Source of the DNA: an uncultured Gammaproteobacteria bacterium
GTDB taxonomy: Bacteria > Patescibacteriota > Patescibacteriia > UBA9934
Direction of reading: 5' to 3'
NCBI GenBank assembly: GCA_964452565.1
Contig: CAYVLY010000002.1
Span: forward strand, 119,166-183,165
Length of the DNA stretch: 64,000 nt
Shown: piece by piece, positions 1 to 64,000 of the stretch
How the letters are laid out: each line of letters opens with the position of its first letter
Numbering within the stretch: position 1 is the first letter of the stretch
The notes under the pieces: model-generated
The model's database searches: none
What the model was told of the DNA's origin: nothing
The model's input: the letters and a program-made list of their open reading frames with translations, nothing else
Translations under genes and position numbers: made by a program

Positions 1-72
1 CGTTCGACATACCGAAACCTGTATTTACGCGGGCAGCCCAGCCAGGTTGTGATCTGGCTGACAGAAAGGTGC

Positions 73-777
73 TCAGGAAGCACGAGAGGCTCCCTGCTCC
101 TTCCATGCATTGATGAGTGCACTCGCCTGGACCTTGTTGATCTCCCCGGGGGAGTCCACTTTGGCAGACTGGCACAGGACACCTACGGCATCATCTCCTT
201 CGTATCCATGCTCGGAGAGGATGCGGAAGAGGAGCCTGCGCTGGGCCTCGGTCATGCTGTCAGAGGGCTCGTTTCCGCGTGGTCCAGGTCGGGGACCCTC
301 GTTACGCCTGCGCAGGGGCGGAGGCTGGTGCGCGTTGGAACGTCCATGGCCTGGCGCTACGCGTAGCGGCTCCACGTTGCTGGGAGGGCGCTGCACCGAG
401 TCGAACTCGCCATCAACGTCGCCACCGAGTTCCTCGAGCGCCACCGTGCCGATGTTCACCGCATCACGAAGAGCCCGGGCCTTGGCACGGGTTTCGGCCA
501 TACGGATCAGGTGCGGGACGATGCGCCTGTTGACGTTGTTCGGCGCTGCGTCACCAATGCCGGTGAACACGCCCTTCTCGGTCTCGACCGTTGCCACGAC
601 GATGGCGACGCCGTGGTTACCCTCGTCGGGAACCTGAAAGAGCTCGGTCGCGATGGACTTCAGCCCTTCTTCGTGGGCCTTGGCAAGCAGACCTGCGTAA
701 GTCGCGACCTCCTTCTCCTGGATGACCCTTCCTTCGCGGTTGCGAATGGGTATCTTGATTGTGAGTGCTTGTGACAT
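73..777 (-). CDS. Hypothetical protein, possibly a phage/ICE single-strand annealing protein (ERF/Rad52-like)
   Basis: ORF 73..834, with a likely start at the internal Met (MSQALTIK). The motif AETRAKARALRDAVNIG resembles the conserved AxT.A.KRA...GIG of Rad52/ERF-type annealing proteins. Weak, motif-level only. Confidence 0.4.
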   Translation of the reverse strand: MSQALTIKIPIRNREGRVIQEKEVATYAGLLAKAHEEGLKSIATELFQVPDEGNHGVAIVVATVETEKGVFTGIGDAAPNNVNRRIVPHLIRMAETRAKARALRDAVNIGTVALEELGGDVDGEFDSVQRPPSNVEPLRVAPGHGRSNAHQPPPLRRRNEGPRPGPRGNEPSDSMTEAQRRLLFRILSEHGYEGDDAVGVLCQSAKVDSPGEINKVQASALINAWKEQGASRAS

Positions 778-880
778 AGAAGTGCTCCAAAGCCTTGTGC
801 CCAGGCTTCTTTGGGAGAGGTGGGATTGCCTCACCTACAGCATGATGGAGCTCGAAAGGCGTGGGGAGGAGGGCTGGCAA

Positions 881-902
881 GGTGTTTCAGGCCTGAAACA
901 CC
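881..902. repeat. Perfect 22-bp palindrome GGTGTTTCAGGCCTGAAACACC, copy 1, in the upstream region of the 73..777 gene
   Basis: Exact self-complementary 22-mer. Recurs at 28414, 30076 and, with one mismatch, 35914. Confidence 0.9.
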
Positions 903-1020
903 CGGGATCATGCAAAAAAACGAACAGCAAAAAGACCCGTCAGAAACGGGCCTCAAGACGAACGACTGACAGCAGATGAGCAATGAGCACGGGCTATCGA
1001 GCTGCAGGCGTCATACTACA

Positions 1021-1698
1021 TCAGGAGGCGCGACGGAGCCTCCTGGGCAGCAGTTCCACGCTCACTCCGGCCTTCTGCCGAAAGACGATGAGATACTCAT
1101 GGGAGATCGGGATGAAGGTGCCAGTGTAGCGTTTTCTGTTCGAGGCCATGTTGTGCTGCACCTTGATGACCACCCCCTCCAGCGCCTCATCAGGGAGCGC
1201 CTCCACCACGGTGGGCAACATGCTCCAGTAGTGCCCTCGCCGGCGGATGTCGCCTACGAGCACGGCAAGCCTTCCACCGCGTGACAGCGCCAGGTAGCAG
1301 GAGCGCAGTACCCATGAAAGCGTGGAAGCGAACTGCTCGTAGTCCTCGTAGGTGGACAGATCTCGCTCATCCGGTTGTCTGCCCCAGACCCTGCCCGAGT
1401 AGCGGATGATGTTGAAGTACGGGGGGTGCAGGAAGACGAGGTCAGCGGGACGCTCCAGCATCTTCAACAGGGGCAGTGAGGTTGCGTCGAACCCGTGGTG
1501 CAGGTCAAAGCCAGCGTAGTCAACGCGCAATCGCTTGCACACGTCCCTGGACGTGCCCGAGCCCTCCATGGGGTCCACGACGAAGCGTGGCTGGTAGTGC
1601 TCGATCAGGGCCTCGATGACCTTGCCCGAGCAGTTGCCCGGGTAGCGAGAGTCACCGTCATGGCCGCGGGCAGGGAAAGACAGAATGCTCGAATCCAT
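1021..1698 (-). CDS. DNA N6-adenine/N4-cytosine methyltransferase (orphan)
   Basis: SAM-binding motif DPMEGSGTS followed about 50 aa later by the catalytic HPPY (D/N/S-PP-Y/F-type). No cognate nuclease adjacent. Confidence 0.75.
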   Translation of the reverse strand: MDSSILSFPARGHDGDSRYPGNCSGKVIEALIEHYQPRFVVDPMEGSGTSRDVCKRLRVDYAGFDLHHGFDATSLPLLKMLERPADLVFLHPPYFNIIRYSGRVWGRQPDERDLSTYEDYEQFASTLSWVLRSCYLALSRGGRLAVLVGDIRRRGHYWSMLPTVVEALPDEALEGVVIKVQHNMASNRKRYTGTFIPISHEYLIVFRQKAGVSVELLPRRLRRAS

Positions 1699-1716
1699 GG
1701 CTCTTGTCCTCCCCTG

Positions 1717-1968
1717 CTACTTGCCGAGCCGGAGCAGGCGCACGTGGTTCTGGGCGCGCTCACGCAGCTCCCTTGGAGCACTCTGCTCCAGAGCAACCAA
1801 GAAGTAGGGGCGTCCAGTGCCGTCGTTGAGCAGCTCTTGGTACTTGTCATGGGTGAGCTTGTGCCTCTGCCTGAACAGGATGACCTCGTGAGGGGCGGCG
1901 TCGCGCATCCAGTCCTCCTCGATGATGTCGGCAACGCCCTCGGCGCCCAACAGAACCAGAATGACCAT
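1717..1968 (-). CDS. Small hypothetical protein (83 aa)
   Basis: ORF immediately upstream of, and co-directional with, the methyltransferase. No recognisable motif. Confidence 0.35.
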   Translation of the reverse strand: MVILVLLGAEGVADIIEEDWMRDAAPHEVILFRQRHKLTHDKYQELLNDGTGRPYFLVALEQSAPRELRERAQNHVRLLRLGK

Positions 1969-2424
1969 ATTGGTCTCCTTTCGTGTTGTGGTTCTTGGCC
2001 ACAGTACGAGTCAGGAGGGCTCTCTGGCAGGAGGGATCGCAGGGGGAAGAAGCACTATCCGCAGATCAGATTGACGATTCCATAGAGTGGGAGTATCCTT
2101 TTTTCTACAAACAAATACACCGTTTGCGATTGGTGGCCTTGGGCTCTTGCCTTTGGCCGTAGAAGACCGATCACAGGAGGGGAACGGATGTTCCCATGCT
2201 TGCCACAATGGCTCGTTCAGCGACGCTACCGGTCTTCTACCCGGCGGCACATGCTTGGACGGGCCTTTTTGGATTTACAGAAATACAGTGTTTGTCTACG
2301 CAGAAGTGGACATACCTGTGGACAACGCTCGCCTTTCGCAAGGCGTTCTCACCCTGTCAGCCCGCCTACGCATGCCCCATAGCAAGAGCTACGATGTCAA
2401 CAATGTTCTTGACATTCCTTGCCT

Positions 2425-2694
2425 ATGAAAAAACGAATTCTCAACGCCATCCGCAGCCTGCGGATGGCCAGAAACAAACCGTGGAGGCAGCTCGACCTGG
2501 GGCGCCTTATTGGGGTTTCGCAGGGAGACGTCGGCGCCTATGAGGGCGGAAAAGTGGTCCCCTCGCTTCCCAAAGCGTTGGATATCGCCAATGCACTTGG
2601 TAAGCCCGTGGAGACCGTGTTTTTCGAACTCAACGAGAGTTCCATCGAGCGTGTTGGACAAAGACGCCGAGAACTTTCTGCCCCCAGGAGGTAG
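2425..2694 (+). CDS. XRE-family (Cro/CI-type) HTH transcriptional regulator
   Basis: Typical HTH_3 layout (LGRLIGVSQGDVGAYEGGKVVPSLPKALDIANALGKPVETVF). Divergent from the methyltransferase operon. Confidence 0.7.
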   Translation: MKKRILNAIRSLRMARNKPWRQLDLGRLIGVSQGDVGAYEGGKVVPSLPKALDIANALGKPVETVFFELNESSIERVGQRRRELSAPRR

Positions 2695-2710
2695 TTTACT
2701 AACTACGAAT

Positions 2711-2756
2711 ACAGAAGACCCTGTTCACTTACCTGGGAGTGAACAGGGTCTTCTGT
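2711..2756. terminator. Long perfect hairpin (18-bp stem, 10-nt loop) just downstream of the XRE regulator gene
   Basis: ACAGAAGACCCTGTTCAC-ttacctggga-GTGAACAGGGTCTTCTGT, followed by AT-rich (TA)5. Could be a bidirectional terminator or an operator. Confidence 0.45.
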
Positions 2757-2908
2757 TAGCAAGTTATATATATATTCCAAGGGGGGGAGTGTGAGGGGGG
2801 GAGAGTAGACCTCTGGCGAGATATCCACAGTTCTCAGTTCAACATGGCGGGAACGCCATGCCAGCCCTCCTCCCTGGGATTCAAGGCTGAACGTATCGTG
2901 TTTGGCAT

Positions 2909-3400
2909 ATGCAACACGATAACCGCTCACAGCGACGGGGCACCTTCGATCTGCTCTTCATCGCTGACGAAAACAAGATCACTGTCGCTCGCGCAGGCGT
3001 CGGTGGCGTCATCCGACTCGCGCACATTCCCGCAAAAGTCATTCTGCGTACAAGAGCTCTCCACGGAGCGCTGCGCGTGGTACTGCACGGCAGAGAACCC
3101 CGCCAAGTTCTGCTCTCGGTGATTGAGAATACACCGTATGAAAAAACAGTGCACCCGCTCTTCGAGGCTGTAGACGAGTACTGCACAGAGCGCAGGATTC
3201 CCCTGGTCTGGCTTCCAGACGTGAAGCAGATGGCGCGTGCAGCAAGCGTGCCGCCCACTGACAGTCGCCGAGATGGACGCTTGACGCGCCATGGACTTGT
3301 CAGCCGGGCAAGGCGCGGACTGGCGCGACTGGCCCGCAACACCAGGCACATCCGCTGCTCAAAAGAGCACAAGAAGAATCGTGATTTCAGAGGCTTATGA
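2909..3400 (+). CDS. Hypothetical protein, possibly an RNase H-fold (RuvC-like) nuclease. Strand ambiguous.
   Basis: Segment TVHPLFEAVDEYCTERRIPLVWLPDVKQMARAA resembles the C-terminal part of RuvC. Long overlapping ORFs exist on the minus strand (2881..3507). Confidence 0.3.
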   Translation: MQHDNRSQRRGTFDLLFIADENKITVARAGVGGVIRLAHIPAKVILRTRALHGALRVVLHGREPRQVLLSVIENTPYEKTVHPLFEAVDEYCTERRIPLVWLPDVKQMARAASVPPTDSRRDGRLTRHGLVSRARRGLARLARNTRHIRCSKEHKKNRDFRGL

Positions 3401-4002
3401 GTACCAGTGCAAATTTGTATGACGCGAATACGGCTCGTCGCCGCCTCTGCCTGGGCATCGCTCTGGGCAAGCGTGAAGCGGGTCTTGCACTGGCCAGCCG
3501 AGAGCACCTGTTTCTGGACCGAGTTCTCACACTACGCAAGATTCCCTCCGTGGATGGCAGAGAACGCCGATTCGCGCAGGTCGTGGATAAACTGATTGAT
3601 GATTTCGATGTTCAAAGGGTTTCCCTGGTGCTCCCTCATGGTAGACATGCCAAAGAACCTCAAGTACAGGCCCAGATCTCCTGCCTGGAGCGTGTGAGAG
3701 AGGAACGAGGGCTGTCACTCAACACCTATGAGATGGAGGAGGTCAAGCGCTCGCTAATTCCGACGGATAAAAACATGAGCCTACGAGAACTTGCCGAAGT
3801 GCTTGCAGAGCAATTCACAGAGCTTAAGTCCAAGGCACCAAGCACGACTCCTGTTCCTGGCGCCGAACACCTGCCAGAGCTTGCGAATCGGCCACGCAGA
3901 ACCAGAACAGCTCGCGAGAGGTATTGGGCACGCATGTTCCTGGCCCTGGGAGCAGCCATCTATGACCTGAACAGGCAGATAGTCCATGAACTGCATGTAT
4001 GA
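3397..4002 (+). CDS. YqgF/RuvC-like putative Holliday-junction resolvase family protein
   Basis: N-terminal RLCLGIALGKREAGLAL and a later DDFDVQRVSLVLP resemble the YqgF/RuvX layout. Start overlaps the upstream ORF stop. Confidence 0.4.
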   Translation: MSTSANLYDANTARRRLCLGIALGKREAGLALASREHLFLDRVLTLRKIPSVDGRERRFAQVVDKLIDDFDVQRVSLVLPHGRHAKEPQVQAQISCLERVREERGLSLNTYEMEEVKRSLIPTDKNMSLRELAEVLAEQFTELKSKAPSTTPVPGAEHLPELANRPRRTRTARERYWARMFLALGAAIYDLNRQIVHELHV

Positions 4003-4862
4003 GCAAGGAAGAAACGCGAACTCTGCGTCTGACAAGCAGAGACCTCGATACACTCTCTGACCTGGGCGACTACAGATTCATGAGCATTGCCCAGCTCGCA
4101 GCTCTGCACTTCCCGACAGAGGGGGCAGCGCAGGCCAGGCTACGAAGGCTTGTGGAAGGCGGCCTGGCGCTCAAGGTCTATGTTCCAGTAAGGCCCTACG
4201 ACCGTAGCGCTCACACCATCTACGCCCTTTCTGCCAAGGGTGCTCGGGAACTCGCAGACGCCCGCGGGTGCAAGCGACCTCGGCACTTGTCCGAGCGAGA
4301 GCGCAGAAGCGGGCTCTTCCTGGACCACACGCTCCGGCGAAACGACCTGCGAGTCTGCCTGGAGTTGCTCCAGAGCATGGAGCCTGGATTCCGCCTGCTC
4401 ATCTGGCGCCAGGCCAAGGACGAGGTGGGCACGAGCGCCAGGGTGCGTGTGGGCAGAGGGAGAGAGCAGAGAGTGCCCATCGTGCCAGACGGGTACTTCG
4501 CCGTACAGATAGGAGCGGGGTTCGAGAACTTCGTGGTGGAGATCGACATGGGCACAGTGCGCCTCGACCGGATGGCCTTGCGCTACAAAGCGTACTGGAA
4601 ATGGTGGAAGGCAGGCGGGCACAAGGCTTTGTATGGCCCTCTGCCTATCCGAGTCCTGACACTCACCACCACACCCCGTAGACTCGAAGCCCTGCGAAAG
4701 GCAGCCATGGAGGCGCCCATGGGAGGGAGCACCGGCTCAAACCTCTTCTGGTTCGCCTGCCTCGAGTGCGCTGACATCCAATCGCCAGAAAAGCTGCTTA
4801 CCCCGGTCTGGACAACAGCGCAGAAGCGCCCAGGGCCACTACGGAAGCTAATTAAATCATAA
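3999..4862 (+). CDS. Replication-relaxation family protein (Replic_Relax-like)
   Basis: N-terminal wHTH (MSIAQLAALHF) plus FLDHTLRRNDLRVCLE and VEIDMGT motifs typical of this family on Gram-positive conjugative elements. ATGA overlap with the upstream gene. Confidence 0.65.
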   Translation: MSKEETRTLRLTSRDLDTLSDLGDYRFMSIAQLAALHFPTEGAAQARLRRLVEGGLALKVYVPVRPYDRSAHTIYALSAKGARELADARGCKRPRHLSERERRSGLFLDHTLRRNDLRVCLELLQSMEPGFRLLIWRQAKDEVGTSARVRVGRGREQRVPIVPDGYFAVQIGAGFENFVVEIDMGTVRLDRMALRYKAYWKWWKAGGHKALYGPLPIRVLTLTTTPRRLEALRKAAMEAPMGGSTGSNLFWFACLECADIQSPEKLLTPVWTTAQKRPGPLRKLIKS

Positions 4863-4888
4863 ACAAACTGCATATGCGTAGAAAATGG

Positions 4889-5032
4889 ATGACCACCAAT
4901 CCGAAGCGGATCGTGGCAAACAAAAAAACAAAGAAGTGCGGTGTCTGTAGGACCAGAATCAAGGGACCGGCCAGGAAGATCGGGGGAAAGTACCGCTGCT
5001 ACTGGTGCAACAAGCGCATCTGCGGACATTGA
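4889..5032 (+). CDS. Small zinc-ribbon protein (47 aa), too short for the ORF track
   Basis: Manual translation MTTNPKRIVANKKTKKCGVCRTRIKGPARKIGGKYRCYWCNKRICGH. Two CxxC pairs. Paralogous to the next ORF. Confidence 0.3.
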   Translation: MTTNPKRIVANKKTKKCGVCRTRIKGPARKIGGKYRCYWCNKRICGH

Positions 5033-5041
5033 GCACAGATA

Positions 5042-5248
5042 TTGACCAACCTGAACACATTATGTATGCGAAAAAGGAAACGCCCATCCAAGAGGCAAAG
5101 AGATCGCTTGCGCCGACGTGCGATAGTCATGGCATCAAAGCGCTGTAAGTTCTGCCGAAGACGGCCTGATGTCCACTTTGCATTCGACAAAGAGAGAAGG
5201 CCGATCTGCTCAAAGTGCCTGGGATACGGTCATTTACCAGATCCATAA
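5042..5248 (+). CDS. Small basic zinc-ribbon protein (68 aa)
   Basis: CKFC...CSKC...YGH, with an Arg/Lys-rich N-terminus. Same Cys pattern as 4889..5032. Confidence 0.35.
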   Translation: MTNLNTLCMRKRKRPSKRQRDRLRRRAIVMASKRCKFCRRRPDVHFAFDKERRPICSKCLGYGHLPDP

Positions 5249-5507
5249 TTGTTATTGCTGCCTCCCGCGGCTCCTGGGAATGTCCCGAGGGGGCCGCTCC
5301 GAGCGTGACCCTCGTGCCGGACCGTTCGGACGCTCGCGTACTTGGCGCACGAGGCCAGGTGCGCGGCGGGGAGGACAAGGATGCCGCCTGTGATTCGTGA
5401 TTCGACCTATGGGCCTTTCAGAGGAGAGGGGCTCAAAGGCCGGAATCCCTGCGCATGAGGCCAGGAAACCGGGCCCAATAGCCAGGAAACCTGAAAAAGG
5501 AGGACAT

Positions 5508-6824
5508 ATGCTGGCGCTCACCATCGACGGCATCACCGAGCACTTGAACGAGACGGAGCTTGAAGGTGCCATGCAGCGGTACTGGATGGCCCGGAGTCAG
5601 GGTGACCAGACTGCGCAGCTCATCAAGGTGGAGTTCGGCCCGTCGGACCCAGAACCAGAGGACGACCCACCCCCCAGCGCTCCTGGCGCGATCATGTCGG
5701 TCGCCCAGGAGCGCATTGCCATCCAGGAGAAGTGGATCGAAGAGGCCGGCTTTTCCATGCCCCAGCCGGTCTTCGCTCCTGGGGCGCGTCTGACCCTGGA
5801 GGGCGAACGCAACTTCAGGCTGGAGCGGCAGCGCGTGGAGGCCATGCCGCTCTTCCCGGAAGCAGCGGCGCGCGTGCGTGAGCAGATCGCCGACGAGTGC
5901 CGAGAGAACGTGTCCACCAGGCTGCGCTCGCTTTCCATGAACAACCAAGGCGAACTCCTGATGGGTGGTGACACTCTCGGGATGGAGGTGAGCGCCTTCG
6001 CCCAGCTCGCTATGCTTTCGGGCTTTGGCTCTGGCACGCGCTACTTGACCAAGCTCTGCCCCAGAGACCTGCGCGCCGAGAACTTCAACCGCCAGGCCAG
6101 GCTGCGGCCAGACCGCGAGCTCGTGCTGCGCACTCGCCTCGGACCTGATGGAGGTCGCCGTGCCTTTGCGACCGTCACGCCCACCTACTCGGCCGTGGAT
6201 ACCGACCAGGTGCTGCTCGCTGTCGAGCACGCCCTGACCGATGCCCATACCGAGATGCGCTACGACGGCGCTGGCGTGCGAGCGACGGCCATGTGGATGC
6301 CCGACCAGATCGTGGACCAGTCTGCAGGCGACGTGTTCAAGGTTGGGGTGCGCATCGAGACCGACGACACCGGTCGGGGCCGCATCCGCATCTCTGGCGT
6401 CGCTTTCCGCCCCGCCTGCCTGAACTTGCTGATCATCAGCGAGGGTAAGGTCGAGACTGTCTCCCTGGTCCACCGTGGAGACCCCGAGCGCATCCTCTCC
6501 ATCGTGCGCGATGGCGTGGACGAGGCGCGAGAGAAGGTCGGCACCTTCCTGGAAGCCTGGGGGCACGCCAGGACCGTCAAGGTGGATGTCCAGGAACTCC
6601 TGCGAGAGTGGGTGGAGGAGAAGAGCATCTTGCCCCGCACGCGAATGGAGAACGACGTGATCGTGGAGGAGCTGCTCTGTGCGTGGCGCAAGGAGCCAGG
6701 AGACTCTCTGGCCGATGCCATCAACGCCCTTTCCCGGTCTGCACACGAGAGCGATCTCTGGGACATGGACTTCCGAGAGGAGATGGAGCGTCAGGCTGCG
6801 CGCCTGGTGCTGGTGCCGAGATGA
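5508..6824 (+). CDS. Conserved hypothetical mobile-element protein (about 438 aa). Family not assigned.
   Basis: Strong RBS AAAAAGGAGGA 6 nt upstream of ATG 5508. Long ORF with ordinary amino-acid composition. A DUF932-type family is possible but unverified. Confidence 0.55.
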   Translation: MLALTIDGITEHLNETELEGAMQRYWMARSQGDQTAQLIKVEFGPSDPEPEDDPPPSAPGAIMSVAQERIAIQEKWIEEAGFSMPQPVFAPGARLTLEGERNFRLERQRVEAMPLFPEAAARVREQIADECRENVSTRLRSLSMNNQGELLMGGDTLGMEVSAFAQLAMLSGFGSGTRYLTKLCPRDLRAENFNRQARLRPDRELVLRTRLGPDGGRRAFATVTPTYSAVDTDQVLLAVEHALTDAHTEMRYDGAGVRATAMWMPDQIVDQSAGDVFKVGVRIETDDTGRGRIRISGVAFRPACLNLLIISEGKVETVSLVHRGDPERILSIVRDGVDEAREKVGTFLEAWGHARTVKVDVQELLREWVEEKSILPRTRMENDVIVEELLCAWRKEPGDSLADAINALSRSAHESDLWDMDFREEMERQAARLVLVPR

Positions 6825-6952
6825 AAGCTACCCCGCTGGACGTGAGCCGGCGGGGCATTCTTGCATCAAGAAATATCAGTCGCGAAAGACAACAGTGACA
6901 CTATTCGTGGCATACAAATAGCCGCTACCAAGACAAATTTTCGCCGATTTTC

Positions 6953-8527
6953 TCAATCCATCCTTTTCAGGGATACTGTGCTACCACCAGGCAGGTCTGA
7001 AGGATACTCGTGTCGGAACAACTCTGCCATTCGTTCTCCATGCACCCTCTCTATCGCCTGATGAAATTCCATGTAGTCTATTAGCCGCCACCAGTGGCTC
7101 GCAAATTCCTGGCGGTGAAATGCCTTCTTGTAGAGATCGAGCAGAGTGAAGGGTTCTTGTTCAAGAACAAGTAGAGTCGCATCGCGCAACTCACTTACAA
7201 AATCTTCGCGCTTTTTGTGGATGCCAAAGCCAACTCTGTATTTTGGGAAAGGTAAGTTCAGCTCGTCCTCAAGCGTTGCACCAGTTGATCCCCTCCACAA
7301 ACGGTGTCCCCGGATGGGAACGCCTAAGGCGGCCATATGAGGCTGTCCCACAGGAGGAGCTTTCTTACCAAGGTATCTGGCAACTTCAATTGCTCGTGTG
7401 TCATCACCAACGAAGACCACCAAAGGTACGCCATCCGAATGTGTGTGGAGACTTCTTTCTATCTCAAGAAAAGCAGCCCCCACATCTTCCACAGAATAGT
7501 CGTGAACCGTGGAAATCCGTTCATGAGTTTTCAGAATACCGCGTAGATAGGCATCACCTGCGGAACCGTGAACGGTGATGAACTTCGCGCGATGGAAGAT
7601 CTGCTCTTTCTGGCCTGTAACATACGAAAGAGCACGAACACTCTGACCACACCAGCTTGTACCCCCATATTCTTCGAGGAACTCAAGCAGGGTTGAAGAA
7701 CGTGCAACGCCATTCAAAGGTAGCCGTAGTCCTGGTGCCTCCACGAAGCTGATCTCCCTGCGTCGATGTAGGGCGGAAGTAATTGGCAGAAGCACGTCCA
7801 CCTTCATCAATTGGGCGGAAACGCTAATGGAACCAAGAGTCTCGGCATCAATCGGGGTCGTGGCCGGTGTCCGATATGGATATAGTAACCTGCGCATGCA
7901 GTCGAGCAGGCCTCCAAATACTCCACCAATCTGTTCTCTATCAATCTCTGCGAAGGGAGGTCGGTGAAGAACACCAACAGTAAGATGCCCACCTAACGGT
8001 TCTTCAGCGACAGGTGCCGCAGCTACGAATTGCACCTTGTCGCCCCGGAGGATGTGTCCTGGCATCTGGAGCAAAGCAGAAAAATGGACTCTGCGGTATT
8101 CTCCGATATCATCGCCACTAGCCTCACAAAGCTCTGAAAGATGCTGGTAGGCTTTCAGCAGTTCAGCCCGTGACCAGGAGTACTCGCCTTTGAGCTTCGC
8201 GAAGATACTTGTGCTGCTTACACCCACTTGCCGAGCAATACTCGCAATGTTCTTCTTCTTTCCAGCGCGCATCGGGGCCTGCCGCCAAGCATGAAAGGCA
8301 TCGCTGTGGCGACCCTGCCGAAAGAACTTCATGGCCGATGCGGGAACGAGTAGTTCTACGTCACTCAATTCTTGAAAACCTGTGTAGTAGATGAAGAGGC
8401 CAGATACTCTCTCATAACCGGCAGCACTATGACTCGGCCGGAACACCTCAATGAAGAGAGTTTCAGGCGGTGAGCCCGCCGAGTCCAGCGCGAATCGGCG
8501 CTTGACAAATACTTGACAGAGGGACAC
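6953..8527 (-). CDS. Hypothetical 524-aa protein with an internal HTH. GC-atypical cargo gene.
   Basis: Long clean ORF in a roughly 50% GC patch inside the 65% GC island. HTH-like segment KKKNIASIARQVGVSSTSIFAKLKG. Possible DxD/Toprim-like PLVVFVGDD. Confidence 0.55.
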   Translation of the reverse strand: MSLCQVFVKRRFALDSAGSPPETLFIEVFRPSHSAAGYERVSGLFIYYTGFQELSDVELLVPASAMKFFRQGRHSDAFHAWRQAPMRAGKKKNIASIARQVGVSSTSIFAKLKGEYSWSRAELLKAYQHLSELCEASGDDIGEYRRVHFSALLQMPGHILRGDKVQFVAAAPVAEEPLGGHLTVGVLHRPPFAEIDREQIGGVFGGLLDCMRRLLYPYRTPATTPIDAETLGSISVSAQLMKVDVLLPITSALHRRREISFVEAPGLRLPLNGVARSSTLLEFLEEYGGTSWCGQSVRALSYVTGQKEQIFHRAKFITVHGSAGDAYLRGILKTHERISTVHDYSVEDVGAAFLEIERSLHTHSDGVPLVVFVGDDTRAIEVARYLGKKAPPVGQPHMAALGVPIRGHRLWRGSTGATLEDELNLPFPKYRVGFGIHKKREDFVSELRDATLLVLEQEPFTLLDLYKKAFHRQEFASHWWRLIDYMEFHQAIERVHGERMAELFRHEYPSDLPGGSTVSLKRMD

Positions 8528-9166
8528 CTGATAATCAGGTACAGCTATGGTGTCTATTCAATCAGGATCAGAAACCCCCCGATGACGCCAGCTGCTCCCC
8601 TCAACATGACAAGAAGACCGCAGCCAGAACTGGCCGCGGTAGAGGTGGAGCACCAAGGCAGGCAGCAGCAAGCTCCCCACCGAACCGGCCGCGTTGCAGC
8701 ACGGCCGATCCTCGGACAGGAGCTCCCACTTCCTATCGGATCGCGACATACCGGCCGCGACCATCACCTCGGACCTTACATGGAGGCCACGAGATGGAGT
8801 GCCCAAGAAAGCCCAGACAAAGTACCATAGCGCGTGTTTTCGTGCAAGGGGAGTACTTCCTGTCGCCGTCCAAGGACGATGGTATTGACCTCGTTCGAAT
8901 GACCGACGGTGGCTCCCCAAAGAGTGTTGCGACGTTCTACGGCTCCCTTCAAGACGCCTTGGCGGGGGCTTTCGTTTTGACTAACGCTGGGTACATCTCC
9001 GTGTTTCGCCCACCGGAGGCCACTCCAGAGGCTGCCGGTAGGCATCCGGCTGCTCCCCGTGGGTAGTTGAGCGCCATGCCTCATCCTCACGCCGACTTGA
9101 GCCAGAGAGCTCGACCTCCCCCAGAGCAGCGAGAAGCACGAGGCGATCTCGCACATCGCCTCGTGC

Positions 9167-9988
9167 TTGAGTCACCTTTCAACCCTCGTTCCTTCGATGG
9201 TCTGTGGCGACCGGGTAAGCATACCATTCGTCGGCCTGGCCTTCCACAGATCGCGCTCCGCAAGAACCGCATCCGCGAACCGGCCTGTCGGCATGAACAT
9301 CAATATCTCCATTCGCCTTCACCCACCGCATAGCCTCGGGTTCCTCTTGGACCAGTTCAGGGAGGAACTTGAGCAGGTCATGGCATGGGTGGGGGGCCTG
9401 GACTCTCCGAGGCTCCTGGTCCAGTCCCAAGACGACTCCACGAGATCTGTCGTTCCGACAGAGTACATATCTACACGCCACCGATTACCTCTCTCCTTAG
9501 GGCGCGCCCTCCTGGTCGCCGAGGACGCATGGGGCCTCCTGAAGAGCCACCATCCAGAGCTGCCGGATGCGGTGATCCGCATCGGCACGCAGGACCAGTA
9601 CATGAAGAAGGGGCACTGGAGTCCCTCTCGCTGGCGGATTCAAGGCCAGGATCTGGGTGAGGTGATGATCGCGGGAGAGCACTTCCATAGGGGAGGAGAG
9701 GCAATTACTGCGACCCTGATCCACGAATCTGCCCATTCTCTGGGTACATATCGGGGCATCAAGAACTGCATCGGCGGAACCTACCACACTCAGGCTTTCG
9801 TTGAATTGGCCCACGAGGTCGGCCTGCATGTCTACGAACCATCGAAGAAGTACGGATTCGGTCACACCTCTCTGACAGCCTCGACCAGGAGCATCTTCAG
9901 CAGCCACATCAGGGAGTTGGACAGGCTCTTGACTGGCTTCCGGCTCTCGAAGGGACGCCATACCATGCGTGGAAGGGAGGTGAGATGA
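9167..9988 (+). CDS. Putative zinc metallopeptidase (HExxH)
   Basis: Motif ATLIHESAHSL (HExxH). Start may be the internal Met at 9293. Stop overlaps the next start (ATGA at 9985). Confidence 0.45.
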   Translation: MSHLSTLVPSMVCGDRVSIPFVGLAFHRSRSARTASANRPVGMNINISIRLHPPHSLGFLLDQFREELEQVMAWVGGLDSPRLLVQSQDDSTRSVVPTEYISTRHRLPLSLGRALLVAEDAWGLLKSHHPELPDAVIRIGTQDQYMKKGHWSPSRWRIQGQDLGEVMIAGEHFHRGGEAITATLIHESAHSLGTYRGIKNCIGGTYHTQAFVELAHEVGLHVYEPSKKYGFGHTSLTASTRSIFSSHIRELDRLLTGFRLSKGRHTMRGREVR

Positions 9989-11769
9989 GCGCTCTTCTGG
10001 CCTTCGTACGGGGTCTTTTTGCCATTCCAGCCCCGCCAGCGTTCCGCTCGCAACTCGATATGGCTTCCTCGGGGGAGCAGATGGATGAAGAGCTTCCGCC
10101 GCTCGCTCGTGAGCAGCCACATCGTGCCGACCTACTCCTCGATGAAGACACCTTCTGTGCCGAGGACACGGCGCAACACCGAAGCACACAGCTTCAGGAG
10201 CAGCAAGCAGCCCAGGAGACGGAGCACGACCTTGATGACCATTACCTCGCCTTTCCAGCCCCGCTCTTGGATGTGGCCTGGTTGATCGGGTGTGCAGTCT
10301 TCTCTGCGGGTATCGCCGTCATCGACACGTGGACTTTCCTGAACGTTGGCGCCCTCCGGGTCGGCGTTGATCCAGCTACCGTCTTCTCCGAGCCGAGAAG
10401 CACCCAGGGCATGGTGTTCGCTTGGGCTTTCGGTCTGGTCCTATCTGGTCTCCTGCCAGCCCACGTCTTCCTCGATAGCGCGTACCCCTCGCAGGGGCCG
10501 CAGAGATGGCTTCTGGCCACCGCGTCTGGACCAGTTCTGCTCGGCACGTGCTACCTGCTCGCCAAGGTTCGTGAGGAAGCGAGCGGCAGCGTCAGCCTTC
10601 TCGAGGCCAACGCCCAGAACGCGGGACCGGATTTCGAGATGTTGCTCCTGCCCATCCTGCTTTCAGTGACTCTCTCCATTCTTCTTGCTGCTGGAATCCG
10701 GCAATGCAGGGTGCTGGCAGGCAGAATCCGCGGGGACATCTCCAAGACGTTCAACCAACGATGGGTCATCAGGCGCAGGCGCTCAAGGGTGCGTCAGTCG
10801 GAACGCGCGATTCGCTCAATTCGCCGCCGTCGCCATCAGATTGCCCAGCACTTCGACGCCGCCCATGTCTTAGGCCAGGCCCTTGCTGGAGACAATCCCG
10901 ATCTCACTCAACCGGAACGAGAGCGCCGTGCCGAAGTCCGTGCGCAGGCCACCCGGACTGCTTTGGGCCTTGAGGTAGGTCAGCGTGCTCGCCGATTCCT
11001 GTTCGGTGGCCTCATGCTCGGCACCGCAGTGCTCCTCCTCTTCTTGATGGCAGGCTGTGAGCCGATGCCGGCGCGATCTGCAGGCGTGGTCGTAGTCTAC
11101 GACGCTTCTTCCAGTGCGGGTCTCTGCAATGAGCAGGGGTGCAGGACAGAGGACCTGGTGGAGCTCTACAAGGGGTTCTCCGAAGCCACTCGCCTTCGTC
11201 AAGGTTCTTGGTTCGAGGTGGTTTTGGTCGGACGAGACGCCCATGTGGCCAGCCTGTACCGATCCCCTGCGTCTGACTTCTCCACAGGGGGCAACCTCCT
11301 CGAAGCCAAGCGGCTTCATGTCCAGGAGCAGAGCAGCCGGATCAGCGAGCTCGATATCGACAGCGGGCAGGCAAGCAGCGCAGTTTCCTATGCGATCTCA
11401 AGCGCGGGAAGGAGACTATCCGAGTCGGAGACCACCCACTCGTATCTCGTCGTGCTCTCTGACCTACGTGACATTCGGCGGGGCCGCTGGAACCTGGAGC
11501 GTCGCGTTCCCGAACCGCAGGAGTACATCGACCTCCTGCAGGCCGACGGCTCCTTCCCCGACCTCAAGGGTGCGGAGGTTCGGGTCTGCGGGGCCCATGA
11601 TCGCCCAGAGCCAGGAATGCACGACTGGAATCCGGCCATGCACAAGGCGCTCACCTCATCCTGGAACGCGGTCTTCAAGGCCGCTGGCGCCTCCTCCTGG
11701 AGGCTCTCGGAGTTCTGCGATTTCAAGAGCTTCTTCAACGATTTCAATGCGTCTACTCCCCACAGATGA
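9985..11769 (+). CDS. Polytopic membrane protein with a C-terminal von Willebrand factor A (vWA)-like domain
   Basis: Several hydrophobic helices in the N-terminal 250 aa. The C-terminal soluble part carries a MIDAS-like DxSxS motif (VVVYDASSSAG). Confidence 0.6.
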   Translation: MSALLAFVRGLFAIPAPPAFRSQLDMASSGEQMDEELPPLAREQPHRADLLLDEDTFCAEDTAQHRSTQLQEQQAAQETEHDLDDHYLAFPAPLLDVAWLIGCAVFSAGIAVIDTWTFLNVGALRVGVDPATVFSEPRSTQGMVFAWAFGLVLSGLLPAHVFLDSAYPSQGPQRWLLATASGPVLLGTCYLLAKVREEASGSVSLLEANAQNAGPDFEMLLLPILLSVTLSILLAAGIRQCRVLAGRIRGDISKTFNQRWVIRRRRSRVRQSERAIRSIRRRRHQIAQHFDAAHVLGQALAGDNPDLTQPERERRAEVRAQATRTALGLEVGQRARRFLFGGLMLGTAVLLLFLMAGCEPMPARSAGVVVVYDASSSAGLCNEQGCRTEDLVELYKGFSEATRLRQGSWFEVVLVGRDAHVASLYRSPASDFSTGGNLLEAKRLHVQEQSSRISELDIDSGQASSAVSYAISSAGRRLSESETTHSYLVVLSDLRDIRRGRWNLERRVPEPQEYIDLLQADGSFPDLKGAEVRVCGAHDRPEPGMHDWNPAMHKALTSSWNAVFKAAGASSWRLSEFCDFKSFFNDFNASTPHR

Positions 11770-11797
11770 ACACCAACAAACGGAGAAGTACGAGATG

Positions 11798-12739
11798 AAT
11801 ACGATCCCCCTCTTTCAGGCCGGTGCTCATCGAGGCGGCCGCGAATACCGAAGAGCCCTGGTGCGTTCTGGTCAAGCTGATCGCATCGCCGACATCGTCA
11901 TCGCCGATCCCAAGCCCAACAGAGCCACCCGTGAGGCCGAAGAGTACTCCCGGATGGGGTTGAGGACCCTGGCGCTCCAGGAATCCTGCGAGTCTGCGGT
12001 CCGTCAGGTGGACGACGAGCGCCCCATCGTGGCGCTCGTTGACGAGGTCGCCCCCATGGCGCACCTCATCGAGCATCGAACGCGACAGCCCGTGCTCGTC
12101 CAAGGAGTCGGCCGCGGCCCCTCGCTCAACGGCAGCACATCGCCGGCCTTTGGTATGACCTTGGCCAGTTTCCCCGAGCGGGCACAAGAACGCGGGCCTG
12201 CGACGGAGCTGCTGCAGACGTTGGCCAGGCTTTCGCCGCCGGCGAGTTCGCAGGCGATCTCGCGAGATCCGCTCAACGCCATGCGCCTCCACCGAGTGCG
12301 CCGCAACACGAGCGAGGTCACCGCCCATCGCGTTCTGGAACTCGACCGCACACGGGAGCAGGACGATCTTCAGGCCCTGCTGTGGGGCGAGGGCACCTAT
12401 CCCCTGGTTCTGGCTCGCGGCCAAGGCCGTGACGCTCTGGAGGCCCAGAGCCAGGCGCTCGACCTCGTTCCCAGGCGCCCGCACGTGGCCGTGGCGATCT
12501 TCTCCCGCAACCCGGATCGAGTGGACATCTTCGTACTCGATCCCACCACGCGCAGAGATGGCCACTTCGTGCGGATGCACGTTCCGTTCCACGCGCCCGC
12601 CCCCGCTCCCCAACAGATGGGACGCCGGATCATCGACGTGAGCCCCTCCCCGGTGAGCTTGCCCGCCAGAAGGCCCAGGCCGCCCAGGGCCGGCACACCG
12701 GTGCCGAGGTCGGCCATCCGCGCGGCGTTCACCGACTGA
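11798..12739 (+). CDS. Hypothetical protein (313 aa)
   Basis: RBS GGAGA upstream of ATG 11798. Same strand and operon position as its neighbours. The competing minus-strand ORF 11753..12874 lacks operon context. Confidence 0.45.
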   Translation, partial: NTIPLFQAGAHRGGREYRRALVRSGQADRIADIVIADPKPNRATREAEEYSRMGLRTLALQESCESAVRQVDDERPIVALVDEVAPMAHLIEHRTRQPVLVQGVGRGPSLNGSTSPAFGMTLASFPERAQERGPATELLQTLARLSPPASSQAISRDPLNAMRLHRVRRNTSEVTAHRVLELDRTREQDDLQALLWGEGTYPLVLARGQGRDALEAQSQALDLVPRRPHVAVAIFSRNPDRVDIFVLDPTTRRDGHFVRMHVPFHAPAPAPQQMGRRIIDVSPSPVSLPARRPRPPRAGTPVPRSAIRAAFTD

Positions 12740-12749
12740 AGGAGAGTCC

Positions 12750-13232
12750 ATGAAGCGCATCCTGCCTCTGGCCATCATCGCCATCATCATCCTGACCGCG
12801 TTGGCTGGCCCGGTCGTTTCCGGCTTCCTGTTCATGGGAGCCATCCTGTGCTTCGCGGGCGCCGGGTGCATCATGATTGCCGGAGCAGAAGCACTGGCCG
12901 GGCGTCTGGCCGCCTACGCGGGAGGCTGTCTTTTCGCGGGGATTATCCTGCGGGCCGTCGCTGGGGCGAGCGCTCAGTTGAGTCCGAGCATCATGGTCGG
13001 GCTCCTGGCGCTCCTGGGCTTGGTCGTGCTTGCAGGAGCCTTGGTCCTCCTGTCCCGGATCATCGTGCAACGGCCGCCGGCGGGTCCTCGACCTCGGCCC
13101 ATGGCCAGACCACGGGCTCGCCTGGTCGAGCACATCGAATCCGATCCTACCGCGTGGGTGGGCACTCGACAGTCTGCTCGCACCGACGACGAGCTGGGCA
13201 TCCTCGGTGAGGGTGATGTTCGCCAGAGATGA
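12750..13232 (+). CDS. Small membrane protein with four TM helices
   Basis: RBS AAGGAG. Glycine/alanine-rich TM helices. Possible membrane partner of the downstream ATPase. Confidence 0.55.
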   Translation: MKRILPLAIIAIIILTALAGPVVSGFLFMGAILCFAGAGCIMIAGAEALAGRLAAYAGGCLFAGIILRAVAGASAQLSPSIMVGLLALLGLVVLAGALVLLSRIIVQRPPAGPRPRPMARPRARLVEHIESDPTAWVGTRQSARTDDELGILGEGDVRQR

Positions 13233-14700
13233 GCGACTACCTGTGGGGCAAGGGCAGCAGGACGTGCTCCCGCTGGCCGCCTCCACATTGGTCGAGGCCC
13301 ATTCGGCTCAAGTGGGTGGGACGGGATCTGGTAAGACCGGTTTCCTCATCGGCAGGGTCATGACCCTCCTCTCGTGCCTTCCCGGACGAGTCCACGTCTG
13401 CGTCCTGGATGGCAAAGGAGAGGCAGCCAGAGATCTACTCGGCACGTTCGCCCCAGCAATTGCCCACGAGAGCTGGGGGCTCAAGGCAGACCAGATTGGT
13501 GTCTGCTCGCCCTGGAAAGATGGCTGCCACGTCGGCCTGAACCTGCTCGCCCGACAGCCGGGGATGCCGGTCGATGTGCAAGCAAGCCAGGCCAGCAGAG
13601 CGATTCAGCGACTCGTAGGTGACAACTTCGGGCAGCGAATGGCCCCGATGATCATGATGGTTCTACGAGCCGTAATCGAGCTCAAGGGCTCGCTGCACGA
13701 CGTACTTCGTATCCTGGAAGACGACGAAATCGGCATCGCAGTAGGCCGACGAGTTCGAGACCCCGATGTCCGGCGCTATCTCATCGAAGTGCTTCCACGC
13801 GAGCCAGCGGCGACCAAGGCAGCTCTGCGGGCGCGTCTTGTGGGCCTCTTGGGTCTGCGGGCGATGCGCGCCATGCTCTGCTCCAGAGAGAGCATCACCG
13901 GAGTGGACTTCATCAATTCCCGGTTGAGCATCATCGACCTCGGAGGGGCGCCACCAGGCCATGCAGATCTGTCCATGTGGCTTGGTACTTGGATTTTCAA
14001 CATCATCACCTCTGCGATCTTGAACCGGCCAGACGAGCCCGGCAGACCACAGCTCTGTCTGTTCGTGGATGAGTTCCATCATCTGATCCACTCGCACGCT
14101 GACCTTGAGCAGCTCCTGACGATGGCCCGTTGGAAGGACACCAGCGTGCATCTGACGACTCAATCTCTGGCCCAGGTGCAGAACCAGCGGCTCATTCAAA
14201 CGGCCCTTGCTAATATTGGAATGTTCGTAGCGTTTCGCCCGCGGCCTGAAGACCTGCACCATTTTGGGCACCTCATTTCAGGCAGGGGTCACGTAGTGGA
14301 CCCCGAGCTTCCAGATCGGTTGCTGGAGCCTTCCAGGCAGACCCAGCTCTGGACCACCCGCCTTCGAGCACTGCCGCCTCGCTACGCTTGGCTTGTGGAT
14401 CTCTCACAAGGAGGGGAGAGCCACATCATCCGCAGCCTGGAGCTGCCATACCAGCGAGCCCGCCAGATCTCCGAACGCCTGTCAGCAGAACAGCGCCACG
14501 CCTTCTGGCGCGGCAAGTTCGGCAAGACCGTCGAGGAGCTCGAATCTGACGCTGCAACAGCTCTCAAGGGCATTCAGAAGCCAGGAGCAGGCCAACAGGG
14601 CGACATGCTCGATGGCCTCGGCAGCGGTGGATCCGGTCGGAGGGCCGGGCGTGGGAAGGGCAAGAAGAGCCCGACTTTCATGATGGAGCTACCAGAATGA
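13213..14700 (+). CDS. P-loop NTPase of the FtsK/TraD/VirD4-like coupling-protein type
   Basis: Walker A VGGTGSGKTGF and Walker B LCLFVDEFHH. Sits among Replic_Relax genes. Confidence 0.65.
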   Translation: MMFARDERLPVGQGQQDVLPLAASTLVEAHSAQVGGTGSGKTGFLIGRVMTLLSCLPGRVHVCVLDGKGEAARDLLGTFAPAIAHESWGLKADQIGVCSPWKDGCHVGLNLLARQPGMPVDVQASQASRAIQRLVGDNFGQRMAPMIMMVLRAVIELKGSLHDVLRILEDDEIGIAVGRRVRDPDVRRYLIEVLPREPAATKAALRARLVGLLGLRAMRAMLCSRESITGVDFINSRLSIIDLGGAPPGHADLSMWLGTWIFNIITSAILNRPDEPGRPQLCLFVDEFHHLIHSHADLEQLLTMARWKDTSVHLTTQSLAQVQNQRLIQTALANIGMFVAFRPRPEDLHHFGHLISGRGHVVDPELPDRLLEPSRQTQLWTTRLRALPPRYAWLVDLSQGGESHIIRSLELPYQRARQISERLSAEQRHAFWRGKFGKTVEELESDAATALKGIQKPGAGQQGDMLDGLGSGGSGRRAGRGKGKKSPTFMMELPE

Positions 14701-15044
14701 CCGCCGCACTCCTCAACGCTCTGGGGCAGGTCCAAGGGTCCTTGCTCATGCGCCTTGGACTGGCGCTGCTTGTGCTGCCTCTGCTGCCTGTGGCGGTAGT
14801 TGTCGATGGGCTGCGATCGCTCATCCGCGCGCAGGCGGAATCTCGGGTGCTCTCTGCTGGAACAGCTCTCTGCCCTGCTGGGCACCGGCTGTCGCTGCAG
14901 GGCGCATATGAGTGCGAGCAATGCCGGCTTCCCTTTGAGGGGCATGGCTTTGGAGAGTGCCCACACTGTCGGCACGTGGCCCACAGCCTCCGATGTCCAT
15001 GCGGCCGAGTGGTCGTCAATCCTCTGTGGAGCCCAGAGCCGTGA
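14697..15044 (+). CDS. Small protein with an N-terminal TM helix and a C-terminal Cys-rich zinc finger
   Basis: ATGA start/stop overlap with the ATPase gene. CEQC...CPHC...CPCG cysteine cluster. Confidence 0.45.
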   Translation: MTAALLNALGQVQGSLLMRLGLALLVLPLLPVAVVVDGLRSLIRAQAESRVLSAGTALCPAGHRLSLQGAYECEQCRLPFEGHGFGECPHCRHVAHSLRCPCGRVVVNPLWSPEP

Positions 15045-15100
15045 GCAAGCTGAAGTGCCCAGCTCGGACTCGGCCCCGCCCTCCTGGCGGAACCAGGGTG

Positions 15101-16006
15101 ATGCCCAGGGACAAGCTCATTCTGTTGCTCGTGGCCAGATGCGCCCCGGTGACCACCACCCAGGTCCGAACCTACCTGGAGTGCAGCACAGATGTTGCCC
15201 AGCGCCGCTGCCGGGTGCTTCGTGATCATGGGCTGCTCCAAGTGACGCTCGATCCCCGAGGGCTCCATCGGCCCAACCTGCTGACTCTCGGTCTGCCAGC
15301 CATGCCGGTGCTCGACCAGACCTTCGGCTTGAGCCCCGAGCAGTGCCGCCGCCCCAAGGCCATGCCGAGGAACCTGGATCATCACCTTGGAGTCGTGGAC
15401 CTCTACATCCAGTTGAAGGCCGCCACCACAAGATCGAAACGCATCGACCTCGCCGATTCGATGCTGGACTGGGAGCTGCGTCAAGGCCCTGGGGCCCGCC
15501 AGAGGCGGGTACAGGTGCCCGATCTGGTAGCTGTTCTTCAGAGCGACAGTGGGCGCATGGGGCTGGCCATCGAGGTGGACATGGCTACGCAGTCACCCGA
15601 CAGCGTGGTCAGGAACAAGGCCCTGCCATACGCCCAGGCCAGGCTGTCTGGCTCGACCCTCAAGGGCTGCCGCGACTGGGCAGTCCTGATGGTGAGTGCC
15701 AGCGTGCGCCGGCGCAACCGCCTGATGATCCGCCTGGGCCGGGAAGCGCTGCCGCTGGGATTGTTCTACTTCGCCGTCTCGGAGAACATCTCTGCCAGGA
15801 GCTTCCTCGGACGAACTACATGGCGGGCTCGCCACCTGGGCTCCGACGGAGTCGTGCGCTGGCCAGAGACCGACCCCTTTGCACCTATCAGGACGACCCG
15901 TCAGGTCCGTGCTGACGGGTTTCGTGCGCCGTCCAAGCCTTTGCAGGCCGCCAATGGCGCGCCCGCAAACTCCGATCTTGGTCCTCCCGGAGGACCACGG
16001 ACATGA
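15101..16006 (+). CDS. Replication-relaxation family protein (second paralog)
   Basis: LDHHLGVVDLYIQL and IEVDMAT motifs parallel the 3999..4862 product. N-terminal wHTH. Confidence 0.6.
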   Translation: MPRDKLILLLVARCAPVTTTQVRTYLECSTDVAQRRCRVLRDHGLLQVTLDPRGLHRPNLLTLGLPAMPVLDQTFGLSPEQCRRPKAMPRNLDHHLGVVDLYIQLKAATTRSKRIDLADSMLDWELRQGPGARQRRVQVPDLVAVLQSDSGRMGLAIEVDMATQSPDSVVRNKALPYAQARLSGSTLKGCRDWAVLMVSASVRRRNRLMIRLGREALPLGLFYFAVSENISARSFLGRTTWRARHLGSDGVVRWPETDPFAPIRTTRQVRADGFRAPSKPLQAANGAPANSDLGPPGGPRT

Positions 16007-16513
16007 CCTGCATCCCCAATCCGCTCTTTCTCCAGCTCATCGGTATCGAGAAGCCGATCTCCTCTTCCACTCCCCTCGACCTCGTTCCGCCCATGGACGA
16101 GGTTGCCCGCTGGGAAGAACACCAGGCGCAGCCTGTCTTCTGCCGCGGGACTGACCGGAACGGTGCCAACCACCACAACGCCAACTCTGTGGGGAGTATC
16201 TGGCGTTCAGGTGGCTGGCCGCTGTCGTGGTGCCTACTCCTGTCCCGCATGGCATCGGGCCATCCGACCATCGGGCCACGGGACTCCGGGACCTCGTTCG
16301 CGCCGGGTTCTTCCTGGCCGTCCAGAGCAGCGAGGGGCAGTGGAGGCTGGAGCCAGCTGGGTGGAAGCCATCCACTTGCAGACAATCACCATCTCGTAGC
16401 AGGAGGTGCTCTACATGAGGTAGTCAGGTGCCAAAGCGCATGGCAGTACGATCTGGCTGCGGTGAGGACCGGTAGGGGGCGGCCCCGCCTCATTCAACTA
16501 ATCCTCAATACCT

Positions 16514-16867
16514 ATGCCAAAGTCAAAGAAAAGGCGCCTCCCTCGCTGGGAAACCGATGTCGAGTGGTCCATGTGGGAGTTCAAGGTGTTCCGCCCGACG
16601 CCCTACGACGTCATCTGCGAGAATTACCTTATATATATGGTCAACGGTCAGCTTGGACCGATTCCGAAGGAACTGCTTCAGGTCCTCGGGAAGATCAGAC
16701 AGGCTCTCGAAAGTTCCCCTCGATTCGTGCAGACCGATTCAGAGGAAGACACCTGGGCCATCGTGGACTGGCTCAAGGACGACGATTCGTCCGAGTCCGA
16801 GGAGCCGACCACACAGGCCCGAAAACTCAAAGGGCATGTGCAGGATGGTCCTGCATCTTGCTCGTAA
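16514..16867 (+). CDS. Hypothetical protein (117 aa) with an acidic C-terminus
   Basis: Local GC drop and protein-like composition, unlike the surrounding Arg-rich spurious ORFs. Confidence 0.35.
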   Translation: MPKSKKRRLPRWETDVEWSMWEFKVFRPTPYDVICENYLIYMVNGQLGPIPKELLQVLGKIRQALESSPRFVQTDSEEDTWAIVDWLKDDDSSESEEPTTQARKLKGHVQDGPASCS

Positions 16868-16879
16868 CCTCAACACTCT

Positions 16880-17110
16880 ATGACAAGGATCACGCCAACC
16901 TGGGAGCAGTCCGTCGTGGCTGCTCTCCGAGATCTTGGTGGCGAAGCTCATCTCTCCGTCCTCAATCCAGAGGTCGCGAGGCTTCGCAAAGCCGCTGGGA
17001 TTCCACTACCGGCGACCTGGACGGCAACCATCAGGCGGACCTGCCAGCAGTCGAGTCAGATCGTCCAGGACGATCGAGGCTCCGGCGTCTGGCGACTCGT
17101 CACCAGGTAG
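16880..17110 (+). CDS. Small winged-helix protein (Mrr-N-like wHTH)
   Basis: 76 aa. The ...LPATWTATIRRTCQ...GSGVWRLVTR pattern resembles the N-terminal winged helix of Mrr-type restriction proteins. Confidence 0.4.
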   Translation: MTRITPTWEQSVVAALRDLGGEAHLSVLNPEVARLRKAAGIPLPATWTATIRRTCQQSSQIVQDDRGSGVWRLVTR

Positions 17111-17998
17111 TCAACCGGGCTGCCTGCTGCTTCGCACTTGATCGCCGCTGTACCACCAGCCTGCTTCGGGCCGCACCCGGCCGGTGTGGGGCCGTCCCAT
17201 TCCGGTTGAACCGCGCCAGATTCTGTCAGCCCAGGCAGCCACCCGCTGCTCCATGGGCTCTCCCTCCAGCTTTCCTGGCCCTGGCTCGTTGGCCAGGGTT
17301 CGCGCAGGCTGTTTCCCCTCACCGCGCCTGGAGCTCTCGCTCTGGGTGGCACGAGGCAACAGCTCCGTGACTGCCTACGGCGCTGCCAGGTTGCGCCTGC
17401 CCAGGCCTGCGGGCTCGCTGGGTTCGCCTTCTTGGTCGTGGCTGTGGGACCACCATGGGTCTTCTCCTCCTATCCAGGCTTCCCGCCTGGCAGGTACTGG
17501 GGGCTCTGTCTCCGTTGCGCTCTGCTCATCAGGGGCGCTTGGGGCTGCAGGAGAGGTGGGAGAGCTCTGGACGGCGAGGCAGCCAGGCCGTCATGGTCTT
17601 TCGTGCGTGAAGCCCCGTGGGTTGCTCTGCACCGGTCGGGTCGCGCGTCCTGTTCTCCACACCGTGGGAGGGATCGACAGGTGAGCAGTTCCCGCTACCT
17701 GCGCCGCATGTGGCGGGCGTCCCTTGGCCCGGCCTCCTTGCTGGCCTTGGATGAGTGCGTGGAAGCGCTTCCTGCTCCAGGTCCACAAGCAAAGACCTGG
17801 TTGGTGGAGACTGTGAGCCCCATCGGAGAGGTGGCGGGCGTCAAGGTCTGGCGCTGGGGTGAGGTGCTGGAGGCCATCGAGTCGAAGCGCAGGGGCGTTG
17901 GCGACAAGGAGCCTGCACACTGCGAGCCTGCGTATGCAGACCGCCCTCCGCGCGGGCATCATGTTGAAGAAGAATTGAGCGGTACTGGCACCGACTGG

Positions 17999-18406
17999 AT
18001 GACTGTGCGCCAAGCCGCAGAGCACTTCCAAGTCTCCGAACGACTGCTCCGCAAGCTGCTCTCCCAAGGGCGGCTTGACGAAGCCGTCGCTCGGGTAGGC
18101 CGAGCAGTGCGGCTCCATCGGGGCCGTCTTGTGACGGCACTCACTGGACAGGAGGATGCCCATGGCCTGGCTCCAAAAGAGCAAGAGGCTCAACCCGGAC
18201 ACGGGGAAGAAGGAAATCTACTACCGAATCTGTTGGAGAGTGAACGGCAAGAAGCGTACCCGCGGCATCGGGTTCTGCGGGGTGGTGGAGGCCAAGGAGC
18301 TTCTCAAAATCTTCGAGGGCAAGCAGGCCGTCGGCGAGGAGGTGGCTCCGCCGCCGAGTTCCGAGCCTACCTCCGCGGAGCCAGCACTGGTTCCGAAGCT
18401 GGCTGA
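17999..18406 (+). CDS. xis: Excisionase/MerR-like HTH protein (Xis). 3' extent uncertain.
   Basis: MTVRQAAEHFQVSERLLRKLLSQGRLDEAVARVGRAVRLHRGRL is a typical excisionase-family HTH directly upstream of int. The ORF continues about 250 nt into int in another frame. Confidence 0.4.
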   Translation: MTVRQAAEHFQVSERLLRKLLSQGRLDEAVARVGRAVRLHRGRLVTALTGQEDAHGLAPKEQEAQPGHGEEGNLLPNLLESERQEAYPRHRVLRGGGGQGASQNLRGQAGRRRGGGSAAEFRAYLRGASTGSEAG

Positions 18407-19367
18407 CTACCTGGATGACGTGTTCCTGCCTGTTGTGCAGCGCGACAAGGCGCCCAAGACCTACGCCGGAGCCTGCCGGGCAGCCAATGCGCTCAAGCCC
18501 ATCCTTGGCCAGTTGCAGCTCGACCAGATCAACTTCGCCGCCGCCGATGCCTATGTGACCGAGCGGAAGAAGCTTGGCCGGAGGTCGAGGACCATCATCC
18601 TGGAGCTGCGCTACCTGCGCCAAGCCCTGCAGCACGCCCACGCCTGCGAAGTCATCCGCCAGGTGCCGGAGCTGCCCAGGATTGCCGACCGTGACCGTAA
18701 GCCCCACAAGTTCCTCACCGAAGAGGAGTCTGAGCGCCTGTTGGATGCCCTACGCCCCCTGGACGAGCAGCCCCACCGGGTCACCCGTGGGAGGCCACCC
18801 ATCACCAGGGACCAGCTCACCTACCTGGTGGTGCTGATGGCTCTCAACGCCGGTCTACGCAAGAGCGAGATCCTGACCCGCGGCTGGGAGGATATCCACT
18901 GGCAGCAGGGGCCTCTGGGCACCATCATCATCAGCCACAAGCCCGAGGTGGGTTTCGTGGTGAAGAAGGGGCGCGAACGGGCCATCCCGCTCACACCGAA
19001 TCTGCGCCACGCCCTGGAAGACGCCCACGAGGCTGCCGGCAGGCCGTCATCGGGCTGGATCTTCCCCTCGCCGAGGATTCCTGGCCAGCCGCGAAAGAAC
19101 TTCGCCCAAGCCCTGGCTCGGGCCTGCAGGCGAGCAGGGCTGCCGCGCATCCATCCCCACGGCCTGCGCCACACCTGGGCCACCAGGCTTGCCATGCAGG
19201 GGGTAGACCGTCGGACGCTCATGGAGCTGGGCGGCTGGAAGGAGGGCCGGATGCTTGATGAGATCTACGCCCACACCACCGACGCTCACAAGGCCGAGGT
19301 CATGGCGCGCATGGGCATCGGCCGCCATGAGAAGAGCCCCGAGGGTGAGCCGGATGATGAGGAGTAG
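18156..19367 (+). CDS. int: Phage-type tyrosine integrase
   Basis: N-terminal arm-binding-type segment (AWLQKSKRLNPDTGKKEIYYRICWRVNGKKRTRG). C-terminal catalytic HGLRHTWATRL...LGGWKEGRMLDEIYAH (R..HxxR..Y). Confidence 0.9.
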   Translation: MPMAWLQKSKRLNPDTGKKEIYYRICWRVNGKKRTRGIGFCGVVEAKELLKIFEGKQAVGEEVAPPPSSEPTSAEPALVPKLADYLDDVFLPVVQRDKAPKTYAGACRAANALKPILGQLQLDQINFAAADAYVTERKKLGRRSRTIILELRYLRQALQHAHACEVIRQVPELPRIADRDRKPHKFLTEEESERLLDALRPLDEQPHRVTRGRPPITRDQLTYLVVLMALNAGLRKSEILTRGWEDIHWQQGPLGTIIISHKPEVGFVVKKGRERAIPLTPNLRHALEDAHEAAGRPSSGWIFPSPRIPGQPRKNFAQALARACRRAGLPRIHPHGLRHTWATRLAMQGVDRRTLMELGGWKEGRMLDEIYAHTTDAHKAEVMARMGIGRHEKSPEGEPDDEE

Positions 19368-19735
19368 GTGCCACCCAGCTGCCACCCACGGCCAGCCTTC
19401 AAGGGCTCTCTGGGAGCAGATTTCTCTGGGTGCCACCCAGAACTGCCACCCAGCAGCCTCAATCGCTCCTTCAACGAAAAGACCCACTCTGCGGTTTGCA
19501 AAGTGGGTCGTTCTTTTTCGTCGAGTCGGGGTGGGCGGATTCGAACCGCCGACTTCCTGCTCCCAAATGATCGAATCGGGGAGGTATATCCTGTGTTTTC
19601 AAGGGGTTACAGTGCACCAGGATGCACGGTTTTGCACGGAAATGCACCTGGTTGCCACCCAGTGCCACCCAGCAGATGGGAGGATGATGGTGCGATATGG
19701 AGTCGGTGGTTCTGGGTGGCAGGGTGCCACCCAGT
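19368..19735. promoter_or_regulatory. attP-like region: eight copies of TGCCACCCAG (one inverted) in two clusters flanking a tRNA 3'-end-like core
   Basis: Copies start near 19369, 19380, 19431, 19444, 19653, 19663 and 19726, with the inverted copy at 19712. Layout is that of arm-type integrase-binding sites on both sides of a core. Confidence 0.5.
19525..19553 (-). other. tRNA 3'-end fragment (T-arm GGCGG-TTCGAAT-CCGCC plus acceptor 3' strand), candidate attachment core. Not a complete tRNA.
   Basis: Reverse complement reads GGCGGTTCGAATCCGCCCACCCCGAC. No matching 5' half. Differs from the tRNA-Val 3' end at 36061. Confidence 0.5.
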
Positions 19736-19858
19736 GTATCTACAAAATGGTACTCCTTTGCGCCAATGGGCAGCCGATGGATGTCAAGATTCTGTCAAGT
19801 CGGCATGGCAGCCTCCATGGATGTCCAATCCCGTAGATCGGCATGCGAGCCTACGAGC

Positions 19859-20770
19859 ATGAAGAACATCCACGCCATTCTCGAACAGCTTCTCACGCTC
19901 GCTCCCTTCCCTCTGACCGCAGCAGACATCAGGGAAGGGCTTGCCGACCTGCAGCTCGCACTGGCCGGTCTTGCCGTTGAGGTGCTGGAGGCAGAACGAA
20001 AAGAGCTCCCACTCCGCGAGGCTGCAGAGCTGGAGCGATTTCCCCGAATGCGGCTCGTTCATCTCGCCATCTTCGATCTACTCCGTTTTGAACTCCCCAA
20101 GGAGTATAGAGAAGTGCTGCGTGAGGTCAGCGCCGACAGTCAGGAGGAACCTCTCTTCGTACGCGACATCAAGCTCGCGCTGGTGAACTGCGCCCGGGAG
20201 TCGGACAACCCGGCAGAGCGCGCTGTCAGCCGTTTCTTTCTGTTTGAGATTATTCGCCTTGGCATGGTGATTGTCGCCTGGCTGGCGGGAGGCATTGAAG
20301 CCGTAGGCGGAGACCAGCAAGACATCGACGAGTTGGCGGAATCCGAGGTGGATGAGTGGTTGAGCAGGCCTCTTCTTCCTGGCCCGATCAGAACCTTCGA
20401 CGTGATCTTTGCTGGTGCCTTGCTACGCCTCAATGGCCGCGCTGATGTGCTTGCCGAGATGATGAATGAGCTCTCCGATGAAGCTCGCAGGGCTCAACTC
20501 TTCCGAGCTGCAGTGGAGGCCAAGCTGCGTGAGATGCCCGCAGCAGAGGCCGTGCTGATCCGCAACATGGTAGCCCCAGCGCTCGACGGGCAGCACGTGA
20601 CAGTCGAACGCTTGGCAGGCCTGCACCCCATGGCGCTCGGTCAACACAAGACAGAGGCGCTCTATAAGAAGCAACAAAGGGCGTTTTTGAAGCTTCGGCA
20701 GGGCCAGGATGTGAAGAGGAGCAATCCAGCCCTCTTTGACATGATTCGTGAAATGACCAAGGAAGGATAG
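19859..20770 (+). CDS. Hypothetical all-alpha protein (303 aa)
   Basis: First gene after the att repeats. ATG 19859 chosen because the upstream part of ORF 19697 overlaps the repeat array. Weak Rx4H (RLAGLH) near the C-terminus. Confidence 0.5.
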   Translation: MKNIHAILEQLLTLAPFPLTAADIREGLADLQLALAGLAVEVLEAERKELPLREAAELERFPRMRLVHLAIFDLLRFELPKEYREVLREVSADSQEEPLFVRDIKLALVNCARESDNPAERAVSRFFLFEIIRLGMVIVAWLAGGIEAVGGDQQDIDELAESEVDEWLSRPLLPGPIRTFDVIFAGALLRLNGRADVLAEMMNELSDEARRAQLFRAAVEAKLREMPAAEAVLIRNMVAPALDGQHVTVERLAGLHPMALGQHKTEALYKKQQRAFLKLRQGQDVKRSNPALFDMIREMTKEG

Positions 20771-20781
20771 CAGAACATCCC

Positions 20782-21213
20782 ATGACTTATGCGATCGCTA
20801 CATATGACTGGCAAAACGTGCTTGATGCGCTTGACGGACACGAACCAGGCTCCATCCTCCGCCTATCCAAGCGCTCCGTACCACATCCGCTCGACCAGGG
20901 GGCCAGAGAATCTGTAGGGCTGCCTCAAGGCCAGTCGGCTGACTACCGCTGGGAGCTTGAGAGTGGAGAGAGCCTGCATGTCAGGGATTTCGGCACGCAT
21001 TATGAAGCCCACATTGACCTCGTTGACCCTGCGGTCGATCTGCTGGCTCATCTGGCGAACGATGCCCCTGGAACAATGATCACGGGTAGTGCGGCTGGTG
21101 GCGCGTTGATCGGGACGGCAGTGGCTCGCACTGCGGCTGGCGCGCTTGTCGGAGGACTTGTTGGTGGGCTCGTAGGAGCTCTGGGAGTCGCTCTGCTCAC
21201 CCAGGATGACTAA
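20782..21213 (+). CDS. Hypothetical protein with a C-terminal glycine-zipper transmembrane segment
   Basis: C-terminus GSAAGGALIGTAVARTAAGALVGGLVGGLVGALGVALL (GxxxG repeats). Confidence 0.45.
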   Translation: MTYAIATYDWQNVLDALDGHEPGSILRLSKRSVPHPLDQGARESVGLPQGQSADYRWELESGESLHVRDFGTHYEAHIDLVDPAVDLLAHLANDAPGTMITGSAAGGALIGTAVARTAAGALVGGLVGGLVGALGVALLTQDD

Positions 21214-21484
21214 AACCAGAAAAGGAACACATGGAGGAGAGAAAATGCGCCGCAAACGCATTCATCGATCACGAATTCCCGAAAAAACTGCCGGCCGCGT
21301 CTACAGTGGCGCAGAGTGGGCCGCAGCTCGACGCGGGCACAGGAACCGTACTCGGTACTCGGGAATTGGAGGACTGGTTGGAGGAATTCTGGGCTCCTTC
21401 GGGGGTCTCTGGGGAGCTGCGGCAGGAGCTGCAATTGGAGCTGGTATCGGAGCGGCTATCGGTGACGAAGTTGACAGTGGTTGA
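21206..21484 (+). CDS. Small basic protein with a glycine-zipper (2TM-like) C-terminus
   Basis: Arg/Lys-rich N-terminus, then GIGGLVGGILGSFGGLWGAAAGAAIGAGIGAAIG. Confidence 0.4.
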   Translation: MTKTRKGTHGGEKMRRKRIHRSRIPEKTAGRVYSGAEWAAARRGHRNRTRYSGIGGLVGGILGSFGGLWGAAAGAAIGAGIGAAIGDEVDSG

Positions 21485-21760
21485 AAGTCATTATCCTTCC
21501 GGGACCGATGACAAAGGACGTGTAGAGCTTCCCCAGCACTCACACTAATTAAACCGATCCCTTGATCCTCCGAGGAGGCTCACCCTTCTTCTTTATTTCA
21601 CAGGGTGTATTTTACAACCGAAATATTCTCGTGCTCTTGAGATAACCAGAGGGGGAAAGAGAGCCATTTACATGTGGTGTATTAGGCGGCGATGCCTTTA
21701 CTTATTCCACGGTCTCGGCTACGGTGCGAGGTAGAGAATCCTCCCATAGGAGCACTTTCT

Positions 21761-23758
21761 ATGCCGAATCAGATTCGAACTCTGCCAGACGGCAAGATAT
21801 GCGATTTCATTGATGGAACTATCCGTAACGACACGCCGGAGGAATACGTTAGGCAGAATATTGAGAAACGCCTCGTCTTGGAGCTTGGGTATTCACTTGG
21901 CCAGATAGCTGTCGAATTTCCTATTCGCATCGGTAGCCGACGGGCACGGATTGACCTTGCCGTATTCCCGGAAGATGCCGCTCACACACAAGACAACGTG
22001 CATGTCATTGTTGAGTGCAAGCGAGAGTCAGTAGAGCCCACCGATCACAAGAACGGCGTTGAGCAACTCAAGTCCTACATGTCGGCTTGCCCCAACGCTG
22101 CTTGGGGGATGTGGACAAATGGCCGATACAAAGATGTGATTCGAAAGACCGTCTCTGACGGCAGCATCGAGTGGGAATCCCCGAATGATATCCCCGCCAA
22201 GGATGGGGATACAGACCGGTTGGACATGCCGTCCCGTGAAGATCTCACTAACGCAACGGACGACAACCTTCTCTTCTCTTTCAAGACATGTCACAATCAC
22301 ATCTATGTTACCGACGGGCTCCAGAAGCAACCCGCCTTCTTTGAGCTTTTAAAGGTGATCTTCTGTAAGATCCACGACGAGCGAAACGTACCTCATGCCC
22401 TTGAGTTCTACGCAACGGCCGCCGAAAAGGCGAGCAATGATGGTCGGCTGACAGTGGCGCGACGCATCGGCAGAATCTTCGATCGAGTGAAGGCGCGATA
22501 CCCAGCCATCTTTGACGGTGGAGACACAATTGCACTGGAACCACGGTCACTTGCCTATGTAGTTGGCGAGCTACACAAGTACAGCTTCCTGACTACAAAC
22601 ATCGACGTGAAAGGCAAGGCGTATGAAGAGTTAGTCGGTGCGAACTTGCGTGGAGACCGCGGAGAATTCTTCACGCCGCGCAATGTGCAGCGCATGGTTA
22701 TCGAAATGCTTGATGTACAGGTCGATGAGCGTGTTCTTGATCCCGCGTGTGGTACAGGTGGTTTCCTTGTCATTGCAATGAAATTGATAATCGATCAACT
22801 TCGAGAAAAGGCAGGATTCTATGCAGATGAGATGGTCAATCCGGCTGTCTTGCACGCCGTCGACCTGCGCGTGCGAGAGCTTGCAAGGTCTTGTTTCTTT
22901 GGTTTCGACATAAACCCCGACCTCGTCAAGGCGACCAAGATGAACATGGTCATGAACAACGATGGGTCGGGTAACATCTTCAGAGAAAACAGTTTATTGC
23001 ATCCACACCAGTGGTCTGACGGTTTCAAACAGGAACTCGCAGACGCGCTCGGGAAAAAGCCTCTTTCTCTGCGTGGGCCAGGCCACCTTGGTTATTTTGA
23101 CGTCATCGCTACGAATCCCCCTTTTGGCGCCAGACTGCCCATCAAGGACCGCGAAACATTGAGTCAATACGATCTTGGCTATGTGTGGACCGAGACGAAA
23201 ACCGGTTGGCAGAAAACACGCAAACTCCAGTCGTCCATGCCGCCTGAAGTTCTCTTTATCGAACGATGCTGGCAGTTTCTCAAACCTGGCGGCCGAATGG
23301 GCATCGTTTTGCCAGATTCCATTCTGGGCGCGCCTGGACAGCGTTTTGTTCGAGAGTGGATACTTCGCCACTGTCGGCTGATTGCCTCGGTCGATCTTCA
23401 TCCAGATACTTTTCAGCCACGCAACAGCACACACACGTCAGTTCTTGTGCTACAGCGAAAGACTGAAGATGAAATCCGTCGAGAGGAGAAACAAGGGCAG
23501 CTCAACGACTACTCGATCTTCATGGCTCAAGCGAAGGCGATTGGTCACGATAGACGAGGAAAGACTATTTATCGTCGAAATGAAGATGGGGAGATTGTGC
23601 TGGTGCCGCCCCCAGGTTCGGTTTCTACGTTGGAACGTACAGCGGACGGTTCTCCAGTCAGCCGTCCTCTACCAAGGCAGAAAATCAAGGACGATGATTG
23701 TCCTTTCATCTCTCAAGAGTTTCGTACCTGGAAGAAGACGGAGGTACTTGGCTGGTGA
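21761..23758 (+). CDS. N6-adenine DNA methyltransferase (HsdM/Type IIG-like) fused to an N-terminal HsdR-N/PD-(D/E)xK nuclease-like domain
   Basis: RBS AGGAG 9 nt upstream of ATG 21761. N-terminal YVRQNIEKRLV...IDLAVF...VIVECKR (restriction-endonuclease-fold core). FFTPRNVQRMV..LDPACGTGGFL (motif I). NPPFG (motif IV). Confidence 0.8.
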   Translation: MPNQIRTLPDGKICDFIDGTIRNDTPEEYVRQNIEKRLVLELGYSLGQIAVEFPIRIGSRRARIDLAVFPEDAAHTQDNVHVIVECKRESVEPTDHKNGVEQLKSYMSACPNAAWGMWTNGRYKDVIRKTVSDGSIEWESPNDIPAKDGDTDRLDMPSREDLTNATDDNLLFSFKTCHNHIYVTDGLQKQPAFFELLKVIFCKIHDERNVPHALEFYATAAEKASNDGRLTVARRIGRIFDRVKARYPAIFDGGDTIALEPRSLAYVVGELHKYSFLTTNIDVKGKAYEELVGANLRGDRGEFFTPRNVQRMVIEMLDVQVDERVLDPACGTGGFLVIAMKLIIDQLREKAGFYADEMVNPAVLHAVDLRVRELARSCFFGFDINPDLVKATKMNMVMNNDGSGNIFRENSLLHPHQWSDGFKQELADALGKKPLSLRGPGHLGYFDVIATNPPFGARLPIKDRETLSQYDLGYVWTETKTGWQKTRKLQSSMPPEVLFIERCWQFLKPGGRMGIVLPDSILGAPGQRFVREWILRHCRLIASVDLHPDTFQPRNSTHTSVLVLQRKTEDEIRREEKQGQLNDYSIFMAQAKAIGHDRRGKTIYRRNEDGEIVLVPPPGSVSTLERTADGSPVSRPLPRQKIKDDDCPFISQEFRTWKKTEVLGW

Positions 23759-25479
23759 GACCTCAATTTGCCCCAAACACGTCGGAGATTCCAGCAAGGC
23801 CCCGTAGGGACTCTATTGCCACAACGGTTTCACTCAAAGAAGTCGTCACCCAAGGAACACGGTTTGACGCTTCAGCGTACGACATAGAATCACGCAATAC
23901 GCTCACAACGATTGAGTCGTGTGGGCTATGTGTCCTGCCGTTGTTCGGCTCGAAAGGCCTCTGCAAGGAAGCACACAATGCCTTCCGCTTCAGGCGAGTT
24001 TTTGCTTCAGAACAAGGGCTACCGTTCCTGACCAGCGCTGACATCATCAAGATGCGACTGGACTATCGTCGTCATTTGAGTCGATCGCAGACTCCACGAG
24101 TGCGAGAGCTTCTTCTTCAGAAGTGGGATGTCTTAATTTCTTGTTCGGGAACCATTGGAAACGTCGCGCTGGCGGGTCCGGCGGTCGAAGGGTTTGCAGC
24201 GTCACAAGATATCATTCGGCTTCGTGCGACAAATAGTGACATTGCAGGTTACGTTGCGGCTTTCCTGCGTTCTCGCTATGGGAGAGGACTGATTGCGAAT
24301 GCGACCTATGGATCGGTAATAACGCACATTGAACCAGATCACCTATCCAGGATTCCCATCCCTGTACCACGTCCACACCTCATGAACGTCGTTGGCACGC
24401 AGATGAGAGAAGCCGTGCTACTGCGTGAACGAGCAAATCGGCTTCTCGATGACGCGGAAGCCGCCCTGTACGATGTTCTCGGCTTCGAGAGGCTTGATAC
24501 CCGGCACATGCGATCTACCACCATTCGCGCTCGGGAGCTCAATGGCCGCTTCGATGCCAGATACCACGAGCCAGTTGCTATTGCTGCTCTGCGGGATTTG
24601 GAGACATGCCGTTATCCGATATCGACAATTGGCGATGGCGCTGTATGTACTGAGATCCGGCAGGTCACGAGGTTTCGTAAGCGCGTATATGTTGAACGAG
24701 GTGGAATTCCTCTCCTAACAACGCGGCAGCTATTCCAGTACGACCCAGTCAAGATAAGTCACCTTGCAAAAGGCGCGCACGAAAAAGACCTCAAAGAAAT
24801 CGCGCTTGCGCCGAACATGGTAACTGTGAACTGCTCTGGTCGACTCGGCCGAGTGCAGGCAGGCACGCTCGGGCGTGTGCAGATTATCCCCAGATATATG
24901 TCGGAGTGGACTACTTCTCAACATGCACTGCGGCTTGTCGCTGCGCCTGACCTCAACGCAGGCTATCTCTATGCCTGGCTTGCCTCGGCCCACGGCCTTC
25001 GTGTCATTACGCGCCATGCATATGGCTCCGTAGTCGTTCACATTAACCGTCACATGATGGCCGAGGTTCCAATACCTCTCCCAACAAGGGAGAAGCGCAA
25101 CATGATTGGCGATCTTGTACTTCTGGCAAACCGACTGCGCGATGAAGCCTGGCGAAGGGAGCAAACTGCTATCCGGCAAGTTGAGGCTCTCATAGCCCTC
25201 CCCCCAGCTGAACATGATCCGATGGGATTTCGGATGGCTCAACTGGAGGCGGAGGCGAGTGGCGTTTATGCGCAGATAGAAAGTTCGTCTGACGAGCAAG
25301 AGGCATCCCGTCTACGCAGGAGACTTCGGCATCTACAACAAGAGCAGTCGGACCTGATGCAACAGGTCTTCTCCAGCCAGTTCTCACTTCCCCCAGAAGT
25401 TGGAGAGGATGTTATCGCCCTTGCTGACCGAGTACTGCGGGAGTATCGTGCTACTACCACCACGGCTTCAACCAAGTGA
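23698..25479 (+). CDS. hsdS: Type I restriction-modification specificity subunit (HsdS) with two target-recognition domains
   Basis: Duplicated TRD architecture with conserved SGTIGN/NCSGRLGRV-type segments and a central coiled-coil spacer. Alternative GTG start at 23755 overlaps the methyltransferase stop (GTGA). Confidence 0.75.
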   Translation: MSFHLSRVSYLEEDGGTWLVRPQFAPNTSEIPARPRRDSIATTVSLKEVVTQGTRFDASAYDIESRNTLTTIESCGLCVLPLFGSKGLCKEAHNAFRFRRVFASEQGLPFLTSADIIKMRLDYRRHLSRSQTPRVRELLLQKWDVLISCSGTIGNVALAGPAVEGFAASQDIIRLRATNSDIAGYVAAFLRSRYGRGLIANATYGSVITHIEPDHLSRIPIPVPRPHLMNVVGTQMREAVLLRERANRLLDDAEAALYDVLGFERLDTRHMRSTTIRARELNGRFDARYHEPVAIAALRDLETCRYPISTIGDGAVCTEIRQVTRFRKRVYVERGGIPLLTTRQLFQYDPVKISHLAKGAHEKDLKEIALAPNMVTVNCSGRLGRVQAGTLGRVQIIPRYMSEWTTSQHALRLVAAPDLNAGYLYAWLASAHGLRVITRHAYGSVVVHINRHMMAEVPIPLPTREKRNMIGDLVLLANRLRDEAWRREQTAIRQVEALIALPPAEHDPMGFRMAQLEAEASGVYAQIESSSDEQEASRLRRRLRHLQQEQSDLMQQVFSSQFSLPPEVGEDVIALADRVLREYRATTTTASTK

Positions 25480-26209
25480 TGTACCTCTTGAGCGCCGACA
25501 CTCACCCCGCCCACTTCGAGGAGAGTATGGGTATAGAGGGTATCGACCATGTATACGCTGGGATTTTGGTTTCACCTGCGCGATATGCCTTCTCCACGAA
25601 GCAGACTTCGTTGCTATTGGAATAGAGGGTACGGGGCTAACATCTATTGAGCATATTGAGGCGAGGAGTCACGACCAAGACCTCGTCAATGAATATTCCA
25701 ATCTTCTATATGCCTGTCGTTTCTGCAATACTGCACGGTCAAACCGTGGAAGATCTGCTCTGGATGGAGCGCAACTTCTGGACCCTACAGAAGCGGCCTG
25801 GGAGAACCACTTTTACATAGCTGCAGACGAACTTCGCCCGAAGCATGGAGATCACTCGGCGCAATACACGGCTGACTGCTACGATATTAAAGAACCGCGT
25901 AAAACAACTCTGCGCCGGCTCCGAAGGGAGCACGTCCAGTACTCACAGCGAGTGCTTGAAGCCGCGCCAGGACGTATTGCAGAGCTTAATAACGCCTTGG
26001 CAGACGATTCGATTTCGCCCTCATCTTCGCTCTACCTTCTCCTGAAGAACACGCTGGACGATTTGAAGGTCGAGTATGAGCGCATCATGACAGAGATTCT
26101 TCGCTACTGCGCAATACCGCTTGATGCGGACGACATCTGCCGTTGCGAGGGCGAGGGCAATCGAGCATTGCCGCCATTTATCGCGAGTCAAGTTTGGCAG
26201 ATAGGTTGA
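25400..26209 (+). CDS. HNH endonuclease-domain protein
   Basis: CAICLLHEADF...IEHIEARSH...NLLYACRFCNTAR, i.e. a CxxC...H...N...CxxC HNH motif. Start overlaps hsdS by about 80 nt, and no in-frame start lies downstream of the hsdS stop. Confidence 0.55.
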   Translation: MERMLSPLLTEYCGSIVLLPPRLQPSDVPLERRHSPRPLRGEYGYRGYRPCIRWDFGFTCAICLLHEADFVAIGIEGTGLTSIEHIEARSHDQDLVNEYSNLLYACRFCNTARSNRGRSALDGAQLLDPTEAAWENHFYIAADELRPKHGDHSAQYTADCYDIKEPRKTTLRRLRREHVQYSQRVLEAAPGRIAELNNALADDSISPSSSLYLLLKNTLDDLKVEYERIMTEILRYCAIPLDADDICRCEGEGNRALPPFIASQVWQIG

Positions 26210-26269
26210 GCTTCATGCACGTCGGTGGCGTGGGTGCCCCCATAAGAGAAAACACCCAACAGAAAGTAG

Positions 26270-27406
26270 CTACTGCGGCATTTTGGGCAAAGGCGCCGGA
26301 AAGTGAGGCCATGATATCCATCTGTTGAAGATGGTTTGTCTGAAAAACTCACATATGTTGGTCTGGGTACGAGAATCAATGCGTTCCCAGGCAGAAGGCG
26401 CAATCGCGAAGTTCTCCGTGTATCTTAATACAAGTTCCCAAATTCCCTCCAAGAAGGCAACATCATCATTGCGGCGAAACACTGAATTGACCAGTTCCCC
26501 GGCTGTACGCCTATGGTCACGAGAGTACGAGCAGGACACCAGGGCTCCGCTGTCGGTGAAAGAAATATCAACGGTAGCCCAGGGAAGATTCGTCTGGTCT
26601 CCTTTCTTTGCGTGAATCCTATTTCCAACAGCGTCGAAATGTGGAGTGAAGAACCCGTTCACAGCAAATCCGGGACGTGAGATGTGCCTCCACCGCACAG
26701 CAAGTGCGCGATCTACATGATGATTCAATATGCAACGGTCAAAAGCCTCCTTCACTCGGATAATCCCCTGCATCCCCAGTTGCACACCATAGGACTGGAT
26801 CATTGACAACGTCTGTAGTTCCAAGGACGTGCTTGTGTCTTTTACAATCTTCTTGGTAATGGAAATTGCGTGTTCGAGTGCCCGTTGCTTCTCCCACGCC
26901 TCCCGCAATATTGCCCGATATGCCAAGAGGACGAGTTGGTGCTCGGTCGGATGCTGGAGTTCTTCGGTGTCGATACTTCTGAAGAGTGACGCATCGTGTT
27001 CGGCACACAGGGCGTGAAAAATGCTTGCGTGGCGCGAAATGCCGACAGGCTTGCCACGTATTTCTAGGTGGTTGTCGAGATCTTGCGTCATATCCATCAC
27101 AACAACATGCCCGGTGCCCTCTGAAAGAGGCGTCAAGGTGCGCTTTCGCTGCAGCGAATGACTGCGGATGGGTGTTCTCGGACAGGCCACAGGACCAGGA
27201 GCGAGGCAACGAGGAATCGGTTTGCTTTTTAGCGTCTTAAAGAGAACTGCTTTCAATCCGCGCATCACAGAATCGGGACGCAGCAACTGATCGGAGTTCG
27301 GCATTTGCCGTATTTCGTTGATGCTGAATCCCAAGTCTCCTTGGGCGCTCCTCCAAAGCATCTCGTGAAGGAGGGCAGGGTCGAGTTCCCGACGATCAGT
27401 CATCAC
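26270..27406 (-). CDS. Hypothetical protein (378 aa) in a restriction-modification-adjacent defence-like context
   Basis: Clean long ORF. No motif recognised. Convergent with the HNH gene. Confidence 0.5.
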   Translation of the reverse strand: MMTDRRELDPALLHEMLWRSAQGDLGFSINEIRQMPNSDQLLRPDSVMRGLKAVLFKTLKSKPIPRCLAPGPVACPRTPIRSHSLQRKRTLTPLSEGTGHVVVMDMTQDLDNHLEIRGKPVGISRHASIFHALCAEHDASLFRSIDTEELQHPTEHQLVLLAYRAILREAWEKQRALEHAISITKKIVKDTSTSLELQTLSMIQSYGVQLGMQGIIRVKEAFDRCILNHHVDRALAVRWRHISRPGFAVNGFFTPHFDAVGNRIHAKKGDQTNLPWATVDISFTDSGALVSCSYSRDHRRTAGELVNSVFRRNDDVAFLEGIWELVLRYTENFAIAPSAWERIDSRTQTNICEFFRQTIFNRWISWPHFPAPLPKMPQ

Positions 27407-27623
27407 CTGTACCTTCTTGACGATTCACACATGAACAGCACCAAGCACTGAACGGAAGAGAACCTCGAGAAATAGACTCTATTGCCGAAGGGCCTCACCA
27501 CCTGTTTGGGCCGTGCTTGCGGATCGGGTGAAGAGATATCCTTCGGACATTTTTTCTGCAGCTGTCGAGTTTCATACCCCCCTGCACAGAAGCAGCTCGC
27601 CCTCAACGCGGGCTGCTACCCCC

Positions 27624-28325
27624 CTACTCATCATCGGAAGAGCCGAAACCGGGCATCCTGCTCTGCAACTTCTGCTGGAGTTCTTCGCACTTGAGCTTCA
27701 TGCCAATGACGGCCTGGTGGAGCTTCTCGGCGTCGTCCTCATCCAGTTCTTCGACCTTCTCCAGTTCGCCGAAAGCTTCGGAATCGTCGGCCAGCATCTT
27801 GGAGAAACGGTTAATGGTCTTCACGAATGCCGGGAGTGCTGGACGGCCCCTCTTGCCGGCGGCCTTTGCCCTGATGGCCTTCGCCTTCTTTTCGACCGCC
27901 TGGACCTGCCAGCCCTTCTTCTCGGCCTGCTCCAGAAGCCGCCTCTGGTCCTTCTCCTTGAGCCCGATCACGGCGTAGAAGTGCCCGACCTGCAGGTGCT
28001 TCCATTTCGTGACACCGATCTTGTCGCACATCTCGTAGACAGAGACTGCGCGGAAGAGGTTCGCAGCACTCAAGTCGCAGTCTCTGCGCTCGGCCAGTTT
28101 CCTGAACGACGCGTCCTTCTTGCCCCGATCTCGCCAAGCCGCGAGTTCACCGCCGTAGAAATTATCGACGATGATCTTGCCGACATTGAGCGCCATCTCG
28201 AACAGGGATGCTCTCGTCACTTCGTTGATGTCAGCAACGACTTGATCGATGACCTCATCATCGACAGGAGCGGGCAGAACGTCATCCGGGCTGGTCAGCG
28301 CTGTCTCTTCTTTCTCGTCGGCCAT
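27624..28325 (-). CDS. Hypothetical protein (about 233 aa) with a Lys/Glu-rich coiled-coil C-terminus
   Basis: RBS GAGG 8 nt upstream of the internal Met (MADEKEET). Palindrome copy 2 lies about 90 bp upstream. Confidence 0.5.
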   Translation of the reverse strand: MADEKEETALTSPDDVLPAPVDDEVIDQVVADINEVTRASLFEMALNVGKIIVDNFYGGELAAWRDRGKKDASFRKLAERRDCDLSAANLFRAVSVYEMCDKIGVTKWKHLQVGHFYAVIGLKEKDQRRLLEQAEKKGWQVQAVEKKAKAIRAKAAGKRGRPALPAFVKTINRFSKMLADDSEAFGELEKVEELDEDDAEKLHQAVIGMKLKCEELQQKLQSRMPGFGSSDDE

Positions 28326-28413
28326 TTCGTACCTCTGCACAAGGGAACGCTCTTTATTAAGCACGAATCACGAGTGAGTGCAAGTGAATTTCTAACACCA
28401 GACTCCTCTGGTT

Positions 28414-28435
28414 GGTGTTTCAGGCCTGAAACACC
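28414..28435. repeat. Perfect 22-bp palindrome GGTGTTTCAGGCCTGAAACACC, copy 2
   Basis: Exact match. Intergenic between two minus-strand genes. Confidence 0.9.
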
Positions 28436-28588
28436 GCACGAAGAGCCCACACGCATGGACGCCGCCTCTACCTCACATACGCCTGGTGATGGCGATATTC
28501 ACGCTCTCCAGTCGCAAAAACACGCCGTCGAACCTACGCCAACGATGGCGGTGGCTACGGCGTGCACGGCGCTGCGAGCTGGCGGGAA

Positions 28589-29371
28589 CTACTCGGCCTC
28601 GTCCCCGACGACGGTGATCGATTCGATCTCCAGGCTGTTCTGCCAGGGGAAGGCGCCTGTGGAGGTGGTGGCGCGCATGACCACCTTGTCCGACATGATG
28701 CCAGTAATCTCCACCAGGTCGTTCAACTGTAGAGCTCTGACCGACTCGGTGACCTCGGGACTTGACTCGTGCACCGCCCCGATGACCGACGTGTAGATGG
28801 GGCACGCATCGTCGAAGGTGTAGCCCTCTTCCTTGAGGGGGAAGATGGACCAGTGGGCATCCTGGAGGATGTACCCAGAGGTGGGGCAGACGCCACCGAA
28901 AACAGCTCTGACAGTCACTCGGCCGAGGTGGTAGCCGCTGGATGAGCTTTCGAGCTGCTGGAAGGTCACCTCACCCGTCTCGTGGATACGGGAGGAGTGC
29001 GTGTCAGAGGTAAGTTTCTTCGCACGGCTGGCCTTAACAGATGCTGGGATGATGAATGCGAGTCCCACACCACCCACAACTCCACTGAGCACTGTCTGGC
29101 GGGTGTCCTCGTCCATGACGTTGACCACGAGCCCCGTCGTACCCACAGCGAGCAATCCCAGACCGATGCCGATGGAGGTAGCAGGGCGAGAGGCCACCAG
29201 GCCGGAGGACCGGGGCGGAACGCTCGGGACTACTTGAGAGGAACGGGCCGTAGGCTGAAGAAGTAGATGCTCGGGAGCCCGTCTCGGAATGTCGAAGTCC
29301 GAGGGCTCGACCTCACCTGCCAGCGCTGATGGCGCCAGTAGGGAGAGCAGGAGGATCGCAGGGATTTTCAA
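28589..29371 (-). CDS. Putative exported/membrane protein
   Basis: N-terminal signal-peptide-like MKIPAILLLSLLAPSALAGE. Internal hydrophobic segment IGIGLGLLAVGTTGLVV. Confidence 0.5.
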   Translation of the reverse strand: MKIPAILLLSLLAPSALAGEVEPSDFDIPRRAPEHLLLQPTARSSQVVPSVPPRSSGLVASRPATSIGIGLGLLAVGTTGLVVNVMDEDTRQTVLSGVVGGVGLAFIIPASVKASRAKKLTSDTHSSRIHETGEVTFQQLESSSSGYHLGRVTVRAVFGGVCPTSGYILQDAHWSIFPLKEEGYTFDDACPIYTSVIGAVHESSPEVTESVRALQLNDLVEITGIMSDKVVMRATTSTGAFPWQNSLEIESITVVGDEAE

Positions 29372-29566
29372 GGGCAGCTCCTTGTGTTCGTGGGAAGCCT
29401 GGACAGATAGACCAAGCTGTGGTGAAGTGCGCGAAAGCGCAGGAAACAGACTGATTCTGGCGATATTGGCCGTGTCAGTCCCAACTACGCAGAATGATAT
29501 AAACTGCGAAGTTCAAAGGGGAGGAAGGACGGCAAGGGCACGGCACCCTGCCGATGAATCTGGCCC

Positions 29567-30532
29567 CTACTTTTCATTGATAGATGCTCCATCATCGCAG
29601 AGCAGATCAACGACTTTTCGTAGGCCAGCCTGACCAGGGTGCAGGTAGCGGATCGTGGTCTGGATGGAGGCATGTCCAAGAAGGCGCCTGACCTCTTCAA
29701 TGCTCGCCCCGCGGTTCAAGAGCTCGGTGGCGAAGCCATGCCGCAGCATGTGAGGAGTAACGGCGAAGTTCAGGCCTGCAGCCTTCCCAAGGTCGCTGAC
29801 GTGGAGCTCGACCGTTCGCGGTGAAAGTCTACGGCGAAGCCTAGACACGAAGACCGCATTCGTAGCCAGCTTCAGCGATATTCTCTGCTCAAGCCAGGCA
29901 GCAAGAGCTGCTCGTGCTGTGCGGTTCAAGAGCACCGGCTGGGAGTTGCCGCCCTTGCGCCGGACCTCCAACAGGAGGCCCTCGTCCAGGTCCACCTGGT
30001 CGATGTCGAGGGAGAGAAGCTCATCGAGGCGCAGCCCTGTGTGGAACAGCAGCGTGACCATGCACGAGTCCCTGTGGTGTTTCAGGCCTGAAACACCCAT
30101 CGGGATGGCAGCCAGGAGCCTCTCCATATGCTCCGGCGTCACGACTGGAGGCTCTATCCGAGGAACCTTGACACGAGGGATGTCAGCCTCTGGGCTCAAC
30201 TCTATCACCTCTGTTTTTTCAAGATGTCTGAAAAAACCGCGAAGGACAGTCAGCTTGCGGTTCCGAGTGCTTGGAGAGATCGGGCCCCTGGGGCCTGGCC
30301 GGTTGAGATAGGCCACCAGGTGCTCACGGGTGACTTGCTCTGCCCTCACGACCTCCATCTTCGCGAGGGTTCGCCGAAAAAGGCATAGCTCCTGACGATA
30401 CGAGCGCAGCGTCTTTGGCGTGTACTTGCGCTCCTGTTCCGCGTGCTCCAGGAAGCCGTTGACGGTCGTCGCGAGGTCCATTCTTGAGCGTCGAGGGGTG
30501 AGGGTTTTTGGGGTGGGTGAACTGCGCCACAT
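29567..30532 (-). CDS. XerC/XerD-like tyrosine site-specific recombinase
   Basis: Box I-like TGLRLDELLSL. C-terminal HMLRHGFATELL...LLGHASIQTTIRYLH. Contains palindrome copy 3 in-frame (encoding GVSGLKHH). Confidence 0.85.
   Translation of the reverse strand: MWRSSPTPKTLTPRRSRMDLATTVNGFLEHAEQERKYTPKTLRSYRQELCLFRRTLAKMEVVRAEQVTREHLVAYLNRPGPRGPISPSTRNRKLTVLRGFFRHLEKTEVIELSPEADIPRVKVPRIEPPVVTPEHMERLLAAIPMGVSGLKHHRDSCMVTLLFHTGLRLDELLSLDIDQVDLDEGLLLEVRRKGGNSQPVLLNRTARAALAAWLEQRISLKLATNAVFVSRLRRRLSPRTVELHVSDLGKAAGLNFAVTPHMLRHGFATELLNRGASIEEVRRLLGHASIQTTIRYLHPGQAGLRKVVDLLCDDGASINEK
30076..30097. repeat. Perfect 22-bp palindrome GGTGTTTCAGGCCTGAAACACC, copy 3, inside the recombinase coding sequence
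   Basis: Exact match, embedded in codons of the 29567..30532 ORF. Confidence 0.9.
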
Positions 30533-30680
30533 ATATCAAACGGCGCAGTTGGCTGCAACGATGGCGGGCCATACTTTCGTTGCATCGGAGAAGCACTCGC
30601 GATATGTTATTTTATGGCGCTGGAAAGCGTCGGTGAGGTGATGTTGCCATTGGAATGGGTAAATTCAAAAGGGGAAGTGT

Positions 30681-31613
30681 ATGTCAACCACCGATCGCCT
30701 TTTTATTCTTCATGTTAGCGACACCCACTACGCACGGCCCGGGGAAACACTTTGTTCACTGTTGCGTGCGCAGACGCGTACAGAAGAAACTCCAGCCGCC
30801 GCTTTTCAAGTGGCGGCCCGGTATTTTATCAGTCAAATGAAAGGGGCAGCGCATCACTTCGCAAAATACAGACGAGACTATCTCGATAGAGTCTCACAGG
30901 TGGTCCAAATACTGCAAGGAGAGTGCATAACCATCCTTCACTCTGGAGACGTGTCGCAGGCGGGACAGATAAGCAGCATAGTGGAGGAATTGTCGGAACT
31001 CCAAAAGGCTGCAGGCGATGGCATAGAAATGATAGCCGTGCCAGGAAATCATGATCTCTGGCCAATGGACCTTCCTGTCCTGAGGCCGACACATACGGCG
31101 CTGCAATACTCGAGGATACGAAATCTTGGCTTCTTTCCTTCGCAGTATCCGAAGCTCTTCACCCTGTCAACTCCGGTGAACAGAATTCATCTTTGGGCGT
31201 TAGACTCTCCAATTGCAGATAGCGTTCCGAATATGTTCGCTGTTGGGAGTGTGGAGGACAACAGAATATCGGATGTCGGCGTGGTGGATGATTCAGGTCC
31301 CTATATCGGGACAGTGAGCCACCATCCGTTGCGACCCGTGGATCCCAAATTGGCAAGACGCTTGGCGCAGCACCTGCGCTTTCCGGTTCTCAACATGCTC
31401 GGGGCGACAGCCCTGTGCGATGTTCTTGTGAAACAGGGTGTCATCGTTCATTTTTGTGGGCACGAGCACAGAAGACCTGCTCGACCAGATGATATGCCTA
31501 TCCATGATAACAAAATACTGCAGCTCGCGGCGGGGACGCCAACGATTGGATCCTCTACCAGAACCTCAAGCAGCACAATTCCACAGTTTTCGCTTTACAG
31601 CGTTGTCTTCTGA
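30681..31613 (+). CDS. Calcineurin-like metallophosphoesterase
   Basis: Motifs in order: VSDTHY (DxH), HSGDVSQAG (GD), VPGNHDLW (GNHD), FCGHEHRRP (GHxH). Confidence 0.75.
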   Translation: MSTTDRLFILHVSDTHYARPGETLCSLLRAQTRTEETPAAAFQVAARYFISQMKGAAHHFAKYRRDYLDRVSQVVQILQGECITILHSGDVSQAGQISSIVEELSELQKAAGDGIEMIAVPGNHDLWPMDLPVLRPTHTALQYSRIRNLGFFPSQYPKLFTLSTPVNRIHLWALDSPIADSVPNMFAVGSVEDNRISDVGVVDDSGPYIGTVSHHPLRPVDPKLARRLAQHLRFPVLNMLGATALCDVLVKQGVIVHFCGHEHRRPARPDDMPIHDNKILQLAAGTPTIGSSTRTSSSTIPQFSLYSVVF

Positions 31614-31735
31614 CACTCCTGCGCGAGGGATCTCGTAAAAACAGCTTTCTTTGCCCGATGTTGAGCACAGTCTGGAACCTCATTCGAGGCGCACCTGTCC
31701 CCTGCGTGTGATGAGAGGGCGTTCTACTTGGTTTG

Positions 31736-33145
31736 TCAGGCGGCGCGCACCTCCTCTCTCGGCTGGATCTCCCCTGGTCGTCGCCGCAGGCGTCGGGGCT
31801 CCGCGGGTGGCTCGCGCCTGGTGAGGAGCAAGTCGAGGAATGCGCACAGGGAATCCAGGGAGCGGAGGCAGTAGTGGGAGCGCTGTCTCTTGCGGAACTC
31901 CCTGTTCTCTCGCTCTGGGTGGTTGGAGGTCTTGTCGGCGTTGTCGAAATCCAGGTAGTGGGTGAGCCGAGCGAAGAGGCCGTCATTGGACAGATCCGCG
32001 AGCACCAGCTTCATACCAGGGATTCCCTGGAATGCGGGATTGGCGAGGAGGGCCTGTCTGCGCTCCTCTGCCAACTCGTGGGAGTCCGTGCTCGAGCCGA
32101 AGAGCTCGTACATCGCCTCGATGAAGCGGCGGAGCACGCCTAAGGCCGGGCAGAGGCAGAAGGCCTCGTCCAGCATCTTCTGCTCGGCCTCGGTGATGAG
32201 CGGGCGCCCCTTGTCGTCCAGCCCCCCACGCTTGAAGATCAGGAACCGGCAGCGCATCACCTTGCGCCGGTTCTCCCTCTTCCGTTTGTCCAGCCGAGGT
32301 CGTCCCCTCTTCCTTGGGCGGCCACGTTTGCGCTTCTTGGGCTTTGGAAGTTCGTTGTAGGCGGCCCAGAAGGCCTTGGCCAGCTTCCTGTTCGCTCCCA
32401 TGAGGAAGTGGAAGACGCAGCGTTGGTGCTCGGCCTCGGGCCACACCTCTGCGATGATCTCTGGGTAGAGAGAGGAGCCGTCCGTCACCACGATCTGGGG
32501 CATGATGCCCGCCTCTCGCAGCTCCAGGAAAAACTCGCGCACGTCTTGGCCGCAGGGAGAGCCGTCCCCCAGCCGAGAGGAGATCTCCACGCCGTTGAGC
32601 GGATCGGTGGCTCTGATCACGTAGTGGTCGCCTTCGTAGACCTCGTCTACAGCGAGCTGACCGGAGAAGACCGTCACCATCCTCTCCATATGGCTCTGGA
32701 AATCCACCTCGCCCCCAGCTCTGCGGTACCAGCGGAGGACCGTCGTGTCTGCCAGCTTGGGCAGATGGAGCAGGGAGCGGCCCACGGCAGCCGCTCCCTC
32801 AAAGGACAACTTGTGGTCCACGACCAGCGACAGCACGGCGAGGCGAGTGGCGGTCGTATATCGGCTCCGTTCCTCGAATCCTGGAGGCTCAAGACGGAAC
32901 CAGCACTGGCCGCGTGGGCAGTGCTCACAGATGTAGCAGCCGACCTGCACGTACTCCATCGTAGGCCCATCGATGTCGGCCCTCTGGCGTTCCAGCAGGC
33001 GGATTTCGTTCCGCGGAGCTGGGCGACCACATCGAGGGCAGAGTGCGGCCTCTGGGGCGAAGGGGACAGGGTTGAGCTTCTTGGTGGGGAGGGGTATGGT
33101 CTTCATCGGCGCAGGTCCGGTTTGTGGAGCTTGGTAACTACGCAA
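31736..33145 (-). CDS. DDE-type insertion-sequence transposase with an N-terminal zinc ribbon. Family not assigned.
   Basis: CPRCG...CYICEHC zinc ribbon. Acidic residues in a DDE-like arrangement (AVDEVYEGD, IVVTDGSS). Basic KRKRGRPRKRGRPR patch. C-terminal NHPERENREFRKRQR resembles the transposase N..E..N..K/R signature. Confidence 0.6.
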   Translation of the reverse strand: MRSYQAPQTGPAPMKTIPLPTKKLNPVPFAPEAALCPRCGRPAPRNEIRLLERQRADIDGPTMEYVQVGCYICEHCPRGQCWFRLEPPGFEERSRYTTATRLAVLSLVVDHKLSFEGAAAVGRSLLHLPKLADTTVLRWYRRAGGEVDFQSHMERMVTVFSGQLAVDEVYEGDHYVIRATDPLNGVEISSRLGDGSPCGQDVREFFLELREAGIMPQIVVTDGSSLYPEIIAEVWPEAEHQRCVFHFLMGANRKLAKAFWAAYNELPKPKKRKRGRPRKRGRPRLDKRKRENRRKVMRCRFLIFKRGGLDDKGRPLITEAEQKMLDEAFCLCPALGVLRRFIEAMYELFGSSTDSHELAEERRQALLANPAFQGIPGMKLVLADLSNDGLFARLTHYLDFDNADKTSNHPERENREFRKRQRSHYCLRSLDSLCAFLDLLLTRREPPAEPRRLRRRPGEIQPREEVRAA

Positions 33146-33385
33146 TACCTGGATCTGCGCCGATCCACAAGCCCGCCGGTAGCCAGTCCTCCCCGGACGG
33201 CATTTCGAACGTGGTCTGCCCCTCTACGCCCCTGCTTCAGCACTCACGCAGGAGTGTCTGTCTTCTCACCCGTTCTCCGCGTCTCGTTGGCCGTATGGTA
33301 TGTGGACCTTCATTCGTGGGAAACACCAGCCTCGTTTGAGTACGATAGTGGTCTTGGGCGTTGGCATATTGTGTCCGCGAAGAAG

Positions 33386-34002
33386 TCAGACTTCCCTCTT
33401 CAGCTCCGCTCCAGCAAGCCGAAGGCCATGTTTCCGTAGCCGTTTTGTGAGTCGATGTATCCGGACTCTCGCTGTTCCTCTGCGAAGATTTTGGCGCTTG
33501 ATCTCCTGTGTATACTCTTCTGCTCCAGTGAAATAGGACAAAAGAAGGTCTCTATCTTTCTGGTGAAGAGATGAAAGCAGTTGAGAAGTGATCTCCTTGA
33601 ATTGATTCGTACCTCTCCTCGGAAAATACTTCGACTCGTCCTGGACTCGGTCGAATCCATGACAGTGCTCGATGTTCTTGGTGAAGGTCTGGGCCGCACG
33701 AAATCGGTCAATAAGGTGATTGCGAACTATTCGAACGGCATATCCGCGACCAATGGACTCAACATCAGTTCCATGAGTGAGTTCCAGCCTGCGCTCTCGT
33801 TCCATTAGCCGGACGATAGATTCCATCAGGGCATCCTCTCTCGACTCGGCGTCAAAACCGATATCGTGCCGATCGCGAATCTCCGGTAGAAGACCGAGAA
33901 GAGCCGTGAGTTTCTGGTCGGTTGATGGGGGTTTCACATTCGATACCCAAGCGTTGATGGATTGAGGAGCATCTACTGCGCAAGATACTGGGTAGTCAGG
34001 CG
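33386..34002 (-). CDS. ECF-type sigma-70 family RNA polymerase sigma factor
   Basis: Region-2-like YAVRIVRNHLIDRFR and region-4 HTH ARVRIHRLTKRLRK. 5' end trimmed to avoid overlap with the upstream gene. True start uncertain. Confidence 0.5.
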
Positions 34003-34473
34003 TCAATCCCAGTCGAAGAGATCTCTCCACTGCAGGAGTGAGTCGCGATTCGGCACGATCATATCGCCCTGGATTCGTCCGGCCAGAGGAAGCTCTTTCT
34101 TCTCGACGAGCATGGCGGCTACCCTCTTCAGCAGGTTGACGGGCACCCCATACATGGCAGCTATTCTCTCCTGGACTTCGGGGGTCCACCGCGGAAGTGT
34201 TTGGCGCTCGAGGTTTCCACTTCTAACGAGTGAGGCTGATAGCCAGTCGATATACCCATGGGTGGCGGCCAGAATGTCTTGCTGGACCTCCTGTTCCAGA
34301 ATTTCAAGAAAGAGTTCTTCACTGATCTCTGGAATGTCATCTGGCGAGGCTGTTTCAAGAAGCTCCGACAGCTGGTCGAGCGCGCCTTTGCCAATCGATG
34401 GACGAAGTCGATCCCATATCTCCCCGGCAAGGTCAGATTGCTGCTTTCTGATGATCTCCATGAATACCGTCAT
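34003..34473 (-). CDS. Hypothetical acidic protein (156 aa), possibly a sigma-factor partner
   Basis: ORF immediately upstream of the sigma factor on the same strand. Role as a sigma partner is inferred from position only. Confidence 0.4.
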   Translation of the reverse strand: MTVFMEIIRKQQSDLAGEIWDRLRPSIGKGALDQLSELLETASPDDIPEISEELFLEILEQEVQQDILAATHGYIDWLSASLVRSGNLERQTLPRWTPEVQERIAAMYGVPVNLLKRVAAMLVEKKELPLAGRIQGDMIVPNRDSLLQWRDLFDWD

Positions 34474-34655
34474 TCCATGACTCCTGCTTCGATGGTAGGT
34501 CTTCTACCTATAGACGAAGAGGCGTTACACCTTATATGCATTGTTGATATAAGCCTATTTCATCTATGGCCTTCCATGCAGAATCTGGCCTCGTTTCGTG
34601 CCACAAAGGAGATCATCCAAAACCGTTGCCAAAAAGCGCATTTCGAACCCCTCCA

Positions 34656-35489
34656 TCAATGAATGCAGCCCATCCAGACTCTACCGAATGCCATTTTCGC
34701 TGCTGTCTTGACGTTCAGCGGAAGGCCTTCGTCGATCCAGAGTCCGTGTGGGTATACCTCCTTGACAAAACGCTCGTCTGTGAGTTCTTCGCCGGGCCCT
34801 GGGATAGTGCTGATGCCAACAAGAGCGTGTCGTAAACCCATGAGGCTGGACCAACCCAGTGGTACAAGTAGTTCTGGGTCGTATCCAGAGTTTTTGCCAG
34901 CGATGTGCGTTCTTTCCCTTCCCGGGAGTTGCCCTCTAATTACTAAAGCAATTGACTTCGACACTAGATCAGCCAGTTGGACTCCCACTCTCTCTTTCGA
35001 GCAACAGGACAGTTCAAGGGTCAGACCATGCAGCCAAGGGAACTCTTCAAGCGGTTTGTTGAAATCGCAGCCCTTCCAGCCCACTCCTTCATCGAAGTGA
35101 ACAGATTTGAGGCGACCAGCAAGGCCATGGCCAGCAACCCTGTTCAACATGGCAAGGGCTTCCACACCAACAGAGGAGCGACGAGAGCGCTGGTGAATGG
35201 TAGCGATCACTCTGCAACTGCGACTGATTTCAGCGGCAAGCATTTTTCTCAACAGGACCTGTTCAGGGCTCTTTCTAATTGTCGCGGAAGACTTGAATTC
35301 ATCGACGCCTGGGCGAAGTCCCATGCTCTCGAAGCCGATCCGAAGGCGGTCCTCTATATCACCCGGCGCCAAGACAAACGCGCCAACGATGTAGAGGTCT
35401 TGGTCATGAATGCTTTCGTCGAAGTATGCCCGACGAATCCTGCTCCTGCTTTCTGCTGTTCGGGTCATTGACCACTTCCTTCTGTTCAA
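34656..35489 (-). CDS. Hypothetical protein, possibly DUF3800-like
   Basis: N-terminal YFDESIHDQDLYIVGAFV resembles the yiDESG start of DUF3800 proteins. Unverified. Confidence 0.4.
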   Translation of the reverse strand: MNRRKWSMTRTAESRSRIRRAYFDESIHDQDLYIVGAFVLAPGDIEDRLRIGFESMGLRPGVDEFKSSATIRKSPEQVLLRKMLAAEISRSCRVIATIHQRSRRSSVGVEALAMLNRVAGHGLAGRLKSVHFDEGVGWKGCDFNKPLEEFPWLHGLTLELSCCSKERVGVQLADLVSKSIALVIRGQLPGRERTHIAGKNSGYDPELLVPLGWSSLMGLRHALVGISTIPGPGEELTDERFVKEVYPHGLWIDEGLPLNVKTAAKMAFGRVWMGCIH

Positions 35490-35913
35490 TATTCTATGCG
35501 ATAGCCAGCTTGGCCTATTATCCCGGAATCGAACATCGACATCGAGGGGATCGTGCCCATGTCGAACCGACTGTTTGGTGCGTTTTTCTTGCTTGATAGT
35601 GAGTCTCTCTGCTTTTCATAGCAGGGCTGCGGGCAGGAAACAGATGGACCACGGTTTTTCCACCTTCAGTAACTCCAGGGACCATTGCGAGGTGTTGCAT
35701 TGAAGTGATGAAGGTATCAAGCGAGTGAATCCTCTGCAGCCCATATGCAGCCCAAAACTATGGAAAAACGACATTCTGTGGGAGAATTGATAATTAAGGA
35801 GAGAGCAGTCTTCTTTGCGAACTGTAAAGGCAAATCATGATTTCGGCGAGAGTTTGCGGAGTATCGAATCTGCCAATGATAGGGTTCGATTCCCCCGACA
35901 ATTGAAGTGAATC

Positions 35914-35937
35914 GAGTGTTCCAGGCCTGAAACACCT
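35914..35937. repeat. Near-perfect copy 4 of the palindrome (GTGTTCCAGGCCTGAAACACC, one mismatch) close to the island/host junction
   Basis: One substitution relative to the 22-mer. About 125 bp from the tRNA-Val 3' end. Confidence 0.8.
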
Positions 35938-36001
35938 CCGCAGGTAGTTGTCCACAGCAATTTTCGGAATGGCACCAATGCTATTCCCGTCAGACGCCAA
36001 A

Positions 36002-36026
36002 GCCCCGCAACATGCGGGGCTATTGT
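36002..36026 (+). terminator. Hairpin GCCCCGC-aacat-GCGGGGC followed by a T-rich tract
   Basis: 7-bp GC stem followed by tattgtt. Confidence 0.4.
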
Positions 36027-36060
36027 TAGCGACATTATTTGTGTTCGAAGAATGCTGTAA

Positions 36061-36137
36061 TGGTGGGCGTGAGAGGACTCGAACCTCTGACCTTCACAAT
36101 GTCAATGTGACACTCTAACCAGCTGAGCTACACGCCC
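36061..36137 (-). tRNA. tRNA-Val (anticodon GAC)
   Basis: Manual fold of the reverse complement: acceptor GGGCGTG/CACGCCC, D-arm GCTCAGCTGGTTAGAGT, anticodon loop TTGACAT, T-arm AGAGGTTCGAGTCCTCT, discriminator A, encoded CCA. Confidence 0.9.
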
Positions 36138-36359
36138 AATTTTCCCCAGAATGGCGAACTATGCATTCAGGACTGTGCTGCTCAACAATGTACTTATAGG
36201 TACATCTTTCTGCGCTGCTCGTCCTTCACGCATATTTCATCCATTCTGGAAAAAATTGGATCTCGACTCGATAAACAACTTAAACATTTAAACAGTCATC
36301 ATACTACATCGATTTTAAAAAGCAGGCAACGCCTCGCAAGGCGAGACGTTAAGACGGTG

Positions 36360-36971
36360 TTATCGGACGAACCGACGGCGTGGTGGCTGGAATCCGAGGC
36401 TTGCAGGGACCCTCACATACAAGGCATTGCCTCTTTGGTCTACAAACTCTAGGCTCCCAATTTGGGTAAGGGCTGTGAGCAATCCCACGCTAAGCAGTCG
36501 TATTCTAATTACCGAGCTGCCGCGACTAACCATCACTTCGACTTGATCATGGCCGCGGTGATGACGCCTTGAACCAATGCTAAGATCCATGGGGCCACTG
36601 AGCGTCAGTGCGTTGCCAGCACGGCTGATTGGAAAACTGCAACCATTGCGCCCTATCTGAACACACCTGTCACTCGCGTCGTACAGAACTGCGCCCAAGT
36701 CGAACTTCCACGACTCAACATCGAATCCTGGCAAAGACACGTGTTTCAATGCAGTTGACTTGATGAGAACGCTGAGAAGTTCGCAAAACGGAATACCCGC
36801 AATGCTCATCTGAAACCCCTGCCTTTGCATTCGCATGTCAAGCTGCATCTCTACAAACTCTGGGGCTTGCCAGCTTACACTGGCACCGATGACAGTTGGG
36901 GTTGTGAAACTAAGTGGCACATCGCAGGTCGCATAGACCTGCAGCCCGGTATGGGCTCGCGCAGGTTCCAT
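36360..36971 (-). CDS. Hypothetical protein (203 aa)
   Basis: ORF in a mid-GC patch between the tRNA and the pseudouridine synthase gene. No secure motif. Confidence 0.35.
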   Translation of the reverse strand: MEPARAHTGLQVYATCDVPLSFTTPTVIGASVSWQAPEFVEMQLDMRMQRQGFQMSIAGIPFCELLSVLIKSTALKHVSLPGFDVESWKFDLGAVLYDASDRCVQIGRNGCSFPISRAGNALTLSGPMDLSIGSRRHHRGHDQVEVMVSRGSSVIRIRLLSVGLLTALTQIGSLEFVDQRGNALYVRVPASLGFQPPRRRFVR

Positions 36972-37087
36972 GACTTACCTCCGTGTCGAAAAGGAACGCG
37001 ACAAGGCTAACATTTTTAGTCTACCATGTCAATGCCACCAATATCCAATGGCTTGATCTAAGCCCTGCTCCGTGCGATACTGCGGAC

Positions 37088-37999
37088 ATGAAAACTCTGA
37101 AACTGAAAAATGAGGCTCCCGAAAGGCTCGACAAAGTTATTGCTGAACTTCTTGACTTAAGTCGATCAAAAATCGTCAAAATGATAGAAAAAGGCGATAT
37201 TCTTGTTGACGATGAAAAAGCAAACAAGAAAACACTTGTTAGCATCGAAAACAAGATCAAGTACCACATCGAGAAGCCCAAGCGTCAGTTATTCAAGAAA
37301 CAGAAACCAGTGGAGCTTGATGTAATATTTGAAGATGACGATGTACTTGTAGTTAACAAACAAGCCGGGCTGCTAGTGCATCCAACCGAAATAAGTACAG
37401 ACACAACTTTGCGCGATGCTCTTGTTGCACGAAACCGGAAAGTCAAAAAAGTTGGAGATGATGAGCGACGTGCCGGAATTGTACATCGACTTGATAAGTT
37501 CACATCTGGTGTTTTGATCACGGCAAAAACTCAAGAGGCTTTTGAACACCTCAAACAGCAATTCAAAGATCGTAAAACAACCAAAAAATATACTGCACTC
37601 GTGCATGGCACAATGCCAAAACCACATGACACCATCACACTTCCAATTGCTAGATCAAAACAAACAGGAAAGATGGCTGCACGACCAGAGTCTCAAGGTG
37701 GAAAGTCAGCAATCACTCATTACGACGTTATCGAACAGTTCCCTCACCATGCGCTACTCGATGTCAGAATCGAAACCGGACGAACCAATCAAATCCGCGC
37801 GCATATGTTTGCCATCAAACACCCGATTGTTGGTGATCCGCTTTACAAACAGCGAGACCAAAAACTCATGAATATTGACCGCATCTTTTTGCACGCTCGC
37901 GAGCTAACAATCACCATTCCTTCAGGAGAAAAAAAGACATTCACAGCTCCACTTCCCGACAAACTTGAAGAGGTGCTAAAGTCTATTCCGAAAATATAG
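37088..37999 (+). CDS. RluA-family 23S rRNA pseudouridine synthase (RluD/RluC-like) with an N-terminal S4 domain
   Basis: S4-like LDKVIAELLDLSRSKIVKMIEKGDILVD. Catalytic VVNKQAGLLVHP and HRLDKFTSGVLITAKT. Confidence 0.85.
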   Translation: MKTLKLKNEAPERLDKVIAELLDLSRSKIVKMIEKGDILVDDEKANKKTLVSIENKIKYHIEKPKRQLFKKQKPVELDVIFEDDDVLVVNKQAGLLVHPTEISTDTTLRDALVARNRKVKKVGDDERRAGIVHRLDKFTSGVLITAKTQEAFEHLKQQFKDRKTTKKYTALVHGTMPKPHDTITLPIARSKQTGKMAARPESQGGKSAITHYDVIEQFPHHALLDVRIETGRTNQIRAHMFAIKHPIVGDPLYKQRDQKLMNIDRIFLHARELTITIPSGEKKTFTAPLPDKLEEVLKSIPKI

Positions 38000-38001
38000 C
38001 T

Positions 38002-38598
38002 ATGACCTACAAAGAAGCATTAGATAAACTCAAACGCGCTGAGCGGCTCATCATCACTGTTGGTGGTGATATTGGTGCTGGGAAATCAACGTTTGCGAAA
38101 CATCTGGCTGAAGAGCTTGAAATCCCACGAATCTACGTTGGTCAATTTATGCGCGAGGAAGCTGCCAAACGAAAGATCACTCTTGATGAGCTTGGAAAGT
38201 TGCAAGAGAAAGACGATTCTATTGATAAGTACTTCGATGAGATGCAACGCGAACGATCGCAGCATGTTCAGAAAGCGGTTTTCGAGGGCCGCACATCATG
38301 GCACTTTGTTGAGGATCCAACCGTGAAAGTATATCTTTCAGTTGATCCGCAGGTGGCTACTGATCGAATCTGGCGCGATCGAAATGATAAGCGTGATCAA
38401 TATGGAACAAAGGAAGCGCTTCATGCAGCAAATGAAGAGCGTAAACGATCTGAGATAAAACGCTATCAGAAATACTACGGAATTGACTCATACGACATAA
38501 AAAACTACGACATAGTGATTGACACAACAGACTTGACGATAGACGAAGTGTTTGATAAAACAATTCAAGAAATCAGCAAGTCCCGTCCCACCAACTGA
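38002..38598 (+). CDS. Cytidylate kinase-like nucleoside monophosphate kinase
   Basis: P-loop IITVGGDIGAGKSTFAKHLAEEL. Overall (d)CMP-kinase-like length. Confidence 0.6.
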   Translation: MTYKEALDKLKRAERLIITVGGDIGAGKSTFAKHLAEELEIPRIYVGQFMREEAAKRKITLDELGKLQEKDDSIDKYFDEMQRERSQHVQKAVFEGRTSWHFVEDPTVKVYLSVDPQVATDRIWRDRNDKRDQYGTKEALHAANEERKRSEIKRYQKYYGIDSYDIKNYDIVIDTTDLTIDEVFDKTIQEISKSRPTN

Positions 38599-38642
38599 AA
38601 CCACCGCCCTGAGGCGGTGTTTTCTTAGACCAAGAGGAGAGC

Positions 38643-38915
38643 ATGAGAACAACGGAAATAGACCTCACCAATGACGACGGCATCAAGGCATTCGTCAACG
38701 CAAGCTACGACGATCGTACAGAGGCATGGACACAGTTCCTGCAGGGAGCACCGTCCATGGAACAGTGCGGTACGGTCCTGGCTGGACTTCGTAAGCATGG
38801 CATCGAAACTCGTCCCGGACAACCGCCACAGCTGAAGCCCTATGTCGCACACTACGTCCAGAAGCTCATGGCTGCCGAACAGCGCGGCACTGCTCCTCCC
38901 TTGGGCATTCTCTAA
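38643..38915 (+). CDS. Hypothetical protein (90 aa) in a mid-GC cassette
   Basis: RBS GAGGAG upstream of ATG 38643. Followed by direct repeat copy 1. Confidence 0.45.
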   Translation: MRTTEIDLTNDDGIKAFVNASYDDRTEAWTQFLQGAPSMEQCGTVLAGLRKHGIETRPGQPPQLKPYVAHYVQKLMAAEQRGTAPPLGIL

Positions 38916-38957
38916 CCCATCGACCACGCGCGGTCACACCCACACACTCCAGCTCTC

Positions 38958-38978
38958 GGCTGGGGTGTTCTGCTTCTC
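38958..38978 (+). repeat. Direct repeat GGCTGGGGTGTTCTGCTTCTC, copy 1 (about 35 bp of similarity including flanks)
   Basis: Recurs at 39611..39631 with similar upstream context (CACAC...GCTCT). Confidence 0.8.
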
Positions 38979-39100
38979 ACAAGTCACCGGCAGATTCAAT
39001 ATAACCACGAAATAGTTGACAAAACTTGATTTTTGTGGTAGAAAGCTTTGTCGCATGAAGCGATGCCCCAGTGGACATCCTGGGAAACAGAGAGGAGAAA

Positions 39101-39562
39101 ATGGCAAGGAAGACCAGTCCTATGGATAAGGCGGCAGCGGCCGCAGAGAAGGAGTTCGACACTATCCTGAGCGAAGGAACTCCCTCCGCAGAAGATATCA
39201 GCGAGGTCGCCCTTTGGTGGACTACCCACTTCCTCAACGCCGGGCACAAGCGACTCGGTCGCCTGATGGTGAGGGTGTCGAGCATCGGTGTCGATCGCGG
39301 CCTCAAGCCCAATGGTCATCCGGGAGACAACCCCCTCGACCAAGCAGCAGAGGCAGCAAGGGCTGCAATCAGCCAGCGCATCGAAGAGGGAGACATGCCG
39401 AACGATGGTGTGAAAGCTGTCGCTGACTGGCTCAAGAGTCACTATGGTGCCGCTGGACACAAGCGGCTCGGTCGCGTGCTCGTGCAGCACTGCTGTGACC
39501 TCCACGGCATCCAAAACCACCCGGCTATCATCCGCAGATTCATTGCTGGGCCCGAAAAATAG
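39101..39562 (+). CDS. Hypothetical protein with an internal tandem duplication
   Basis: RBS AGAGGAGAAA before ATG 39101. Two copies of W(W/L)..H(F/Y)..AGHKRLGR(L/V)(M/L)V in one polypeptide. Confidence 0.55.
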   Translation: MARKTSPMDKAAAAAEKEFDTILSEGTPSAEDISEVALWWTTHFLNAGHKRLGRLMVRVSSIGVDRGLKPNGHPGDNPLDQAAEAARAAISQRIEEGDMPNDGVKAVADWLKSHYGAAGHKRLGRVLVQHCCDLHGIQNHPAIIRRFIAGPEK

Positions 39563-39610
39563 CCTAGTGTAGAAATACGCGCACCTGGCTACAACACCAC
39601 CCTGGCTCTT

Positions 39611-39631
39611 GGCTGGGGTGTTCTGCTTCTC
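39611..39631 (+). repeat. Direct repeat GGCTGGGGTGTTCTGCTTCTC, copy 2, abutting the -35 of the rplS promoter
   Basis: Exact 21-mer match to 38958..38978. Confidence 0.8.
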
Positions 39632-39660
39632 TTGACAAATTTCGCCAATTTCACTACACT
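39632..39660 (+). promoter_or_regulatory. Sigma-70-like promoter TTGACA-17-TACACT upstream of rplS
   Basis: TTGACA at 39632..39637, a 17-nt spacer, TACACT at 39655..39660, about 70 bp before the rplS start. Confidence 0.5.
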
Positions 39661-39730
39661 TCCCCCTGTTAATCCATCTGTGAATGAAGGGGCCTCTCTT
39701 CCTCTGGCACGGTGAAGTAAAACTCAAAAT

Positions 39731-40276
39731 ATGAGTGACGAAGAAAAGAAAATAAAAGAAGAGCAGAACACAGACGAAAAAAAGCCAGTTGAGTCGGAAA
39801 CAGCTGATGCACCCACCAAAGAGGCAGCTCCAGAAGCTGAGGTTGCAGAAGAAGCAACTAAGGCACCGACTCAGGAAGAAAAAAAGCCAGAGACTGATAC
39901 ACTTCAAGAAGAGCTTCAAGCAGCTGCTGAAGAAAAAACTCCAGTTCAAGAGCTTCCAAACCGAGACATTAAACCTGGAATGCTAATCCGCGTCCATGAA
40001 CGAATCGTTGACATCTCTCCAAAGGGAGAGAAGCGAGAACGTGTGCAGGTGTTTGAAGGTATGGTCATGGGACTCAAGAGCAAGGGAGTTGCTCGAACAA
40101 TGACTGTTCGAAAGGACTCAAAAGGTTTCATGGTAGAAAAGATTTTCCCACTTTCATCTCCGAACATCGCAAAGATCGAGGTAAAGAAACAGTACCGAGT
40201 GCGTCGAGCAAAGCTCAGCCACTTGCGTGGAAAATTCAAGCGAAAGTTGAAGGAGATCAAGGAGGTTCAGAAATAA
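39731..40276 (+). CDS. rplS: 50S ribosomal protein bL19 with an acidic/Lys-rich N-terminal extension
   Basis: The C-terminal 115 aa match the L19 family (MLIRVHERIV...RVQVFEGMVMGLKSKG...VRRAKL). About 65-aa low-complexity extension. Confidence 0.85.
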   Translation: MSDEEKKIKEEQNTDEKKPVESETADAPTKEAAPEAEVAEEATKAPTQEEKKPETDTLQEELQAAAEEKTPVQELPNRDIKPGMLIRVHERIVDISPKGEKRERVQVFEGMVMGLKSKGVARTMTVRKDSKGFMVEKIFPLSSPNIAKIEVKKQYRVRRAKLSHLRGKFKRKLKEIKEVQK

Positions 40277-40278
40277 CA

Positions 40279-40323
40279 ACAGAACCCAGCCGAAGGCCCT
40301 GAGCCTATCGAAGGGAACACAGA
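40279..40323. repeat. 45-bp repeat ACAGAACCCAGCCGAAGGCCCTGAGCCT(A/G)TCGAAGGGAACACAGA, intergenic copy
   Basis: 44 of 45 identical to 57479..57523. Flanked by cagaaca-type short repeats. Confidence 0.85.
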
Positions 40324-40330
40324 TCAAAGG

Positions 40331-40352
40331 ACCGCCGCAAGGCGGTTCTTTT
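40331..40352 (+). terminator. Rho-independent terminator after rplS
   Basis: ACCGCC-gcaa-GGCGGT stem-loop followed by TCTTTT. Confidence 0.65.
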
Positions 40353-40437
40353 ATATTGACAGAAAGACATAAAACTGGTAGTCTCCAAAGTCGAAAGACT
40401 TGAGTGTGGGCATCCCGCCCGCCTCTTGGAGGGAAAC

Positions 40438-40908
40438 ATGAACAGAAAACTCGCGATGCTGGCCATCGCCTCCACCTTCCTGGCCTCCTGCGCCTTGAGC
40501 AAAGGTACCGGCCTCACCGATTGCCACGATGCACACGGCTTTGTCAGTGACACGGTCTGGATCTCAGGATCTGTCAGGCGGCCGATCAAGGTCGCCAAGA
40601 CGATCGAACAGCATGCTCACCAATTCGATCACTGCAAGAACTTCTCTGATGTGCGTGGGACCACCAGCGAACAACGTCCGGGTGTCAGGCTCATCATACG
40701 CGAAGTACCCCAAGAAATCACCGTAGAGGTGATGGTGCAGTCCAACGGCACCCCCATCGAAGGTGGTGGGCGCACGGAATACGAATCGCCCATGGAAACT
40801 TGCTATCGGGAAACCATGGAGATGATTGGCTTTCCTGCCTGCACAGGCCCGAACTACTACACGGTCATGTGGTTCCCGGATCGTGACCAGAAAACCCCCG
40901 CCCCATAG
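40438..40908 (+). CDS. Putative lipoprotein
   Basis: MNRKLAMLAIASTFLASC signal peptide with lipobox. Higher-GC gene. Confidence 0.55.
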   Translation: MNRKLAMLAIASTFLASCALSKGTGLTDCHDAHGFVSDTVWISGSVRRPIKVAKTIEQHAHQFDHCKNFSDVRGTTSEQRPGVRLIIREVPQEITVEVMVQSNGTPIEGGGRTEYESPMETCYRETMEMIGFPACTGPNYYTVMWFPDRDQKTPAP

Positions 40909-40937
40909 GCAGCAGACCGACGCGCTGTCTCGTTCGT

Positions 40938-40969
40938 CCGCCCCACCCCGGGGCGGTTTCTGATTTTTT
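40938..40969 (+). terminator. Rho-independent terminator (plus strand) between convergent genes
   Basis: CCGCCCC-acc-CCGGGGCGG then TTTCTGATTTTTT. Confidence 0.6.
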
Positions 40970-40975
40970 AAAAAC

Positions 40976-40999
40976 CCCCTGGCCACGCCAGGGATTTTT
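40976..40999 (-). terminator. Rho-independent terminator for the minus-strand gene 41021..41824
   Basis: CCCTGGC-cac-GCCAGGG with a T-run when read on the minus strand. Confidence 0.55.
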
Positions 41000-41020
41000 G
41001 TTAAATATGTCTAAATTTTT

Positions 41021-41824
41021 TTACGCTGCCAACTTTATAACTTGACTATCTACCCCTTTCTCATCACCCTCAGCACTTCGTGCACCGCCCTCATCTAATA
41101 TCTGACGCTCACCAACGATGTACAATTCATCTGAAGCATTTGGTGTCCAATGTATTGCCATTTCATGCATAGGAAGTGCGTGATCCTCACCTACATGCAC
41201 ACCCTGCTCTTCGAGAGCGCCTCTCATATCATCAACTTTGCGCTGTATACTTTCTTCACTCCAACCATATTCATATTTCTGACTCTTGACCCCCATGGTC
41301 CTTAATAGTGTCAGTTCCACAGATTCAAAATCAACATCAGCATCTTTCATAGCATCTGCAATCTTACCAGCCGAATATTCCCTGGTATCATGACCCCAAT
41401 GTCTATCATCATCTTCTTCCTTATAATTACCCCACCCGAGCCTAGAGCGTGGTGTTAAATGGACCATGATGACACGATCCTCGCCCTCCGAAGACTTACC
41501 AATACCAAATGCAACCATACATCCAGAAACTCTATTTGTTAGCAATTCATGCCCCTCTGATAAAATGACACCTGAATCAGTGGGCACAATTCCCGCCTTG
41601 CCATCTGGAACCTCGGCCATAGCAATATCCCCCATGCGGACATGGATCTTTTGACTGACCCTATCTTCCCCATCAACAATATTCGATAAATCTGCGGTCT
41701 GACGATTTTCAAATTTTTGTGTATAAAGATCTAATATCATCTTTCGTGTTAATACTGCTCCGGATGGCTCTCTTTGTTCACTATGAGCCTCCTGGCTAAT
41801 ATGATCTCTTTTTAGTTCATTCAT
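41021..41824 (-). CDS. Hypothetical protein (267 aa)
   Basis: Long low-GC ORF with host-like codon usage. No motif recognised. Confidence 0.55.
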   Translation of the reverse strand: MNELKRDHISQEAHSEQREPSGAVLTRKMILDLYTQKFENRQTADLSNIVDGEDRVSQKIHVRMGDIAMAEVPDGKAGIVPTDSGVILSEGHELLTNRVSGCMVAFGIGKSSEGEDRVIMVHLTPRSRLGWGNYKEEDDDRHWGHDTREYSAGKIADAMKDADVDFESVELTLLRTMGVKSQKYEYGWSEESIQRKVDDMRGALEEQGVHVGEDHALPMHEMAIHWTPNASDELYIVGERQILDEGGARSAEGDEKGVDSQVIKLAA

Positions 41825-41942
41825 ATAAAGACATATTATATTAAAACTCCCCTTTTGGGGAGTCTTATAGATCCTTCGACTCGGCCAGACAAGCTGACCT
41901 CGCTCAGGATGACGGCTTCTGGAATACAGCTATCCGCTACCG

Positions 41943-44876
41943 TCATTTCTTTTTTGACTTTGCTGTGCCCTTTTTCTTCATTGCCTCTTTAAGATACTTT
42001 CCAGTGAACGTTTTTGCTTTTGCGATTTCCTTAGGTGTTCCTTCGCCAATTATCTTTCCGCCTTTGATTCCACCTTCTGGTCCCATGTCGATAAGCCAAT
42101 CAGATGATTTCATTACATCTGTGTTGTGTTCGATAACTAATACAGTATTACCTTTATCAACCAATGCATGTAGCACGCCAAGTAGACGCTCAATGTCATC
42201 AAAGTGAAGTCCTGTTGTTGGCTCATCAAGAATGTATAGGGTCTTTCCGGTTGCACGTCGAGACAACTCAGTTGAAAGCTTCACGCGCTGCGCCTCACCT
42301 CCAGACAAGGTCGTGGCGGGTTGTCCAAGTGTTAAATACCCAAGTCCAACCTCATGTAACACATTGAGCTTTTCGTAGATGTTTGATCGATCCGCAAAGA
42401 AACGTCGCGCTTCATCAACTGTCATGTTCAAAACATCAGCAATGTTCTTCTGACGATAGTGAATATCAAGCACCTCTTGAACATATCGATTTCCCTTACA
42501 CTCAGGACACGGCGCATATACATCTGGCATGAATTGCATCTCGATTCTAATCTGTCCATCTCCAGAACAGGCCTCGCAACGACCTCCGCCCTTTACATTA
42601 AAGCTAAACTTTCCAGCATCATATCCACGCAACTTCGCCTCTGATACTTCTGTAAACAAATCTCGAATTGCAGTGAACACGCCGGTATATGTAGCAGGGT
42701 TTGAACGAGGAGTTCGTCCAATCGGAGACTGATCAACTGTCACCACCTTGTCAATACTCTTTATTCCTTTAATCTCCTTATGCTCTCCTGGATAAGCTTT
42801 TGCACGGTAAAAGTGCTTTGAAAGTGCCTTTCCGAGGATATCGAGGATCAACGTTGACTTACCTGAGCCTGATACTCCAGTAACACAGACTAGCTTTCCA
42901 AGAGGAACCTCAGCTGTGACATTCTCAAGGTTGTGCTGGTTGGCGCCAACGATTGTAATCTTCTTATTGTTCCCTTTTCGATATTGTTTTGGGGTCTTAA
43001 GCGTCTTTCGCCCCATCAGATAATCACCAGTTAAAGAATCCTTATCTTTCATCATTTGTGCCGGAGTTCCTTCAGCAACAATCTGACCACCATAGGCTCC
43101 TGCTCCTGGTCCAACATCAAATACATAGTCAGCGGCCTTAATCATGTCTTCATCATGCTCAACAACAATCACAGAGTTTCCAAGATCACGAAGATGTTTA
43201 ATAGTTTCGATTAGATGCTCATTGTCACGCGGATGAAGCCCAATAGATGGTTCATCAAGAACATAGATCACTCCTGAAAGCGCTGCTCCAAGCTGAGTCG
43301 CTAGACGGACACGTTGAGACTCACCGCCTGAAAGCGTCATAGCACATCGATCAAGGGTAAGGTATCCGAGCCCAACATCGATTAAATGCTGAACACGCTC
43401 ACGAACTTCTTTTGCAACTCGCTCAACGACTAGTGCGTAAGCATCTGAAAGGTCACTATCTCCATTGAGCTTCTCAGCCTCAGCAAGCACATCATCAAAG
43501 AAACCTGGGACATCCTCGATCGGACGGGAAACAACATCAGCAATAGACTGATCATTGATTGTGAAAAGTAGCACCTCTTTGCGAAGACGCTGGCCACCAC
43601 AATCCGGGCATGTCATTGAACGCATGTATGTTTCAAGCTCTTTGCGAACATACTCACTAGAAGTTTCACGATACTTTTGCTCAAGCATTCCAATAACTCC
43701 CGGGAATGTAATCTTACGACCACCAACTTCATATTCAGTGCCTCCTGTTCCGTTAAGAACTATGTCAAGTTTCTTTTGCGTAAACTTCTCTAGTGGATCG
43801 TGCATGCTAAACTTTTGCTTTTTCGCAACAGTTTGAAGTACTTCCATGTACCCGCTTTGATTTCCCGCAATTCTACTCCAAGGCTTTACTGCACCCTGCG
43901 CCAAAGTCAATCGCTTGTTTGGCACAACAAGATCTGGTTCCAAAACCAATTTGACGCCAAGCCCAGTACATTCAGGACAAGCGCCAGCTGGGGAGTTAAA
44001 TGAAAATAGTCGTGGCTCAAGCTTTGGAATCTGCATTCCACTTGGTAGATGATATCCCTGAACCAATTCCTCCTCGTCACCCGTGTCGTCTCGGTACATA
44101 AGCAGACGATCGTTTCCAAGATCAAGCGCTTTTTCAAGAATTACGCGCATGCGCTCTATTGGCACATCCTCCTTTACATCAAATCTATGCGCGAGAATCT
44201 CAATTGTATGTTTTTTTGTTTTTTGTTTGCGCATTCCAATAGCCTCATCCAGATCCATCATCAAACCATCGTATCGAACCTCATCAAAACCAGCATTCTT
44301 GGCAGCAATCAAAACCTGTTGATGCTCACCCTTTTGGTCTTCAACCATTGGAATGAAAAGCATGACCTCACCACCCTTTATAGCTACTGTAACTTGTGTA
44401 GCAATATCCTCGAGCGTTCTCTGTTCGATTAACTTACCTGTCTCAGGATGATGCGGCTGTGCAACACGGGAAAATAAAACACGCAGATAGTCATAGATCT
44501 CCGTGACTGTTCCCACAGTTGAGCGTGGGTTGTGTGAAGAAGACTTTTGATCAATCGCGATTGTTGGAGAAAGTCCAGTGATCTCGTCAACGTCAGGCTT
44601 GTCCTGAAGTTCCAAGAACTGCTTTGCATAACTTGAAAGCGACTCCATGTATCTACGTTGCCCTTCGGCATAGATCGTATCAAACGCCAGGGATGATTTT
44701 CCTGAACCAGAGAGTCCGGTTATCACCACAAGCTCATTCTTTGGTATGTCGCAATTTACGTTTTTAAGGTTATGCACTCTTGCACCGCGAATAGTCAATT
44801 TGTCTTCGTTTTTCACACGCGAATTGTTATGAATGTAAGCGACGACGACAATATCATATATTTTGATAAGTGGCAA
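41943..44876 (-). CDS. uvrA: Excinuclease ABC subunit A
   Basis: Two ABC ATPase modules ([23 protein letters not shown] and [11 protein letters not shown]), zinc-finger Cys pairs, LSGGE signatures. 977 aa. Confidence 0.93.
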
Positions 44877-44909
44877 GACTGAGACTGCGTAATCAAAAAA
44901 CCGACCCTA

Positions 44910-44995
44910 TTTTCCATCCCGAGTGTTAGTCGACCTGCCTGCCGGCAGGCAGGGGGATCTCTCGACTCGTCCTTCGGACTCGCTCGAGATGGAAA
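44910..44995. repeat. Palindromic intergenic element (REP/MITE-like), copy 1
   Basis: TTTTCCATCCCGAG...CTCGAGATGGAAA with internal CCTGCCTGCCGGCAGGCAGG and a GGATCTCTCGACTCG core. Related copies at 54870 and 63943. Confidence 0.7.
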
Positions 44996-45015
44996 TATTC
45001 ATGGATCGGTTTTTT

Positions 45016-45034
45016 ATAATCACTTTTAATCACC
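45016..45034. promoter_or_regulatory. Direct-repeat motif ATAATCAC-ttt-TAATCACC (candidate regulator binding site), copy 1
   Basis: About 40-bp region roughly 85% identical to 48888..48932. Confidence 0.4.
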
Positions 45035-45049
45035 TTTTCATCCTCTTCC

Positions 45050-46600
45050 TCACCACGTCGGATTGCAATCTACATCTTCTCCATCCTCATCCCTACAATC
45101 CATCAAACCATATCCAGAGGATTCAGAGTTCGCGCAATTTACAATAAGCTCATCTCCAGCAAATCCAGCCGCAGTGGCAAGTGCTGCAACAACTGGAATC
45201 GCTGCACCACCCGTAATAACAATGCCGGGGACCCCTAAGACAGTCACTATGACAGCCGCCTCGCCATCAAGGTCCAACTGAAATACCGCACACTGCTCAC
45301 CTTCTGGCGCCAATCCGCATGGATCATTTATACAAATCTCCTCCAACCAAGGATAGTTCTCATCACCACTCTCAATATCATCGATTGGCTCATACTCTAG
45401 CTCCTGCTCTCCAACGTCCAATAACTCTGGGTCTAAGTATGTAGCAAGAACAAGGTCGTACGCTCGACAACTCTCACTATCCCCATCCTCTGCATCTTGA
45501 CGCAGCTGATCGCAGTCTAGGGAATTGCCCTCTTCTGGATATACAAGCTCTACACAAGCAGTGTATGAAACTCCCAAATCAAACAGACCGGGATCATACT
45601 CACAGTAATAGAGATCATCATCATCTGGCTCAGGATCGCTTGCAAGTAATGACTCACATGCACTGTCACTTGGAGTAACGCCTTGTGAATGCGCAAATCC
45701 ACAACGAACACATTCATAACCAGTAGCACTCTCTGTCGAGCTCATGCAAGTTTCCATTGGATCTTCTGTCTCTCCATCATCTTCATAGCACGTTGACCAT
45801 ATACATTCGGTGCCATCTGTTATCGACGTCTGAACATCTTCAAACCCCTCACGAAATCCATCAACAATACCCGTATCACCGCATGCATCAGTATCCGCGG
45901 TAATATTCAACCCCGCCTCTTCCATAACTTCACAAGTCGAACTTGGATCTAAGAAAACAATGGTTCGAATCTTTGGCGGACTCAATCGATTGAAAGTCGT
46001 GAAGCTTGGATCAACTAGGTTTGCAATCGCATAGGTTGCAAACAGAAGAATAATCCCCACCACTGCATTTTTGATTCGTGTTTTTGCCTTACCAACTTTT
46101 TCTGGCTTTCCACGTGCCAACATGTACTGTAAACCACCAAGCATGATAATTACGATTGCCAGAAGTGATCCAGCGGTTAGTACCCAACTGTATGCAGCGT
46201 TTATGTAATCCCCTAAACTGTCAGACTCAGTAAAACTTCCAATGGCAACGTTAAGGCTAACTGCCTCAGGTTCTGAATAGCAGCGACCCTCACCCGGTAA
46301 ACAGTTTGTTGCCTGTCCTTCCCACTCGCCTTCGAGTTCACCAGTCTCAGTTGATGTCTCACACTCATACTGAGTCCAACACATTGTATTGTATTGCGGC
46401 TCAAGATCACTCTGATCTTCTGTGTAACATCCAAGGTAATCATCACAGGCGTCCTGGCAGGCTGCCACATCTTCTGACTCTCCATTTTCATATGCACCCC
46501 CACTCGACTCGCACCAACAGGCACAGGTATCTGCCAAAACAAAAGATGGCAGAACACAGAACGCGGAAAGCAGAATAAATAAAACTAACAAACGTTTCAT
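45050..46600 (-). CDS. Large Cys-rich acidic secreted/membrane protein
   Basis: Signal peptide MKRLLVLFILLSAFCVLPSFVLA. Two central TM helices. Many Cys and Asp/Glu residues. Confidence 0.6.
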   Translation of the reverse strand: MKRLLVLFILLSAFCVLPSFVLADTCACWCESSGGAYENGESEDVAACQDACDDYLGCYTEDQSDLEPQYNTMCWTQYECETSTETGELEGEWEGQATNCLPGEGRCYSEPEAVSLNVAIGSFTESDSLGDYINAAYSWVLTAGSLLAIVIIMLGGLQYMLARGKPEKVGKAKTRIKNAVVGIILLFATYAIANLVDPSFTTFNRLSPPKIRTIVFLDPSSTCEVMEEAGLNITADTDACGDTGIVDGFREGFEDVQTSITDGTECIWSTCYEDDGETEDPMETCMSSTESATGYECVRCGFAHSQGVTPSDSACESLLASDPEPDDDDLYYCEYDPGLFDLGVSYTACVELVYPEEGNSLDCDQLRQDAEDGDSESCRAYDLVLATYLDPELLDVGEQELEYEPIDDIESGDENYPWLEEICINDPCGLAPEGEQCAVFQLDLDGEAAVIVTVLGVPGIVITGGAAIPVVAALATAAGFAGDELIVNCANSESSGYGLMDCRDEDGEDVDCNPTW

Positions 46601-46690
46601 ACAGCTATATTGTAGCATGAAAGAGACATGATCATATGCTATACTGTGAGCATTGACGCATAAGGCTAATCCTGCTAGGATCTTACCGTT

Positions 46691-46900
46691 ATGACATTAG
46701 ACATTATACAATTTATCCTTGCTATTTTGCTGGTTGGAGCAGTGCTTATCCAGTCAAAAAACGCAGGACTTGGATCAATCTTTGGAGGAAGTGACAATGT
46801 ACAAACAACTCGACGTGGAGTTGAGAGAAAACTGCACATTACAACAATTGTGATCGCAATTTTGTTCTTTGCTATCTCGCTTCTCAACGTCTTGTACTAG
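46691..46900 (+). CDS. secG: Preprotein translocase subunit SecG
   Basis: 69-aa two-TM protein with LGSIFGGS motif characteristic of SecG. Confidence 0.75.
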   Translation: MTLDIIQFILAILLVGAVLIQSKNAGLGSIFGGSDNVQTTRRGVERKLHITTIVIAILFFAISLLNVLY

Positions 46901-46946
46901 ATAGATCCCTCGCAAGCTTTTTATTGAAAGCCGCGAACCGACAAAC

Positions 46947-48773
46947 ATGTCAACTCACATGAAAAACCTAAAACGAACACTCAAGCGCGTGATCGCGCCA
47001 GTGAAATCTTTCTTTACAAAAAAACCTTCCAGCAAGAAGAACCTGGCAATGCAACAGGTAATGAGCGCTAAAGAGGTTAAAAAAGTTCCAAGCGGAAAGC
47101 AGCTTAAGCACTTCCCTTCATTATTATCGCAACGTGAAAGGATGATCGCTGGAGTTGCTGTTCTTATTATTATAATCTCTGGGATATTTCTTATCCGGTC
47201 AATCATCGGCACCCAACAAACAACCATCGCTGCAGTTGGAGGAGAATACACTGAAGGCCTAATTGGATCACCACAGTTGATCAATCCTCTCTACTCCCTT
47301 ACAAGTGATGTGGATACAGACCTTTCTAGACTCATATATAGTGGTTTAACAAAATTTGATACTGAGCTTGGAACGGCGCTTGACCTTGCAGAATCTTATT
47401 CGATTTCAGAAGACGGACTTGAGTACACATTTACCATTCATGAGAATGCTAAATGGCATGATGGCAATCCAGTGCTTGCAGATGACATCATCTTTACAAT
47501 AAGCGCGGTTCAAAATACGCAGTACCGTAGCCCGCTTGCAACAAGTTTTGAGGGAGTAACTGTCTCGCAGGTTGATGACCGTACAGTGCTTTTCACACTT
47601 GAAGAAACATCTGGCTCATTCATGTCACTTATGAGCGTTGGGATCCTGCCATCACACCTTTGGCAGGAGATAACACCGGCTAACGCTGTTCTGACACAAC
47701 TCAACATTAAACCCATTGGATCTGGTCCATATATGTTTGAGGTGTTGGAAAAAGACGAACGGACTGGGAATATTAAGAACTATACTTTGGAAAGATTTGC
47801 CGATTATTACGGAGATGGTCCATATATCGAATCAATAACTTTTAAATTCTACCCAGACCTCATATCAGCATTAAACGCACTGCAAAATCATAATGTTGAG
47901 GGTGTGAGTTATGTCCCAGTATCCGAAGCTCTGGCACTTGAGGACGAAGACCGCACTACTATAATGACAGCTGGGATGAATGAATATGTATCTGCGTTCT
48001 TCAACCAGGACTCATCAAATGCGCTCGCTGATGAAGAAGTTAGGAAGGCACTTGTCTTTGGTGTGTATTATGAAGAAATTATTGATGAAGTGTTCTCTGG
48101 GTATGCCCGATCAACTAGCAGCTTTATTCTTCCTGAGACATTAGGGTATTCAGAAGACATTGTCGATGTCGGGTTTGATCAAAAATACGCAACTACAATC
48201 CTAAACGAGGCAGGTTGGGAGATTGATGGTGATACAGGCCTAAGAATGAAGGGCGATGAAACCTTGTCGCTCACAATAACAACGCTTGAATCTCAGGAAT
48301 TGCTTGATGTGGCAGAACTTTTAAAAACTCGTTGGGAAGAGTTAAATATCGAAGTTGAGATTGAGGCGGTTGATGTTACTACATTCAAAAATGAGACTAT
48401 TGTGGATCGCGATTATGAAATCCTGCTATCAGGAGAGGTTTATAGTGCAAACTTGGATCCATATGTTTTCTGGCACTCATCACAGGTTGATTATCCAGGC
48501 CTTAACTTAGCCGGATATGAGGACGCTGATGCTGACACTCATATAGAGACTGCTCGCGAAACAACTGATATTGCGAAACGAGAATCAAACCTTATCAGTT
48601 TACAGGAAATCATTCTTGCAGATTATCCTGCTGTATTCTTGTACCAGCCACTCTACACATACGCGATCTCAAGCTCGATCAGAGGGGCCGAGTATGAGCG
48701 TATTTCCGTACCAGCTGATAGATTCAATAACATCAACGAATGGCACATAAAATCATCTAAAAGCTTTGAATAG
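46947..48773 (+). CDS. ABC transporter substrate-binding protein, family 5 (oligopeptide-binding-like)
   Basis: N-terminal TM/signal anchor. Length and overall SBP_bac_5-like layout. Confidence 0.75.
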   Translation: MSTHMKNLKRTLKRVIAPVKSFFTKKPSSKKNLAMQQVMSAKEVKKVPSGKQLKHFPSLLSQRERMIAGVAVLIIIISGIFLIRSIIGTQQTTIAAVGGEYTEGLIGSPQLINPLYSLTSDVDTDLSRLIYSGLTKFDTELGTALDLAESYSISEDGLEYTFTIHENAKWHDGNPVLADDIIFTISAVQNTQYRSPLATSFEGVTVSQVDDRTVLFTLEETSGSFMSLMSVGILPSHLWQEITPANAVLTQLNIKPIGSGPYMFEVLEKDERTGNIKNYTLERFADYYGDGPYIESITFKFYPDLISALNALQNHNVEGVSYVPVSEALALEDEDRTTIMTAGMNEYVSAFFNQDSSNALADEEVRKALVFGVYYEEIIDEVFSGYARSTSSFILPETLGYSEDIVDVGFDQKYATTILNEAGWEIDGDTGLRMKGDETLSLTITTLESQELLDVAELLKTRWEELNIEVEIEAVDVTTFKNETIVDRDYEILLSGEVYSANLDPYVFWHSSQVDYPGLNLAGYEDADADTHIETARETTDIAKRESNLISLQEIILADYPAVFLYQPLYTYAISSSIRGAEYERISVPADRFNNINEWHIKSSKSFE

Positions 48774-48796
48774 CCCCAGAGGTTGCCCCTGAGGGG

Positions 48797-48825
48797 TTGA
48801 CAGTATTAATCATACGTGCTATTAT
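48797..48825 (+). promoter_or_regulatory. Near-consensus sigma-70 promoter TTGACA-17-TATTAT
   Basis: TTGACA at 48797..48802, a 17-nt spacer, TATTAT at 48820..48825. About 240 bp upstream of rnj, suggesting a long structured 5' UTR or a small RNA. Confidence 0.45.
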
Positions 48826-48887
48826 ACTTATCTTAATACCCACGTGTGCCCCTTGAAAAAAGTGATGAAAGGCAGAAAAAGTGATCA

Positions 48888-48920
48888 AAGGTGATTTTTT
48901 AATAATCACTTCTAATCACC
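48888..48920. promoter_or_regulatory. TAATCAC motif cluster (one inverted AAGGTGATT plus ATAATCAC-ttc-TAATCACC), copy 2
   Basis: Matches 45016..45034. Lies in the rnj leader region. Confidence 0.4.
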
Positions 48921-49068
48921 TCTTCAACCTTTTTGACCCTCCTTCTGCTATGTGACTAGTCGTCTCTTTTTCGTATTTCAAAAAAGTCGAGTATTCATAT
49001 ACGTGGATCGGTATAAATCCGATCGGCATCGCAAGATGCAGCTTATTCATTCGTTAACAATTTAAACT

Positions 49069-50931
49069 ATGGTTCAGAAAAAAAGACGAACGACTACTCG
49101 TCGAAGCTCTCGACGTAAGCCGTTCCAAAAGAAAAAAGGGGCCACAACCCAGTCTACCAAAAAGCCGACACATCAAAAGGTTAAAGCAAAACCAAAGACA
49201 AATACCAAACGTACCCACCGCAAGCCCCAAAAAACTAGAGTCTTTAAGGGTCGAGGTGGTGATGAAGTTCGTGTAATTGTTCTTGGTGGACTAGAGGAAG
49301 TGGGTCGAAACTGTACACTTATTGAATACAAAAATGACATCATGATCATTGATCTGGGTCTTGAATTCCCAAGCGAAGACATGCATGGAGTGGATTACAT
49401 CATTCCAAACATGGACTATCTTAAGGGGAAGGAAAAGAACGTGCGTGGTGTTGTAATCACCCATGGTCACTATGACCATATCGGAGGAATCCCTCACATT
49501 GTTCCAAAAATTGGAAACCCACCAGTTTATACAATGCCAATCGGTGCTGGAATCATTAAAAAGCGCCAGGAGGATTACCCTCAGTCAAAGATCAACATCA
49601 AAGAGATCGATGCTAAAACAACACTACAGCTTGGAGTCTTTAAAGTGTCATTCATTCACATGAATCACAACATTCCAGACTCAGCAGCTGTTGTGGTAGA
49701 AACTCCGGTTGGAACCATTATCCACTCTGGAGACTGGAAGTTCGACTTCCATCCAGCGGGAGAGGAGCAGGGCGATCTACACAAAATGGCTCGACTTGGC
49801 GACAAGGGTGTATTACTCCTTATGGGTGATTCAACGAATGCCAATAAACATGGACATCAAACCTCAGAAAAAGTCATTGGTGAAGAATTACGAAAGGTTA
49901 TCCAGCAAGCTGACGGTCGAATAGTTATTGGAACATTCGCTTCGCTACTCTCGCGCGTTAAACAGATCCTGGAAATCTCTGAACAACTTGGAAGGAAGGT
50001 CGTAATTAACGGACGATCGATGATAACTAATGTTGAAATCGCAAGACAAAAAGGTTTCATCCACATAAGTGACAAGACCCTAATTCCAGTTGAAAAAATC
50101 AACACATACCCAGACGAAAAAGTCATGGTCGTGTGCACTGGAGCACAAGGAGAAGAAAATGCAGCCCTGAGCAGGATTGCAAATGACGAACACAAAAATA
50201 TTCGTATCAAAGAAGGTGATACTGTCATTTTCTCTAGCTCGATTGTTCCAGGAAATGAAGTTTCTGTGTCCCGCCTAAAAGATACTCTGTACAAGAAAGG
50301 AGCGAATATTATTCACTCCGCAGATATGGATGTTCACGCAGGAGGACATGGAAAAAAGGAAGATATTAAACTTATGATCAGTTTGATTAAACCTGAATAC
50401 TACATGCCAATTGAAGGTAACTACAGCTTGCTTCATGCAAATGCACAAGTTGCCCACTCGCTTGGTTATGATAAGCAACATGTAATCCTTGCTGATAACG
50501 GTCAAGTAATTGAAGTTAAAAAGGACCGAAACGGCAAAGGAAACATTCGCAAAACTCAAGAGAGAGCCAATACTGACTACGTCTTTGTTGACGGGCTCGG
50601 TGTTGGAGATATCTCTCAGATCGTCCTGCGTGACCGAAAGGCACTTGCAGAAGACGGTATGGTCATCCCAGTTATTAAAGTCGACAAGAAAACTGGAAAG
50701 ATGGTTGGAAATGCAGATATTATCAGTCGTGGATTTATCTTTATGAAAGATAACCAAAAGCTCATCCAAGAAACCCGCAAGTTAATTAAGAAGGCGGTGG
50801 TAGATGATGATCCAAAATCCAATGCTGATTCTGACTACATCAAGAAAACAGTTCGAGATGCGGTTGGAAAGTATCTGTTCAAAAAGACCAAGCGTCGACC
50901 AATGATCATTACGCTTGTCATTCAAATCTAG
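49069..50931 (+). CDS. rnj: Ribonuclease J (beta-CASP metallo-beta-lactamase RNase) with a basic N-terminal extension
   Basis: HGHYDHIGG motif, beta-CASP layout, about 555-aa core preceded by a 65-aa Lys/Arg-rich tail. Confidence 0.9.
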   Translation: MVQKKRRTTTRRSSRRKPFQKKKGATTQSTKKPTHQKVKAKPKTNTKRTHRKPQKTRVFKGRGGDEVRVIVLGGLEEVGRNCTLIEYKNDIMIIDLGLEFPSEDMHGVDYIIPNMDYLKGKEKNVRGVVITHGHYDHIGGIPHIVPKIGNPPVYTMPIGAGIIKKRQEDYPQSKINIKEIDAKTTLQLGVFKVSFIHMNHNIPDSAAVVVETPVGTIIHSGDWKFDFHPAGEEQGDLHKMARLGDKGVLLLMGDSTNANKHGHQTSEKVIGEELRKVIQQADGRIVIGTFASLLSRVKQILEISEQLGRKVVINGRSMITNVEIARQKGFIHISDKTLIPVEKINTYPDEKVMVVCTGAQGEENAALSRIANDEHKNIRIKEGDTVIFSSSIVPGNEVSVSRLKDTLYKKGANIIHSADMDVHAGGHGKKEDIKLMISLIKPEYYMPIEGNYSLLHANAQVAHSLGYDKQHVILADNGQVIEVKKDRNGKGNIRKTQERANTDYVFVDGLGVGDISQIVLRDRKALAEDGMVIPVIKVDKKTGKMVGNADIISRGFIFMKDNQKLIQETRKLIKKAVVDDDPKSNADSDYIKKTVRDAVGKYLFKKTKRRPMIITLVIQI

Positions 50932-50942
50932 ATTTAACAAAA

Positions 50943-50973
50943 CCCGCGCAGAAAGTGCGGGTTTTGTGTTTTC
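50943..50973 (+). terminator. Rho-independent terminator after rnj
   Basis: CCCGCGC-agaaa-GTGCGGG followed by TTTTGTGTTTTC. Confidence 0.65.
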
Positions 50974-50982
50974 TGGTATAAT
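50974..50982 (+). promoter_or_regulatory. Extended -10 promoter element TGgTATAAT for trpS
   Basis: TGGTATAAT lies 27 nt upstream of the trpS ATG. The same terminator-plus-TGGTATAAT arrangement recurs at 53429. Confidence 0.5.
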
Positions 50983-51008
50983 CTAAAGGCTAAAATCAAA
51001 TCAGACAT

Positions 51009-51989
51009 ATGCGAGTCCTAACTGGAATACAACCTACAAATATTCTTCATATCGGAAACCTATTTGGTGCTTTAATCCCTGCTGTTGAGCTTCAGAAAGA
51101 TCATGAGCTCTACATGATGATTGCTGACTATCATTCTATAACTGTACCGCAAAATCCTGAGATGCTGAGTGAGAGCATCCTTCTTAACGCTGCAGCCTAT
51201 ATTGCTGCTGGTATCGATCCAACCAAGACTGTACTTTTTCAGCAGTCTCAGATTCCTGCACATACTGAGCTTGCATGGATCCTTGCAAGCCAAACCCACA
51301 TGGGTGAGATGAAAAGGATGACTCAGTTTAAAGACAAGTCTGGTGATAAAGCTGATAAAGTTTCTGTTGGGCTATTTACCTATCCTGTTTTAATGGCTGC
51401 GGATATTCTGCTGTATGACACAGAGGCAGTACCTGTTGGACATGATCAAAAGCAGCATGTTGAGCTGACCCGCGACGTTGGTCAGAGGTTTAACAATGCT
51501 TATGGCGAAACGTTTGTAATTCCAAAACCAATGATTCGCAAACATGGAGCGCGACTTAAGTCTTTGACAGAGCCTGAGAAAAAGATGAGTAAGAGTGCAC
51601 CGAGTGCGAAGAGCTATATTTCATTGATGGACGACCGCGAAATTGTTCACAAGAAAATACGATCTGCCGTGACAGACTCAGGGCAATTGATTACATTTGA
51701 GGAACGGCGTGAAGGACTTTATAACCTGCTTACGATATTTAGTTTGTGCACTGGAAAGTCCGGTGAAGATCTGGCACATGAGTATGCAGAAAAAGGCATG
51801 AAGGTCCTTAAGGACGATCTTGCTGAAGCGCTTTCGAACTATCTAGATCCGATGCAGAGCAAGATGAAGGAACTACTTGAAAACAAAGATGAACTCAAAC
51901 GCATCATCGCGAACGGATCTACAGCCGCTGATAAGGTGGCGAACGCGAAGTTGGCGGAAGTGAAAAAGAAGGTGGGGGTAACGTTATAG
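51009..51989 (+). CDS. trpS: Tryptophanyl-tRNA synthetase
   Basis: HIGH-type motif (ILHIGNLFGA), KMSKS present, 326 aa class I layout. Confidence 0.9.
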   Translation: MRVLTGIQPTNILHIGNLFGALIPAVELQKDHELYMMIADYHSITVPQNPEMLSESILLNAAAYIAAGIDPTKTVLFQQSQIPAHTELAWILASQTHMGEMKRMTQFKDKSGDKADKVSVGLFTYPVLMAADILLYDTEAVPVGHDQKQHVELTRDVGQRFNNAYGETFVIPKPMIRKHGARLKSLTEPEKKMSKSAPSAKSYISLMDDREIVHKKIRSAVTDSGQLITFEERREGLYNLLTIFSLCTGKSGEDLAHEYAEKGMKVLKDDLAEALSNYLDPMQSKMKELLENKDELKRIIANGSTAADKVANAKLAEVKKKVGVTL

Positions 51990-52025
51990 CAGAAAGCAGA
52001 ACACAGAACTCAGAACGCAGATCAA

Positions 52026-52049
52026 GAACCGCCAAACGGCGGTTCTCTT
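52026..52049 (+). terminator. Rho-independent terminator after trpS
   Basis: GAACCGCC-aaac-GGCGGTTC followed by TCTT. Confidence 0.5.
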
Positions 52050-52433
52050 AAATACACGCCTAAGTCCCAAGCCAATTTTCTAGTCTCGACCTCAGGCCTG
52101 CCACGAGCACGTTCATGCTTATCCCCGGGCAGAAAGATGGAATAGCATTTTGATGTCCAGTTTCTCCTTAGATAAAAATTGGATCTCCAAAATGCCCGTC
52201 TGTATGCCTGGGGTATGCATGGACAGCGCAGTGAGGCCAAGCAGTTTCTTTTCCCCATTTCTTTGCTGCTTCAAAGAAATGGGGCCAGGGGTTAGGGGCA
52301 GGATGCCCCATCAATGGGGTTGACTTTCTTGGCCAATCCTGCTATATTCTCTCCGTCAAGTGCATCCTGCGCCTCTGACGCTGAGACAGCCCTCCTAAGC
52401 TGAAACTGAAAAACACATGGAGTGAAACCACAC

Positions 52434-52862
52434 ATGTCCGCAGTCCTCCTCGTCTCCCCGCCCAGCTCGAGTCCCACCCCCGGCAGTCCCCTGCCCGACA
52501 CGAGCGCCACACCCCCGTCCGAACAGCCCGTCATCTCAGATGAGCACCGTCGAGTCCTCCAGCATCTGGTCGCCATCGAGTTCGAGATCCCGAACCTGGT
52601 CGACCGCGAAACCATCGCTACCCTCGAGAACGCCGGACAGGTCTGCGACGCTGTAGCCTCCGCGCTCGCCGAGCACTGCGAAGTGACTCACGACGAGCTC
52701 GGGAGCACCTTCCAGACCATCGCCCGGATGAGCATGCTCAACGTGAACATCATGATCCGCATGGCCAAGGCTACCACCTGGCGCGAGTTCTGCAGCGCGA
52801 TCCCGCAGTGCTACCGCCAGGCCTGCGGCAACGCAGTGGTCGCCGGCGCCAGGATCACCTAG
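52434..52862 (+). CDS. Hypothetical high-GC protein (about 143 aa) with a Pro/Ser-rich N-terminus
   Basis: Roughly 62% GC patch (52280..52920) inside low-GC host DNA. RBS GGAGTG before ATG 52434. Directly upstream of the RNase P RNA gene. Confidence 0.4.
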   Translation: MSAVLLVSPPSSSPTPGSPLPDTSATPPSEQPVISDEHRRVLQHLVAIEFEIPNLVDRETIATLENAGQVCDAVASALAEHCEVTHDELGSTFQTIARMSMLNVNIMIRMAKATTWREFCSAIPQCYRQACGNAVVAGARIT

Positions 52863-52968
52863 TCCCGTTCTGACTACGCCCACTTGGGTAACGGTCAGCC
52901 CCGTCCCTCCGGACACCTGTTCCGGGGGGCCTTTGTTTCTATTGACATATTCGGCTAATAATGGTATT

Positions 52969-53395
52969 ATTCTGTCGTTCAGGAAATACGATAGTCGCTT
53001 GACGCTTTGCGTCATGAGGAAAGTCCGAACACCCCCTGCACGGTAACGTGCATGGACAAAGGATGTTGCTAACAGCAACCAAGGGATCAGAACGGGAGGA
53101 ACTGGAATATTGTTCCTGCCAGTCTGATTAACCTTAGGGAAAGTGCCACAGAGACAATACTAGCTCTTCGGAGTTAAAGGTGAAAAGTAGTGCGGTGTCT
53201 GAGGTCAGATGACCTCGATAGGCTACGCACTTCGCTCCATGGTGACATGGAAGCGTGGTAAACCCATCCTGGTGCAAGAGCAAATTTGGTCGCTCGCATG
53301 AAGTGATTGGCAACAATCACTCTAGATAAATGACTATCATCTTATGTCGCCCTACGGGCTATATCAGATACAGAATTCGGCTTACCATTTCCTGA
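52969..53395 (+). ncRNA. rnpB: RNase P RNA (bacterial type A-like)
   Basis: P4 strand AGGAAAGTCCG. GTGAAAAGTAGTGCGGT and GGTAAACCC...GCAAGAGCAAATTTGG conserved blocks. P1 pairing TCAGGAAAT/ATTTCCTGA defines the ends. Confidence 0.6.
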
Positions 53396-53406
53396 GCAAC
53401 AAAGAT

Positions 53407-53429
53407 CACCGCAATGAGCGGTGTTTTTT
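53407..53429 (+). terminator. Rho-independent terminator after rnpB
   Basis: CACCGC-aatga-GCGGTG followed by TTTTTT. Confidence 0.6.
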
Positions 53430-53437
53430 GGTATAAT
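53429..53437 (+). promoter_or_regulatory. Extended -10 element TGgTATAAT for the sugar transferase gene
   Basis: Same TGGTATAAT as at 50974, about 10 nt before ATG 53447. Confidence 0.45.
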
Positions 53438-53446
53438 CAAAACACT

Positions 53447-54847
53447 ATGAAACGAGTCAACCTCTTCTTTGCCGCACTTCTAGTTCCTTTGGACTATATC
53501 GTTGTTGTTGGAGCTGCCTGCTTTGCTTATTGGATGCGATTTACCCCATTTGTCCGGGAGATTCGGCCAGTAGTTTTTGACCTGCCTTTTGATGCCTACT
53601 TCAAGGTCACTGTAATATCAGGCTTTGTCTTCTTGATAATCTTTGCGCTATCAGGTCTATATGTTATCCGACAAATGCGTCTTGCCACTGAGTTTGTACG
53701 TATCATACTTGCAGTATCAGCTAGTATCGCAGTGGTGCTCGGAATTGCATTTTTCTCCCGTGAGTTGTTTGACTCACGTTTTATTGTTTTGGCGGTTTGG
53801 GGATTTTCACTCATATTCGTCTCGATTGAGAGATACCTTATCAGAATGCTTCAAAGGTCGTTGCGCCATTTTGGCATTGGACTGCAACGCGTGGTGATTA
53901 TTGGAAAAACAAAATCTGGGCAATCACTTAAAAAATACTTTCAACGATATCCAAAAATTGGTTTTGAAGTTGTTGAACACATCACGCATTTCACAGAAAG
54001 CTCAAGAGACAAAATCTTGTCACTTAAGAAAAAAGGGATGGTTGACGCACTAATGCTTGCTAATCCTGAGGCCGACAAGAAAGAGATACGATCAATTAAA
54101 GCATTTTCTGACGTTGAACATCTCAACTTCTACTACTCAGCAGAAATCTTCCCAAGTGGCGCAGTAAAGCCAGTCATACACACACTTGCCGGACAGCCAA
54201 TCATTGAAGTTCCGAAGACTCCGCTAGATGGGTGGGGCGCGATTTGGAAACGTGGATTTGATATTGTCATGTCTTTGTTCTTCATAATACTCACATCACC
54301 GATTCAGATCCTGGCAGCGCTAGCACTATTTATCGAACAGCCCGGTAATGTGTTCTTTGTACATAAACGTGTCGGACAAGGGGGCAAGGCTTACAATCAT
54401 CTTAAGTTCAGATCAATGATAAAAGACGCACATAAGTATCGCTTCGACCCAGAGTTCATTAAAAAGTATGGAAATGAACGCGGCGGGACTCCCCTTTTCA
54501 AACTTACACACGATCCCCGTATCACCCGTGTTGGTCGTATCATACGAAAACTTTCTATTGATGAACTTCCTGAATTATTTATGGTACTGATCGGTCGCAT
54601 GAGCTTGATTGGCCCTCGACCACACATGCCTGAAGAAGTTGAAAAATACAAACCACACCAAAAACAAGTACTCACAATCAAGCCTGGGATGACTGGCATG
54701 GCCCAAGTCGGTGGCCGCGCAGAGCTCGACTTTGATGAAGAAGTTCAACTGGACATGCACTACATCCAAAACTGGAGCCCATGGCTCGACTTGATAATCC
54801 TTTTCAAAACACCAATAGTAGTTATCTTCGGCAAAGGCGCATATTAA
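53447..54847 (+). CDS. Polyprenyl-phosphate sugar phosphotransferase (WbaP/CpsE-like bacterial sugar transferase)
   Basis: N-terminal TM helices. C-terminal KRGFDIVMS...YNHLKFRSM...DELPELFMVLIGRMSLIGPRP bacterial sugar-transferase signature. Upstream ATG 53414 lies inside the terminator stem. Confidence 0.85.
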   Translation: MKRVNLFFAALLVPLDYIVVVGAACFAYWMRFTPFVREIRPVVFDLPFDAYFKVTVISGFVFLIIFALSGLYVIRQMRLATEFVRIILAVSASIAVVLGIAFFSRELFDSRFIVLAVWGFSLIFVSIERYLIRMLQRSLRHFGIGLQRVVIIGKTKSGQSLKKYFQRYPKIGFEVVEHITHFTESSRDKILSLKKKGMVDALMLANPEADKKEIRSIKAFSDVEHLNFYYSAEIFPSGAVKPVIHTLAGQPIIEVPKTPLDGWGAIWKRGFDIVMSLFFIILTSPIQILAALALFIEQPGNVFFVHKRVGQGGKAYNHLKFRSMIKDAHKYRFDPEFIKKYGNERGGTPLFKLTHDPRITRVGRIIRKLSIDELPELFMVLIGRMSLIGPRPHMPEEVEKYKPHQKQVLTIKPGMTGMAQVGGRAELDFDEEVQLDMHYIQNWSPWLDLIILFKTPIVVIFGKGAY

Positions 54848-54869
54848 AAAACAGACCCCTGCCCATTGT

Positions 54870-54951
54870 CCATCCTGAGAGAGCCGTCAGGCGAGTCGAA
54901 GGATCTCTTGAAACTTGATTCTTGAGATCCCTCGGCTGACGCTCGGGATGG
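54870..54951. repeat. Palindromic intergenic element (REP/MITE-like), copy 2
   Basis: CCATCCTGAGAGAGCCGTCAGGCGAGTCGAAGGATCTC...GAGATCCCTCGGCTGACGCTCGGGATGG. Near-perfect inverted arms. Shares the CCATCC..GAG and GGATCTC core with copy 1. Confidence 0.7.
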
Positions 54952-54977
54952 AATAGGGTGTAGGTCTGTTTTTTGTT

Positions 54978-55583
54978 TTATACCTTATCCATCGTAATCG
55001 TCTCAACCACTACTTTCTTCACTGCCTGACCAATCTTCTCATGCCCCTTCTCGTTCGGATGAAGACCATCCTCTGAAAGATCCTCCATCGAGAGCAACTC
55101 TGAGTTATCGATTACCCGCACTCCCAACTCATCTCCGACTTCCTTCATGATCCCCGCATAACGCAAAACGTCGTCATTGTCATAAGTAAGCTCAGTGCGC
55201 CATGGAACCGGCTGCAGCTTAGAATCATCAATCTGTGTTGGCGTTACCAGAAGAACATGTTCAACCAGTTTGCAAGACTGGTCAATTAGTTCGTGCAGAT
55301 TCTTTTTAAAATCCTCAGGAGCAACCTGATACTCGCCGTTAGCCTTTCCTGAGTCATTCACACCAACAGCAATGATAATAGATCGAGCTGATCGCACTTC
55401 TGCCTCAAGCGAAAGGCGCTTAACCATACCATCGGTCGTGTCTCCGGACACGCCACAGTTGTAAACAAATACGTGATAGTCCTTTTCAAGATCCAATCGC
55501 AGCCGATTAACCCAACCGCCCAACTCATGATCCCAAGCTCCCCACCCAATACTTGTTCCGAAAACGCAAATCTTCTGTGTCAT
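54978..55583 (-). CDS. SGNH/GDSL-family hydrolase
   Basis: N-terminal ICVFGTSIGWG block. C-terminal DGLHPNEKGH (DxxH catalytic block). Confidence 0.65.
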   Translation of the reverse strand: MTQKICVFGTSIGWGAWDHELGGWVNRLRLDLEKDYHVFVYNCGVSGDTTDGMVKRLSLEAEVRSARSIIIAVGVNDSGKANGEYQVAPEDFKKNLHELIDQSCKLVEHVLLVTPTQIDDSKLQPVPWRTELTYDNDDVLRYAGIMKEVGDELGVRVIDNSELLSMEDLSEDGLHPNEKGHEKIGQAVKKVVVETITMDKV

Positions 55584-55670
55584 ATACATGAATCTTATCA
55601 AATTGGCCGCTACCAAACAAACAAAATTGCCCTTGCTCAAAGCCCTCTAGCGTGCTTAAATACATCTACT

Positions 55671-56786
55671 ATGAACGTAGCCTTGGTACACGATCACTTG
55701 ACCCAAAATGGCGGTGCAGAACGCGTACTTGAGGCTATGCAAAATATTTGGCCAAAGGCACCCACATTCACTCTTCTGTACGACAAATCCATCATGGATT
55801 CTGTTTTTGGCCATCGCGATATTCGTACAAGCTTTTTACAAAACATACCTGGCTCTCTTAAACGCTCTCGATGGCTCTTACCGTTAATGCCAACCGCAAC
55901 TGAAAGCTACAACCTATCAGAATTCGAAGTGATCGTATCAAGTACCAGCGCTTTTTCAAAAGGAATAATCCCATCAAACGATGCGATTCATATTTGCTAC
56001 TGCCACACACCAACTCGATATCTCTGGTCTGATACACACAGTTACATTGAGGAGCTTAAGGTTCCGGGAGCCATCAAAAGAATCCTCCCTCCAATCTTGA
56101 GCAATCTAAGAGCCTGGGATCGACTGGCAGCAGACAGAGTTGATCACTTTATCGCAAACTCAGAGACAGTTCGAAGGCGAATCAGGAAATACTATCGACG
56201 TGAGAGTGATGTAATCCACCCACCCGTTGAGGTTGATCAATTTAGCGTTACTGATGATCCAAAGGAATACTACTTGATCGGTGGTCGGCTCGTTCCATAC
56301 AAACGATACGATCTTGTTATCGACGCATTCACAAAGCTTGGGATCCCTCTCAAGGTTTTTGGATCTGGTCCGATTGAAAAAGACTTGCGGGCTCGCGCGG
56401 GTGATAACATACAATTCTTGGGCAGAGTTTCAAACGAGGAACGCGCGCGACTTTTCCAAAATGCAATCGCATTTTTGCACCCACAGGAAGAAGACTTTGG
56501 GATTACTCCAGTTGAATCCATGGCTGCAGGTCGTCCAGTCATTGCCTATCGTAAAGGTGGAGCAACTGAGACCGTAATTGATAGAAAGACCGGAATATTT
56601 TTCGACAAGCAGCACTGGGAAGAGATCGCAAACACTGTTCTACACTTTGATCACACGCGATTTGATCCAATGGAGATACGAGAACATGCTAAGCAGTTCT
56701 CAACACAGATTTATCACAAAAAAATGCACGACTATGTGCAGAATAAGTGGGGAGAGCACAGGAAAAAAATATTAGGAATCGTCTAA
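55671..56786 (+). CDS. Family 4 glycosyltransferase
   Basis: EEDFGITPVESMAAGRPVIAYRKGGATETV (E-x7-E type GT4 motif). Start at ATG 55671 (MNVALVHDHL). Confidence 0.85.
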   Translation: MNVALVHDHLTQNGGAERVLEAMQNIWPKAPTFTLLYDKSIMDSVFGHRDIRTSFLQNIPGSLKRSRWLLPLMPTATESYNLSEFEVIVSSTSAFSKGIIPSNDAIHICYCHTPTRYLWSDTHSYIEELKVPGAIKRILPPILSNLRAWDRLAADRVDHFIANSETVRRRIRKYYRRESDVIHPPVEVDQFSVTDDPKEYYLIGGRLVPYKRYDLVIDAFTKLGIPLKVFGSGPIEKDLRARAGDNIQFLGRVSNEERARLFQNAIAFLHPQEEDFGITPVESMAAGRPVIAYRKGGATETVIDRKTGIFFDKQHWEEIANTVLHFDHTRFDPMEIREHAKQFSTQIYHKKMHDYVQNKWGEHRKKILGIV

Positions 56787-56787
56787 T

Positions 56788-57966
56788 ATGCATTTGGCGA
56801 TCGACATAAGGCATTTAGCAGCTGATCAACACTCAGGCATAGGACGTTACACGATCGAAATAATAAAGCGCATGACAAAGATGGCGCCAGATGATTATTT
56901 TACACTTTTTGCAGCAGGATCTTCAGAAACACTTGCGAAACTCCCAAAATTCTCTGGAAGAAATATAGAACTTATCAAAGAAGAAACGCCAAATAGAGCA
57001 CTTTCCGCAAAGCTTCACTTCACAGCCCACACACTTGAAGACTTCTTACCAAAGCAACCTGATCTTTGGTTTTTCCCAAACATCAATATCATCAAAACAC
57101 ACAGGCCATACGTGATAACAATGCATGACCTTTCTTTTGAGCTCTTCCCTAGATTCTTCAGGATAAAAGATCGCATCTGGCACAGGGCTGCAGCACCTCA
57201 ATCACTAGCAGAACACGCGGAGCTAATCTTTGCGGTTTCGGAAAATACAAAGCATAACCTTAGTGCCCTCTGGGGCATTGGTGAGGATAGCATTGTATCT
57301 ACCCCGCTTGGAGTTGACGATCGTTTTGAAACCAAGGAGCAACCATGCGACAAGAATTATCTGCAATCGCACAGTATTGATTATCCGTATATTTTAAGCC
57401 TTTGCACGCTTGAACCGCGCAAGAACATTGAAACCATTGTAGAAGCATACGAAATTTGGCGGGAACAGAACACAGAACACAGAACCCAGCCGAAGGCCCT
57501 GAGCCTGTCGAAGGGAACACAGAACACAGAACCCCACTTAGTTATTGCTGGAGGTCGCGGGTGGAAGAATGATTACCTTCACAAACGTATTCGATCCTCA
57601 AGGTACTCATCAGACATTCATGTTCTGGGGTATATTAAGGAAAATCACAAACCAACACTATATAGACACGCAGAGCTATTCTTGTTCCCATCGTTTTTTG
57701 AAGGATTTGGTCTGCCAATTGTTGAAGCTATGGCAAGTGGGACCCAGGTGATTACAAGTTTTACTGGATCTATGCAGGAGGTCGGCAAAGAGCATGTGAT
57801 CTTCGTGGATCCATACAACGTACACGACCTGGTGCATGCTATCGATGTTGGTTTAAAAACAGATCACAACCTTGGACCACATATCCCATCTATTTTCTCC
57901 TGGAACGCTGCCGCAATGCGTACACTGATGTCGATCAAGGCATTGGAAAAAGAGGCTGTAGAGTAA
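56788..57966 (+). CDS. Family 4 glycosyltransferase carrying an in-frame 45-bp repeat insertion
   Basis: FEGFGLPIVEAMASGTQVITS GT4 motif. Residues EQNTEHRTQPKALSLSKGTQNTEP are encoded by the repeat at 57479..57523. Confidence 0.85.
   Translation: MHLAIDIRHLAADQHSGIGRYTIEIIKRMTKMAPDDYFTLFAAGSSETLAKLPKFSGRNIELIKEETPNRALSAKLHFTAHTLEDFLPKQPDLWFFPNINIIKTHRPYVITMHDLSFELFPRFFRIKDRIWHRAAAPQSLAEHAELIFAVSENTKHNLSALWGIGEDSIVSTPLGVDDRFETKEQPCDKNYLQSHSIDYPYILSLCTLEPRKNIETIVEAYEIWREQNTEHRTQPKALSLSKGTQNTEPHLVIAGGRGWKNDYLHKRIRSSRYSSDIHVLGYIKENHKPTLYRHAELFLFPSFFEGFGLPIVEAMASGTQVITSFTGSMQEVGKEHVIFVDPYNVHDLVHAIDVGLKTDHNLGPHIPSIFSWNAAAMRTLMSIKALEKEAVE
57479..57523. repeat. 45-bp repeat (copy of 40279..40323) embedded in-frame in the glycosyltransferase coding sequence
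   Basis: 44 of 45 identical. Flanked on both sides by GGGAACA(GAACA)CAGAACACAGAACCC short tandem repeats. Confidence 0.85.
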
Positions 57967-58080
57967 TTTTTGCTTAGTGTTTTTTCGAACAATTCAGGTG
58001 TTCATCGCACCTGTATTTTTTATCCACTGTTACCCACATTTGAACACAGAAAGTGCACGAAAAAATGGTAAAATAGATGC

Positions 58081-59211
58081 ATGCGTATTGGTATTGATGC
58101 TAGATTTTATGGACCCCGAGTGGGCGGAGGCGGACTTGGTCGTTACGTCGCTGAATTAGTGACTCATTTACAAGAAATTGACCAAAAAAATCAGTACGTT
58201 CTTTTTTTACGTAAAGACAACTTTCACGAATGTCGAATAACTAACAAGAACTTCTCAAAGCAACTTGTTGACATTCCTTGGTACACGCTAGAGGAGCAGA
58301 TGAAAATGCCGGGAGTGGTTGCACGCTCGCAAGTGGACTTCATGCACTACCCACACTGGAACGTTCCGATCTTTTCGAAAGTACCATTCATAGTAACAGT
58401 CCATGATCTCATAATGCTTGAACTGCCTCGCTCTTCAAGGGTTAGCACTCGCAGTCCGATTGTTTACGGATTTAAGCATGCAGGATTTAGAATGACGCTT
58501 GAGAGTGCAATTCATAGATCTCGACACATTCTTACGGTGTCAAAGTATACTAAGCAGTCGATCCTCAAACATTTTGGCGTAAAGCAGGATGAGATAACAG
58601 TCATCCTAAATGGAGTTATTCCACCTCGTGAAGCCCGATCTGTTAGTCTCACCGCTCTCGGTGTATATCAGCCGTACTTTCTCTATGTTGGAAATGCTTA
58701 TCCGCACAAGAATATCGAAATGATGATGCATGCATTCGCGCAGTTTCATGAGAATCATCCATATGTACAGTTAGTAATTGCCGGACGTCGTGATGTATTT
58801 TCACAAAGATTGGAAAAAGAAGCTGATGAGCTTGGTCTAAAGGGTGAGGCTGTTCGATTCATTGATCTACCAACAGATGAAGAACTTGCTGCACTTTATA
58901 AAAATGCAAATCTATTCATCTTCCCTTCTCGAATCGAGGGATTTGGGATCCCACCACTTGAGGCAATGAGCTATGGGACTCCGGTCGCGGCAGCAAAAAC
59001 AAGTTCGATTCCCGAGGTTTGCAAGCATGCTGCTCACTACTTTGAACCAGACGATATCGAGGCGCTCGCAGAGCTTATGCGCCAAGCAGCAGATGAGCCT
59101 GAACGTTTTGATCAAAGCACAAAGGATGGATTCAAAGTTGCTGAAAGTTATACATGGCGCGAAACAGCAAAACAGACTTTAGAAGTTTACAATAATCAAT
59201 CACTACTCTAA
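58081..59211 (+). CDS. Family 4 glycosyltransferase
   Basis: EGFGIPPLEAMSYGTPVAAAKTSSIPEV GT4 motif. Confidence 0.85.
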   Translation: MRIGIDARFYGPRVGGGGLGRYVAELVTHLQEIDQKNQYVLFLRKDNFHECRITNKNFSKQLVDIPWYTLEEQMKMPGVVARSQVDFMHYPHWNVPIFSKVPFIVTVHDLIMLELPRSSRVSTRSPIVYGFKHAGFRMTLESAIHRSRHILTVSKYTKQSILKHFGVKQDEITVILNGVIPPREARSVSLTALGVYQPYFLYVGNAYPHKNIEMMMHAFAQFHENHPYVQLVIAGRRDVFSQRLEKEADELGLKGEAVRFIDLPTDEELAALYKNANLFIFPSRIEGFGIPPLEAMSYGTPVAAAKTSSIPEVCKHAAHYFEPDDIEALAELMRQAADEPERFDQSTKDGFKVAESYTWRETAKQTLEVYNNQSLL

Positions 59212-59214
59212 GGC

Positions 59215-61839
59215 ATGGCTCGCAAAAGGCGACAATCAAAGAACTTGAAAAAGGCACAACCGCAAGTGTCCAAGCTTTATGATGATGCGCTTCCAGTTTC
59301 CCTGCAGAATCGTGGGATATCTGATGCGTTGCGGCCTGGGATACGCGTGCACTCGTCAGACACAGCGCCTGTGTCACCTTATGTGATTGAGTTGTCTCGA
59401 CAGGAAAAGCGAGAACAAGCAAAAGAAACCACTGAACAAAAAATTGAAGAACTTGCAGCTCAACTGGCTCAAATAAATGAATTTGATCAAATAGATACTG
59501 CAGTGCCAGTAGTAGCATCCCTTGAGTTGTCTTCTGGGGAACTTGCCGGACAGCTTCGCGAGCCTGAAAGAATCATTGGAAAAATTCAAATCAAAGAATC
59601 AGTTGAATCAACTACGCATGTAAGTGAGCTTCCAGAGATTGAGGTTGACTCTCCAGATGTTTGGAGTGTGATCGAACAAGTGGATCCTTCGTCATCTTCG
59701 ATTCCTCAGGATGACGAACTTACTTGTCATTCTGAGCGCAGCGAAGAATCTACTCAGGACGAGATTAACCACGAATCCCACAAAGTATTAAGTTCTGAGA
59801 CACTTGTAGAGCGCTTCTCGAGAATTCACTTGCTTTTACCAAAACAAGCACGTCACCGTGCCATGGCAGCATTTTTGGTTATCTCATTCATCCTTGTAAT
59901 GCCATTACATGCCATGCAAGGCATAATAGATAGTACGTCCATTGAGTCAGAGATCACCCGCATTAGCTCACAGGCGATAACTGAGATCGAGAGTGCAACT
60001 AGTTCTGCTCAGGCGCAAAAGTTTGGAACTGCAAGCTTAGACTTTGAGCGTGCAGCTGAAAGTTTTGAAGAAGCAGAGCAATCACTTAAAAACATGCACC
60101 TAGCCGCGACTGCTCTCGTAAACATCATTCCTCAAACAGATAACACATACGACACGGTTCAAGGTTTAGTGCGTGCAGGAGCATCACTTTCAACTGCTGC
60201 AGCCCAAATCAGCTCCGCAATTGAACAGCTTACAGATGCTGACTCTTACGACCTTGTTACCAAGCTGGAGCTTCTAACAACTTATGTTAATGCTGCGCTT
60301 CCAGAAGTGGTAGAAGCGAATAAGGCGCTCGGCGAAGTTGATCTAACACTGATACCTGCAGATTACATCGATAAAATCACAATGCTTTTGGATACCGCGC
60401 CGTCACTTGAGGCGTCGATGAACGAATTCTTACAATTCTCAGGAACTCTTCAGGTACTACTTGGTGGAGACCAAAAGATGCGCTACCTACTTGCATTCCA
60501 AAATAACACAGAGCTTAGAGCTACTGGAGGATTTGTGGGAAGCTTTGCACAAGTCGACATGCTAAATGGTGTAATTGAGGAAATCGACATTCCTGAAGGT
60601 GGTACTTATGACGTTCAAGGTCAACTTGATGAGTACATCGCGCCACCAGAGCCACTTACACTTCTAAATAGCCGTTGGGAATTGCAAGACGCCAACTGGT
60701 TCCCTGACTTCCCAAGCTCAGCCCAGAAAATGCTTGGATTCTACGAAAGCGCCGGTGGCCCAACACTTGATGGTGTTATAGCAATCAATGCGACCCTAAT
60801 GCCAAAGTTGCTTGAAATCACTGGGCCGATTGAAATGCCTGAATATGATCGAACGATTACAGCTGAGAACTTCTTATTTGAAACTCAGAAGATTGTTGAA
60901 TACGAATATATAGAGTACGAGGATGATGCAGAGCGCGAGGAAGACGCTCCAAAGCAATTCATTGGCGACTTAGCGCCAAAAATCTTAGAACGGCTTAGTG
61001 AAGCAGAGCCTGAGATGCTTTTGCAGGTTCTAGACTTACTTGCAACCTCGCTCACGCAAAAGGACATGATAATCTACATGCAGGACAATGAACTGCAAAG
61101 CGATATTGAGACACTGGGTTGGTCAGGGTCGCTCAAACAAACAGATGGCGACTATCTCATGGTTGTGAACACAAACCTTGGTGGTGGAAAAACCGATACA
61201 GTGATTAAACAAGACATCCAACTTGATGTTGAGATCGCAGAAGATGGGTCAATCATAAATACAGTCACAATCACAAAAGAACACACAGGACTTAGCACAG
61301 CTCTATTTGAAGGTGTAAACAATGTTGATTACATACGGCTATACGTGCCACTTGGAAGTGAGCTTTTGAGTGCAAGTGGCTTTGAGATCCCAGATGATGA
61401 ACTTTTTGAAGAGTCTGAGGTCCCTCTACAAGCTGATGAGGACATGCTTATGTGGACATCTGACTTTGCTATGGATATGAACTCTGGAACTGATATTTGG
61501 GCAGAGCAAGGTAAAACAGTATTTGGAAACTGGATTCAAACAAAGCCAGGTGAGATTGAAACTGTTACATTTAGCTACAAGCTACCATTTGCTTTTGAAG
61601 AATCTGGAGACTCGATTCTTGAAATGGCAAAGGCTTATCTTGGGATCAAACAGCTAAACGAATATTCGCTACTGTTACAAAAGCAGCCTGGAGTGGAAAC
61701 TCGCACAACAGACATTAATGTATTTGGACCAAGTAACCACAATATTATCTGGAGCTCACATAATGAACTAACTACTTCTGGAACTCAGATTGATAATTCT
61801 CAAGATCACTTCTTCTCTACCCTGTTCGAACAACGATAA
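59215..61839 (+). CDS. Large membrane-anchored protein (874 aa), hypothetical
   Basis: Single TM helix near residue 210 (AMAAFLVISFILVMPL), followed by a long extracytoplasmic region. Confidence 0.65.
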   Translation: MARKRRQSKNLKKAQPQVSKLYDDALPVSLQNRGISDALRPGIRVHSSDTAPVSPYVIELSRQEKREQAKETTEQKIEELAAQLAQINEFDQIDTAVPVVASLELSSGELAGQLREPERIIGKIQIKESVESTTHVSELPEIEVDSPDVWSVIEQVDPSSSSIPQDDELTCHSERSEESTQDEINHESHKVLSSETLVERFSRIHLLLPKQARHRAMAAFLVISFILVMPLHAMQGIIDSTSIESEITRISSQAITEIESATSSAQAQKFGTASLDFERAAESFEEAEQSLKNMHLAATALVNIIPQTDNTYDTVQGLVRAGASLSTAAAQISSAIEQLTDADSYDLVTKLELLTTYVNAALPEVVEANKALGEVDLTLIPADYIDKITMLLDTAPSLEASMNEFLQFSGTLQVLLGGDQKMRYLLAFQNNTELRATGGFVGSFAQVDMLNGVIEEIDIPEGGTYDVQGQLDEYIAPPEPLTLLNSRWELQDANWFPDFPSSAQKMLGFYESAGGPTLDGVIAINATLMPKLLEITGPIEMPEYDRTITAENFLFETQKIVEYEYIEYEDDAEREEDAPKQFIGDLAPKILERLSEAEPEMLLQVLDLLATSLTQKDMIIYMQDNELQSDIETLGWSGSLKQTDGDYLMVVNTNLGGGKTDTVIKQDIQLDVEIAEDGSIINTVTITKEHTGLSTALFEGVNNVDYIRLYVPLGSELLSASGFEIPDDELFEESEVPLQADEDMLMWTSDFAMDMNSGTDIWAEQGKTVFGNWIQTKPGEIETVTFSYKLPFAFEESGDSILEMAKAYLGIKQLNEYSLLLQKQPGVETRTTDINVFGPSNHNIIWSSHNELTTSGTQIDNSQDHFFSTLFEQR

Positions 61840-61856
61840 GCAAAAACCCCCTCCAT

Positions 61857-61918
61857 CTCCCCCTTCGAAAGGGGGAGGGTCTAGGTCGAAATCAAGCCCC
61901 CTCCTTACGAAGGAGGGG
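61857..61918 (+). other. Twin GC-rich hairpins in the intergenic region. The second sequesters the RBS of the downstream gene.
   Basis: Hairpin 1 is CTCCCCC-ttcgaaa-GGGGGAG at 61857..61877. Hairpin 2 is CCCCTCCTT-acg-AAGGAGGGG at 61898..61918, ending 1 nt before ATG 61919. AGGAGG lies inside its 3' arm. Confidence 0.5.
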
Positions 61919-63883
61919 ATGGGGGAGGTCCATAAGAACTCGATCGGATACAAACATATGACACCGAAGGAATCCAAGAAAAAAACAAAAAAACACTCGT
62001 CAAAAGCGCATGAAAAAAAGCATGCGCCTCATGAGCCTCACACAGACAGAACACAGAAGCATGAAAAAACTCATGAGCATATAAAGCATGAGCGGCACCC
62101 ACATAAGGAAGATAAGGAGCTCATGATGGATGAGGGGCTGGAAGCAATCTATGGCGACGGTGCAATCGACTTTGAAAAACTAGACCGTGGCGGAAATCGA
62201 CTTACGAAAATCCTCATCGCAGCTGTAATCGTTTTAGCAGTCCTTGCCGTAACTGCTTGGGCTGGGTTTTTTGTCTATACCAAGTTCTTCGAGGTGTCGC
62301 ATGATAAAAACTTTGAACTTGAAATTCTAATGGATGAAGAGCTAACCAGTGGGCAGACAACGCAGATCGAAATTCAATACGCAAACCCAACCACTGTCCC
62401 GATTGCTTCACTTGAGCTTGACGTAAACCTCCCTTCCACATTCCGTGTCTACTCGTTTAGCGAAGATCCAACAAACCTGGATGACCTGATTTGGGAGATG
62501 GGTTCCCTACCTGGAATCACCGACAACATAATAACTATTGAGGGTGTGTGGGTCGCAGAAGCTCCGTCTGAGACTCCTGTGCAGGTCTATGCGAACTACA
62601 AGCCCGGGAACTTTAACTCTACTTTTGAAGATATTGCCGTTGTATACGTCACAACACTTGAGAGCACACTGACAGCGCTCATCGAGGGCCCTGAGGAAGC
62701 ATCTGCTGGTGAAACACTTGATTACACACTAAGTGTTGAAAATATTGGCGATGAGCCGTTTGAGGACTTGCAGGTGAGTGTTGATCTGCCACAGGGATTT
62801 TACCTTGAAGATAGCGATCCCGAACTTGAAGCAGGTGGCCCTGCAGAGTGGGATATTGACTTTATTGATGCAAAGGAAATAATCGAAATTAGTTTCTCTG
62901 GAACTTTTGCTTCTAACATCGAAGGCTTCCAGTACTTTGATGCTTCTGTCGATTTGGTGACTGAAACACGAGAGATTGAGCAATCTAGCGCACAAGCATA
63001 CACTGATGTCCTACAAAACGATATTAGTGTGCAGCTGGTTGCCAATGGAGTAACCGATGAAACTAGTGTGGACGTCGACAGTAACCTGCGAATCAGCATC
63101 GGACTTGAGAATACTGAAGATACTCCAATCGAGGATCTGTCAGTGCTGCTCGACTTCCAATCTGATGACTCAATCCCGATTGGATGGAGCAACTCTACAC
63201 TTGATAGCGGAACAATAACAAGCGATGGGATCTACTGGACTCTGGATTCGATTGAGCCGGGTGAGAAGATCCTTATTAATACTTCGTTCCCAATAGACTC
63301 TGAGCTTGGAGTGGGCGACGCTGATACATTCCAGGTTGTAGCGTCATCGACCTATGAAGGACGTAAGGTGCTATCATCTCCGATGAGTATTTTGATAAAT
63401 TCAGAAGCAGATTTACAAACATCTATCCGATACTACGAGGATAGCGGTGCAGTGCTTGGAAACGGACCCCTACCGCCACAGGTTGATCAAACCACTACAT
63501 ACAGCGTGATATGGACGATCGACAATAGTCTGCATGATCTTGAAGATGTTACTGTGAGCGCAGATCTTCCCCCACATGTGAGTTGGGCTGGGAACGCAAC
63601 ACATGACCTAGGATCGATAAACTATAATGGCTCTGAACATAGCGTTGCATGGACAGTTGATTCGCTGACGTCTGATCTTTCTAGCATTGAAGGACGGTTC
63701 TCAATTTCGATTACCCCAGATTCTGGTGATGTTGGATCGTTTGTGAAGTTGATCTCTGGATCTGAACTAAAAGCAACTGACTCATCCACTGGCGAATCGC
63801 TGACTAGCTCGACTGATTCACTAACAACCGATCTGGTAGATGATATGTACGCTATTGTAGAGGGAGGGGTTGTTATTGAGTAA
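61919..63883 (+). CDS. Large surface protein with an N-terminal basic region, one TM helix and DUF11-like repeat domains
   Basis: His/Lys-rich N-terminus. TM helix LTKILIAAVIVLAVLAVTAWAGFFVY. Repeated segments of the TLDYTLSVENIGDEPFEDLQVSVDLP type. Confidence 0.65.
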   Translation: MGEVHKNSIGYKHMTPKESKKKTKKHSSKAHEKKHAPHEPHTDRTQKHEKTHEHIKHERHPHKEDKELMMDEGLEAIYGDGAIDFEKLDRGGNRLTKILIAAVIVLAVLAVTAWAGFFVYTKFFEVSHDKNFELEILMDEELTSGQTTQIEIQYANPTTVPIASLELDVNLPSTFRVYSFSEDPTNLDDLIWEMGSLPGITDNIITIEGVWVAEAPSETPVQVYANYKPGNFNSTFEDIAVVYVTTLESTLTALIEGPEEASAGETLDYTLSVENIGDEPFEDLQVSVDLPQGFYLEDSDPELEAGGPAEWDIDFIDAKEIIEISFSGTFASNIEGFQYFDASVDLVTETREIEQSSAQAYTDVLQNDISVQLVANGVTDETSVDVDSNLRISIGLENTEDTPIEDLSVLLDFQSDDSIPIGWSNSTLDSGTITSDGIYWTLDSIEPGEKILINTSFPIDSELGVGDADTFQVVASSTYEGRKVLSSPMSILINSEADLQTSIRYYEDSGAVLGNGPLPPQVDQTTTYSVIWTIDNSLHDLEDVTVSADLPPHVSWAGNATHDLGSINYNGSEHSVAWTVDSLTSDLSSIEGRFSISITPDSGDVGSFVKLISGSELKATDSSTGESLTSSTDSLTTDLVDDMYAIVEGGVVIE

Positions 63884-63942
63884 TAATAACCAAAGGGACC
63901 AAAGAAACCCGTAGCCAGATAAAGACCGATCCGTATAATTAT

Positions 63943-64000
63943 CCATCCCGAGCGTAGCCCGGCAACTGCCGGGCGTAGTCGAGGGATCTCTCGACTCCCC
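63943..64000. repeat. Palindromic intergenic element (REP/MITE-like), copy 3, truncated by the window end
   Basis: CCATCCCGAGCGTAGCCCGGCAACTGCCGGGCGTAGTCGAGGGATCTCTCGACTC shares both CCATCCCGAG and GGATCTCTCGACTC with copy 1. Confidence 0.65.

What the first reader, a model, noticed from the sequence alone, without database searches (positions are those of the whole stretch)
38643..39660. Two mid-GC small-gene cassettes, each followed by the same about 35-bp direct repeat placed just upstream of a -35 box
Repeats GGCTGGGGTGTTCTGCTTCTC at 38958 and 39611 follow the genes 38643..38915 and 39101..39562 (the latter encodes a protein with an internal AGHKRLGR tandem duplication). Each lies 20-40 bp upstream of a TTGACA element (39016 and 39632). 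This looks like duplicated cassette boundaries, or a repeated regulator or UP-element site. GC (about 57%) is above the host background, so the cassettes may be acquired.
Basis: seen in the sequence. Interest (0 to 1): 0.5.

Follow-up and report, generated by a model that had tools for sequence, protein, structure and literature searches.

The report
Duplicated terminator hairpin behind two acquired genes
Two small foreign-looking genes wedged between the cmk and ribosomal-protein-L19 genes of a small-genome (Uhrbacteria-like) bacterium each end in the same 34-base RNA hairpin, which most likely just stops transcription, so this is an ordinary gene-end signal present twice rather than a promoter element.

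Summary
The repeat is real. It is 34 nt (38945-38978 and 39598-39631), 30/34 identical, with an exact 21-mer found only twice in the window (0.01 expected). Each copy starts 28-35 nt after a stop codon. Each folds on the + strand into a 10-11 bp G+C-rich hairpin followed by a pyrimidine tail. The three stem differences all keep pairing through G-U, on the + strand only. A covariance model built from the two copies finds only generic terminators elsewhere. I read them as intrinsic-terminator-type 3' hairpins. Two relatives show that everything between the cmk stop and the rplS -35 box (38599-39631) is lineage-specific: one relative has nothing there, the other has a different insert ending in a different hairpin. 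The "acquired cassettes" idea is therefore supported. The UP-element or regulator idea is not: the repeat is 62% G+C and lies 0 and 37 nt from the two TTGACA boxes. No integron integrase or attC features were found. Gene 2 is a tandem member of a large unannotated "WW..AGHKRLGR" small-protein family; gene 1 is an ORFan. The reverse complement of the 21-mer resembles a genome-specific CAGAAC repeat family, and this is unexplained. Overall the feature is ordinary and of low to moderate interest.

The parts
38002..38598 (+). cmk (cytidylate kinase). Conserved left flank of the insertion site.
   Evidence: Pfam Cytidylate_kin2 1.5e-18. 77% and 71% identical orthologues in L005 and L006.
38602..38619 (+). 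Hairpin CACCGCCCTGAGGCGGTG followed by TTTTCTT. Terminator-like element directly after cmk, of the genome's stereotyped ACCGCC-N4-GGCGGT type.
   Evidence: Terminator scan. Read from the sequence.
38643..38915 (+). Gene 1: 90-aa ORFan, 56% G+C, Shine-Dalgarno AGAGGAGA at 38633-38640.
   Evidence: No homologue among 5.8 billion proteins apart from itself. No Pfam, NCBIfam, PHROG or PADLOC hit. Single-sequence AF2 model is helical, pLDDT 66. Weak similarity to the C-terminal unit of gene 2: BLASTP E=0.001, 0/500 shuffles. It does not match the family profile.
38945..38978 (+). Repeat copy 1 (W1). The fold starts the stem one base upstream of the repeat: 5' arm 38944-38954, loop 38955-57, 3' arm 38958-68. 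Tail UCUGCUUCUC.
   Evidence: RNA fold -17.3 kcal/mol, z -4.4, 0/200 shuffles.
39016..39044 (+). Promoter-like site for gene 2: TTGACA, 17 nt, TAGAAA with TG one base upstream.
   Evidence: Read from the sequence. Not called by the consensus scan because the -10 lacks the final T. Not conserved anywhere.
39101..39562 (+). Gene 2: 153 aa (or 146 aa from Met8 at 39122), 59.5% G+C. Tandem of two ~60-aa three-helix units carrying W(W)..AGHKRLGR.
   Evidence: family of at least 1554 clusters, no Pfam. AF2 pLDDT 77, pTM 0.73, 2 x 3 helices.
39598..39631 (+). Repeat copy 2 (W2). Stem 39598-39607 / 39611-39620, loop 39608-10, tail UUCUGCUUCUC. It ends exactly at the -35 box of rplS.
   Evidence: Fold -15.4 kcal/mol, z -3.1. 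Listed as terminator-like.
39632..39660 (+). rplS promoter TTGACA-17-TACACT. Conservation with the relatives begins here.
   Evidence: Best promoter match in the scan, 10/12. Conserved in L005 and L006.
39661..39730 (+). Conserved rplS 5' leader. Not part of the repeat; it defines the right-hand backbone.
38599..39631 (+). The whole lineage-specific insertion (1033 bp) between the cmk stop and the rplS -35 box.
   Evidence: Synteny with L005 and L006. No DNA or protein match in 55 related cmk loci, phages or plasmids.

Best explanation
The 34-nt repeat is the 3'-end RNA hairpin of each of two small accessory genes: an intrinsic, Rho-independent-type terminator or at least a 3' stabilising stem-loop. 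On the + strand transcript it forms a 10-11 bp G+C-rich stem with a 3-nt loop, followed by a pyrimidine-rich tail. Copy 1 ends the gene-1 transcript before gene 2's own weak promoter. Copy 2 ends the gene-2 transcript and shields the essential rplS promoter, whose -35 box starts at the very next base. Both genes sit in a 1033-bp insertion that is specific to this lineage, at a site (cmk | rplS) that holds different DNA in different relatives. The two hairpins are copies of one another made by local duplication. Gene 1 may be a decayed copy of the C-terminal unit of gene 2 together with its 3' end. Shown: the repeat, the hairpin, the strand-specific pairing, the position after stop codons, and that the region is an insertion. 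Inferred: actual termination, and the duplication history.
For: The repeat is non-random and sharply bounded. The hairpins are stable relative to shuffles on the + strand (-17.3 and -15.4 kcal/mol, z -4.4 and -3.1) and weaker on the - strand (-13.3 and -10.5). All 10 shared pairs hold in both copies. The 3 stem differences are transitions in the 5' arm opposite G or U (C-G/U-G, C-G/U-G, A-U/G-U), so pairing survives only in + strand RNA (alignment). A G/U-rich 3' arm tolerates transitions in its partner but not in itself, which explains why the 3' half is exact and the 5' half varies. The hairpins start 28 and 35 nt after the stop codons. Copy 2 is called terminator-like by the scan. A covariance model built from the two copies finds, as next-best hits, ordinary terminators at gene ends in the window, L005 and L006, at 12-17 bits. 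In L005 the different insert at the same site also ends in a hairpin plus a CTTCTTGC tail abutting TTGACA. Another terminator pair in this genome, rplS 40320-40349 and 52012-52046, shares about 37 nt of sequence, so sequence-related terminators are a habit of this genome. Gene 1 resembles the C-terminal unit of gene 2 at BLASTP E=0.001.
Against: The U-tract is poor: UUCUGCUUCUC has 6 U in 11 and is interrupted. Copy 1 was not called by the scan. There are only two sequences, so there are no double compensatory changes. If the hairpin were duplicated together with a gene, the contrast is uncomfortable: 88% identity in the hairpin and 11/11 in the tail, against no detectable DNA similarity in the coding regions or the rest of the 3' UTRs. 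Gene 1 does not match the gene-2 family profile. The reverse complement of the exact 21-mer resembles a dispersed CAGAAC repeat family of the host backbone, which hints at a different origin. No transcript data are available.
Confidence: 0.6

Rival explanations
1. The element is an inverted-orientation member of a genome-specific family of short dispersed repeats built around CAGAAC(A) heptads and a CCCAGCCGA core. It spread by whatever mechanism spreads that family and only secondarily serves as a terminator. This is compatible with the best explanation for function but differs on origin.
For: The composite CAGAAC-N0-4-CCAGCC occurs 4 times in the window (W1-, W2-, 40280+, 57480+) against 0.00 expected. 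Local alignment of W1rc against the 57455-57545 element exceeded all 2000 shuffles; against 40270-40350, 11/2000 shuffles scored as high; against the 51985-52050 3' UTR, 3/2000. The heptad arrays and the 55-nt element are listed. The matching part is exactly the invariant 21-mer.
Against: The shared stretch is only about 18-20 nt and includes a 3-nt indel. The 55-nt element does not fold like the repeat. All other family members are on the + strand, and only W1 and W2 are on the - strand. The family is not seen in L005 or L006. The comparison was post hoc.
Confidence: 0.2
2. The element is a DNA-level recombination site, an att-like core. On this view a 653-bp circular module (promoter, gene 2 and hairpin) integrated by site-specific recombination into the hairpin behind gene 1, leaving an exact 21-bp core at both junctions. 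This resembles integron attC sites or Xer-dependent dif modules.
For: The exact 21-bp core has diverged left arms; the 4 differences all fall in the first 13 of 34 positions (my calculation: 715/46376 = 0.015). The boundaries are sharp. The right copy sits exactly at the junction with conserved backbone. The site is a variable hotspot. Two tyrosine recombinases lie in the window.
Against: Neither recombinase reaches the integron-integrase cut-offs: 102 and 32 bits against 265. Both lie 8-20 kb away inside a separate high-G+C island. The element is 34 nt with a 3-nt loop, has no GTTRRRY/RYYYAAC boxes and no 11-6-11 dif architecture (read from the sequence). The left-arm differences are exactly the ones that preserve RNA pairing, which an att site does not require. 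No third copy or empty-site variant was found.
Confidence: 0.08
3. The element is a repeated operator or UP-like element that regulates the two downstream promoters.
For: Both copies lie upstream of a TTGACA. The hairpin is also an imperfect DNA palindrome.
Against: It is 62% G+C, whereas UP elements are A/T-rich (own knowledge). Spacing to the -35 box is 0 vs 37 nt. The first promoter is weak and unconserved. The region upstream of the rplS -35 differs entirely in L005 and L006 while the promoter itself is conserved. The palindrome is imperfect in DNA (G-T positions) and good only as RNA.
Confidence: 0.03

Closest known systems
Intrinsic (Rho-independent) transcription terminators
   Same: A G+C-rich stem-loop 28-35 nt after a stop codon on the sense strand, followed by a pyrimidine/U-rich tail. 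Pairing is preserved by G-U-compatible substitutions. A model of the element cross-detects other terminators.
   Different: The U-tract is short and interrupted. The two copies are near-identical in sequence, which function alone does not require.
Minimal mobile elements of Neisseria (defined in PMC3082526, citing Snyder et al. [quoted passage not shown]
   Same: cmk and rplS are conserved flanks. The window, L005 and L006 carry two genes, a different insert, and nothing, respectively.
   Different: The relatives compared are different species-level lineages (cmk 71-77% identical), not strains. Homologous recombination was not shown. There is no evidence here for transformation.
Phage 'morons' (promoter-gene-terminator units inserted between conserved genes; own knowledge)
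   Same: Gene 2 has a promoter-like site upstream and a terminator-like hairpin downstream. Its G+C differs from its surroundings.
   Different: It is not in a prophage. There are no phage hits by sequence or fold. The promoter is weak and untested.
Integron gene cassettes with attC sites
   Same: Small ORFs each followed by a similar imperfect inverted repeat. The array sits in front of a conserved junction.
   Different: No IntI. The element is too short and lacks the R/L boxes. Gene 2 has its own promoter. There are only two units.
Repeat-derived terminators (REP/BIME, Neisseria Correia elements and DUS pairs, Rickettsia palindromic elements; own knowledge)
   Same: Possible kinship with a genome-specific dispersed repeat, one member of which lies in-frame inside a coding gene.
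   Different: The kinship rests on about 20 nt. No transposase, target duplication or wide dispersal was shown.

Membership tests
Intrinsic terminator | Stable G+C-rich stem-loop on the sense strand shortly after the stop codon | tested here: met
   -17.3 and -15.4 kcal/mol, z -4.4 and -3.1. Starts 28 and 35 nt after the stops.
Intrinsic terminator | Run of U immediately 3' of the stem | tested here: inconclusive
   The tail UUCUGCUUCUC has 6 U in 11 and is interrupted. Copy 2 passes the scan criterion and copy 1 does not.
Intrinsic terminator | Transcripts actually end there | not testable with these tools
   Needs Term-seq, 3' RACE or in vitro transcription.
Integron cassette / attC | Integron integrase (IntI) adjacent | tested here: not met
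   The two tyrosine recombinases score 102 and 32 bits against TIGR02249 (cut-off 265). The best match is Xer-like. They lie 8-20 kb away.
Integron cassette / attC | attC of 57-141 bp with R''/L''-L'/R' boxes and a GTTRRRY core | tested here: not met
   The element is 34 nt. GTTCTGC does not fit GTTRRRY, and there is no RYYYAAC (read from the sequence).
UP element | A/T-rich tract at -40 to -60 at a fixed distance from the -35 box | tested here: not met
   62% G+C. Ends 0 and 37 nt from the TTGACA boxes.
Minimal mobile element | Two conserved flanking genes with different cassettes between them in different genomes | tested here: met
   cmk and rplS flanks. Three different states in the window, L005 and L006.
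Minimal mobile element | Incorporation by homologous recombination in the flanks | not testable with these tools
   Would need population data or transformation experiments.
Xer/dif-type module (IMEX, pdif) | 28-bp site: two 11-bp recombinase arms around a 6-8 bp centre | tested here: not met
   The arms are 10 bp around a 3-nt centre, and there is no dif-like ATAA/TTAT arms (read from the sequence; consensus from own knowledge).
WW..AGHKRLGR small-protein family (unnamed) | ~60-aa unit MDxAAxxAExEL..VAxWWxxxYxxAGHKRLGRxLV | tested here: met
   Gene 2 carries two units. The profile search found 567 representatives at E<=1e-3 and 1554 clusters at E<=1e-5. Gene 1 does not match.

The most novel reading that the evidence does not exclude
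The 34-nt element is the junction site of a cassette-capture process in a CPR bacterium. On this reading, small promoter-gene-terminator modules are inserted at, and end up bounded by, copies of a genome-specific repeat of the CAGAAC/CCCAGCC family. This would be functionally analogous to attC or pdif sites but unrelated to them in sequence, and it would make terminator hairpins the docking points for foreign genes in streamlined genomes.
Probability: 0.07. Interest if true: 0.7.

Novelty: new member of a known kind. Interest (0 to 1): 0.24.

Why it matters
As it stands, it matters little. It is a tidy example of how a streamlined CPR genome accommodates foreign genes in front of an essential ribosomal-protein promoter: each newcomer carries a terminator, and the last one abuts the -35 box. 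It also shows that a repeat seen just upstream of a -35 box can simply be the end of the previous transcription unit. It would matter more if the element proved to be a recombination site or a member of a mobile repeat family, because mechanisms of gene gain in Patescibacteria are poorly known. Islands and horizontal transfer in them are documented in PMC12455944. The side findings may be more useful than the repeat itself: an unannotated, widespread small-protein domain, and a 35-kb high-G+C mobile island in a 44% G+C genome.

Tried and rejected
- Genome-wide and public searches for the 21-mer. GTDB species genomes gave one hit, inside a Rhodoferax methyltransferase CDS with no flank similarity, which I take as chance. 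IMG/VR gave none. The source genome itself is not in the searchable genome set, so a true genome-wide count was not possible.
- Rfam found nothing for the repeat or the leader at gathering threshold or at E<=5.
- The whole 3' UTRs or the 5' regions of the two cassettes being homologous: not significant.
- Homology of the L005 hairpin to the repeat. The stems share 6/8 positions, with compensatory-looking changes. However, the covariance-model score (16 bits) is no better than for unrelated terminators, so this is left open.
- Diversity-generating retroelement template/variable repeats: the mismatches are not adenine-specific.
- Integron, Xer/dif and UP-element readings: see the membership tests.
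- Phage or plasmid origin of the insert: no tblastn, blastn, PHROG or BFVD match.
- Extending beyond the window with two more look-ups failed, because the proteins are not on record.
- Literature: no paper mentions GHKRLGR or the SRA runs.

Full report
**What is there.** The reported repeat exists as described. The repeat finder gives a 34-nt direct repeat, 38945-38978 and 39598-39631, 30/34 identical. The exact 21-mer GGCTGGGGTGTTCTGCTTCTC occurs only at 38958 and 39611 even when 3 mismatches are allowed, against 0.01 expected. Similarity stops abruptly on both sides. The rest of the two 3' UTRs, the sequences downstream, the 5' regions and the coding DNA show nothing above shuffled controls. 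The same arrangement, base for base, is present in two independent Logan assemblies.

**Anatomy of the element.**
- On the + strand each copy folds into a hairpin of 10-11 bp with a 3-nt loop.
- The energies are -17.3 and -15.4 kcal/mol, z = -4.4 and -3.1 against dinucleotide shuffles. The - strand versions are weaker, at -13.3 and -10.5.
- The stem is followed by UUCUGCUUCUC.
- The hairpins begin 28 and 35 nt after the stop codons of ORFs 38643-38915 and 39101-39562.
- The four differences between the copies are all transitions. One is in the loop and three are in the 5' arm, each opposite a G or U of the 3' arm (U-G/C-G, C-G/U-G, A-U/G-U). All 10 shared pairs are therefore kept in both copies, but only as RNA of the + strand.
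A G/U-rich arm tolerates transitions in its partner, not in itself.
- A covariance model built from the two copies finds no third copy in the window or in the two closest relatives. Its next-best hits, at 12-17 bits, are ordinary terminators at gene ends. Copy 2 is itself listed by the terminator scan.

**Context.** The organism is a small-genome CPR bacterium. Its RNase J falls in a 90%-identity cluster named Candidatus Uhrbacteria, and a T4SS_pilin protein is present. The conserved genes here are 42-47% G+C. The gene order is rluD, cmk (38002-38598), gene 1, gene 2, rplS (39731-40276), two more ORFs, then uvrA. Two relatives were recovered through cmk.
- In L006 (cmk 71% identical), the cmk stop codon TAA is directly followed by TTGACA of the rplS promoter, and rplS is followed at once by uvrA.
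- In L005 (cmk 77% identical), a different 563-bp insert with unrelated ORFs sits between cmk and rplS. It ends in a different hairpin, CCCCGGC-N7-GCCGGGG, plus CTTCTTGC, again abutting TTGACA.
- Conservation with the window (about 92% identity to L005) begins exactly at TTGACA 39632. It runs through the -10 box TACACT and a structured leader into rplS.

Window 38599-39631 is therefore a lineage-specific insertion, and copy 2 of the repeat is its last element. None of 55 related cmk loci, the phage set or the plasmid set contains the insert DNA, a homologue of gene 1, or a close homologue of gene 2.

**The genes.**
- Gene 2 (59.5% G+C) is a real gene. It is a tandem of two ~60-aa units with the signature W(W)..AGHKRLGR.
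- A profile of the units finds 567 representatives at E<=1e-3 among 1.84 billion proteins and 1554 clusters at E<=1e-5 in the larger set. Most are single-unit proteins of 55-75 aa from metagenomes, all 'hypothetical', with no Pfam, NCBIfam, PHROG or PADLOC model.
- Tandem forms also exist in other lineages, so the internal duplication is old and not local.
- AF2 predicts two three-helix bundles (pLDDT 77). Fold searches give nothing usable.
- Longer relatives such as P0002 sit in a 59% G+C contig beside PbeA-like helicase, MzaB-like ATPase, GmrSD_N and ZacB/DrmC-like genes. This hints at defence-island company, nothing more.
- Gene 1 (56% G+C) is an ORFan with a good Shine-Dalgarno sequence and a helical single-sequence model. 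It resembles the C-terminal unit of gene 2 weakly (E=0.001) but not the family profile.

**Interpretation.** The simplest reading is that the repeat is the terminator, or at least the 3' stem-loop, of each gene.
- Copy 1 separates gene 1 from gene 2's own weak promoter-like site (TTGACA 39016, 17 nt, TAGAAA with an upstream TG).
- Copy 2 stops transcription just before the rplS promoter.
- The UP-element or operator idea fails on composition (62% G+C), on spacing (0 vs 37 nt) and on the lack of conservation upstream of the rplS -35 box.
- The integron idea fails because there is no IntI and no attC anatomy.
- The 'acquired cassette' idea holds. The site behaves like a Neisseria minimal mobile element as defined in PMC3082526, although the mechanism is untested.

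**What remains unexplained.** It is not clear why two terminators are 88% identical while everything else between the cassettes has no similarity.
- *Local duplication with selection on pairing* is my preferred answer. It is helped by the weak paralogy between gene 1 and gene 2, and by another sequence-related terminator pair in the same genome (rplS 40320-40349 and 52012-52046).
- *A dispersed-repeat origin* is the main alternative. The reverse complement of the exact 21-mer (GAGAAGCAGAACACCCCAGCC) resembles a genome-specific family. That family comprises CAGAACA heptad arrays and a 55-nt element present after rplS (40279-40333) and, in frame, inside a glycosyltransferase gene (57479-57533). 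The composite CAGAAC-N0-4-CCAGCC occurs four times against none expected. The match is short, the folds differ and the comparison was post hoc, so I give this origin about 0.2.
- *A recombination-site reading* is not excluded (about 0.08). It has no positive support beyond the exact core and the sharp boundaries.

**Verdict.** It is a new member of a known kind, with interest about 0.24.

Noticed in passing
window 1-35000 (edge near tRNA-Val 36061-36137): A block of at least 35 kb with 52-65% G+C lies next to a 42-47% G+C backbone. It carries two Replic_Relax proteins (3999-4862, 14957-16006), two tyrosine recombinases (18156-19367; 29567-30532, Xer-like), an N6_Mtase/HSDR_N fusion with an S-subunit-like gene (21692-25479) and a Mutator transposase remnant. 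It looks like integrated mobile element(s) of foreign origin in a CPR genome. The junction is confirmed by an independent 27.8-kb Logan contig.
   Followed up: partly
window 880-904, 28414-28438, 30073-30097, 35913-35937: The perfect 22-bp palindrome GGTGTTTCAGGCCTGAAACACC occurs four times inside the high-G+C block with no flank homology. The last copy is about 125 nt from tRNA-Val, and one pair is 35 kb apart. It could be a recombinase or regulator site, or an island boundary marker.
   Followed up: partly
window 40279-40333 and 57479-57533; heptads at 46550, 51989-52021, 57465-57532, 62047, 39764: A 55-nt repeat (93% identical) is flanked by CAGAACA heptads. One copy lies in the rplS 3' UTR. 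The other is translated in frame (EQNTEHRTQPKALSLSKGTQNTEP) inside a GT4 glycosyltransferase, where Pfam alignment shows about 16 extra residues. All copies are on the + strand, and the repeat is absent from L005 and L006. It is reminiscent of in-frame palindromic-element insertions.
   Followed up: partly
window 39661-39730; L005 7181-7249; L006 6622-6686: The rplS 5' leader is conserved in three genomes and has a predicted stem with 2-3 compensatory pairs. It may be an L19 autoregulatory leader. There is no Rfam match.
   Followed up: partly
window 39101-39562 and proteins P0005-P0267: An unannotated, widespread small-protein domain (~60 aa, MDxAA..VAxWWxxxYxxAGHKRLGRxLV) has at least 1554 clusters and no Pfam, NCBIfam or PHROG model. 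Long forms carry a C-terminal domain and sit beside defence-like genes: PbeA-, MzaB-, GmrSD- and ZacB/DrmC-like.
   Followed up: partly
window 38602-38619, 40329-40349, 52025-52046: The backbone terminators are stereotyped (ACCGCC-N4-GGCGGT followed by TCTTTT). The rplS terminator and that of the class-I tRNA-synthetase gene (51009-51989) share about 37 nt including the upstream CAGATCAA (only 1 of 2000 shuffles scored as high). Terminator tails often abut a TTGACA, for example at 40356.
   Followed up: partly
window 40277-41940; L005 7802-9175; L006 7110-7146: The rplS-uvrA interval is a second variable site. The window has a 160-aa ORF (40426-40908, 57% G+C) and a 267-aa ORF (41021-41824, - strand), both without family hits. 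L005 has a Ser_hydrolase gene. L006 has nothing.
   Followed up: partly
window 36360-36971 (-); L005 4129-4740 (-): A 203-aa ORF is conserved between the window and L005, with no family hit and 52% G+C. It lies between the tRNA genes and rluD. L005 and L006 have tRNA-Ile(TAT) beside tRNA-Val(GAC), whereas the window has only tRNA-Val, so this tRNA region is rearranged between relatives.
   Followed up: no
window 39731-39960: L19 carries an acidic, low-complexity N-terminal extension of about 75 aa (E/K/A/T-rich). Its length varies among relatives: total protein length is 181, 183 and 140 aa.
   Followed up: no

Follow-up and report, generated by a model that had tools for sequence, protein, structure and literature searches.

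Results

Two copies of a 26-nucleotide core reside in heptamer microsatellites

The window, by which we refer to the entire stretch of 64,000 nucleotides analysed in this study, belongs to a genome that is Uhrbacteria-like (Patescibacteria). It harbours a short repeat at two locations, one in the gap between rplS and its terminator and the other within the gene of a GT4-family glycosyltransferase, and the relevant features are:

40277..40325, + strand: lineage-specific segment of about 49 nt located 3' of rplS, with the organization caa-CAGAACC-CAG / core / AACA-CAGATCA
40290..40315, + strand: core copy A, intergenic, 13 nt past the rplS stop codon, matching the consensus at 25 of 26 positions (A at 40307)
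40326..40354, + strand: intrinsic terminator of rplS from the terminator scan, aaaggaccgcc-gcaa-ggcggttcttt plus a downstream run of T, conserved among relatives (folding z = -5.0)
51989..52023, + strand: uninterrupted CAGAACN tract of 4.7 copies, between the stop codon of a class-I W/Y tRNA synthetase gene and a terminator
56788..57966, + strand: GT4-family glycosyltransferase gene, an intact ORF of 392 aa with Glycos_transf_1 and Glyco_transf_4 domains, which hosts both tract and core
57463..57489, + strand: left half of the (CAGAACA)n microsatellite, encoding EQNTEHRTQ (TRF period 7, 3.6 copies)
57490..57515, + strand: core copy B, CCGAAGGCCCTGAGCCTGTCGAAGGG, within the GT4 ORF and translated as PKALSLSKG, matching at 26 of 26 positions
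57516..57534, + strand: right half of the GT4 heptamer microsatellite, encoding (G)TQNTEP (TRF period 7, 2.6 copies)

An earlier note on this DNA had described the stretches 40279-40323 and 57479-57523 as identical at 44 of 45 positions, which was borne out by our analysis, with the sole difference being an A at 40307 that is replaced by a G at 57507. In a repeat search of the window (family D2), the pair extends to 55 nt at 93% identity. The unit common to both copies is the 26-nt core, and the extra 11 and 8 nt that they share on either side are heptamer-tract sequence. It is also this core rather than the 45-nt stretch that is found in other genomes. Even if up to three mismatches are permitted, the core matches the window exactly twice and none of 100 dinucleotide-preserving shuffles, so that no such pair is expected by chance. 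Both copies are contained base for base in the Logan assemblies of two sequencing runs and are thus not the artefact of a single assembler, and the two assemblies break exactly at 57489, as would be expected if the sample holds further copies. With a GC content of 69%, the core stands out from its region (44%), and its ends form a direct (CGAAGG...CGAAGG) instead of an inverted repeat.

Both copies are embedded in the same phase, CAGAACCCAG-core-AACACAGA, where the core splits the tract between CAG and AACA. This also holds for the segment that follows rplS and precedes the terminator hairpin (about 40326-40351), where the core splits a short tract of the CAGAACA type in the phase seen in the GT4 gene. 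Tract and terminator scans recovered the CAGAACA-type tracts that the note had placed ahead of the terminators after rplS and near 52026, the latter exemplifying the core-free state in the same genome. Altogether, the window contains nine CAGAAC heptamer tracts compared to 0.48 expected. Heptamer tracts in general are common in related loci; a tract homologous to the latter follows the W/Y-tRNA synthetase gene in L027, and in L028 the equivalent site carries 93 nt of unrelated sequence, inserted in the same phase (cagaacccag...aataca).

Orthologous sites in relatives lack the core

In the GT4 orthologue of L025, whose protein is 81% identical, the same tract is degenerate and continues uninterrupted for 45 nt, including the 27 nt that correspond to the left half-tract, whereas the site described here consists of 27 + 19 = 46 nt of tract and the 26-nt core, amounting to 72 nt. 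Once these 26 nt are removed, the heptamer phase runs seamlessly from left to right (joined-flank lag-7 identity 0.80). Since 45 nt of uninterrupted tract compare to 46 nt plus core, nothing has been duplicated, and the GGGAACA...CAGAACCC brackets that had previously been taken for a target duplication are in fact two halves of a pre-existing (CAGAACA)n microsatellite. Likewise, the net gain over this nearest orthologue is 9 codons instead of the 15 proposed. The core is missing from the orthologous GT4 site in L025, L027 and L028. At the rplS site of L198, L199 and L200, the stop codon leads almost directly into the terminator, with neither tract nor core, and the syntenic DNA of three relatives, roughly 62 kb in all, contained no copy of the core. 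Of the proposed tiny mobile repeat that tolerates in-frame insertion, what stands is its absence from both orthologous sites and its being read through in the GT4 protein, whereas its mobility is putative.

The GT4 copy maps to a variable loop

An AlphaFold2 model of the GT4 protein is of high overall confidence (mean pLDDT 94.8). Its only internal ten-residue blocks below 78 cover residues 231-250 (pLDDT 61 and 74), other low spots being the block 361-370 (78) and the C-terminal residues (77). This dip comprises most of the insert and is located between a helix (214-233) and a strand (250-254), and in the model the insert is a surface loop of low confidence in an otherwise confidently predicted GT4 fold. 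In the homologue alignment that the note had called for, the peptide PKALSLSKG is found in none of 99 sequences, and distant taxa carrying the same peptide, which would have spoken against the reading as a mobile repeat, were not encountered among them. The loop segment has a modal length of 21 aa in these homologues and 38 aa here. In several distant homologues, the same loop carries other heptamer-encoded peptides such as LQTTNYKLQTT, LSPNAYRLSP or LSTDYCLLST. The effect on the protein is probably small, as it concerns 9 extra residues in an already hypervariable surface loop.

The identical core is dispersed across phyla

The exact 26-mer is rare, with 24 loci in the GTDB representative genomes of 185,579 species, which span Armatimonadota, Pseudomonadota, Verrucomicrobiota, Lentisphaerae, Planctomycetota (Brocadiaceae) and Patescibacteria (Curtissbacteria) and include no cyanobacterial record. 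It is also present in 49 metagenome contigs ranging from 34 to 68% GC. Together, this places the identical sequence in about 60 other contexts from six named phyla, with host-specific flanks that are unrelated between genomes and that come from dozens of independent studies. All cross-genome matches originate from exact-match searches and the perfect conservation of the core is thus in part a matter of ascertainment. Most of the other matches lie in metagenome-assembled genomes.

Across phyla, the 26-mer is found in different heptamers including GTGGAAA, TTGAGAG, GCCGGAG and CACTGAT. Upon excision of exactly 26 nt, the flanks are continuous with a period of 7 in 5 of 59 contexts compared to 0.23% of random positions, and periodicity is thus restored some 37-fold more frequently than at random positions. 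No enrichment was detected for any other period between 3 and 11, and a second test of period 7 gave 6 of 66 core contexts against 57 of 13195 controls. In other genomes with multiple copies, these share extended genome-specific flanks (such as gggagaag-core-ggagaa or gggcgggggctacg-core-tcccccgcc), and in some genomes the core sits within hairpins specific to them or within larger repeats.

The core also resides, in both orientations, within ORFs of unrelated housekeeping genes. It is in frame in a SufS-like gene of Curtissbacteria, where it adds 9 aa compared to PDB 5xt5, and in a Ddl-like gene, where it adds 10 aa. A DusB-like gene carries the 26-mer in place of native sequence that is partly similar to it, at unchanged length, which resembles conversion more than insertion.

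The core is a variant of a larger repeat family

The 26-mer belongs, as one of its variants, to a far larger family built on CCTGAGCCTGTCGAAGG. In 127 distinct instances of this 17-mer from viral contigs, the bases flanking it at positions -1 and +1 covary (C-G 57, T-A 36, T-G 23, C-A 2; Fisher p = 4e-12), which points to a strand-specific hairpin with a YCC/GGR stem and a 13-nt loop, TGAGCCTGTCGAA, as judged from sequence. The 26-nt variant is devoid of most of the right stem arm of the family and, on its own, the core folds no better than shuffled sequences (-7.5 kcal/mol, z = -0.2). On the minus strand, left flank and core form a terminator-like hairpin at both copies. In Rfam 15, no part of the window matched at the gathering score, nothing meaningful was retrieved around copy B at E<=10, and in 11 viral loci the 17-mer remained unmatched. 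Cultured Sphingobium, Moraxella and Comamonas carry multiple intergenic copies of a 20-21-nt family core on plasmids and chromids with finished sequences, and inverted pairs of the family were identified in L053, L086, L092 and a Moraxella plasmid. Enrichment of insertion sites in hairpin loops was not significant, and the microhomology signal at core sites is weak.

Discussion

The described properties make it fairly probable that the repeat represents an insertional element of 26 nt, non-coding and a variant of a very widespread family of miniature hairpin-loop repeats with CCTGAGCCTGTCGAAGG as its conserved part, and it would seem to rank among the smallest insertional DNA elements known. 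The core would have entered two CAGAACA microsatellites, one in the gap preceding the rplS terminator and the other in a tract that had been coding for a variable surface loop of the GT4 protein, in each case seamlessly between CAG and AACA and without target duplication. The GT4 gene survived because the peptide encoded by the tract forms a loop, which in the C-terminal Rossmann domain lies between helix and strand, and because lengths persist only in combinations divisible by three, the net change being +27 nt with respect to the nearest orthologue. We infer that the core was copied in trans as a single strand, either as ssDNA or via RNA, for which a putative hairpin-recognizing enzyme of the HUH/Y1 type and polymerase template switching at slipped microsatellite DNA are both candidate routes. 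Within a genome, core and carrier sequence (here the heptamer tract) would have spread jointly, and travel between phyla would have been on transferred DNA. A comparison of 27 ORFs of the window to Pfam revealed neither a Y1/HUH transposase nor a reverse transcriptase, the only transposase-related match being a weak Mutator-family fragment (31736-33142), and within the 64-kb window, which is the part of its own genome that was covered, no transposition event, donor or enzyme was seen for the 26-mer.

A less probable alternative is passive copying, where the core would have entered a single CAGAACA tract once and was subsequently transferred to the other by gene conversion, recombination or oligonucleotide-like incorporation of single strands, guided by heptamer homology and without dedicated machinery. 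Since the two copies in the window share 11 and 8 nt of flanking heptamer sequence besides their phase, such homology-based copying explains the second copy just as well as transposition, and the extended flanks shared by copies within other genomes and the length-neutral replacement in the DusB-like gene are in line with the same process. However, it fails to explain why the same 26-mer resides in quite different heptamers across phyla, 8-11 nt of homology are very short for RecA-dependent conversion, and the rplS site of the relatives offers no heptamer tract as recipient.

It is unlikely that the core is instead a selected functional motif, such as a binding site or a structured RNA or ssDNA hairpin recognized by a widespread factor of the host or of plasmids, which might act in transcript stability or, combined with the heptamer tract, in bidirectional termination, and whose distribution would not reflect selfish spread. 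The G·U-type asymmetry of the covariation within the family indicates that selection acts on a single-stranded structure, copy A is located directly upstream of the rplS terminator, and the minus-strand hairpins at both copies equally speak for this reading. These observations are offset by the absent match to any Rfam family, by the placement of the core in both orientations in unrelated housekeeping ORFs, by its absence at the same sites in close relatives and by the loss of most of the right stem arm in the 26-nt variant.

Slightly more doubtful still is a phase-variation switch, in which the heptamer tract is what matters for a surface-polysaccharide glycosyltransferase and the core is an incidental passenger. 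As in contingency loci, the repeat unit inside the glycosyltransferase ORF (CAGAACA, 3.6 + 2.6 copies) is not a multiple of three, so that each unit gained or lost shifts the frame; moreover, the loop is occupied by heptamer-encoded peptides in several distant homologues as well, and heptamer tracts are frequent in related loci. Yet, the tracts are short and imperfect, the orthologous tract of L025 is degenerate, the right tract does not differ between the assemblies of two runs (with the left tract lying beyond the contig break) and no frameshifted allele was found among database homologues. Finally, an assembly or contamination artefact such as a chimeric join or synthetic sequence, as could be suspected from the contig breaks at the repeat and the prevalence of MAGs among other matches, is very improbable in light of the presence of both copies in the assemblies of two runs and in the NCBI contig, the open GT4 ORF with its confident fold, the family core in finished replicons of cultured isolates and the host-specific flanks in dozens of independent studies.

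The closest analogue of the insertional element favoured here are presumably the small dispersed repeats (SDR) of cyanobacteria, which are located within tracts of heptameric short tandem repeats. In Nostoc punctiforme and relatives, SDR (families SDR1-8) are reportedly 21-27 nt long and dispersed as near-identical copies, and they are said to reside in tandem arrays of heptamers or to be nested in repeats of other kinds, to be absent from orthologous sites of relatives, and to be without target duplication, encoded function or known mobilizing mechanism. In terms of these properties, the 26-nt core equally is near-identical, dispersed, contained in heptamer repeats or nested, absent at the sites of relatives and devoid of a duplication. 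It differs in its CPR/Patescibacteria host, in the occurrence of the identical core in at least six phyla instead of in cyanobacteria only, and in its in-frame residence in GT4, SufS and Ddl genes documented here.

The carrier resembles the short tandemly repeated repetitive sequences (STRR) of cyanobacteria with their 7-bp units (PMC2670836), since it is a short tandem array of 7 nt that is often found between stop codon and terminator hairpin; in contrast, it is described here in Patescibacteria, consists of other units (CAGAACA etc.) and also occurs in ORFs, where it encodes loops with a periodicity of 7 aa. REP and REPIN sequences, which are mobilized by RAYT (Y1 HUH) transposases (Bertels and Rainey, 2011, PMC3116915; Di Nocera et al., 2013, PMC3733652), are similarly short (20-40 nt) repeats that occur as singlets and inverted doublets without target duplication, and they form hairpins, as the family described here may do in a strand-specific manner. 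However, CCGAAGGCCCTGAGCCTGTCGAAGGG carries neither GTAG nor CGTC at either end, the loop rather than the stem is conserved, the sequence crosses phyla whereas REPs are lineage-specific, and no RAYT gene is linked to the 26-mer among the 27 window ORFs scanned. Also, the 26-mer is not exclusively extragenic, with copy B in the GT4 gene and others in SufS-, Ddl- and DusB-like ORFs. Rickettsia palindromic elements, reportedly of 100-150 bp and confined to Rickettsia, are comparable as selfish repeats that are in frame in protein-coding genes at surface positions tolerated by the fold, but the core is only 26 nt long and found across phyla. With MITEs it shares its non-autonomous and multi-copy nature and its presence/absence polymorphism, but it has no terminal inverted repeats or target-site duplication and is several-fold smaller than typical MITEs.

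As a tentative extension, the 26-mer and its 17-nt core could be pan-bacterial and about the smallest mobile DNA, which passes between phyla without duplication, prefers 7-nt microsatellites, enters SufS, Ddl and GT4 genes and relies on undescribed machinery. The latter, be it a trans-acting single-strand enzyme or a template-switch pathway, may also explain the recurrence of heptanucleotide repeats in distant phyla. If true, a non-coding sequence of 26 nt would have made its way into unrelated genomes time and again, the reduced ones of CPR bacteria among them, and could be tolerated in essential enzymes, the SDR/STRR phenomenon of cyanobacteria would extend to bacteria in general, and an undescribed mechanism of insertion coupled to 7-nt microsatellites would be indicated. 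The cultured carriers Sphingobium, Moraxella osloensis and Comamonas make this question accessible to experiment. For annotation, the family translations PKALSLSKG, AEGPEPVEG, PFDRLRAFG, PSTGSGPSA and LRQAQGLR are to be expected in predicted ORFs and as insertions in alignments.

A 26-nucleotide core shared by two sites in the window

The repeat that had been noticed after rplS and within a glycosyltransferase gene is real, and direct reading of its two 45-nt copies shows a difference at only one position (A at 40307, G at 57507). A repeat search pairs the copies across 55 nt at 93% identity, and the 26-nt core at their center, CCGAAGGCCCTGAGCCT[A/G]TCGAAGGG, has two matches in the 64 kb at up to three mismatches and none in 100 shuffles. 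The core has a GC content of 69% compared to 44% in its surroundings.

Features carrying the core
40279-40323: 45-nt repeat after rplS, with core copy A at 40290-40315
57479-57523: 45-nt repeat within the glycosyltransferase gene, with core copy B at 57490-57515, read as PKALSLSKG
56788..57966: open reading frame of the GT4 glycosyltransferase

Both copies are found in the Logan assemblies of the runs SRR8146440 and SRR8146441, copy A base for base within contigs of 20-28 kb and copy B together with its right flank, free of mismatches across 2.2 kb, which excludes an artefact of a single assembler. At copy B, both Logan contigs begin exactly at 57489 (G followed by the core), a start that would reflect a branch of the assembly graph caused by at least one further core copy in that sample.

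In the window, CAGAAC-type heptamers are found in nine matches compared to 0.48 expected. As proposed in the earlier note, tracts of the CAGAACA type precede the terminators downstream of rplS and of a class-I W/Y tRNA synthetase gene, and the latter tract represents the uninterrupted state within the same genome. On the minus strand (57480-57501 and 40280-40301), the shared left flank can be folded with the initial 12 nt of the core into a hairpin of 8 pairs that include G·T, CAGGGCCT-TCGGCT-GGGTTCTG. A heptamer tail rich in T and G comes after it, and in a simple scan this arrangement appears terminator-like at both copies.

Insertion of the core at heptamer tracts

Comparison with relatives defines the core as an insertion relative to orthologous sites. 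The nearest GT4 and L19 proteins belong to metagenome-assembled genomes (MAGs) of Candidatus Uhrbacteria and Patescibacteria, and three related loci (L025, L027 and L028) share synteny with the region between 46 and 64 kb. In the glycosyltransferase gene, which encodes a GT4/Glycos_transf_1 protein of 392 residues, the conserved EAYEIWR is followed by gaa-CAGAACA-CAGAACA-CAGAACC-CAG, the 26-nt core and AACA-CAGAACA-CAGAACC-c, before the sequence continues with PHLVIAGG. The same place in the orthologue of L025, whose protein is 81% identical, is occupied by 45 nt of uninterrupted degenerate heptamers (ggtCAGAATACAGACGGCAGAACACAG|AACACAGAAAAGGTACCT). With 27 + 19 = 46 nt of tract plus the core, the net gain of the window gene compared to L025 amounts to 27 nt (9 codons). 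The sequences bracketing the repeat, which had been likened to a target duplication, are thus the two halves of a pre-existing microsatellite, since the tract measures 46 nt with and 45 nt without the core and nothing was duplicated. The core interrupts the heptamer phase seamlessly.

The reading frame remains open through the core, which bears out the assertion that a tiny repeat is tolerated in-frame in this enzyme, and the alignment of homologues proposed at that stage retrieves PKALSLSKG in none of 99 proteins. The segment from EAY to LVIAGG spans 21 residues in most of these homologues, compared to 38 in the window protein, and several distant homologues contain loop peptides with a periodicity of seven residues (LQTTNYKLQTT, LSPNAYRLSP, LSTDYCLLST), which can only have originated in heptamer arrays. 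In an AlphaFold2 model obtained from 100 sequences (mean pLDDT 94.8), the only internal stretch with values below 78 comprises residues 231-250 (block means 61 and 74), between a helix (214-233) and a strand (250-254), placing the insertion in a predicted hypervariable surface loop; its location is read from this model, the PDB sequence alignment having stopped short of the loop. In L027 (10676-10710) and L028 (10640-10672), the same loop contains other tiny G/C-hairpin repeats (ccctcccccttcccaagggggagctggagggggt and ccccctacttttgaaggaggggttaggggtgg), which encode LPLPKGELEGV and PPTFEGGVRGG, so that different miniature repeats have landed recurrently in this loop. They belong to a second family of tiny hairpins of G and C (ccccctcc-ttacgaa-ggagggg-at-gggggagg and relatives), which in the window is found at 61848-61930, downstream of a DUF4012 gene.

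Downstream of rplS, the stop codon in three relatives (L198, L199 and L200) is followed within a few bases by a conserved terminator (aaaagaaccgc...gcggttctttt), and the window contains about 49 nt of extra sequence, caa-CAGAACC-CAG, the core and AACA-CAGATCA. Since relatives lack the core at either site, both copies are lineage-specific, and in approximately 62 kb of syntenic DNA from relatives no core was detected even at seven mismatches. Other lineage-specific inserts were observed in relatives. One of 80 nt is located within the loop of the rplS terminator hairpin of L199 (1850-1929), parts of which recur in L027, L028 and L198. Another of 93 nt, downstream of the tRNA synthetase gene in L028 (5713-5805), for which L027 provides the empty site, is placed at exactly the heptamer phase of the core (cagaacccag|...|aataca); with no other copy and no real similarity, it was rejected as a longer parent element.

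Distribution of the core across phyla

In a scan of 185,579 genomes with one representative per GTDB species, from which the source genome of the window is absent, the exact 26-mer was found in 24 loci and is thus a rare variant. Its hosts belong to Armatimonadota, Pseudomonadota, Verrucomicrobiota (Opitutaceae, Chthoniobacteraceae, Oceanipulchritudo), Lentisphaerae, Brocadiaceae and Curtissbacteria, and a metagenome scan added 49 contigs with a GC content of 34-68%. As all cross-genome matches were obtained by exact matching, its perfect conservation reflects ascertainment in part. Its flanks are unrelated between genomes, and copies within a multi-copy genome have extended genome-specific flanks in common. 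The identical core is thereby embedded in host-specific carriers across phyla, many of which are heptamer arrays (GGGAGAA, GTGGAAA, TTGAGAG, TTTGGAG, GCCGGAG, CACTGAT, GCACGAA and others). Upon excision of the 26 nt, a 7-nt period runs on through the joined flanks in 5 of the 59 distinct contexts, compared to 0.23% of positions drawn at random from these loci, with no enrichment of any other period between 3 and 11, and a stricter single-flank test identified a heptamer context in 6/66 cases versus 57/13195 controls. A preference for hairpin loops was not significant (stems of at least 5 pairs in 4/60 contexts versus 4.1% of controls), this location being a feature of particular genomes only, and the flanks show no significant purine-strand bias overall (29 versus 29). 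GAAG microhomology beside the core is modestly enriched (10-15% versus 2.9%). The exact 26-mer had no match in viral contigs, which leaves this variant with no phage detected as its vehicle.

In other genomes, the core also resides within long reading frames of conserved enzymes. The SufS of a Curtissbacteria genome is longer than PDB 5xt5 by exactly 9 residues (LRQAQGLRP), and a Ddl protein with the core has 10 extra residues. Inside proteins, only in-frame copies survive, and since 26 cannot be divided by three, these cases must be survivors of selection on total length. In the DusB-like gene of a Gammaproteobacteria MAG (L020, 3725-3750), PKALSLSKG aligns gap-free to AKRALEESG of PDB 1vhn with no added length. 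From this alignment, the core seems to have been written over native sequence that partly resembled it, which hints at conversion-like copying.

A larger family with a conserved loop

The core belongs to a larger family with a conserved 17-mer, CCTGAGCCTGTCGAAGG, for which the matches listed include more than 120 viral or proviral contigs. Among these matches, the commonest form in viral contigs is the 27-nt CCGYTCRY-17mer-RY, a right arm complementary to the left is present in some copies, and others are arranged as inverted pairs or as tandem units of 21-27 nt. Positions flanking the 17-mer covary in 127 instances among the matches listed (C-G 57, T-A 36, T-G 23 and C-A only 2; Fisher p = 4e-12), whereas slid controls contain 13-14 Watson-Crick pairs per 127. 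The family is under strand-specific structural constraint, and because T-G is tolerated and C-A is not, the pattern indicates a hairpin that this strand adopts in single-stranded form, with a predicted conserved loop of 13 nt, TGAGCCTGTCGAA. Cultured isolates with finished sequences also contain family cores of 20-21 nt, in multiple intergenic copies on plasmids and chromids of Sphingobium, Moraxella osloensis, Comamonas and Sphingomonas.

A known RNA family as identity of the repeat was rejected, with no Rfam match at gathering or permissive thresholds, and literature text searches with the DNA core and its six-frame peptides retrieved only unrelated primers and peptides. To our knowledge, no conserved motif of tRNA, tmRNA or rRNA matches convincingly as a universal source of the core.

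Relationship to known repeats and possible mechanism of spread

Small dispersed repeats (SDRs) of Nostoc, reportedly described by Elhai and colleagues in 2008, are said to be 21-27 nt long and to lie inside heptameric STRR arrays, with no duplication and no known mechanism. They are the closest described phenomenon, and the core shares each of their structural properties that could be assessed here. It differs from SDRs in its cross-phylum host range, which includes the CPR, its residence in essential genes and a family defined by a conserved loop. STRRs are "usually made up of 7 bp repeats" and have no known function (PMC2670836). The core lacks the GTAG/CGTC head and the extragenic location that define REP sequences and the inverted repeats and duplication that define MITEs, and it resembles Rickettsia RPEs only in its in-frame tolerance. 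The most fitting description of the repeat is that of a new variant, extending across phyla, of the SDR-in-heptamer-repeat phenomenon, and we somewhat favor its assignment as a tiny insertional element of the SDR kind, with far less confidence in any particular mobilising enzyme.

We propose that copying of the core would take place in trans and in single-stranded form, with DNA prone to strand opening, for instance slipped microsatellites, as its target. One conceivable route would employ a hairpin-recognising enzyme of the IS200/IS605-RAYT kind. Such enzymes leave no duplication. Alternatively, the core might be transferred by template switching of a polymerase, with which its terminal direct repeat (CGAAGG...CGAAGG) and the modest GAAG excess are loosely compatible. 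Within a genome, the core is probably amplified along with its carrier or through homology from one carrier to another, which would explain the 11 + 8 nt of flank common to the window copies.

Other repeats in the window and related loci

Heptanucleotide tandem repeats
L028: 6563-6610, 10604-10633, 17535-17566, 19354-19384
L027: 7208-7286
Window: 51989-52023

Heptanucleotide units are common in the Uhrbacteria-like loci (TACTGCA x6.9, CAGTAGG, CAGAACT, AGAATGT, TAGAATG, CTACCTT), and we know of no description of STRR-like heptanucleotide repeats for Patescibacteria. A 34-nt direct repeat of 88% identity (38945-38978 and 39598-39631) consists of a CCAGC...GCTGG hairpin followed by GGTGTTCTGCTTCTC, a tail that is the reverse complement of a CAGAACA-type heptamer, and its second copy scores as a plus-strand terminator. 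Heptamer tracts beside hairpins may serve as tails of bidirectional terminators. A CAGAACA-like stretch at 46544-46574, in the minus-strand reading frame 45050..46618 of a T4SS_pilin-domain protein, falls in the part encoding an N-terminal hydrophobic, signal-peptide-like segment (…LLSAFCVLPS…) and may be due to chance or heptamer-derived coding sequence.

The first ~36 kb of the window (1-36137) have a GC content of 52-65% compared to 42-50% in the rest and end at a tRNA-Val (36061-36137). This island contains no copy of the 26-nt core. It encodes a Replic_Relax protein, a type I/IIG restriction-modification methylase with S subunit, a Mutator-family transposase fragment and many reading frames without Pfam match, and a large serine recombinase is located about 2.3 kb beyond the window start (Logan contig L201). 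The island resembles a mobile element that has become integrated into a CPR genome. A 22-bp perfect palindrome, GGTGTTTCAGGCCTGAAACACC, which could be a REP-like repeat or a putative binding site of the island, is found exclusively inside it.

Copies of the island palindrome
881-903
28414-28436
30076-30098
35915-35937
7603-7625 (weaker)

What the first reader, a model, noticed from the sequence alone, without database searches (positions are those of the whole stretch)
44910..64000. Family of palindromic intergenic elements (CCATCCCGAG ... GGATCTCTCGACTC) in the host region
Three roughly 80-bp imperfect palindromes lie at 44910..44995, 54870..54951 and 63943..64000 (the last is cut by the window end). 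They share end motifs and a GGATCTCT(C/T)GA core and always sit between convergent or terminating genes. They look like REP/MITE-type elements, possibly terminators or nucleoid-protein sites.
Basis: seen in the sequence. Interest (0 to 1): 0.55.

Follow-up and report, generated by a model that had tools for sequence, protein, structure and literature searches.

The report
REP-like hairpin repeats inside terminators
The three palindromes are real: each is an inverted pair of a small REP-type hairpin repeat sitting inside a transcription-terminator hairpin of a tiny-genome Uhrbacteria (CPR) bacterium, which is a known kind of selfish repeat in a new host and a variant form.

Summary
The three ~80-bp palindromes exist at the stated coordinates. 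Each is an inverted doublet of a 21-50-nt hairpin unit: (N)NNC-AT-NNN-GA(G)...(C)GA-N'N'N'-AT-C. The stem triplet covaries: 7 of 8 motif frames in the window are perfectly complementary, using 4 different triplets, against 0.025 in shuffles.

A covariance model finds 8 units at 5 sites, all in the 45%-GC host part. Two sites are new: a singlet in the uvrA 3' region, and a doublet lying in frame inside a DUF4012 gene.

The three doublets sit in the apical part of A-run/T-run-flanked hairpins right after stop codons. Orthologous terminators in related Uhrbacteria are simple hairpins where the window is filled, and filled where the window is simple. So the repeats come and go inside pre-existing terminators.

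The same unit occurs in Alphaproteobacteria, Acidobacteriota, cyanobacterial plasmids and at least 100 uncultivated viral contigs.

The closest described family is the CGTC-tagged REP superfamily (Di Nocera 2013), which has no known transposase. The units here differ from it by tandem G.A mismatches, long variable apices and partly different tags.

Verdict: a REP-type repeat, a new variant of a known kind, of moderate interest.

The parts
41867..41913 (-). Single REP-like unit with a CGTC tag: GTC-ATCCT-GAG...CGA-AGGAT-CTA. It lies between the uvrA stop codon (41943) and a simple terminator.
   Evidence: Covariance-model hit of 32.1 bits, E 2e-5. Also found by the pattern searches. Sequence read.
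41843..41866 (-). Simple intrinsic terminator (ACTCCCC-TTTT-GGGGAGT, then a T-run on the minus strand) next to the singlet. This is context, not part of the repeat.
   Evidence: Read directly from the sequence.
44895..45015 (.). Copy 1. A composite bidirectional terminator-like hairpin: A6 + CCGACCC ... GGATCGG + T6, enclosing an inverted doublet.
   Evidence: Sequence. Folds at -55.4 kcal/mol (plus strand) and -59.4 kcal/mol (minus strand), z -6.0 and -7.0.
44913..44962 (+). Copy 1, left unit (ATCCC...GGGAT). It is a variant that lacks the 3' GA, and its apex holds the nested palindrome CCTGCCTGCCGGCAGGCAGG (44934-44953).
   Evidence: Covariance-model hit of 18.9 bits, E 0.027. Nested palindrome found.
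44953..44993 (-). Copy 1, right unit (ATCTC-GAG-CGAG-TCCGAAGGA-CGAG-TCGA-GAGAT).
   Evidence: Covariance-model hit of 29.7 bits, E 8e-5. Unit fold.
54845..54975 (.). Copy 2. A composite hairpin that fills the whole gap between two convergent stop codons: A6 + CAGACC ... GGTCTG + T6.
   Evidence: Sequence. Folds at -71.2 and -64.0 kcal/mol, z -7.3 and -7.5. The identical sequence is present in Logan contig L033.
54869..54908 (+). Copy 2, left unit (ATCCT...AGGAT).
   Evidence: Covariance-model hit of 40.7 bits, E 2e-7.
54923..54952 (-). Copy 2, right unit (ATCCC-GAGCGTCAGCCGA-GGGAT). Its stem triplet differs from that of its partner, so the doublet is a heterodimer.
   Evidence: Covariance-model hit of 33.5 bits, E 1e-5.
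59680..59715 (-). Intragenic unit with a CGTC tag (GTC-ATCCT-GAG...CGA-AGGAT-CCA), inside the DUF4012 ORF 59215-61839.
   Evidence: Covariance-model hit of 34.6 bits, E 6e-6. Sequence and translation.
59726..59753 (+). Intragenic unit with a TGTC tag (GTC-ATTCT-GAGCGCAGCGA-AGAAT-CTA). With the previous unit it forms a doublet whose tags face inward. The doublet is in frame and encodes ..DPSSSSIPQDDELTCHSERSEES.. in a hypervariable linker.
   Evidence: Covariance-model hit of 35.3 bits, E 4e-6. The linker is variable in the alignment of 11 homologues, while the N-terminus upstream is conserved. Logan contigs end at window positions 59649 and 59753.
63921..64000 (.). Copy 3. Outer stem AAAGACCGATCC plus the left unit of a doublet. 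The right half lies beyond the window end.
   Evidence: Sequence. The orthologous terminators in relatives L092 and L094 are simple AGAACCG...CGGTTCT hairpins.
63942..63991 (+). Copy 3, left unit (ATCCC-GAG-CGTAG-CCCGGCAACTGCCGGG-CGTAG-TCGA-GGGAT).
   Evidence: Covariance-model hit of 29.4 bits, E 9e-5. Unit fold at -24.9 kcal/mol.

Best explanation
The palindromes are inverted doublets of a small REP-type hairpin repeat. The repeat is non-coding and non-autonomous. Its closest published relatives are the CGTC-tagged REPs.

The unit is a single-strand hairpin with these parts:
- a 3-4-nt unpaired tag;
- a 5-bp stem that always starts with A-T and T-A;
- a tandem G.A/A.G mismatch (GA...GA);
- a G-C pair;
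- a variable apex that is usually its own mini-hairpin;
- a short tail.

In this Uhrbacteria genome the units have been gained and lost at different places. The survivors sit where a compact genome can tolerate them: the apical part of intrinsic-terminator hairpins, a 3' untranslated region, and a disordered protein linker, where the doublet is in frame.

Inside terminators the doublet lengthens the stem but leaves the basal stem and U-tract intact. The composite should therefore still terminate, in both directions. This step is inferred.

Spread most likely goes through the single-stranded DNA hairpin of the G.A-bearing strand, recognised by an enzyme supplied in trans. That enzyme is unknown, as it is for CGTC REPs in general. 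This step is also inferred.
For: Shown: the unit is real.
- Of 8 CAT-NNN-GAG...GA-NNN-ATC frames in the window, 7 have perfectly complementary triplets: CCT/AGG three times, CCC/GGG twice, CTC/GAG and TCT/AGA. Shuffles give 1.2 frames and 0.025 complementary frames.
- In 100 independently retrieved viral loci, 61 of 240 frames with a triplet other than the one forced by the search are complementary. That is about 25%, against 1.6% expected.
- The covariance model R1 gives 8 hits at E<=0.03. All lie in 41.8-64 kb, and none lies in the 36-kb GC-rich island.
- Within heterodimers each unit's own stem is perfect, while pairing between the two units has mismatches.
- The G.A strand folds better than its complement in 8 of 8 window units and in 96 of 124 other units.

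Shown: copies turn over.
- The RNase J terminator is simple in the window (50937-50967). In relative L092, between the same conserved flanks, it holds a ~95-nt doublet.
- The terminator after the DUF11 gene is simple in L092 and L094 but filled in the window.
- L094 has a doublet in the DUF4012/DUF11 spacer. The window has only a possibly decayed unit-like hairpin at that spot.
- The same DUF4012 linker carries different doublets in the window and in L201. L201 also has a 14-aa insertion, made of a sister-type doublet, that is absent from 10 homologues.
- The same nested-palindrome subvariant sits at non-orthologous sites in two genomes.

Shown: terminator context. The A and T runs and the outer stems lie 0-38 nt from stop codons. 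Folds are -55 to -71 kcal/mol.

Family resemblance. The anatomy, the dimer organisation, the position after ORFs, the intragenic copies and the lack of a neighbouring transposase all match the description of CGTC REPs.
Against: - No transposition event or enzyme is shown. At the two orthologous filled/empty pairs the flanks have diverged too far to define exact insertion boundaries or a target duplication.
- Five of the 8 window units carry TTCC, GTCC or ATCC instead of the CGTC or TGTC tag.
- The stems are 5 bp plus G.A mismatches, not the 8-9 uninterrupted bp of the published families, and the apices are far longer than 4-5 nt. The units may therefore be a sister group rather than members.
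- I could not see Figure 2 of the paper, which holds the consensus sequences.
- Terminator function is inferred from sequence only.
- The preference for terminator loops may reflect what selection tolerates rather than where the element inserts.
- Only 28 kb of the host genome could be read.
Confidence: 0.68

Rival explanations
1. The elements are a family of dedicated bidirectional intrinsic terminators, or 3'-end stabilisers, that evolved in place. The shared motifs would reflect selection for a terminator design, not mobility.
For: All three doublets have A-run/T-run flanks, strong folds and positions right after stop codons. The outer stems look alike.
Against: - The same unit occurs without any U-tract as a singlet (41867-41913) and in frame inside an ORF (59680-59753).
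- Orthologous terminators in relatives work as simple hairpins without the unit, and the reverse also occurs.
- The same unit is found in other phyla without T-runs and in phage contigs.
- Covariation supports the unit hairpin, which is not part of the minimum-energy fold of the composite.
Confidence: 0.1
2. The unit is a structured RNA motif, for example a protein-binding hairpin with tandem G.A pairs that acts in 3' UTRs on mRNA stability or processing.
For: - The fold is strand-asymmetric because of the G.A mismatches.
- The stems covary.
- The units are mostly transcribed positions downstream of ORFs.
- Di Nocera et al. also argue that many REPs act as RNA.
Against: - Single units in viral contigs show no orientation bias relative to flanking ORFs: 12 sense against 14 antisense. 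The gene calls behind this count are crude.
- Doublets place one sense and one antisense unit in every transcript.
- Copies lie inside coding regions.
- No Rfam family matches.
Confidence: 0.12
3. The elements are classical REPINs mobilised by a RAYT (Y1 HUH transposase) encoded elsewhere in the genome.
For: The units form inverted doublets that fold into long hairpins. They have an unpaired tag next to a mismatched hairpin, which is the design RAYTs recognise according to the paper's summary.
Against: - There is no GTAG or GTGG tag.
- No Y1 transposase was found among the window ORFs scanned or in the gene lists of the syntenic loci.
- The published CGTC REPs, the closest match, are never next to RAYT genes.
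- REPINs are usually lineage-specific, whereas this unit crosses phyla.
Confidence: 0.07
4. The similarity is a chance resemblance between ordinary terminator palindromes.
For: The 11-mer core alone is not significantly enriched when one mismatch is allowed.
Against: - The joint motif occurs 3 times against about 4e-6 expected.
- There are 7 strict units against 0.3-0.5 in shuffles.
- Covariance-model E-values reach 2e-7.
- Relatives exist in many genomes.
Confidence: 0.01

Closest known systems
CGTC-tagged REP superfamily (Di Nocera, De Gregorio & Rocco 2013, BMC Genomics 14:522, PMC3733652). It includes Neisseria dRS3 and Rickettsia RPE-4 and RPE-6.
   Same: - An unpaired tag of CGTC or TGTC, seen on 3 window units and on 194 of 217 related units in viral contigs.
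- A stem that starts with complementary A and T.
- A short 3' tail.
- Mostly inverted dimers with the tags outward, often as heterodimers.
- Positions just downstream of ORFs between convergent or same-direction genes.
- Occasional in-frame intragenic copies.
- No transposase gene nearby.
- Spread over several phyla.
   Different: - The stem here is 5 Watson-Crick pairs followed by a tandem G.A mismatch, not 8-9 uninterrupted pairs.
- The apex is 5-35 nt and is often a nested hairpin, not a 4-5-nt loop.
- The terminator-embedded units carry NNCC tags.
- The hosts found here are not in the paper's list of five phyla: Patescibacteria, Cyanobacteria, Acidobacteriota, Verrucomicrobiota and uncultivated phages.
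- The paper's consensus figure could not be read, so I cannot say whether a GAG...CGA subtype is already included.
GTAG REPs / REPINs mobilised by RAYT transposases (Bertels & Rainey 2011, PMC3116915; Nunvar 2010, from memory)
   Same: Hairpin units of 20-40 nt with an unpaired tag, arranged as inverted doublets that fold into one long hairpin. They are intergenic and their copy number varies between relatives.
   Different: The tag is not GTAG. No RAYT is seen. The unit sequence is shared across phyla, whereas REPINs co-evolve with a lineage's own RAYT.
Rickettsia palindromic elements (RPEs) in protein-coding genes (Ogata et al. 2000, from memory; RPE-4 and RPE-6 are cited)
   Same: Palindromic repeats inserted in frame into ORFs and tolerated in the protein. 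The examples here are the DUF4012 linker in the window and in L201, and an MmeI-type gene on a Planktothrix plasmid.
   Different: RPE-1 is 100-150 bp and specific to Rickettsia. Here most copies are intergenic and the host is a CPR bacterium.
Bacterial MITEs such as Correia/NEMIS, ERIC and Nezha
   Same: Small, non-autonomous, hairpin-forming, next to genes and co-transcribed.
   Different: No terminal inverted repeats derived from an IS, no target-site duplication seen, and a much smaller building block.
Small dispersed repeats (SDR) of Nostocaceae (Elhai et al. 2008). The paper is not held, so this rests on memory and on the mention.
   Same: Very small (about 20-27 nt) hairpin repeats with compensatory changes, thought to be mobile, sometimes nested in other elements.
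   Different: SDRs were reported only in Nostocaceae. No sequence relationship was tested.

Membership tests
CGTC-tagged REP superfamily | Unpaired 5' tetranucleotide tag CGTC (variants TGTC, CCTC) | tested here: inconclusive
   The tag is CGTC on the units at 41867-41913 and 59680-59715, and TGTC on the unit at 59726-59753. The five terminator-embedded units carry TTCC, GTCC or ATCC. Among related units in viral contigs the tag is TGTC in 177 and CGTC in 17 of 217.
CGTC-tagged REP superfamily | Stem begins with complementary A and T at positions 1 and 2 | tested here: met
   All 8 window units, and all 24 aligned units from 6 or more taxa, have AT...AT.
CGTC-tagged REP superfamily | Stem of 8-9 base pairs | tested here: not met
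   There are 5 Watson-Crick pairs, then a 2x2 G.A/A.G internal loop, then further pairs.
CGTC-tagged REP superfamily | Loop of 4-5 nt | tested here: not met
   The window apices between GAG and (C)GA are about 6-34 nt. The commonest form elsewhere is GAG-CGCAGC-GA or GAG-CGAAGC-GA, that is, a 3-nt loop on a 2-bp extension.
CGTC-tagged REP superfamily | 3-nt unpaired tail, consensus CCA | tested here: inconclusive
   The tails are CTC (doublets), CTA, or CCA (unit at 59680-59715). In viral contigs the tail is mostly CTC.
CGTC-tagged REP superfamily | Mostly inverted dimers, often heterodimers | tested here: met
   Four of the 5 window sites are doublets, 3 of them with the tags outward. Stem triplets differ between partners at 44913/44953, 54869/54923 and 59680/59726.
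CGTC-tagged REP superfamily | Located close to ORF 3' ends (convergent or same-direction genes), with some in-frame intragenic copies | tested here: met
   Compare with the paper's description read.
CGTC-tagged REP superfamily | No dedicated transposase gene flanked by the repeats | tested here: inconclusive
   None was found among the window ORFs scanned against Pfam or in the syntenic loci. Only 28 kb of the host genome is available.
REPIN / RAYT system | GTAG (or GTGG) tag next to the hairpin | tested here: not met
   No unit has it at the tag position.
REPIN / RAYT system | A RAYT gene in the genome, flanked by the same REPs | not testable with these tools
   The 219,860-bp source contig and the rest of the MAG could not be retrieved.
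MITE | Terminal inverted repeats of a parent IS, plus a target-site duplication | tested here: not met
   No duplication is visible at the filled/empty pairs, and no parent IS was found. The flanks are too diverged for a firm negative.
Intrinsic (Rho-independent) terminator | G+C-rich stem directly followed by a U-tract, just after a stop codon | tested here: met
   This holds for composite hairpins 1 and 2, in both directions, and for the left half of hairpin 3. It does not hold for the singlet or the intragenic doublet.
Intrinsic (Rho-independent) terminator | Measured termination activity | not testable with these tools
   No transcriptome or assay is available.

The most novel reading that the evidence does not exclude
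The GA...GA hairpin unit may be a distinct mobile 'nano-hairpin' carried by many bacterial phyla and by phages. Its single-strand fold would be propagated by machinery that is not encoded next to it, possibly a host-universal replication or repair activity or a phage-supplied enzyme. It would insert preferentially into the apices of existing hairpins such as terminators. Tiny CPR genomes and phage genomes that carry it would then give a very short candidate list for the long-missing mobilising activity of CGTC-type REPs.
Probability: 0.15. Interest if true: 0.7.

Novelty: new variant of a known kind. Interest (0 to 1): 0.4.

Why it matters
REP-type repeats were described mainly in Proteobacteria. 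CGTC-type REPs have no known mobilising enzyme or function.

Here a recognisable relative is found at high local density, 5 sites in 28 kb, in a CPR bacterium, a group known for very small genomes (from general knowledge). It sits in terminator apices and in a protein linker. The same unit is found in several other phyla and in uncultivated tailed-phage contigs.

This matters in three ways:
- It widens the known host range of the family.
- It gives a concrete picture of where a compact genome tolerates selfish hairpins, including one that is translated.
- It offers small genomes in which to look for the missing enzyme.

There is also a practical point. These repeats break short-read assemblies and probably generate spurious or altered ORF calls in CPR MAGs.

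Tried and rejected
- **Rfam.** A scan at gathering thresholds found only RNase P RNA and one tRNA in the window. E-value scans of copy 1 and of nine related loci gave no relevant family.
- **Ribozymes and other repeat classes.** I considered hammerhead or other ribozymes, integron attC sites, CRISPR arrays and DNA-uptake sequences by reading the motifs. The cores do not match and the density is low.
- **Literature search by sequence.** Ten- to 15-mers returned only primer matches. The Elhai 2008 SDR paper is not held.
- **First genome and metagenome scans.** Scans with CCATCCYGAG...GGATCTCTYGA returned about the number of hits expected by chance. Only about a dozen were real relatives, and the source genome is not among the GTDB representatives. 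The same pattern found nothing in viral contigs.
- **Retrieving the source contig.** This failed. Only 2-5-kb Logan contigs are indexed.
- **Associated gene in viral contigs.** The recurrent neighbouring ORF clusters that matched Pfam were terminase, portal and prohead protease; several others had no match. No transposase was found.
- **Exact insertion boundaries.** Related phage contigs and related Uhrbacteria gave presence/absence pairs, but no clean junctions.
- **Self-nesting of units.** Only 1 of 67 long apices holds a unit-like motif, so I make no claim.
- **Sense-strand bias relative to genes.** None was seen: 12 sense against 14 antisense.
- **Cultured phages.** No match in GenBank phage records.

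Full report
**1. The observation**

Each starts with CCATCC(C/T)GAG, and each holds GGATCTCT(C/T)GA 21-31 nt further on. These are the only three exact occurrences of that 11-mer in the window. Copies 1 and 2 end with CTCGAGATGG and CTCGGGATGG. Copy 3 runs off the window end.

The joint left-end/core pattern occurs three times in 64 kb. My own arithmetic, assuming equal base frequencies, expects about 4e-6.

Each palindrome is the inner part of a longer hairpin flanked by an A-run and a T-run:
- Copy 1 spans 44895-45015 (AAAAAACCGACCC ... GGATCGGTTTTTT).
- Copy 2 spans 54845-54975 (AAAAAACAGACC ... GGTCTGTTTTTT).
- Copy 3 starts at 63921 (AAAGACCGATCC ...).

These hairpins fold at -55 to -71 kcal/mol, with z-scores of -6 to -7.5 on either strand.

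**2. The surroundings**

- **Composition.** Bases 1-36,000 are 52-66% G+C. The rest of the window is 42-51%.
- **Host part.** It encodes housekeeping genes: RluD-like pseudouridine synthase, cytidylate kinase, ribosomal protein L19, UvrA, RNase J, TrpRS and glycosyltransferases. It also encodes proteins with T4SS_pilin and DUF4012 domains.
- **Organism.** The DUF4012 protein is 100% identical to a protein on a 219,860-bp NCBI contig. Its named relatives are Candidatus Uhrbacteria or Patescibacteria.
- **Island.** The GC-rich part carries a tyrosine integrase and a restriction-modification system and abuts a tRNA gene. It looks like an integrated island.
- **Where the palindromes sit.** Copy 1 lies after the pilin-domain gene and before uvrA. 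Copy 2 fills the whole gap between two convergent stop codons. Copy 3 starts 38 nt after a stop codon.

**3. The palindromes are dimers of a smaller unit**

Relatives from other organisms (section 6) showed a shorter module: C-AT-NNN-GAG ... (C)GA-N'N'N'-AT-C. In it, the two triplets are complementary.

- **Strict pattern.** It finds 7 units in the window, against 0.3-0.5 in shuffles.
- **Fairer test.** I looked for the frame CATNNNGAG...GANNNATC without requiring the triplets to pair. This gives 8 frames in the window, and 7 are perfectly complementary. They use four different triplet pairs: CCT/AGG, CCC/GGG, CTC/GAG and TCT/AGA. Shuffles give 1.2 frames and 0.025 complementary frames. The stem therefore covaries.
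- **Covariance model.** I built model R1 from 24 units of at least six taxa. It gives exactly 8 window hits at E<=0.03, and the next hit is at E=0.42. All 8 lie between 41.8 and 64 kb, and none lies in the island.

The hits are the six arms I can see of the three reported palindromes, plus two new sites:
- a singlet at 41867-41913, between the uvrA stop codon and a simple terminator;
- a doublet at 59680-59753.

Each unit folds on its own as a 5-bp stem, a 2x2 G.A/A.G internal loop, a G-C pair and an apical mini-hairpin, often with a GAA or GCA triloop. Several units repeat the C-GA-G/C-GA-G module further up the stem.

Because of the G.A pairs the fold depends on the strand. The G.A strand is more stable than its complement in 8 of 8 window units and in 96 of 124 other units.

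In the heterodimers (copies 1 and 2, and the intragenic doublet) each unit's own stem is perfect, while pairing between the two units has mismatches. The covariation therefore supports the unit hairpin, which is not the long hairpin that dominates the minimum-energy fold of the composite.

**4. One doublet is translated**

The doublet at 59680-59753 lies inside ORF 59215-61839 and is in frame. It encodes ..VDPSSSSIPQDDELTCHSERSEESTQDE...

- The N-terminal 120 residues upstream are conserved in 10 homologues, so translation starts before the repeat.
- The repeat falls in a hypervariable acidic linker just before the membrane segment.
- The 82%-identical orthologue (L094) has a linker of similar length without the motif.
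- A 65%-identical orthologue (L201) has a different doublet at the same place: CCATCTCGAC...GAGATCC / GATCCCTCC...CGGGATGG, with the tags outward.
- L201 also has a second doublet of a sister type. It accounts for a 14-residue insertion absent from the other 10 homologues.
- Logan short-read contigs of the same genome end at window positions 59649 and 59753, as expected at a repeat.

**5. The repeats come and go inside pre-existing terminators**

| Site | Window | Relative |
|---|---|---|
| Between RNase J and TrpRS | Plain terminator AACAAAACCCGCGC-agaaa-GTGCGGGTTTTGT (50937-50967) | L092 keeps the same flanks (ttaacaaaaCCCC ... GGGGttttgtgttttctggtataatctaaa), but the apex holds a ~95-nt doublet |
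| After the DUF11/CARDB gene | Outer stem AAAGACCGATCC plus a doublet | L092 and L094 have plain AGAACCG...CGGTTCT hairpins |
| DUF4012/DUF11 spacer | Only a possibly decayed unit-like hairpin | L094 has a doublet |

Other points:
- The nested palindrome CCTGCCT(G/A)CCGGCAGGCAG sits in a unit apex both in window copy 1 and in the L092 RNase J doublet. These two sites are not orthologous. It also stands alone in L094.
- The A and T runs and the outer stems are therefore the terminators. The repeat is a passenger in their apical part.
- I could not define exact junctions or a target duplication, because the compared genomes are too diverged.
- I cannot tell whether the loop position reflects targeting or only what selection tolerates.

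**6. Distribution**

- **First scans.** Scans of the genome and metagenome collections used the CPR-type pattern. They gave about the number of hits expected by chance, but about a dozen were true relatives with the same doublet architecture.
- **Taxa of the true relatives.** They are another Patescibacterium (L015), a MAG labelled Candidatus Odyssella (taken here as an alphaproteobacterium; L009, two doublets right after stop codons, no T-runs), Acidobacteriota (L004, L016, L066), a Desulfobacteraceae MAG (L012) and a Chthoniobacterales MAG (L013).
- **Plasmids.** BLAST against plasmids found units in Planktothrix, Gloeothece and Phocaeicola. In Planktothrix several units lie inside an annotated MmeI-type gene.
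- **Viral contigs.** A scan with the canonical form GTCATCCTGAG-N5-30-CGAAGGATCTC returned 100 stretches, where my estimate of chance matches, assuming about 1e11 bases in the collection, is below one.
- **What the viral stretches hold.** There are 217 units. The tags are TGTC (177) or CGTC (17), and the tail is mostly CTC. The apex is usually CGCAGC or CGAAGC but reaches 41 nt. Frames with other triplets are complementary in 61 of 240 cases, so the covariation is independent of the search pattern.
- **Neighbouring genes.** Recurrent neighbouring ORFs include large terminase, portal and prohead protease. The contigs are therefore real tailed phages, and no transposase recurs.
- **Cultured phages.** GenBank phage records gave no match.
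- **Orientation.** Single units show no bias relative to flanking ORFs, 12 sense against 14 antisense, though the gene calls are crude.

**7. Comparison with what is known**

No Rfam family matches. The closest description is the CGTC-tagged REP superfamily of Di Nocera et al. 2013 (PMC3733652). That paper describes:
- an unpaired CGTC tag (or TGTC or CCTC);
- stems that almost always begin with complementary A and T;
- a 3-nt tail;
- mostly inverted dimers, often heterodimers;
- positions within about 20 bp of ORF 3' ends, between convergent or same-direction genes;
- in-frame intragenic copies (Rickettsia RPE-4 and RPE-6 are members, as is Neisseria dRS3);
- no associated transposase;

The units here share the tag (3 of 8 in the window, and most elsewhere), the A-T start, the dimer organisation, the context and the lack of a neighbouring transposase.

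They fail three criteria. The stem is 5 bp plus G.A pairs rather than 8-9 bp. The apex is up to about 35 nt rather than 4-5 nt. Five window units carry NNCC tags.

I could not read the paper's consensus figure, so I cannot say whether a GAG...CGA subtype is already listed. I therefore file this as a variant of that kind, in hosts not reported there (CPR, Cyanobacteria, Acidobacteriota, Verrucomicrobiota, phages).

**8. Mechanism**

Shown:
- a covarying, strand-specific hairpin unit;
- dimer organisation;
- gain and loss at orthologous sites;
- location in terminator apices, a 3' untranslated region and a protein linker;
- absence from the recently acquired island.

Inferred:
- The composite hairpins still terminate transcription in both directions, because the basal stem and U-tract are intact.
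- The units spread as single-stranded DNA hairpins handled by an enzyme supplied in trans, by analogy with RAYT and IS200 chemistry. The lack of orientation bias towards transcription fits this idea.
- The enzyme is unknown.

Rivals are scored in the report sections: pure terminator design, an RNA regulatory motif, RAYT-driven REPINs, and chance.

**9. Verdict**

It is a REP-type repeat family of a known kind in a variant form and a new host group. Two aspects are modestly interesting. One is the passenger position inside terminator hairpins of a CPR genome, which is usually very small (from general knowledge). The other is the wide reach of the unit across phyla and into phages. Interest 0.4.

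Noticed in passing
window 1-36000 (tRNA at 36064-36137): A 36-kb segment of 52-66% G+C abuts a tRNA gene in a 42-51% G+C Uhrbacteria genome. It carries a tyrosine integrase (18156-19367), a type I/IIG-like restriction-modification pair (21692-25479) and a weak Mutator-transposase-like hit (31736-33145). Six of the ten large ORFs scanned have no Pfam match. It could be an integrated island or prophage with a very different base composition, or an assembly chimera. It contains none of the repeat units.
   Followed up: partly
window 52979-53399: A class A RNase P RNA (174 bits) with unusually large insertions, of 46 and 35 nt, at two places where the Rfam model has short loops.
   Followed up: no
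window 44934-44953; L092 1266-1285; L094 16589-16604: The small palindrome CCTGCCT(G/A)CCGGCAGGCAG(G) recurs in three genomes. Twice it is nested in the apex of a REP-like unit at non-orthologous sites, and once it stands alone. It may be a second, even smaller repeat.
   Followed up: partly
L092 14560-15830; L094 12560-13460 (relatives, just beyond the window's right end): A 1-1.3-kb G+C-rich stretch without called genes lies downstream of the DUF11 gene. It has two promoter-like cTTGACAaaa...TATTCT boxes and terminator hairpins, and it is partly conserved between the two relatives. There is no Rfam match. It may hold unknown non-coding RNA(s).
   Followed up: partly
L004 5061-5420; L066 775-874: In Acidobacteriota the same unit occurs in head-to-tail tandem arrays with a 65-bp period. 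Each period holds one unit plus a second G+C-rich hairpin.
   Followed up: no
L097 3001-3075 and 4639-4797 (Planktothrix agardhii plasmid NZ_LR882964.1): Several units lie inside the annotated CDS of an MmeI-type restriction-modification enzyme, together with GCTCAGAATGAC half-unit repeats. A sister plasmid has them in a BREX PglX gene. I did not check whether the reading frame is really kept.
   Followed up: partly
L201 1650-1712 and 1808-1872: A 65%-identical DUF4012 orthologue carries two different doublets in the same N-terminal linker. One of them has a non-AT stem (ACCTT-GAG-CCTGT-CGA-AAGGT), which suggests sister subfamilies with other stem starts.
   Followed up: partly
window 61845-61885: The hairpin ...CCATCTCCCCCTTCGAAAGGGGGAGGGTC... 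lies right after the DUF4012 stop codon, at the position where relative L094 has a doublet. It may be a decayed unit.
   Followed up: no
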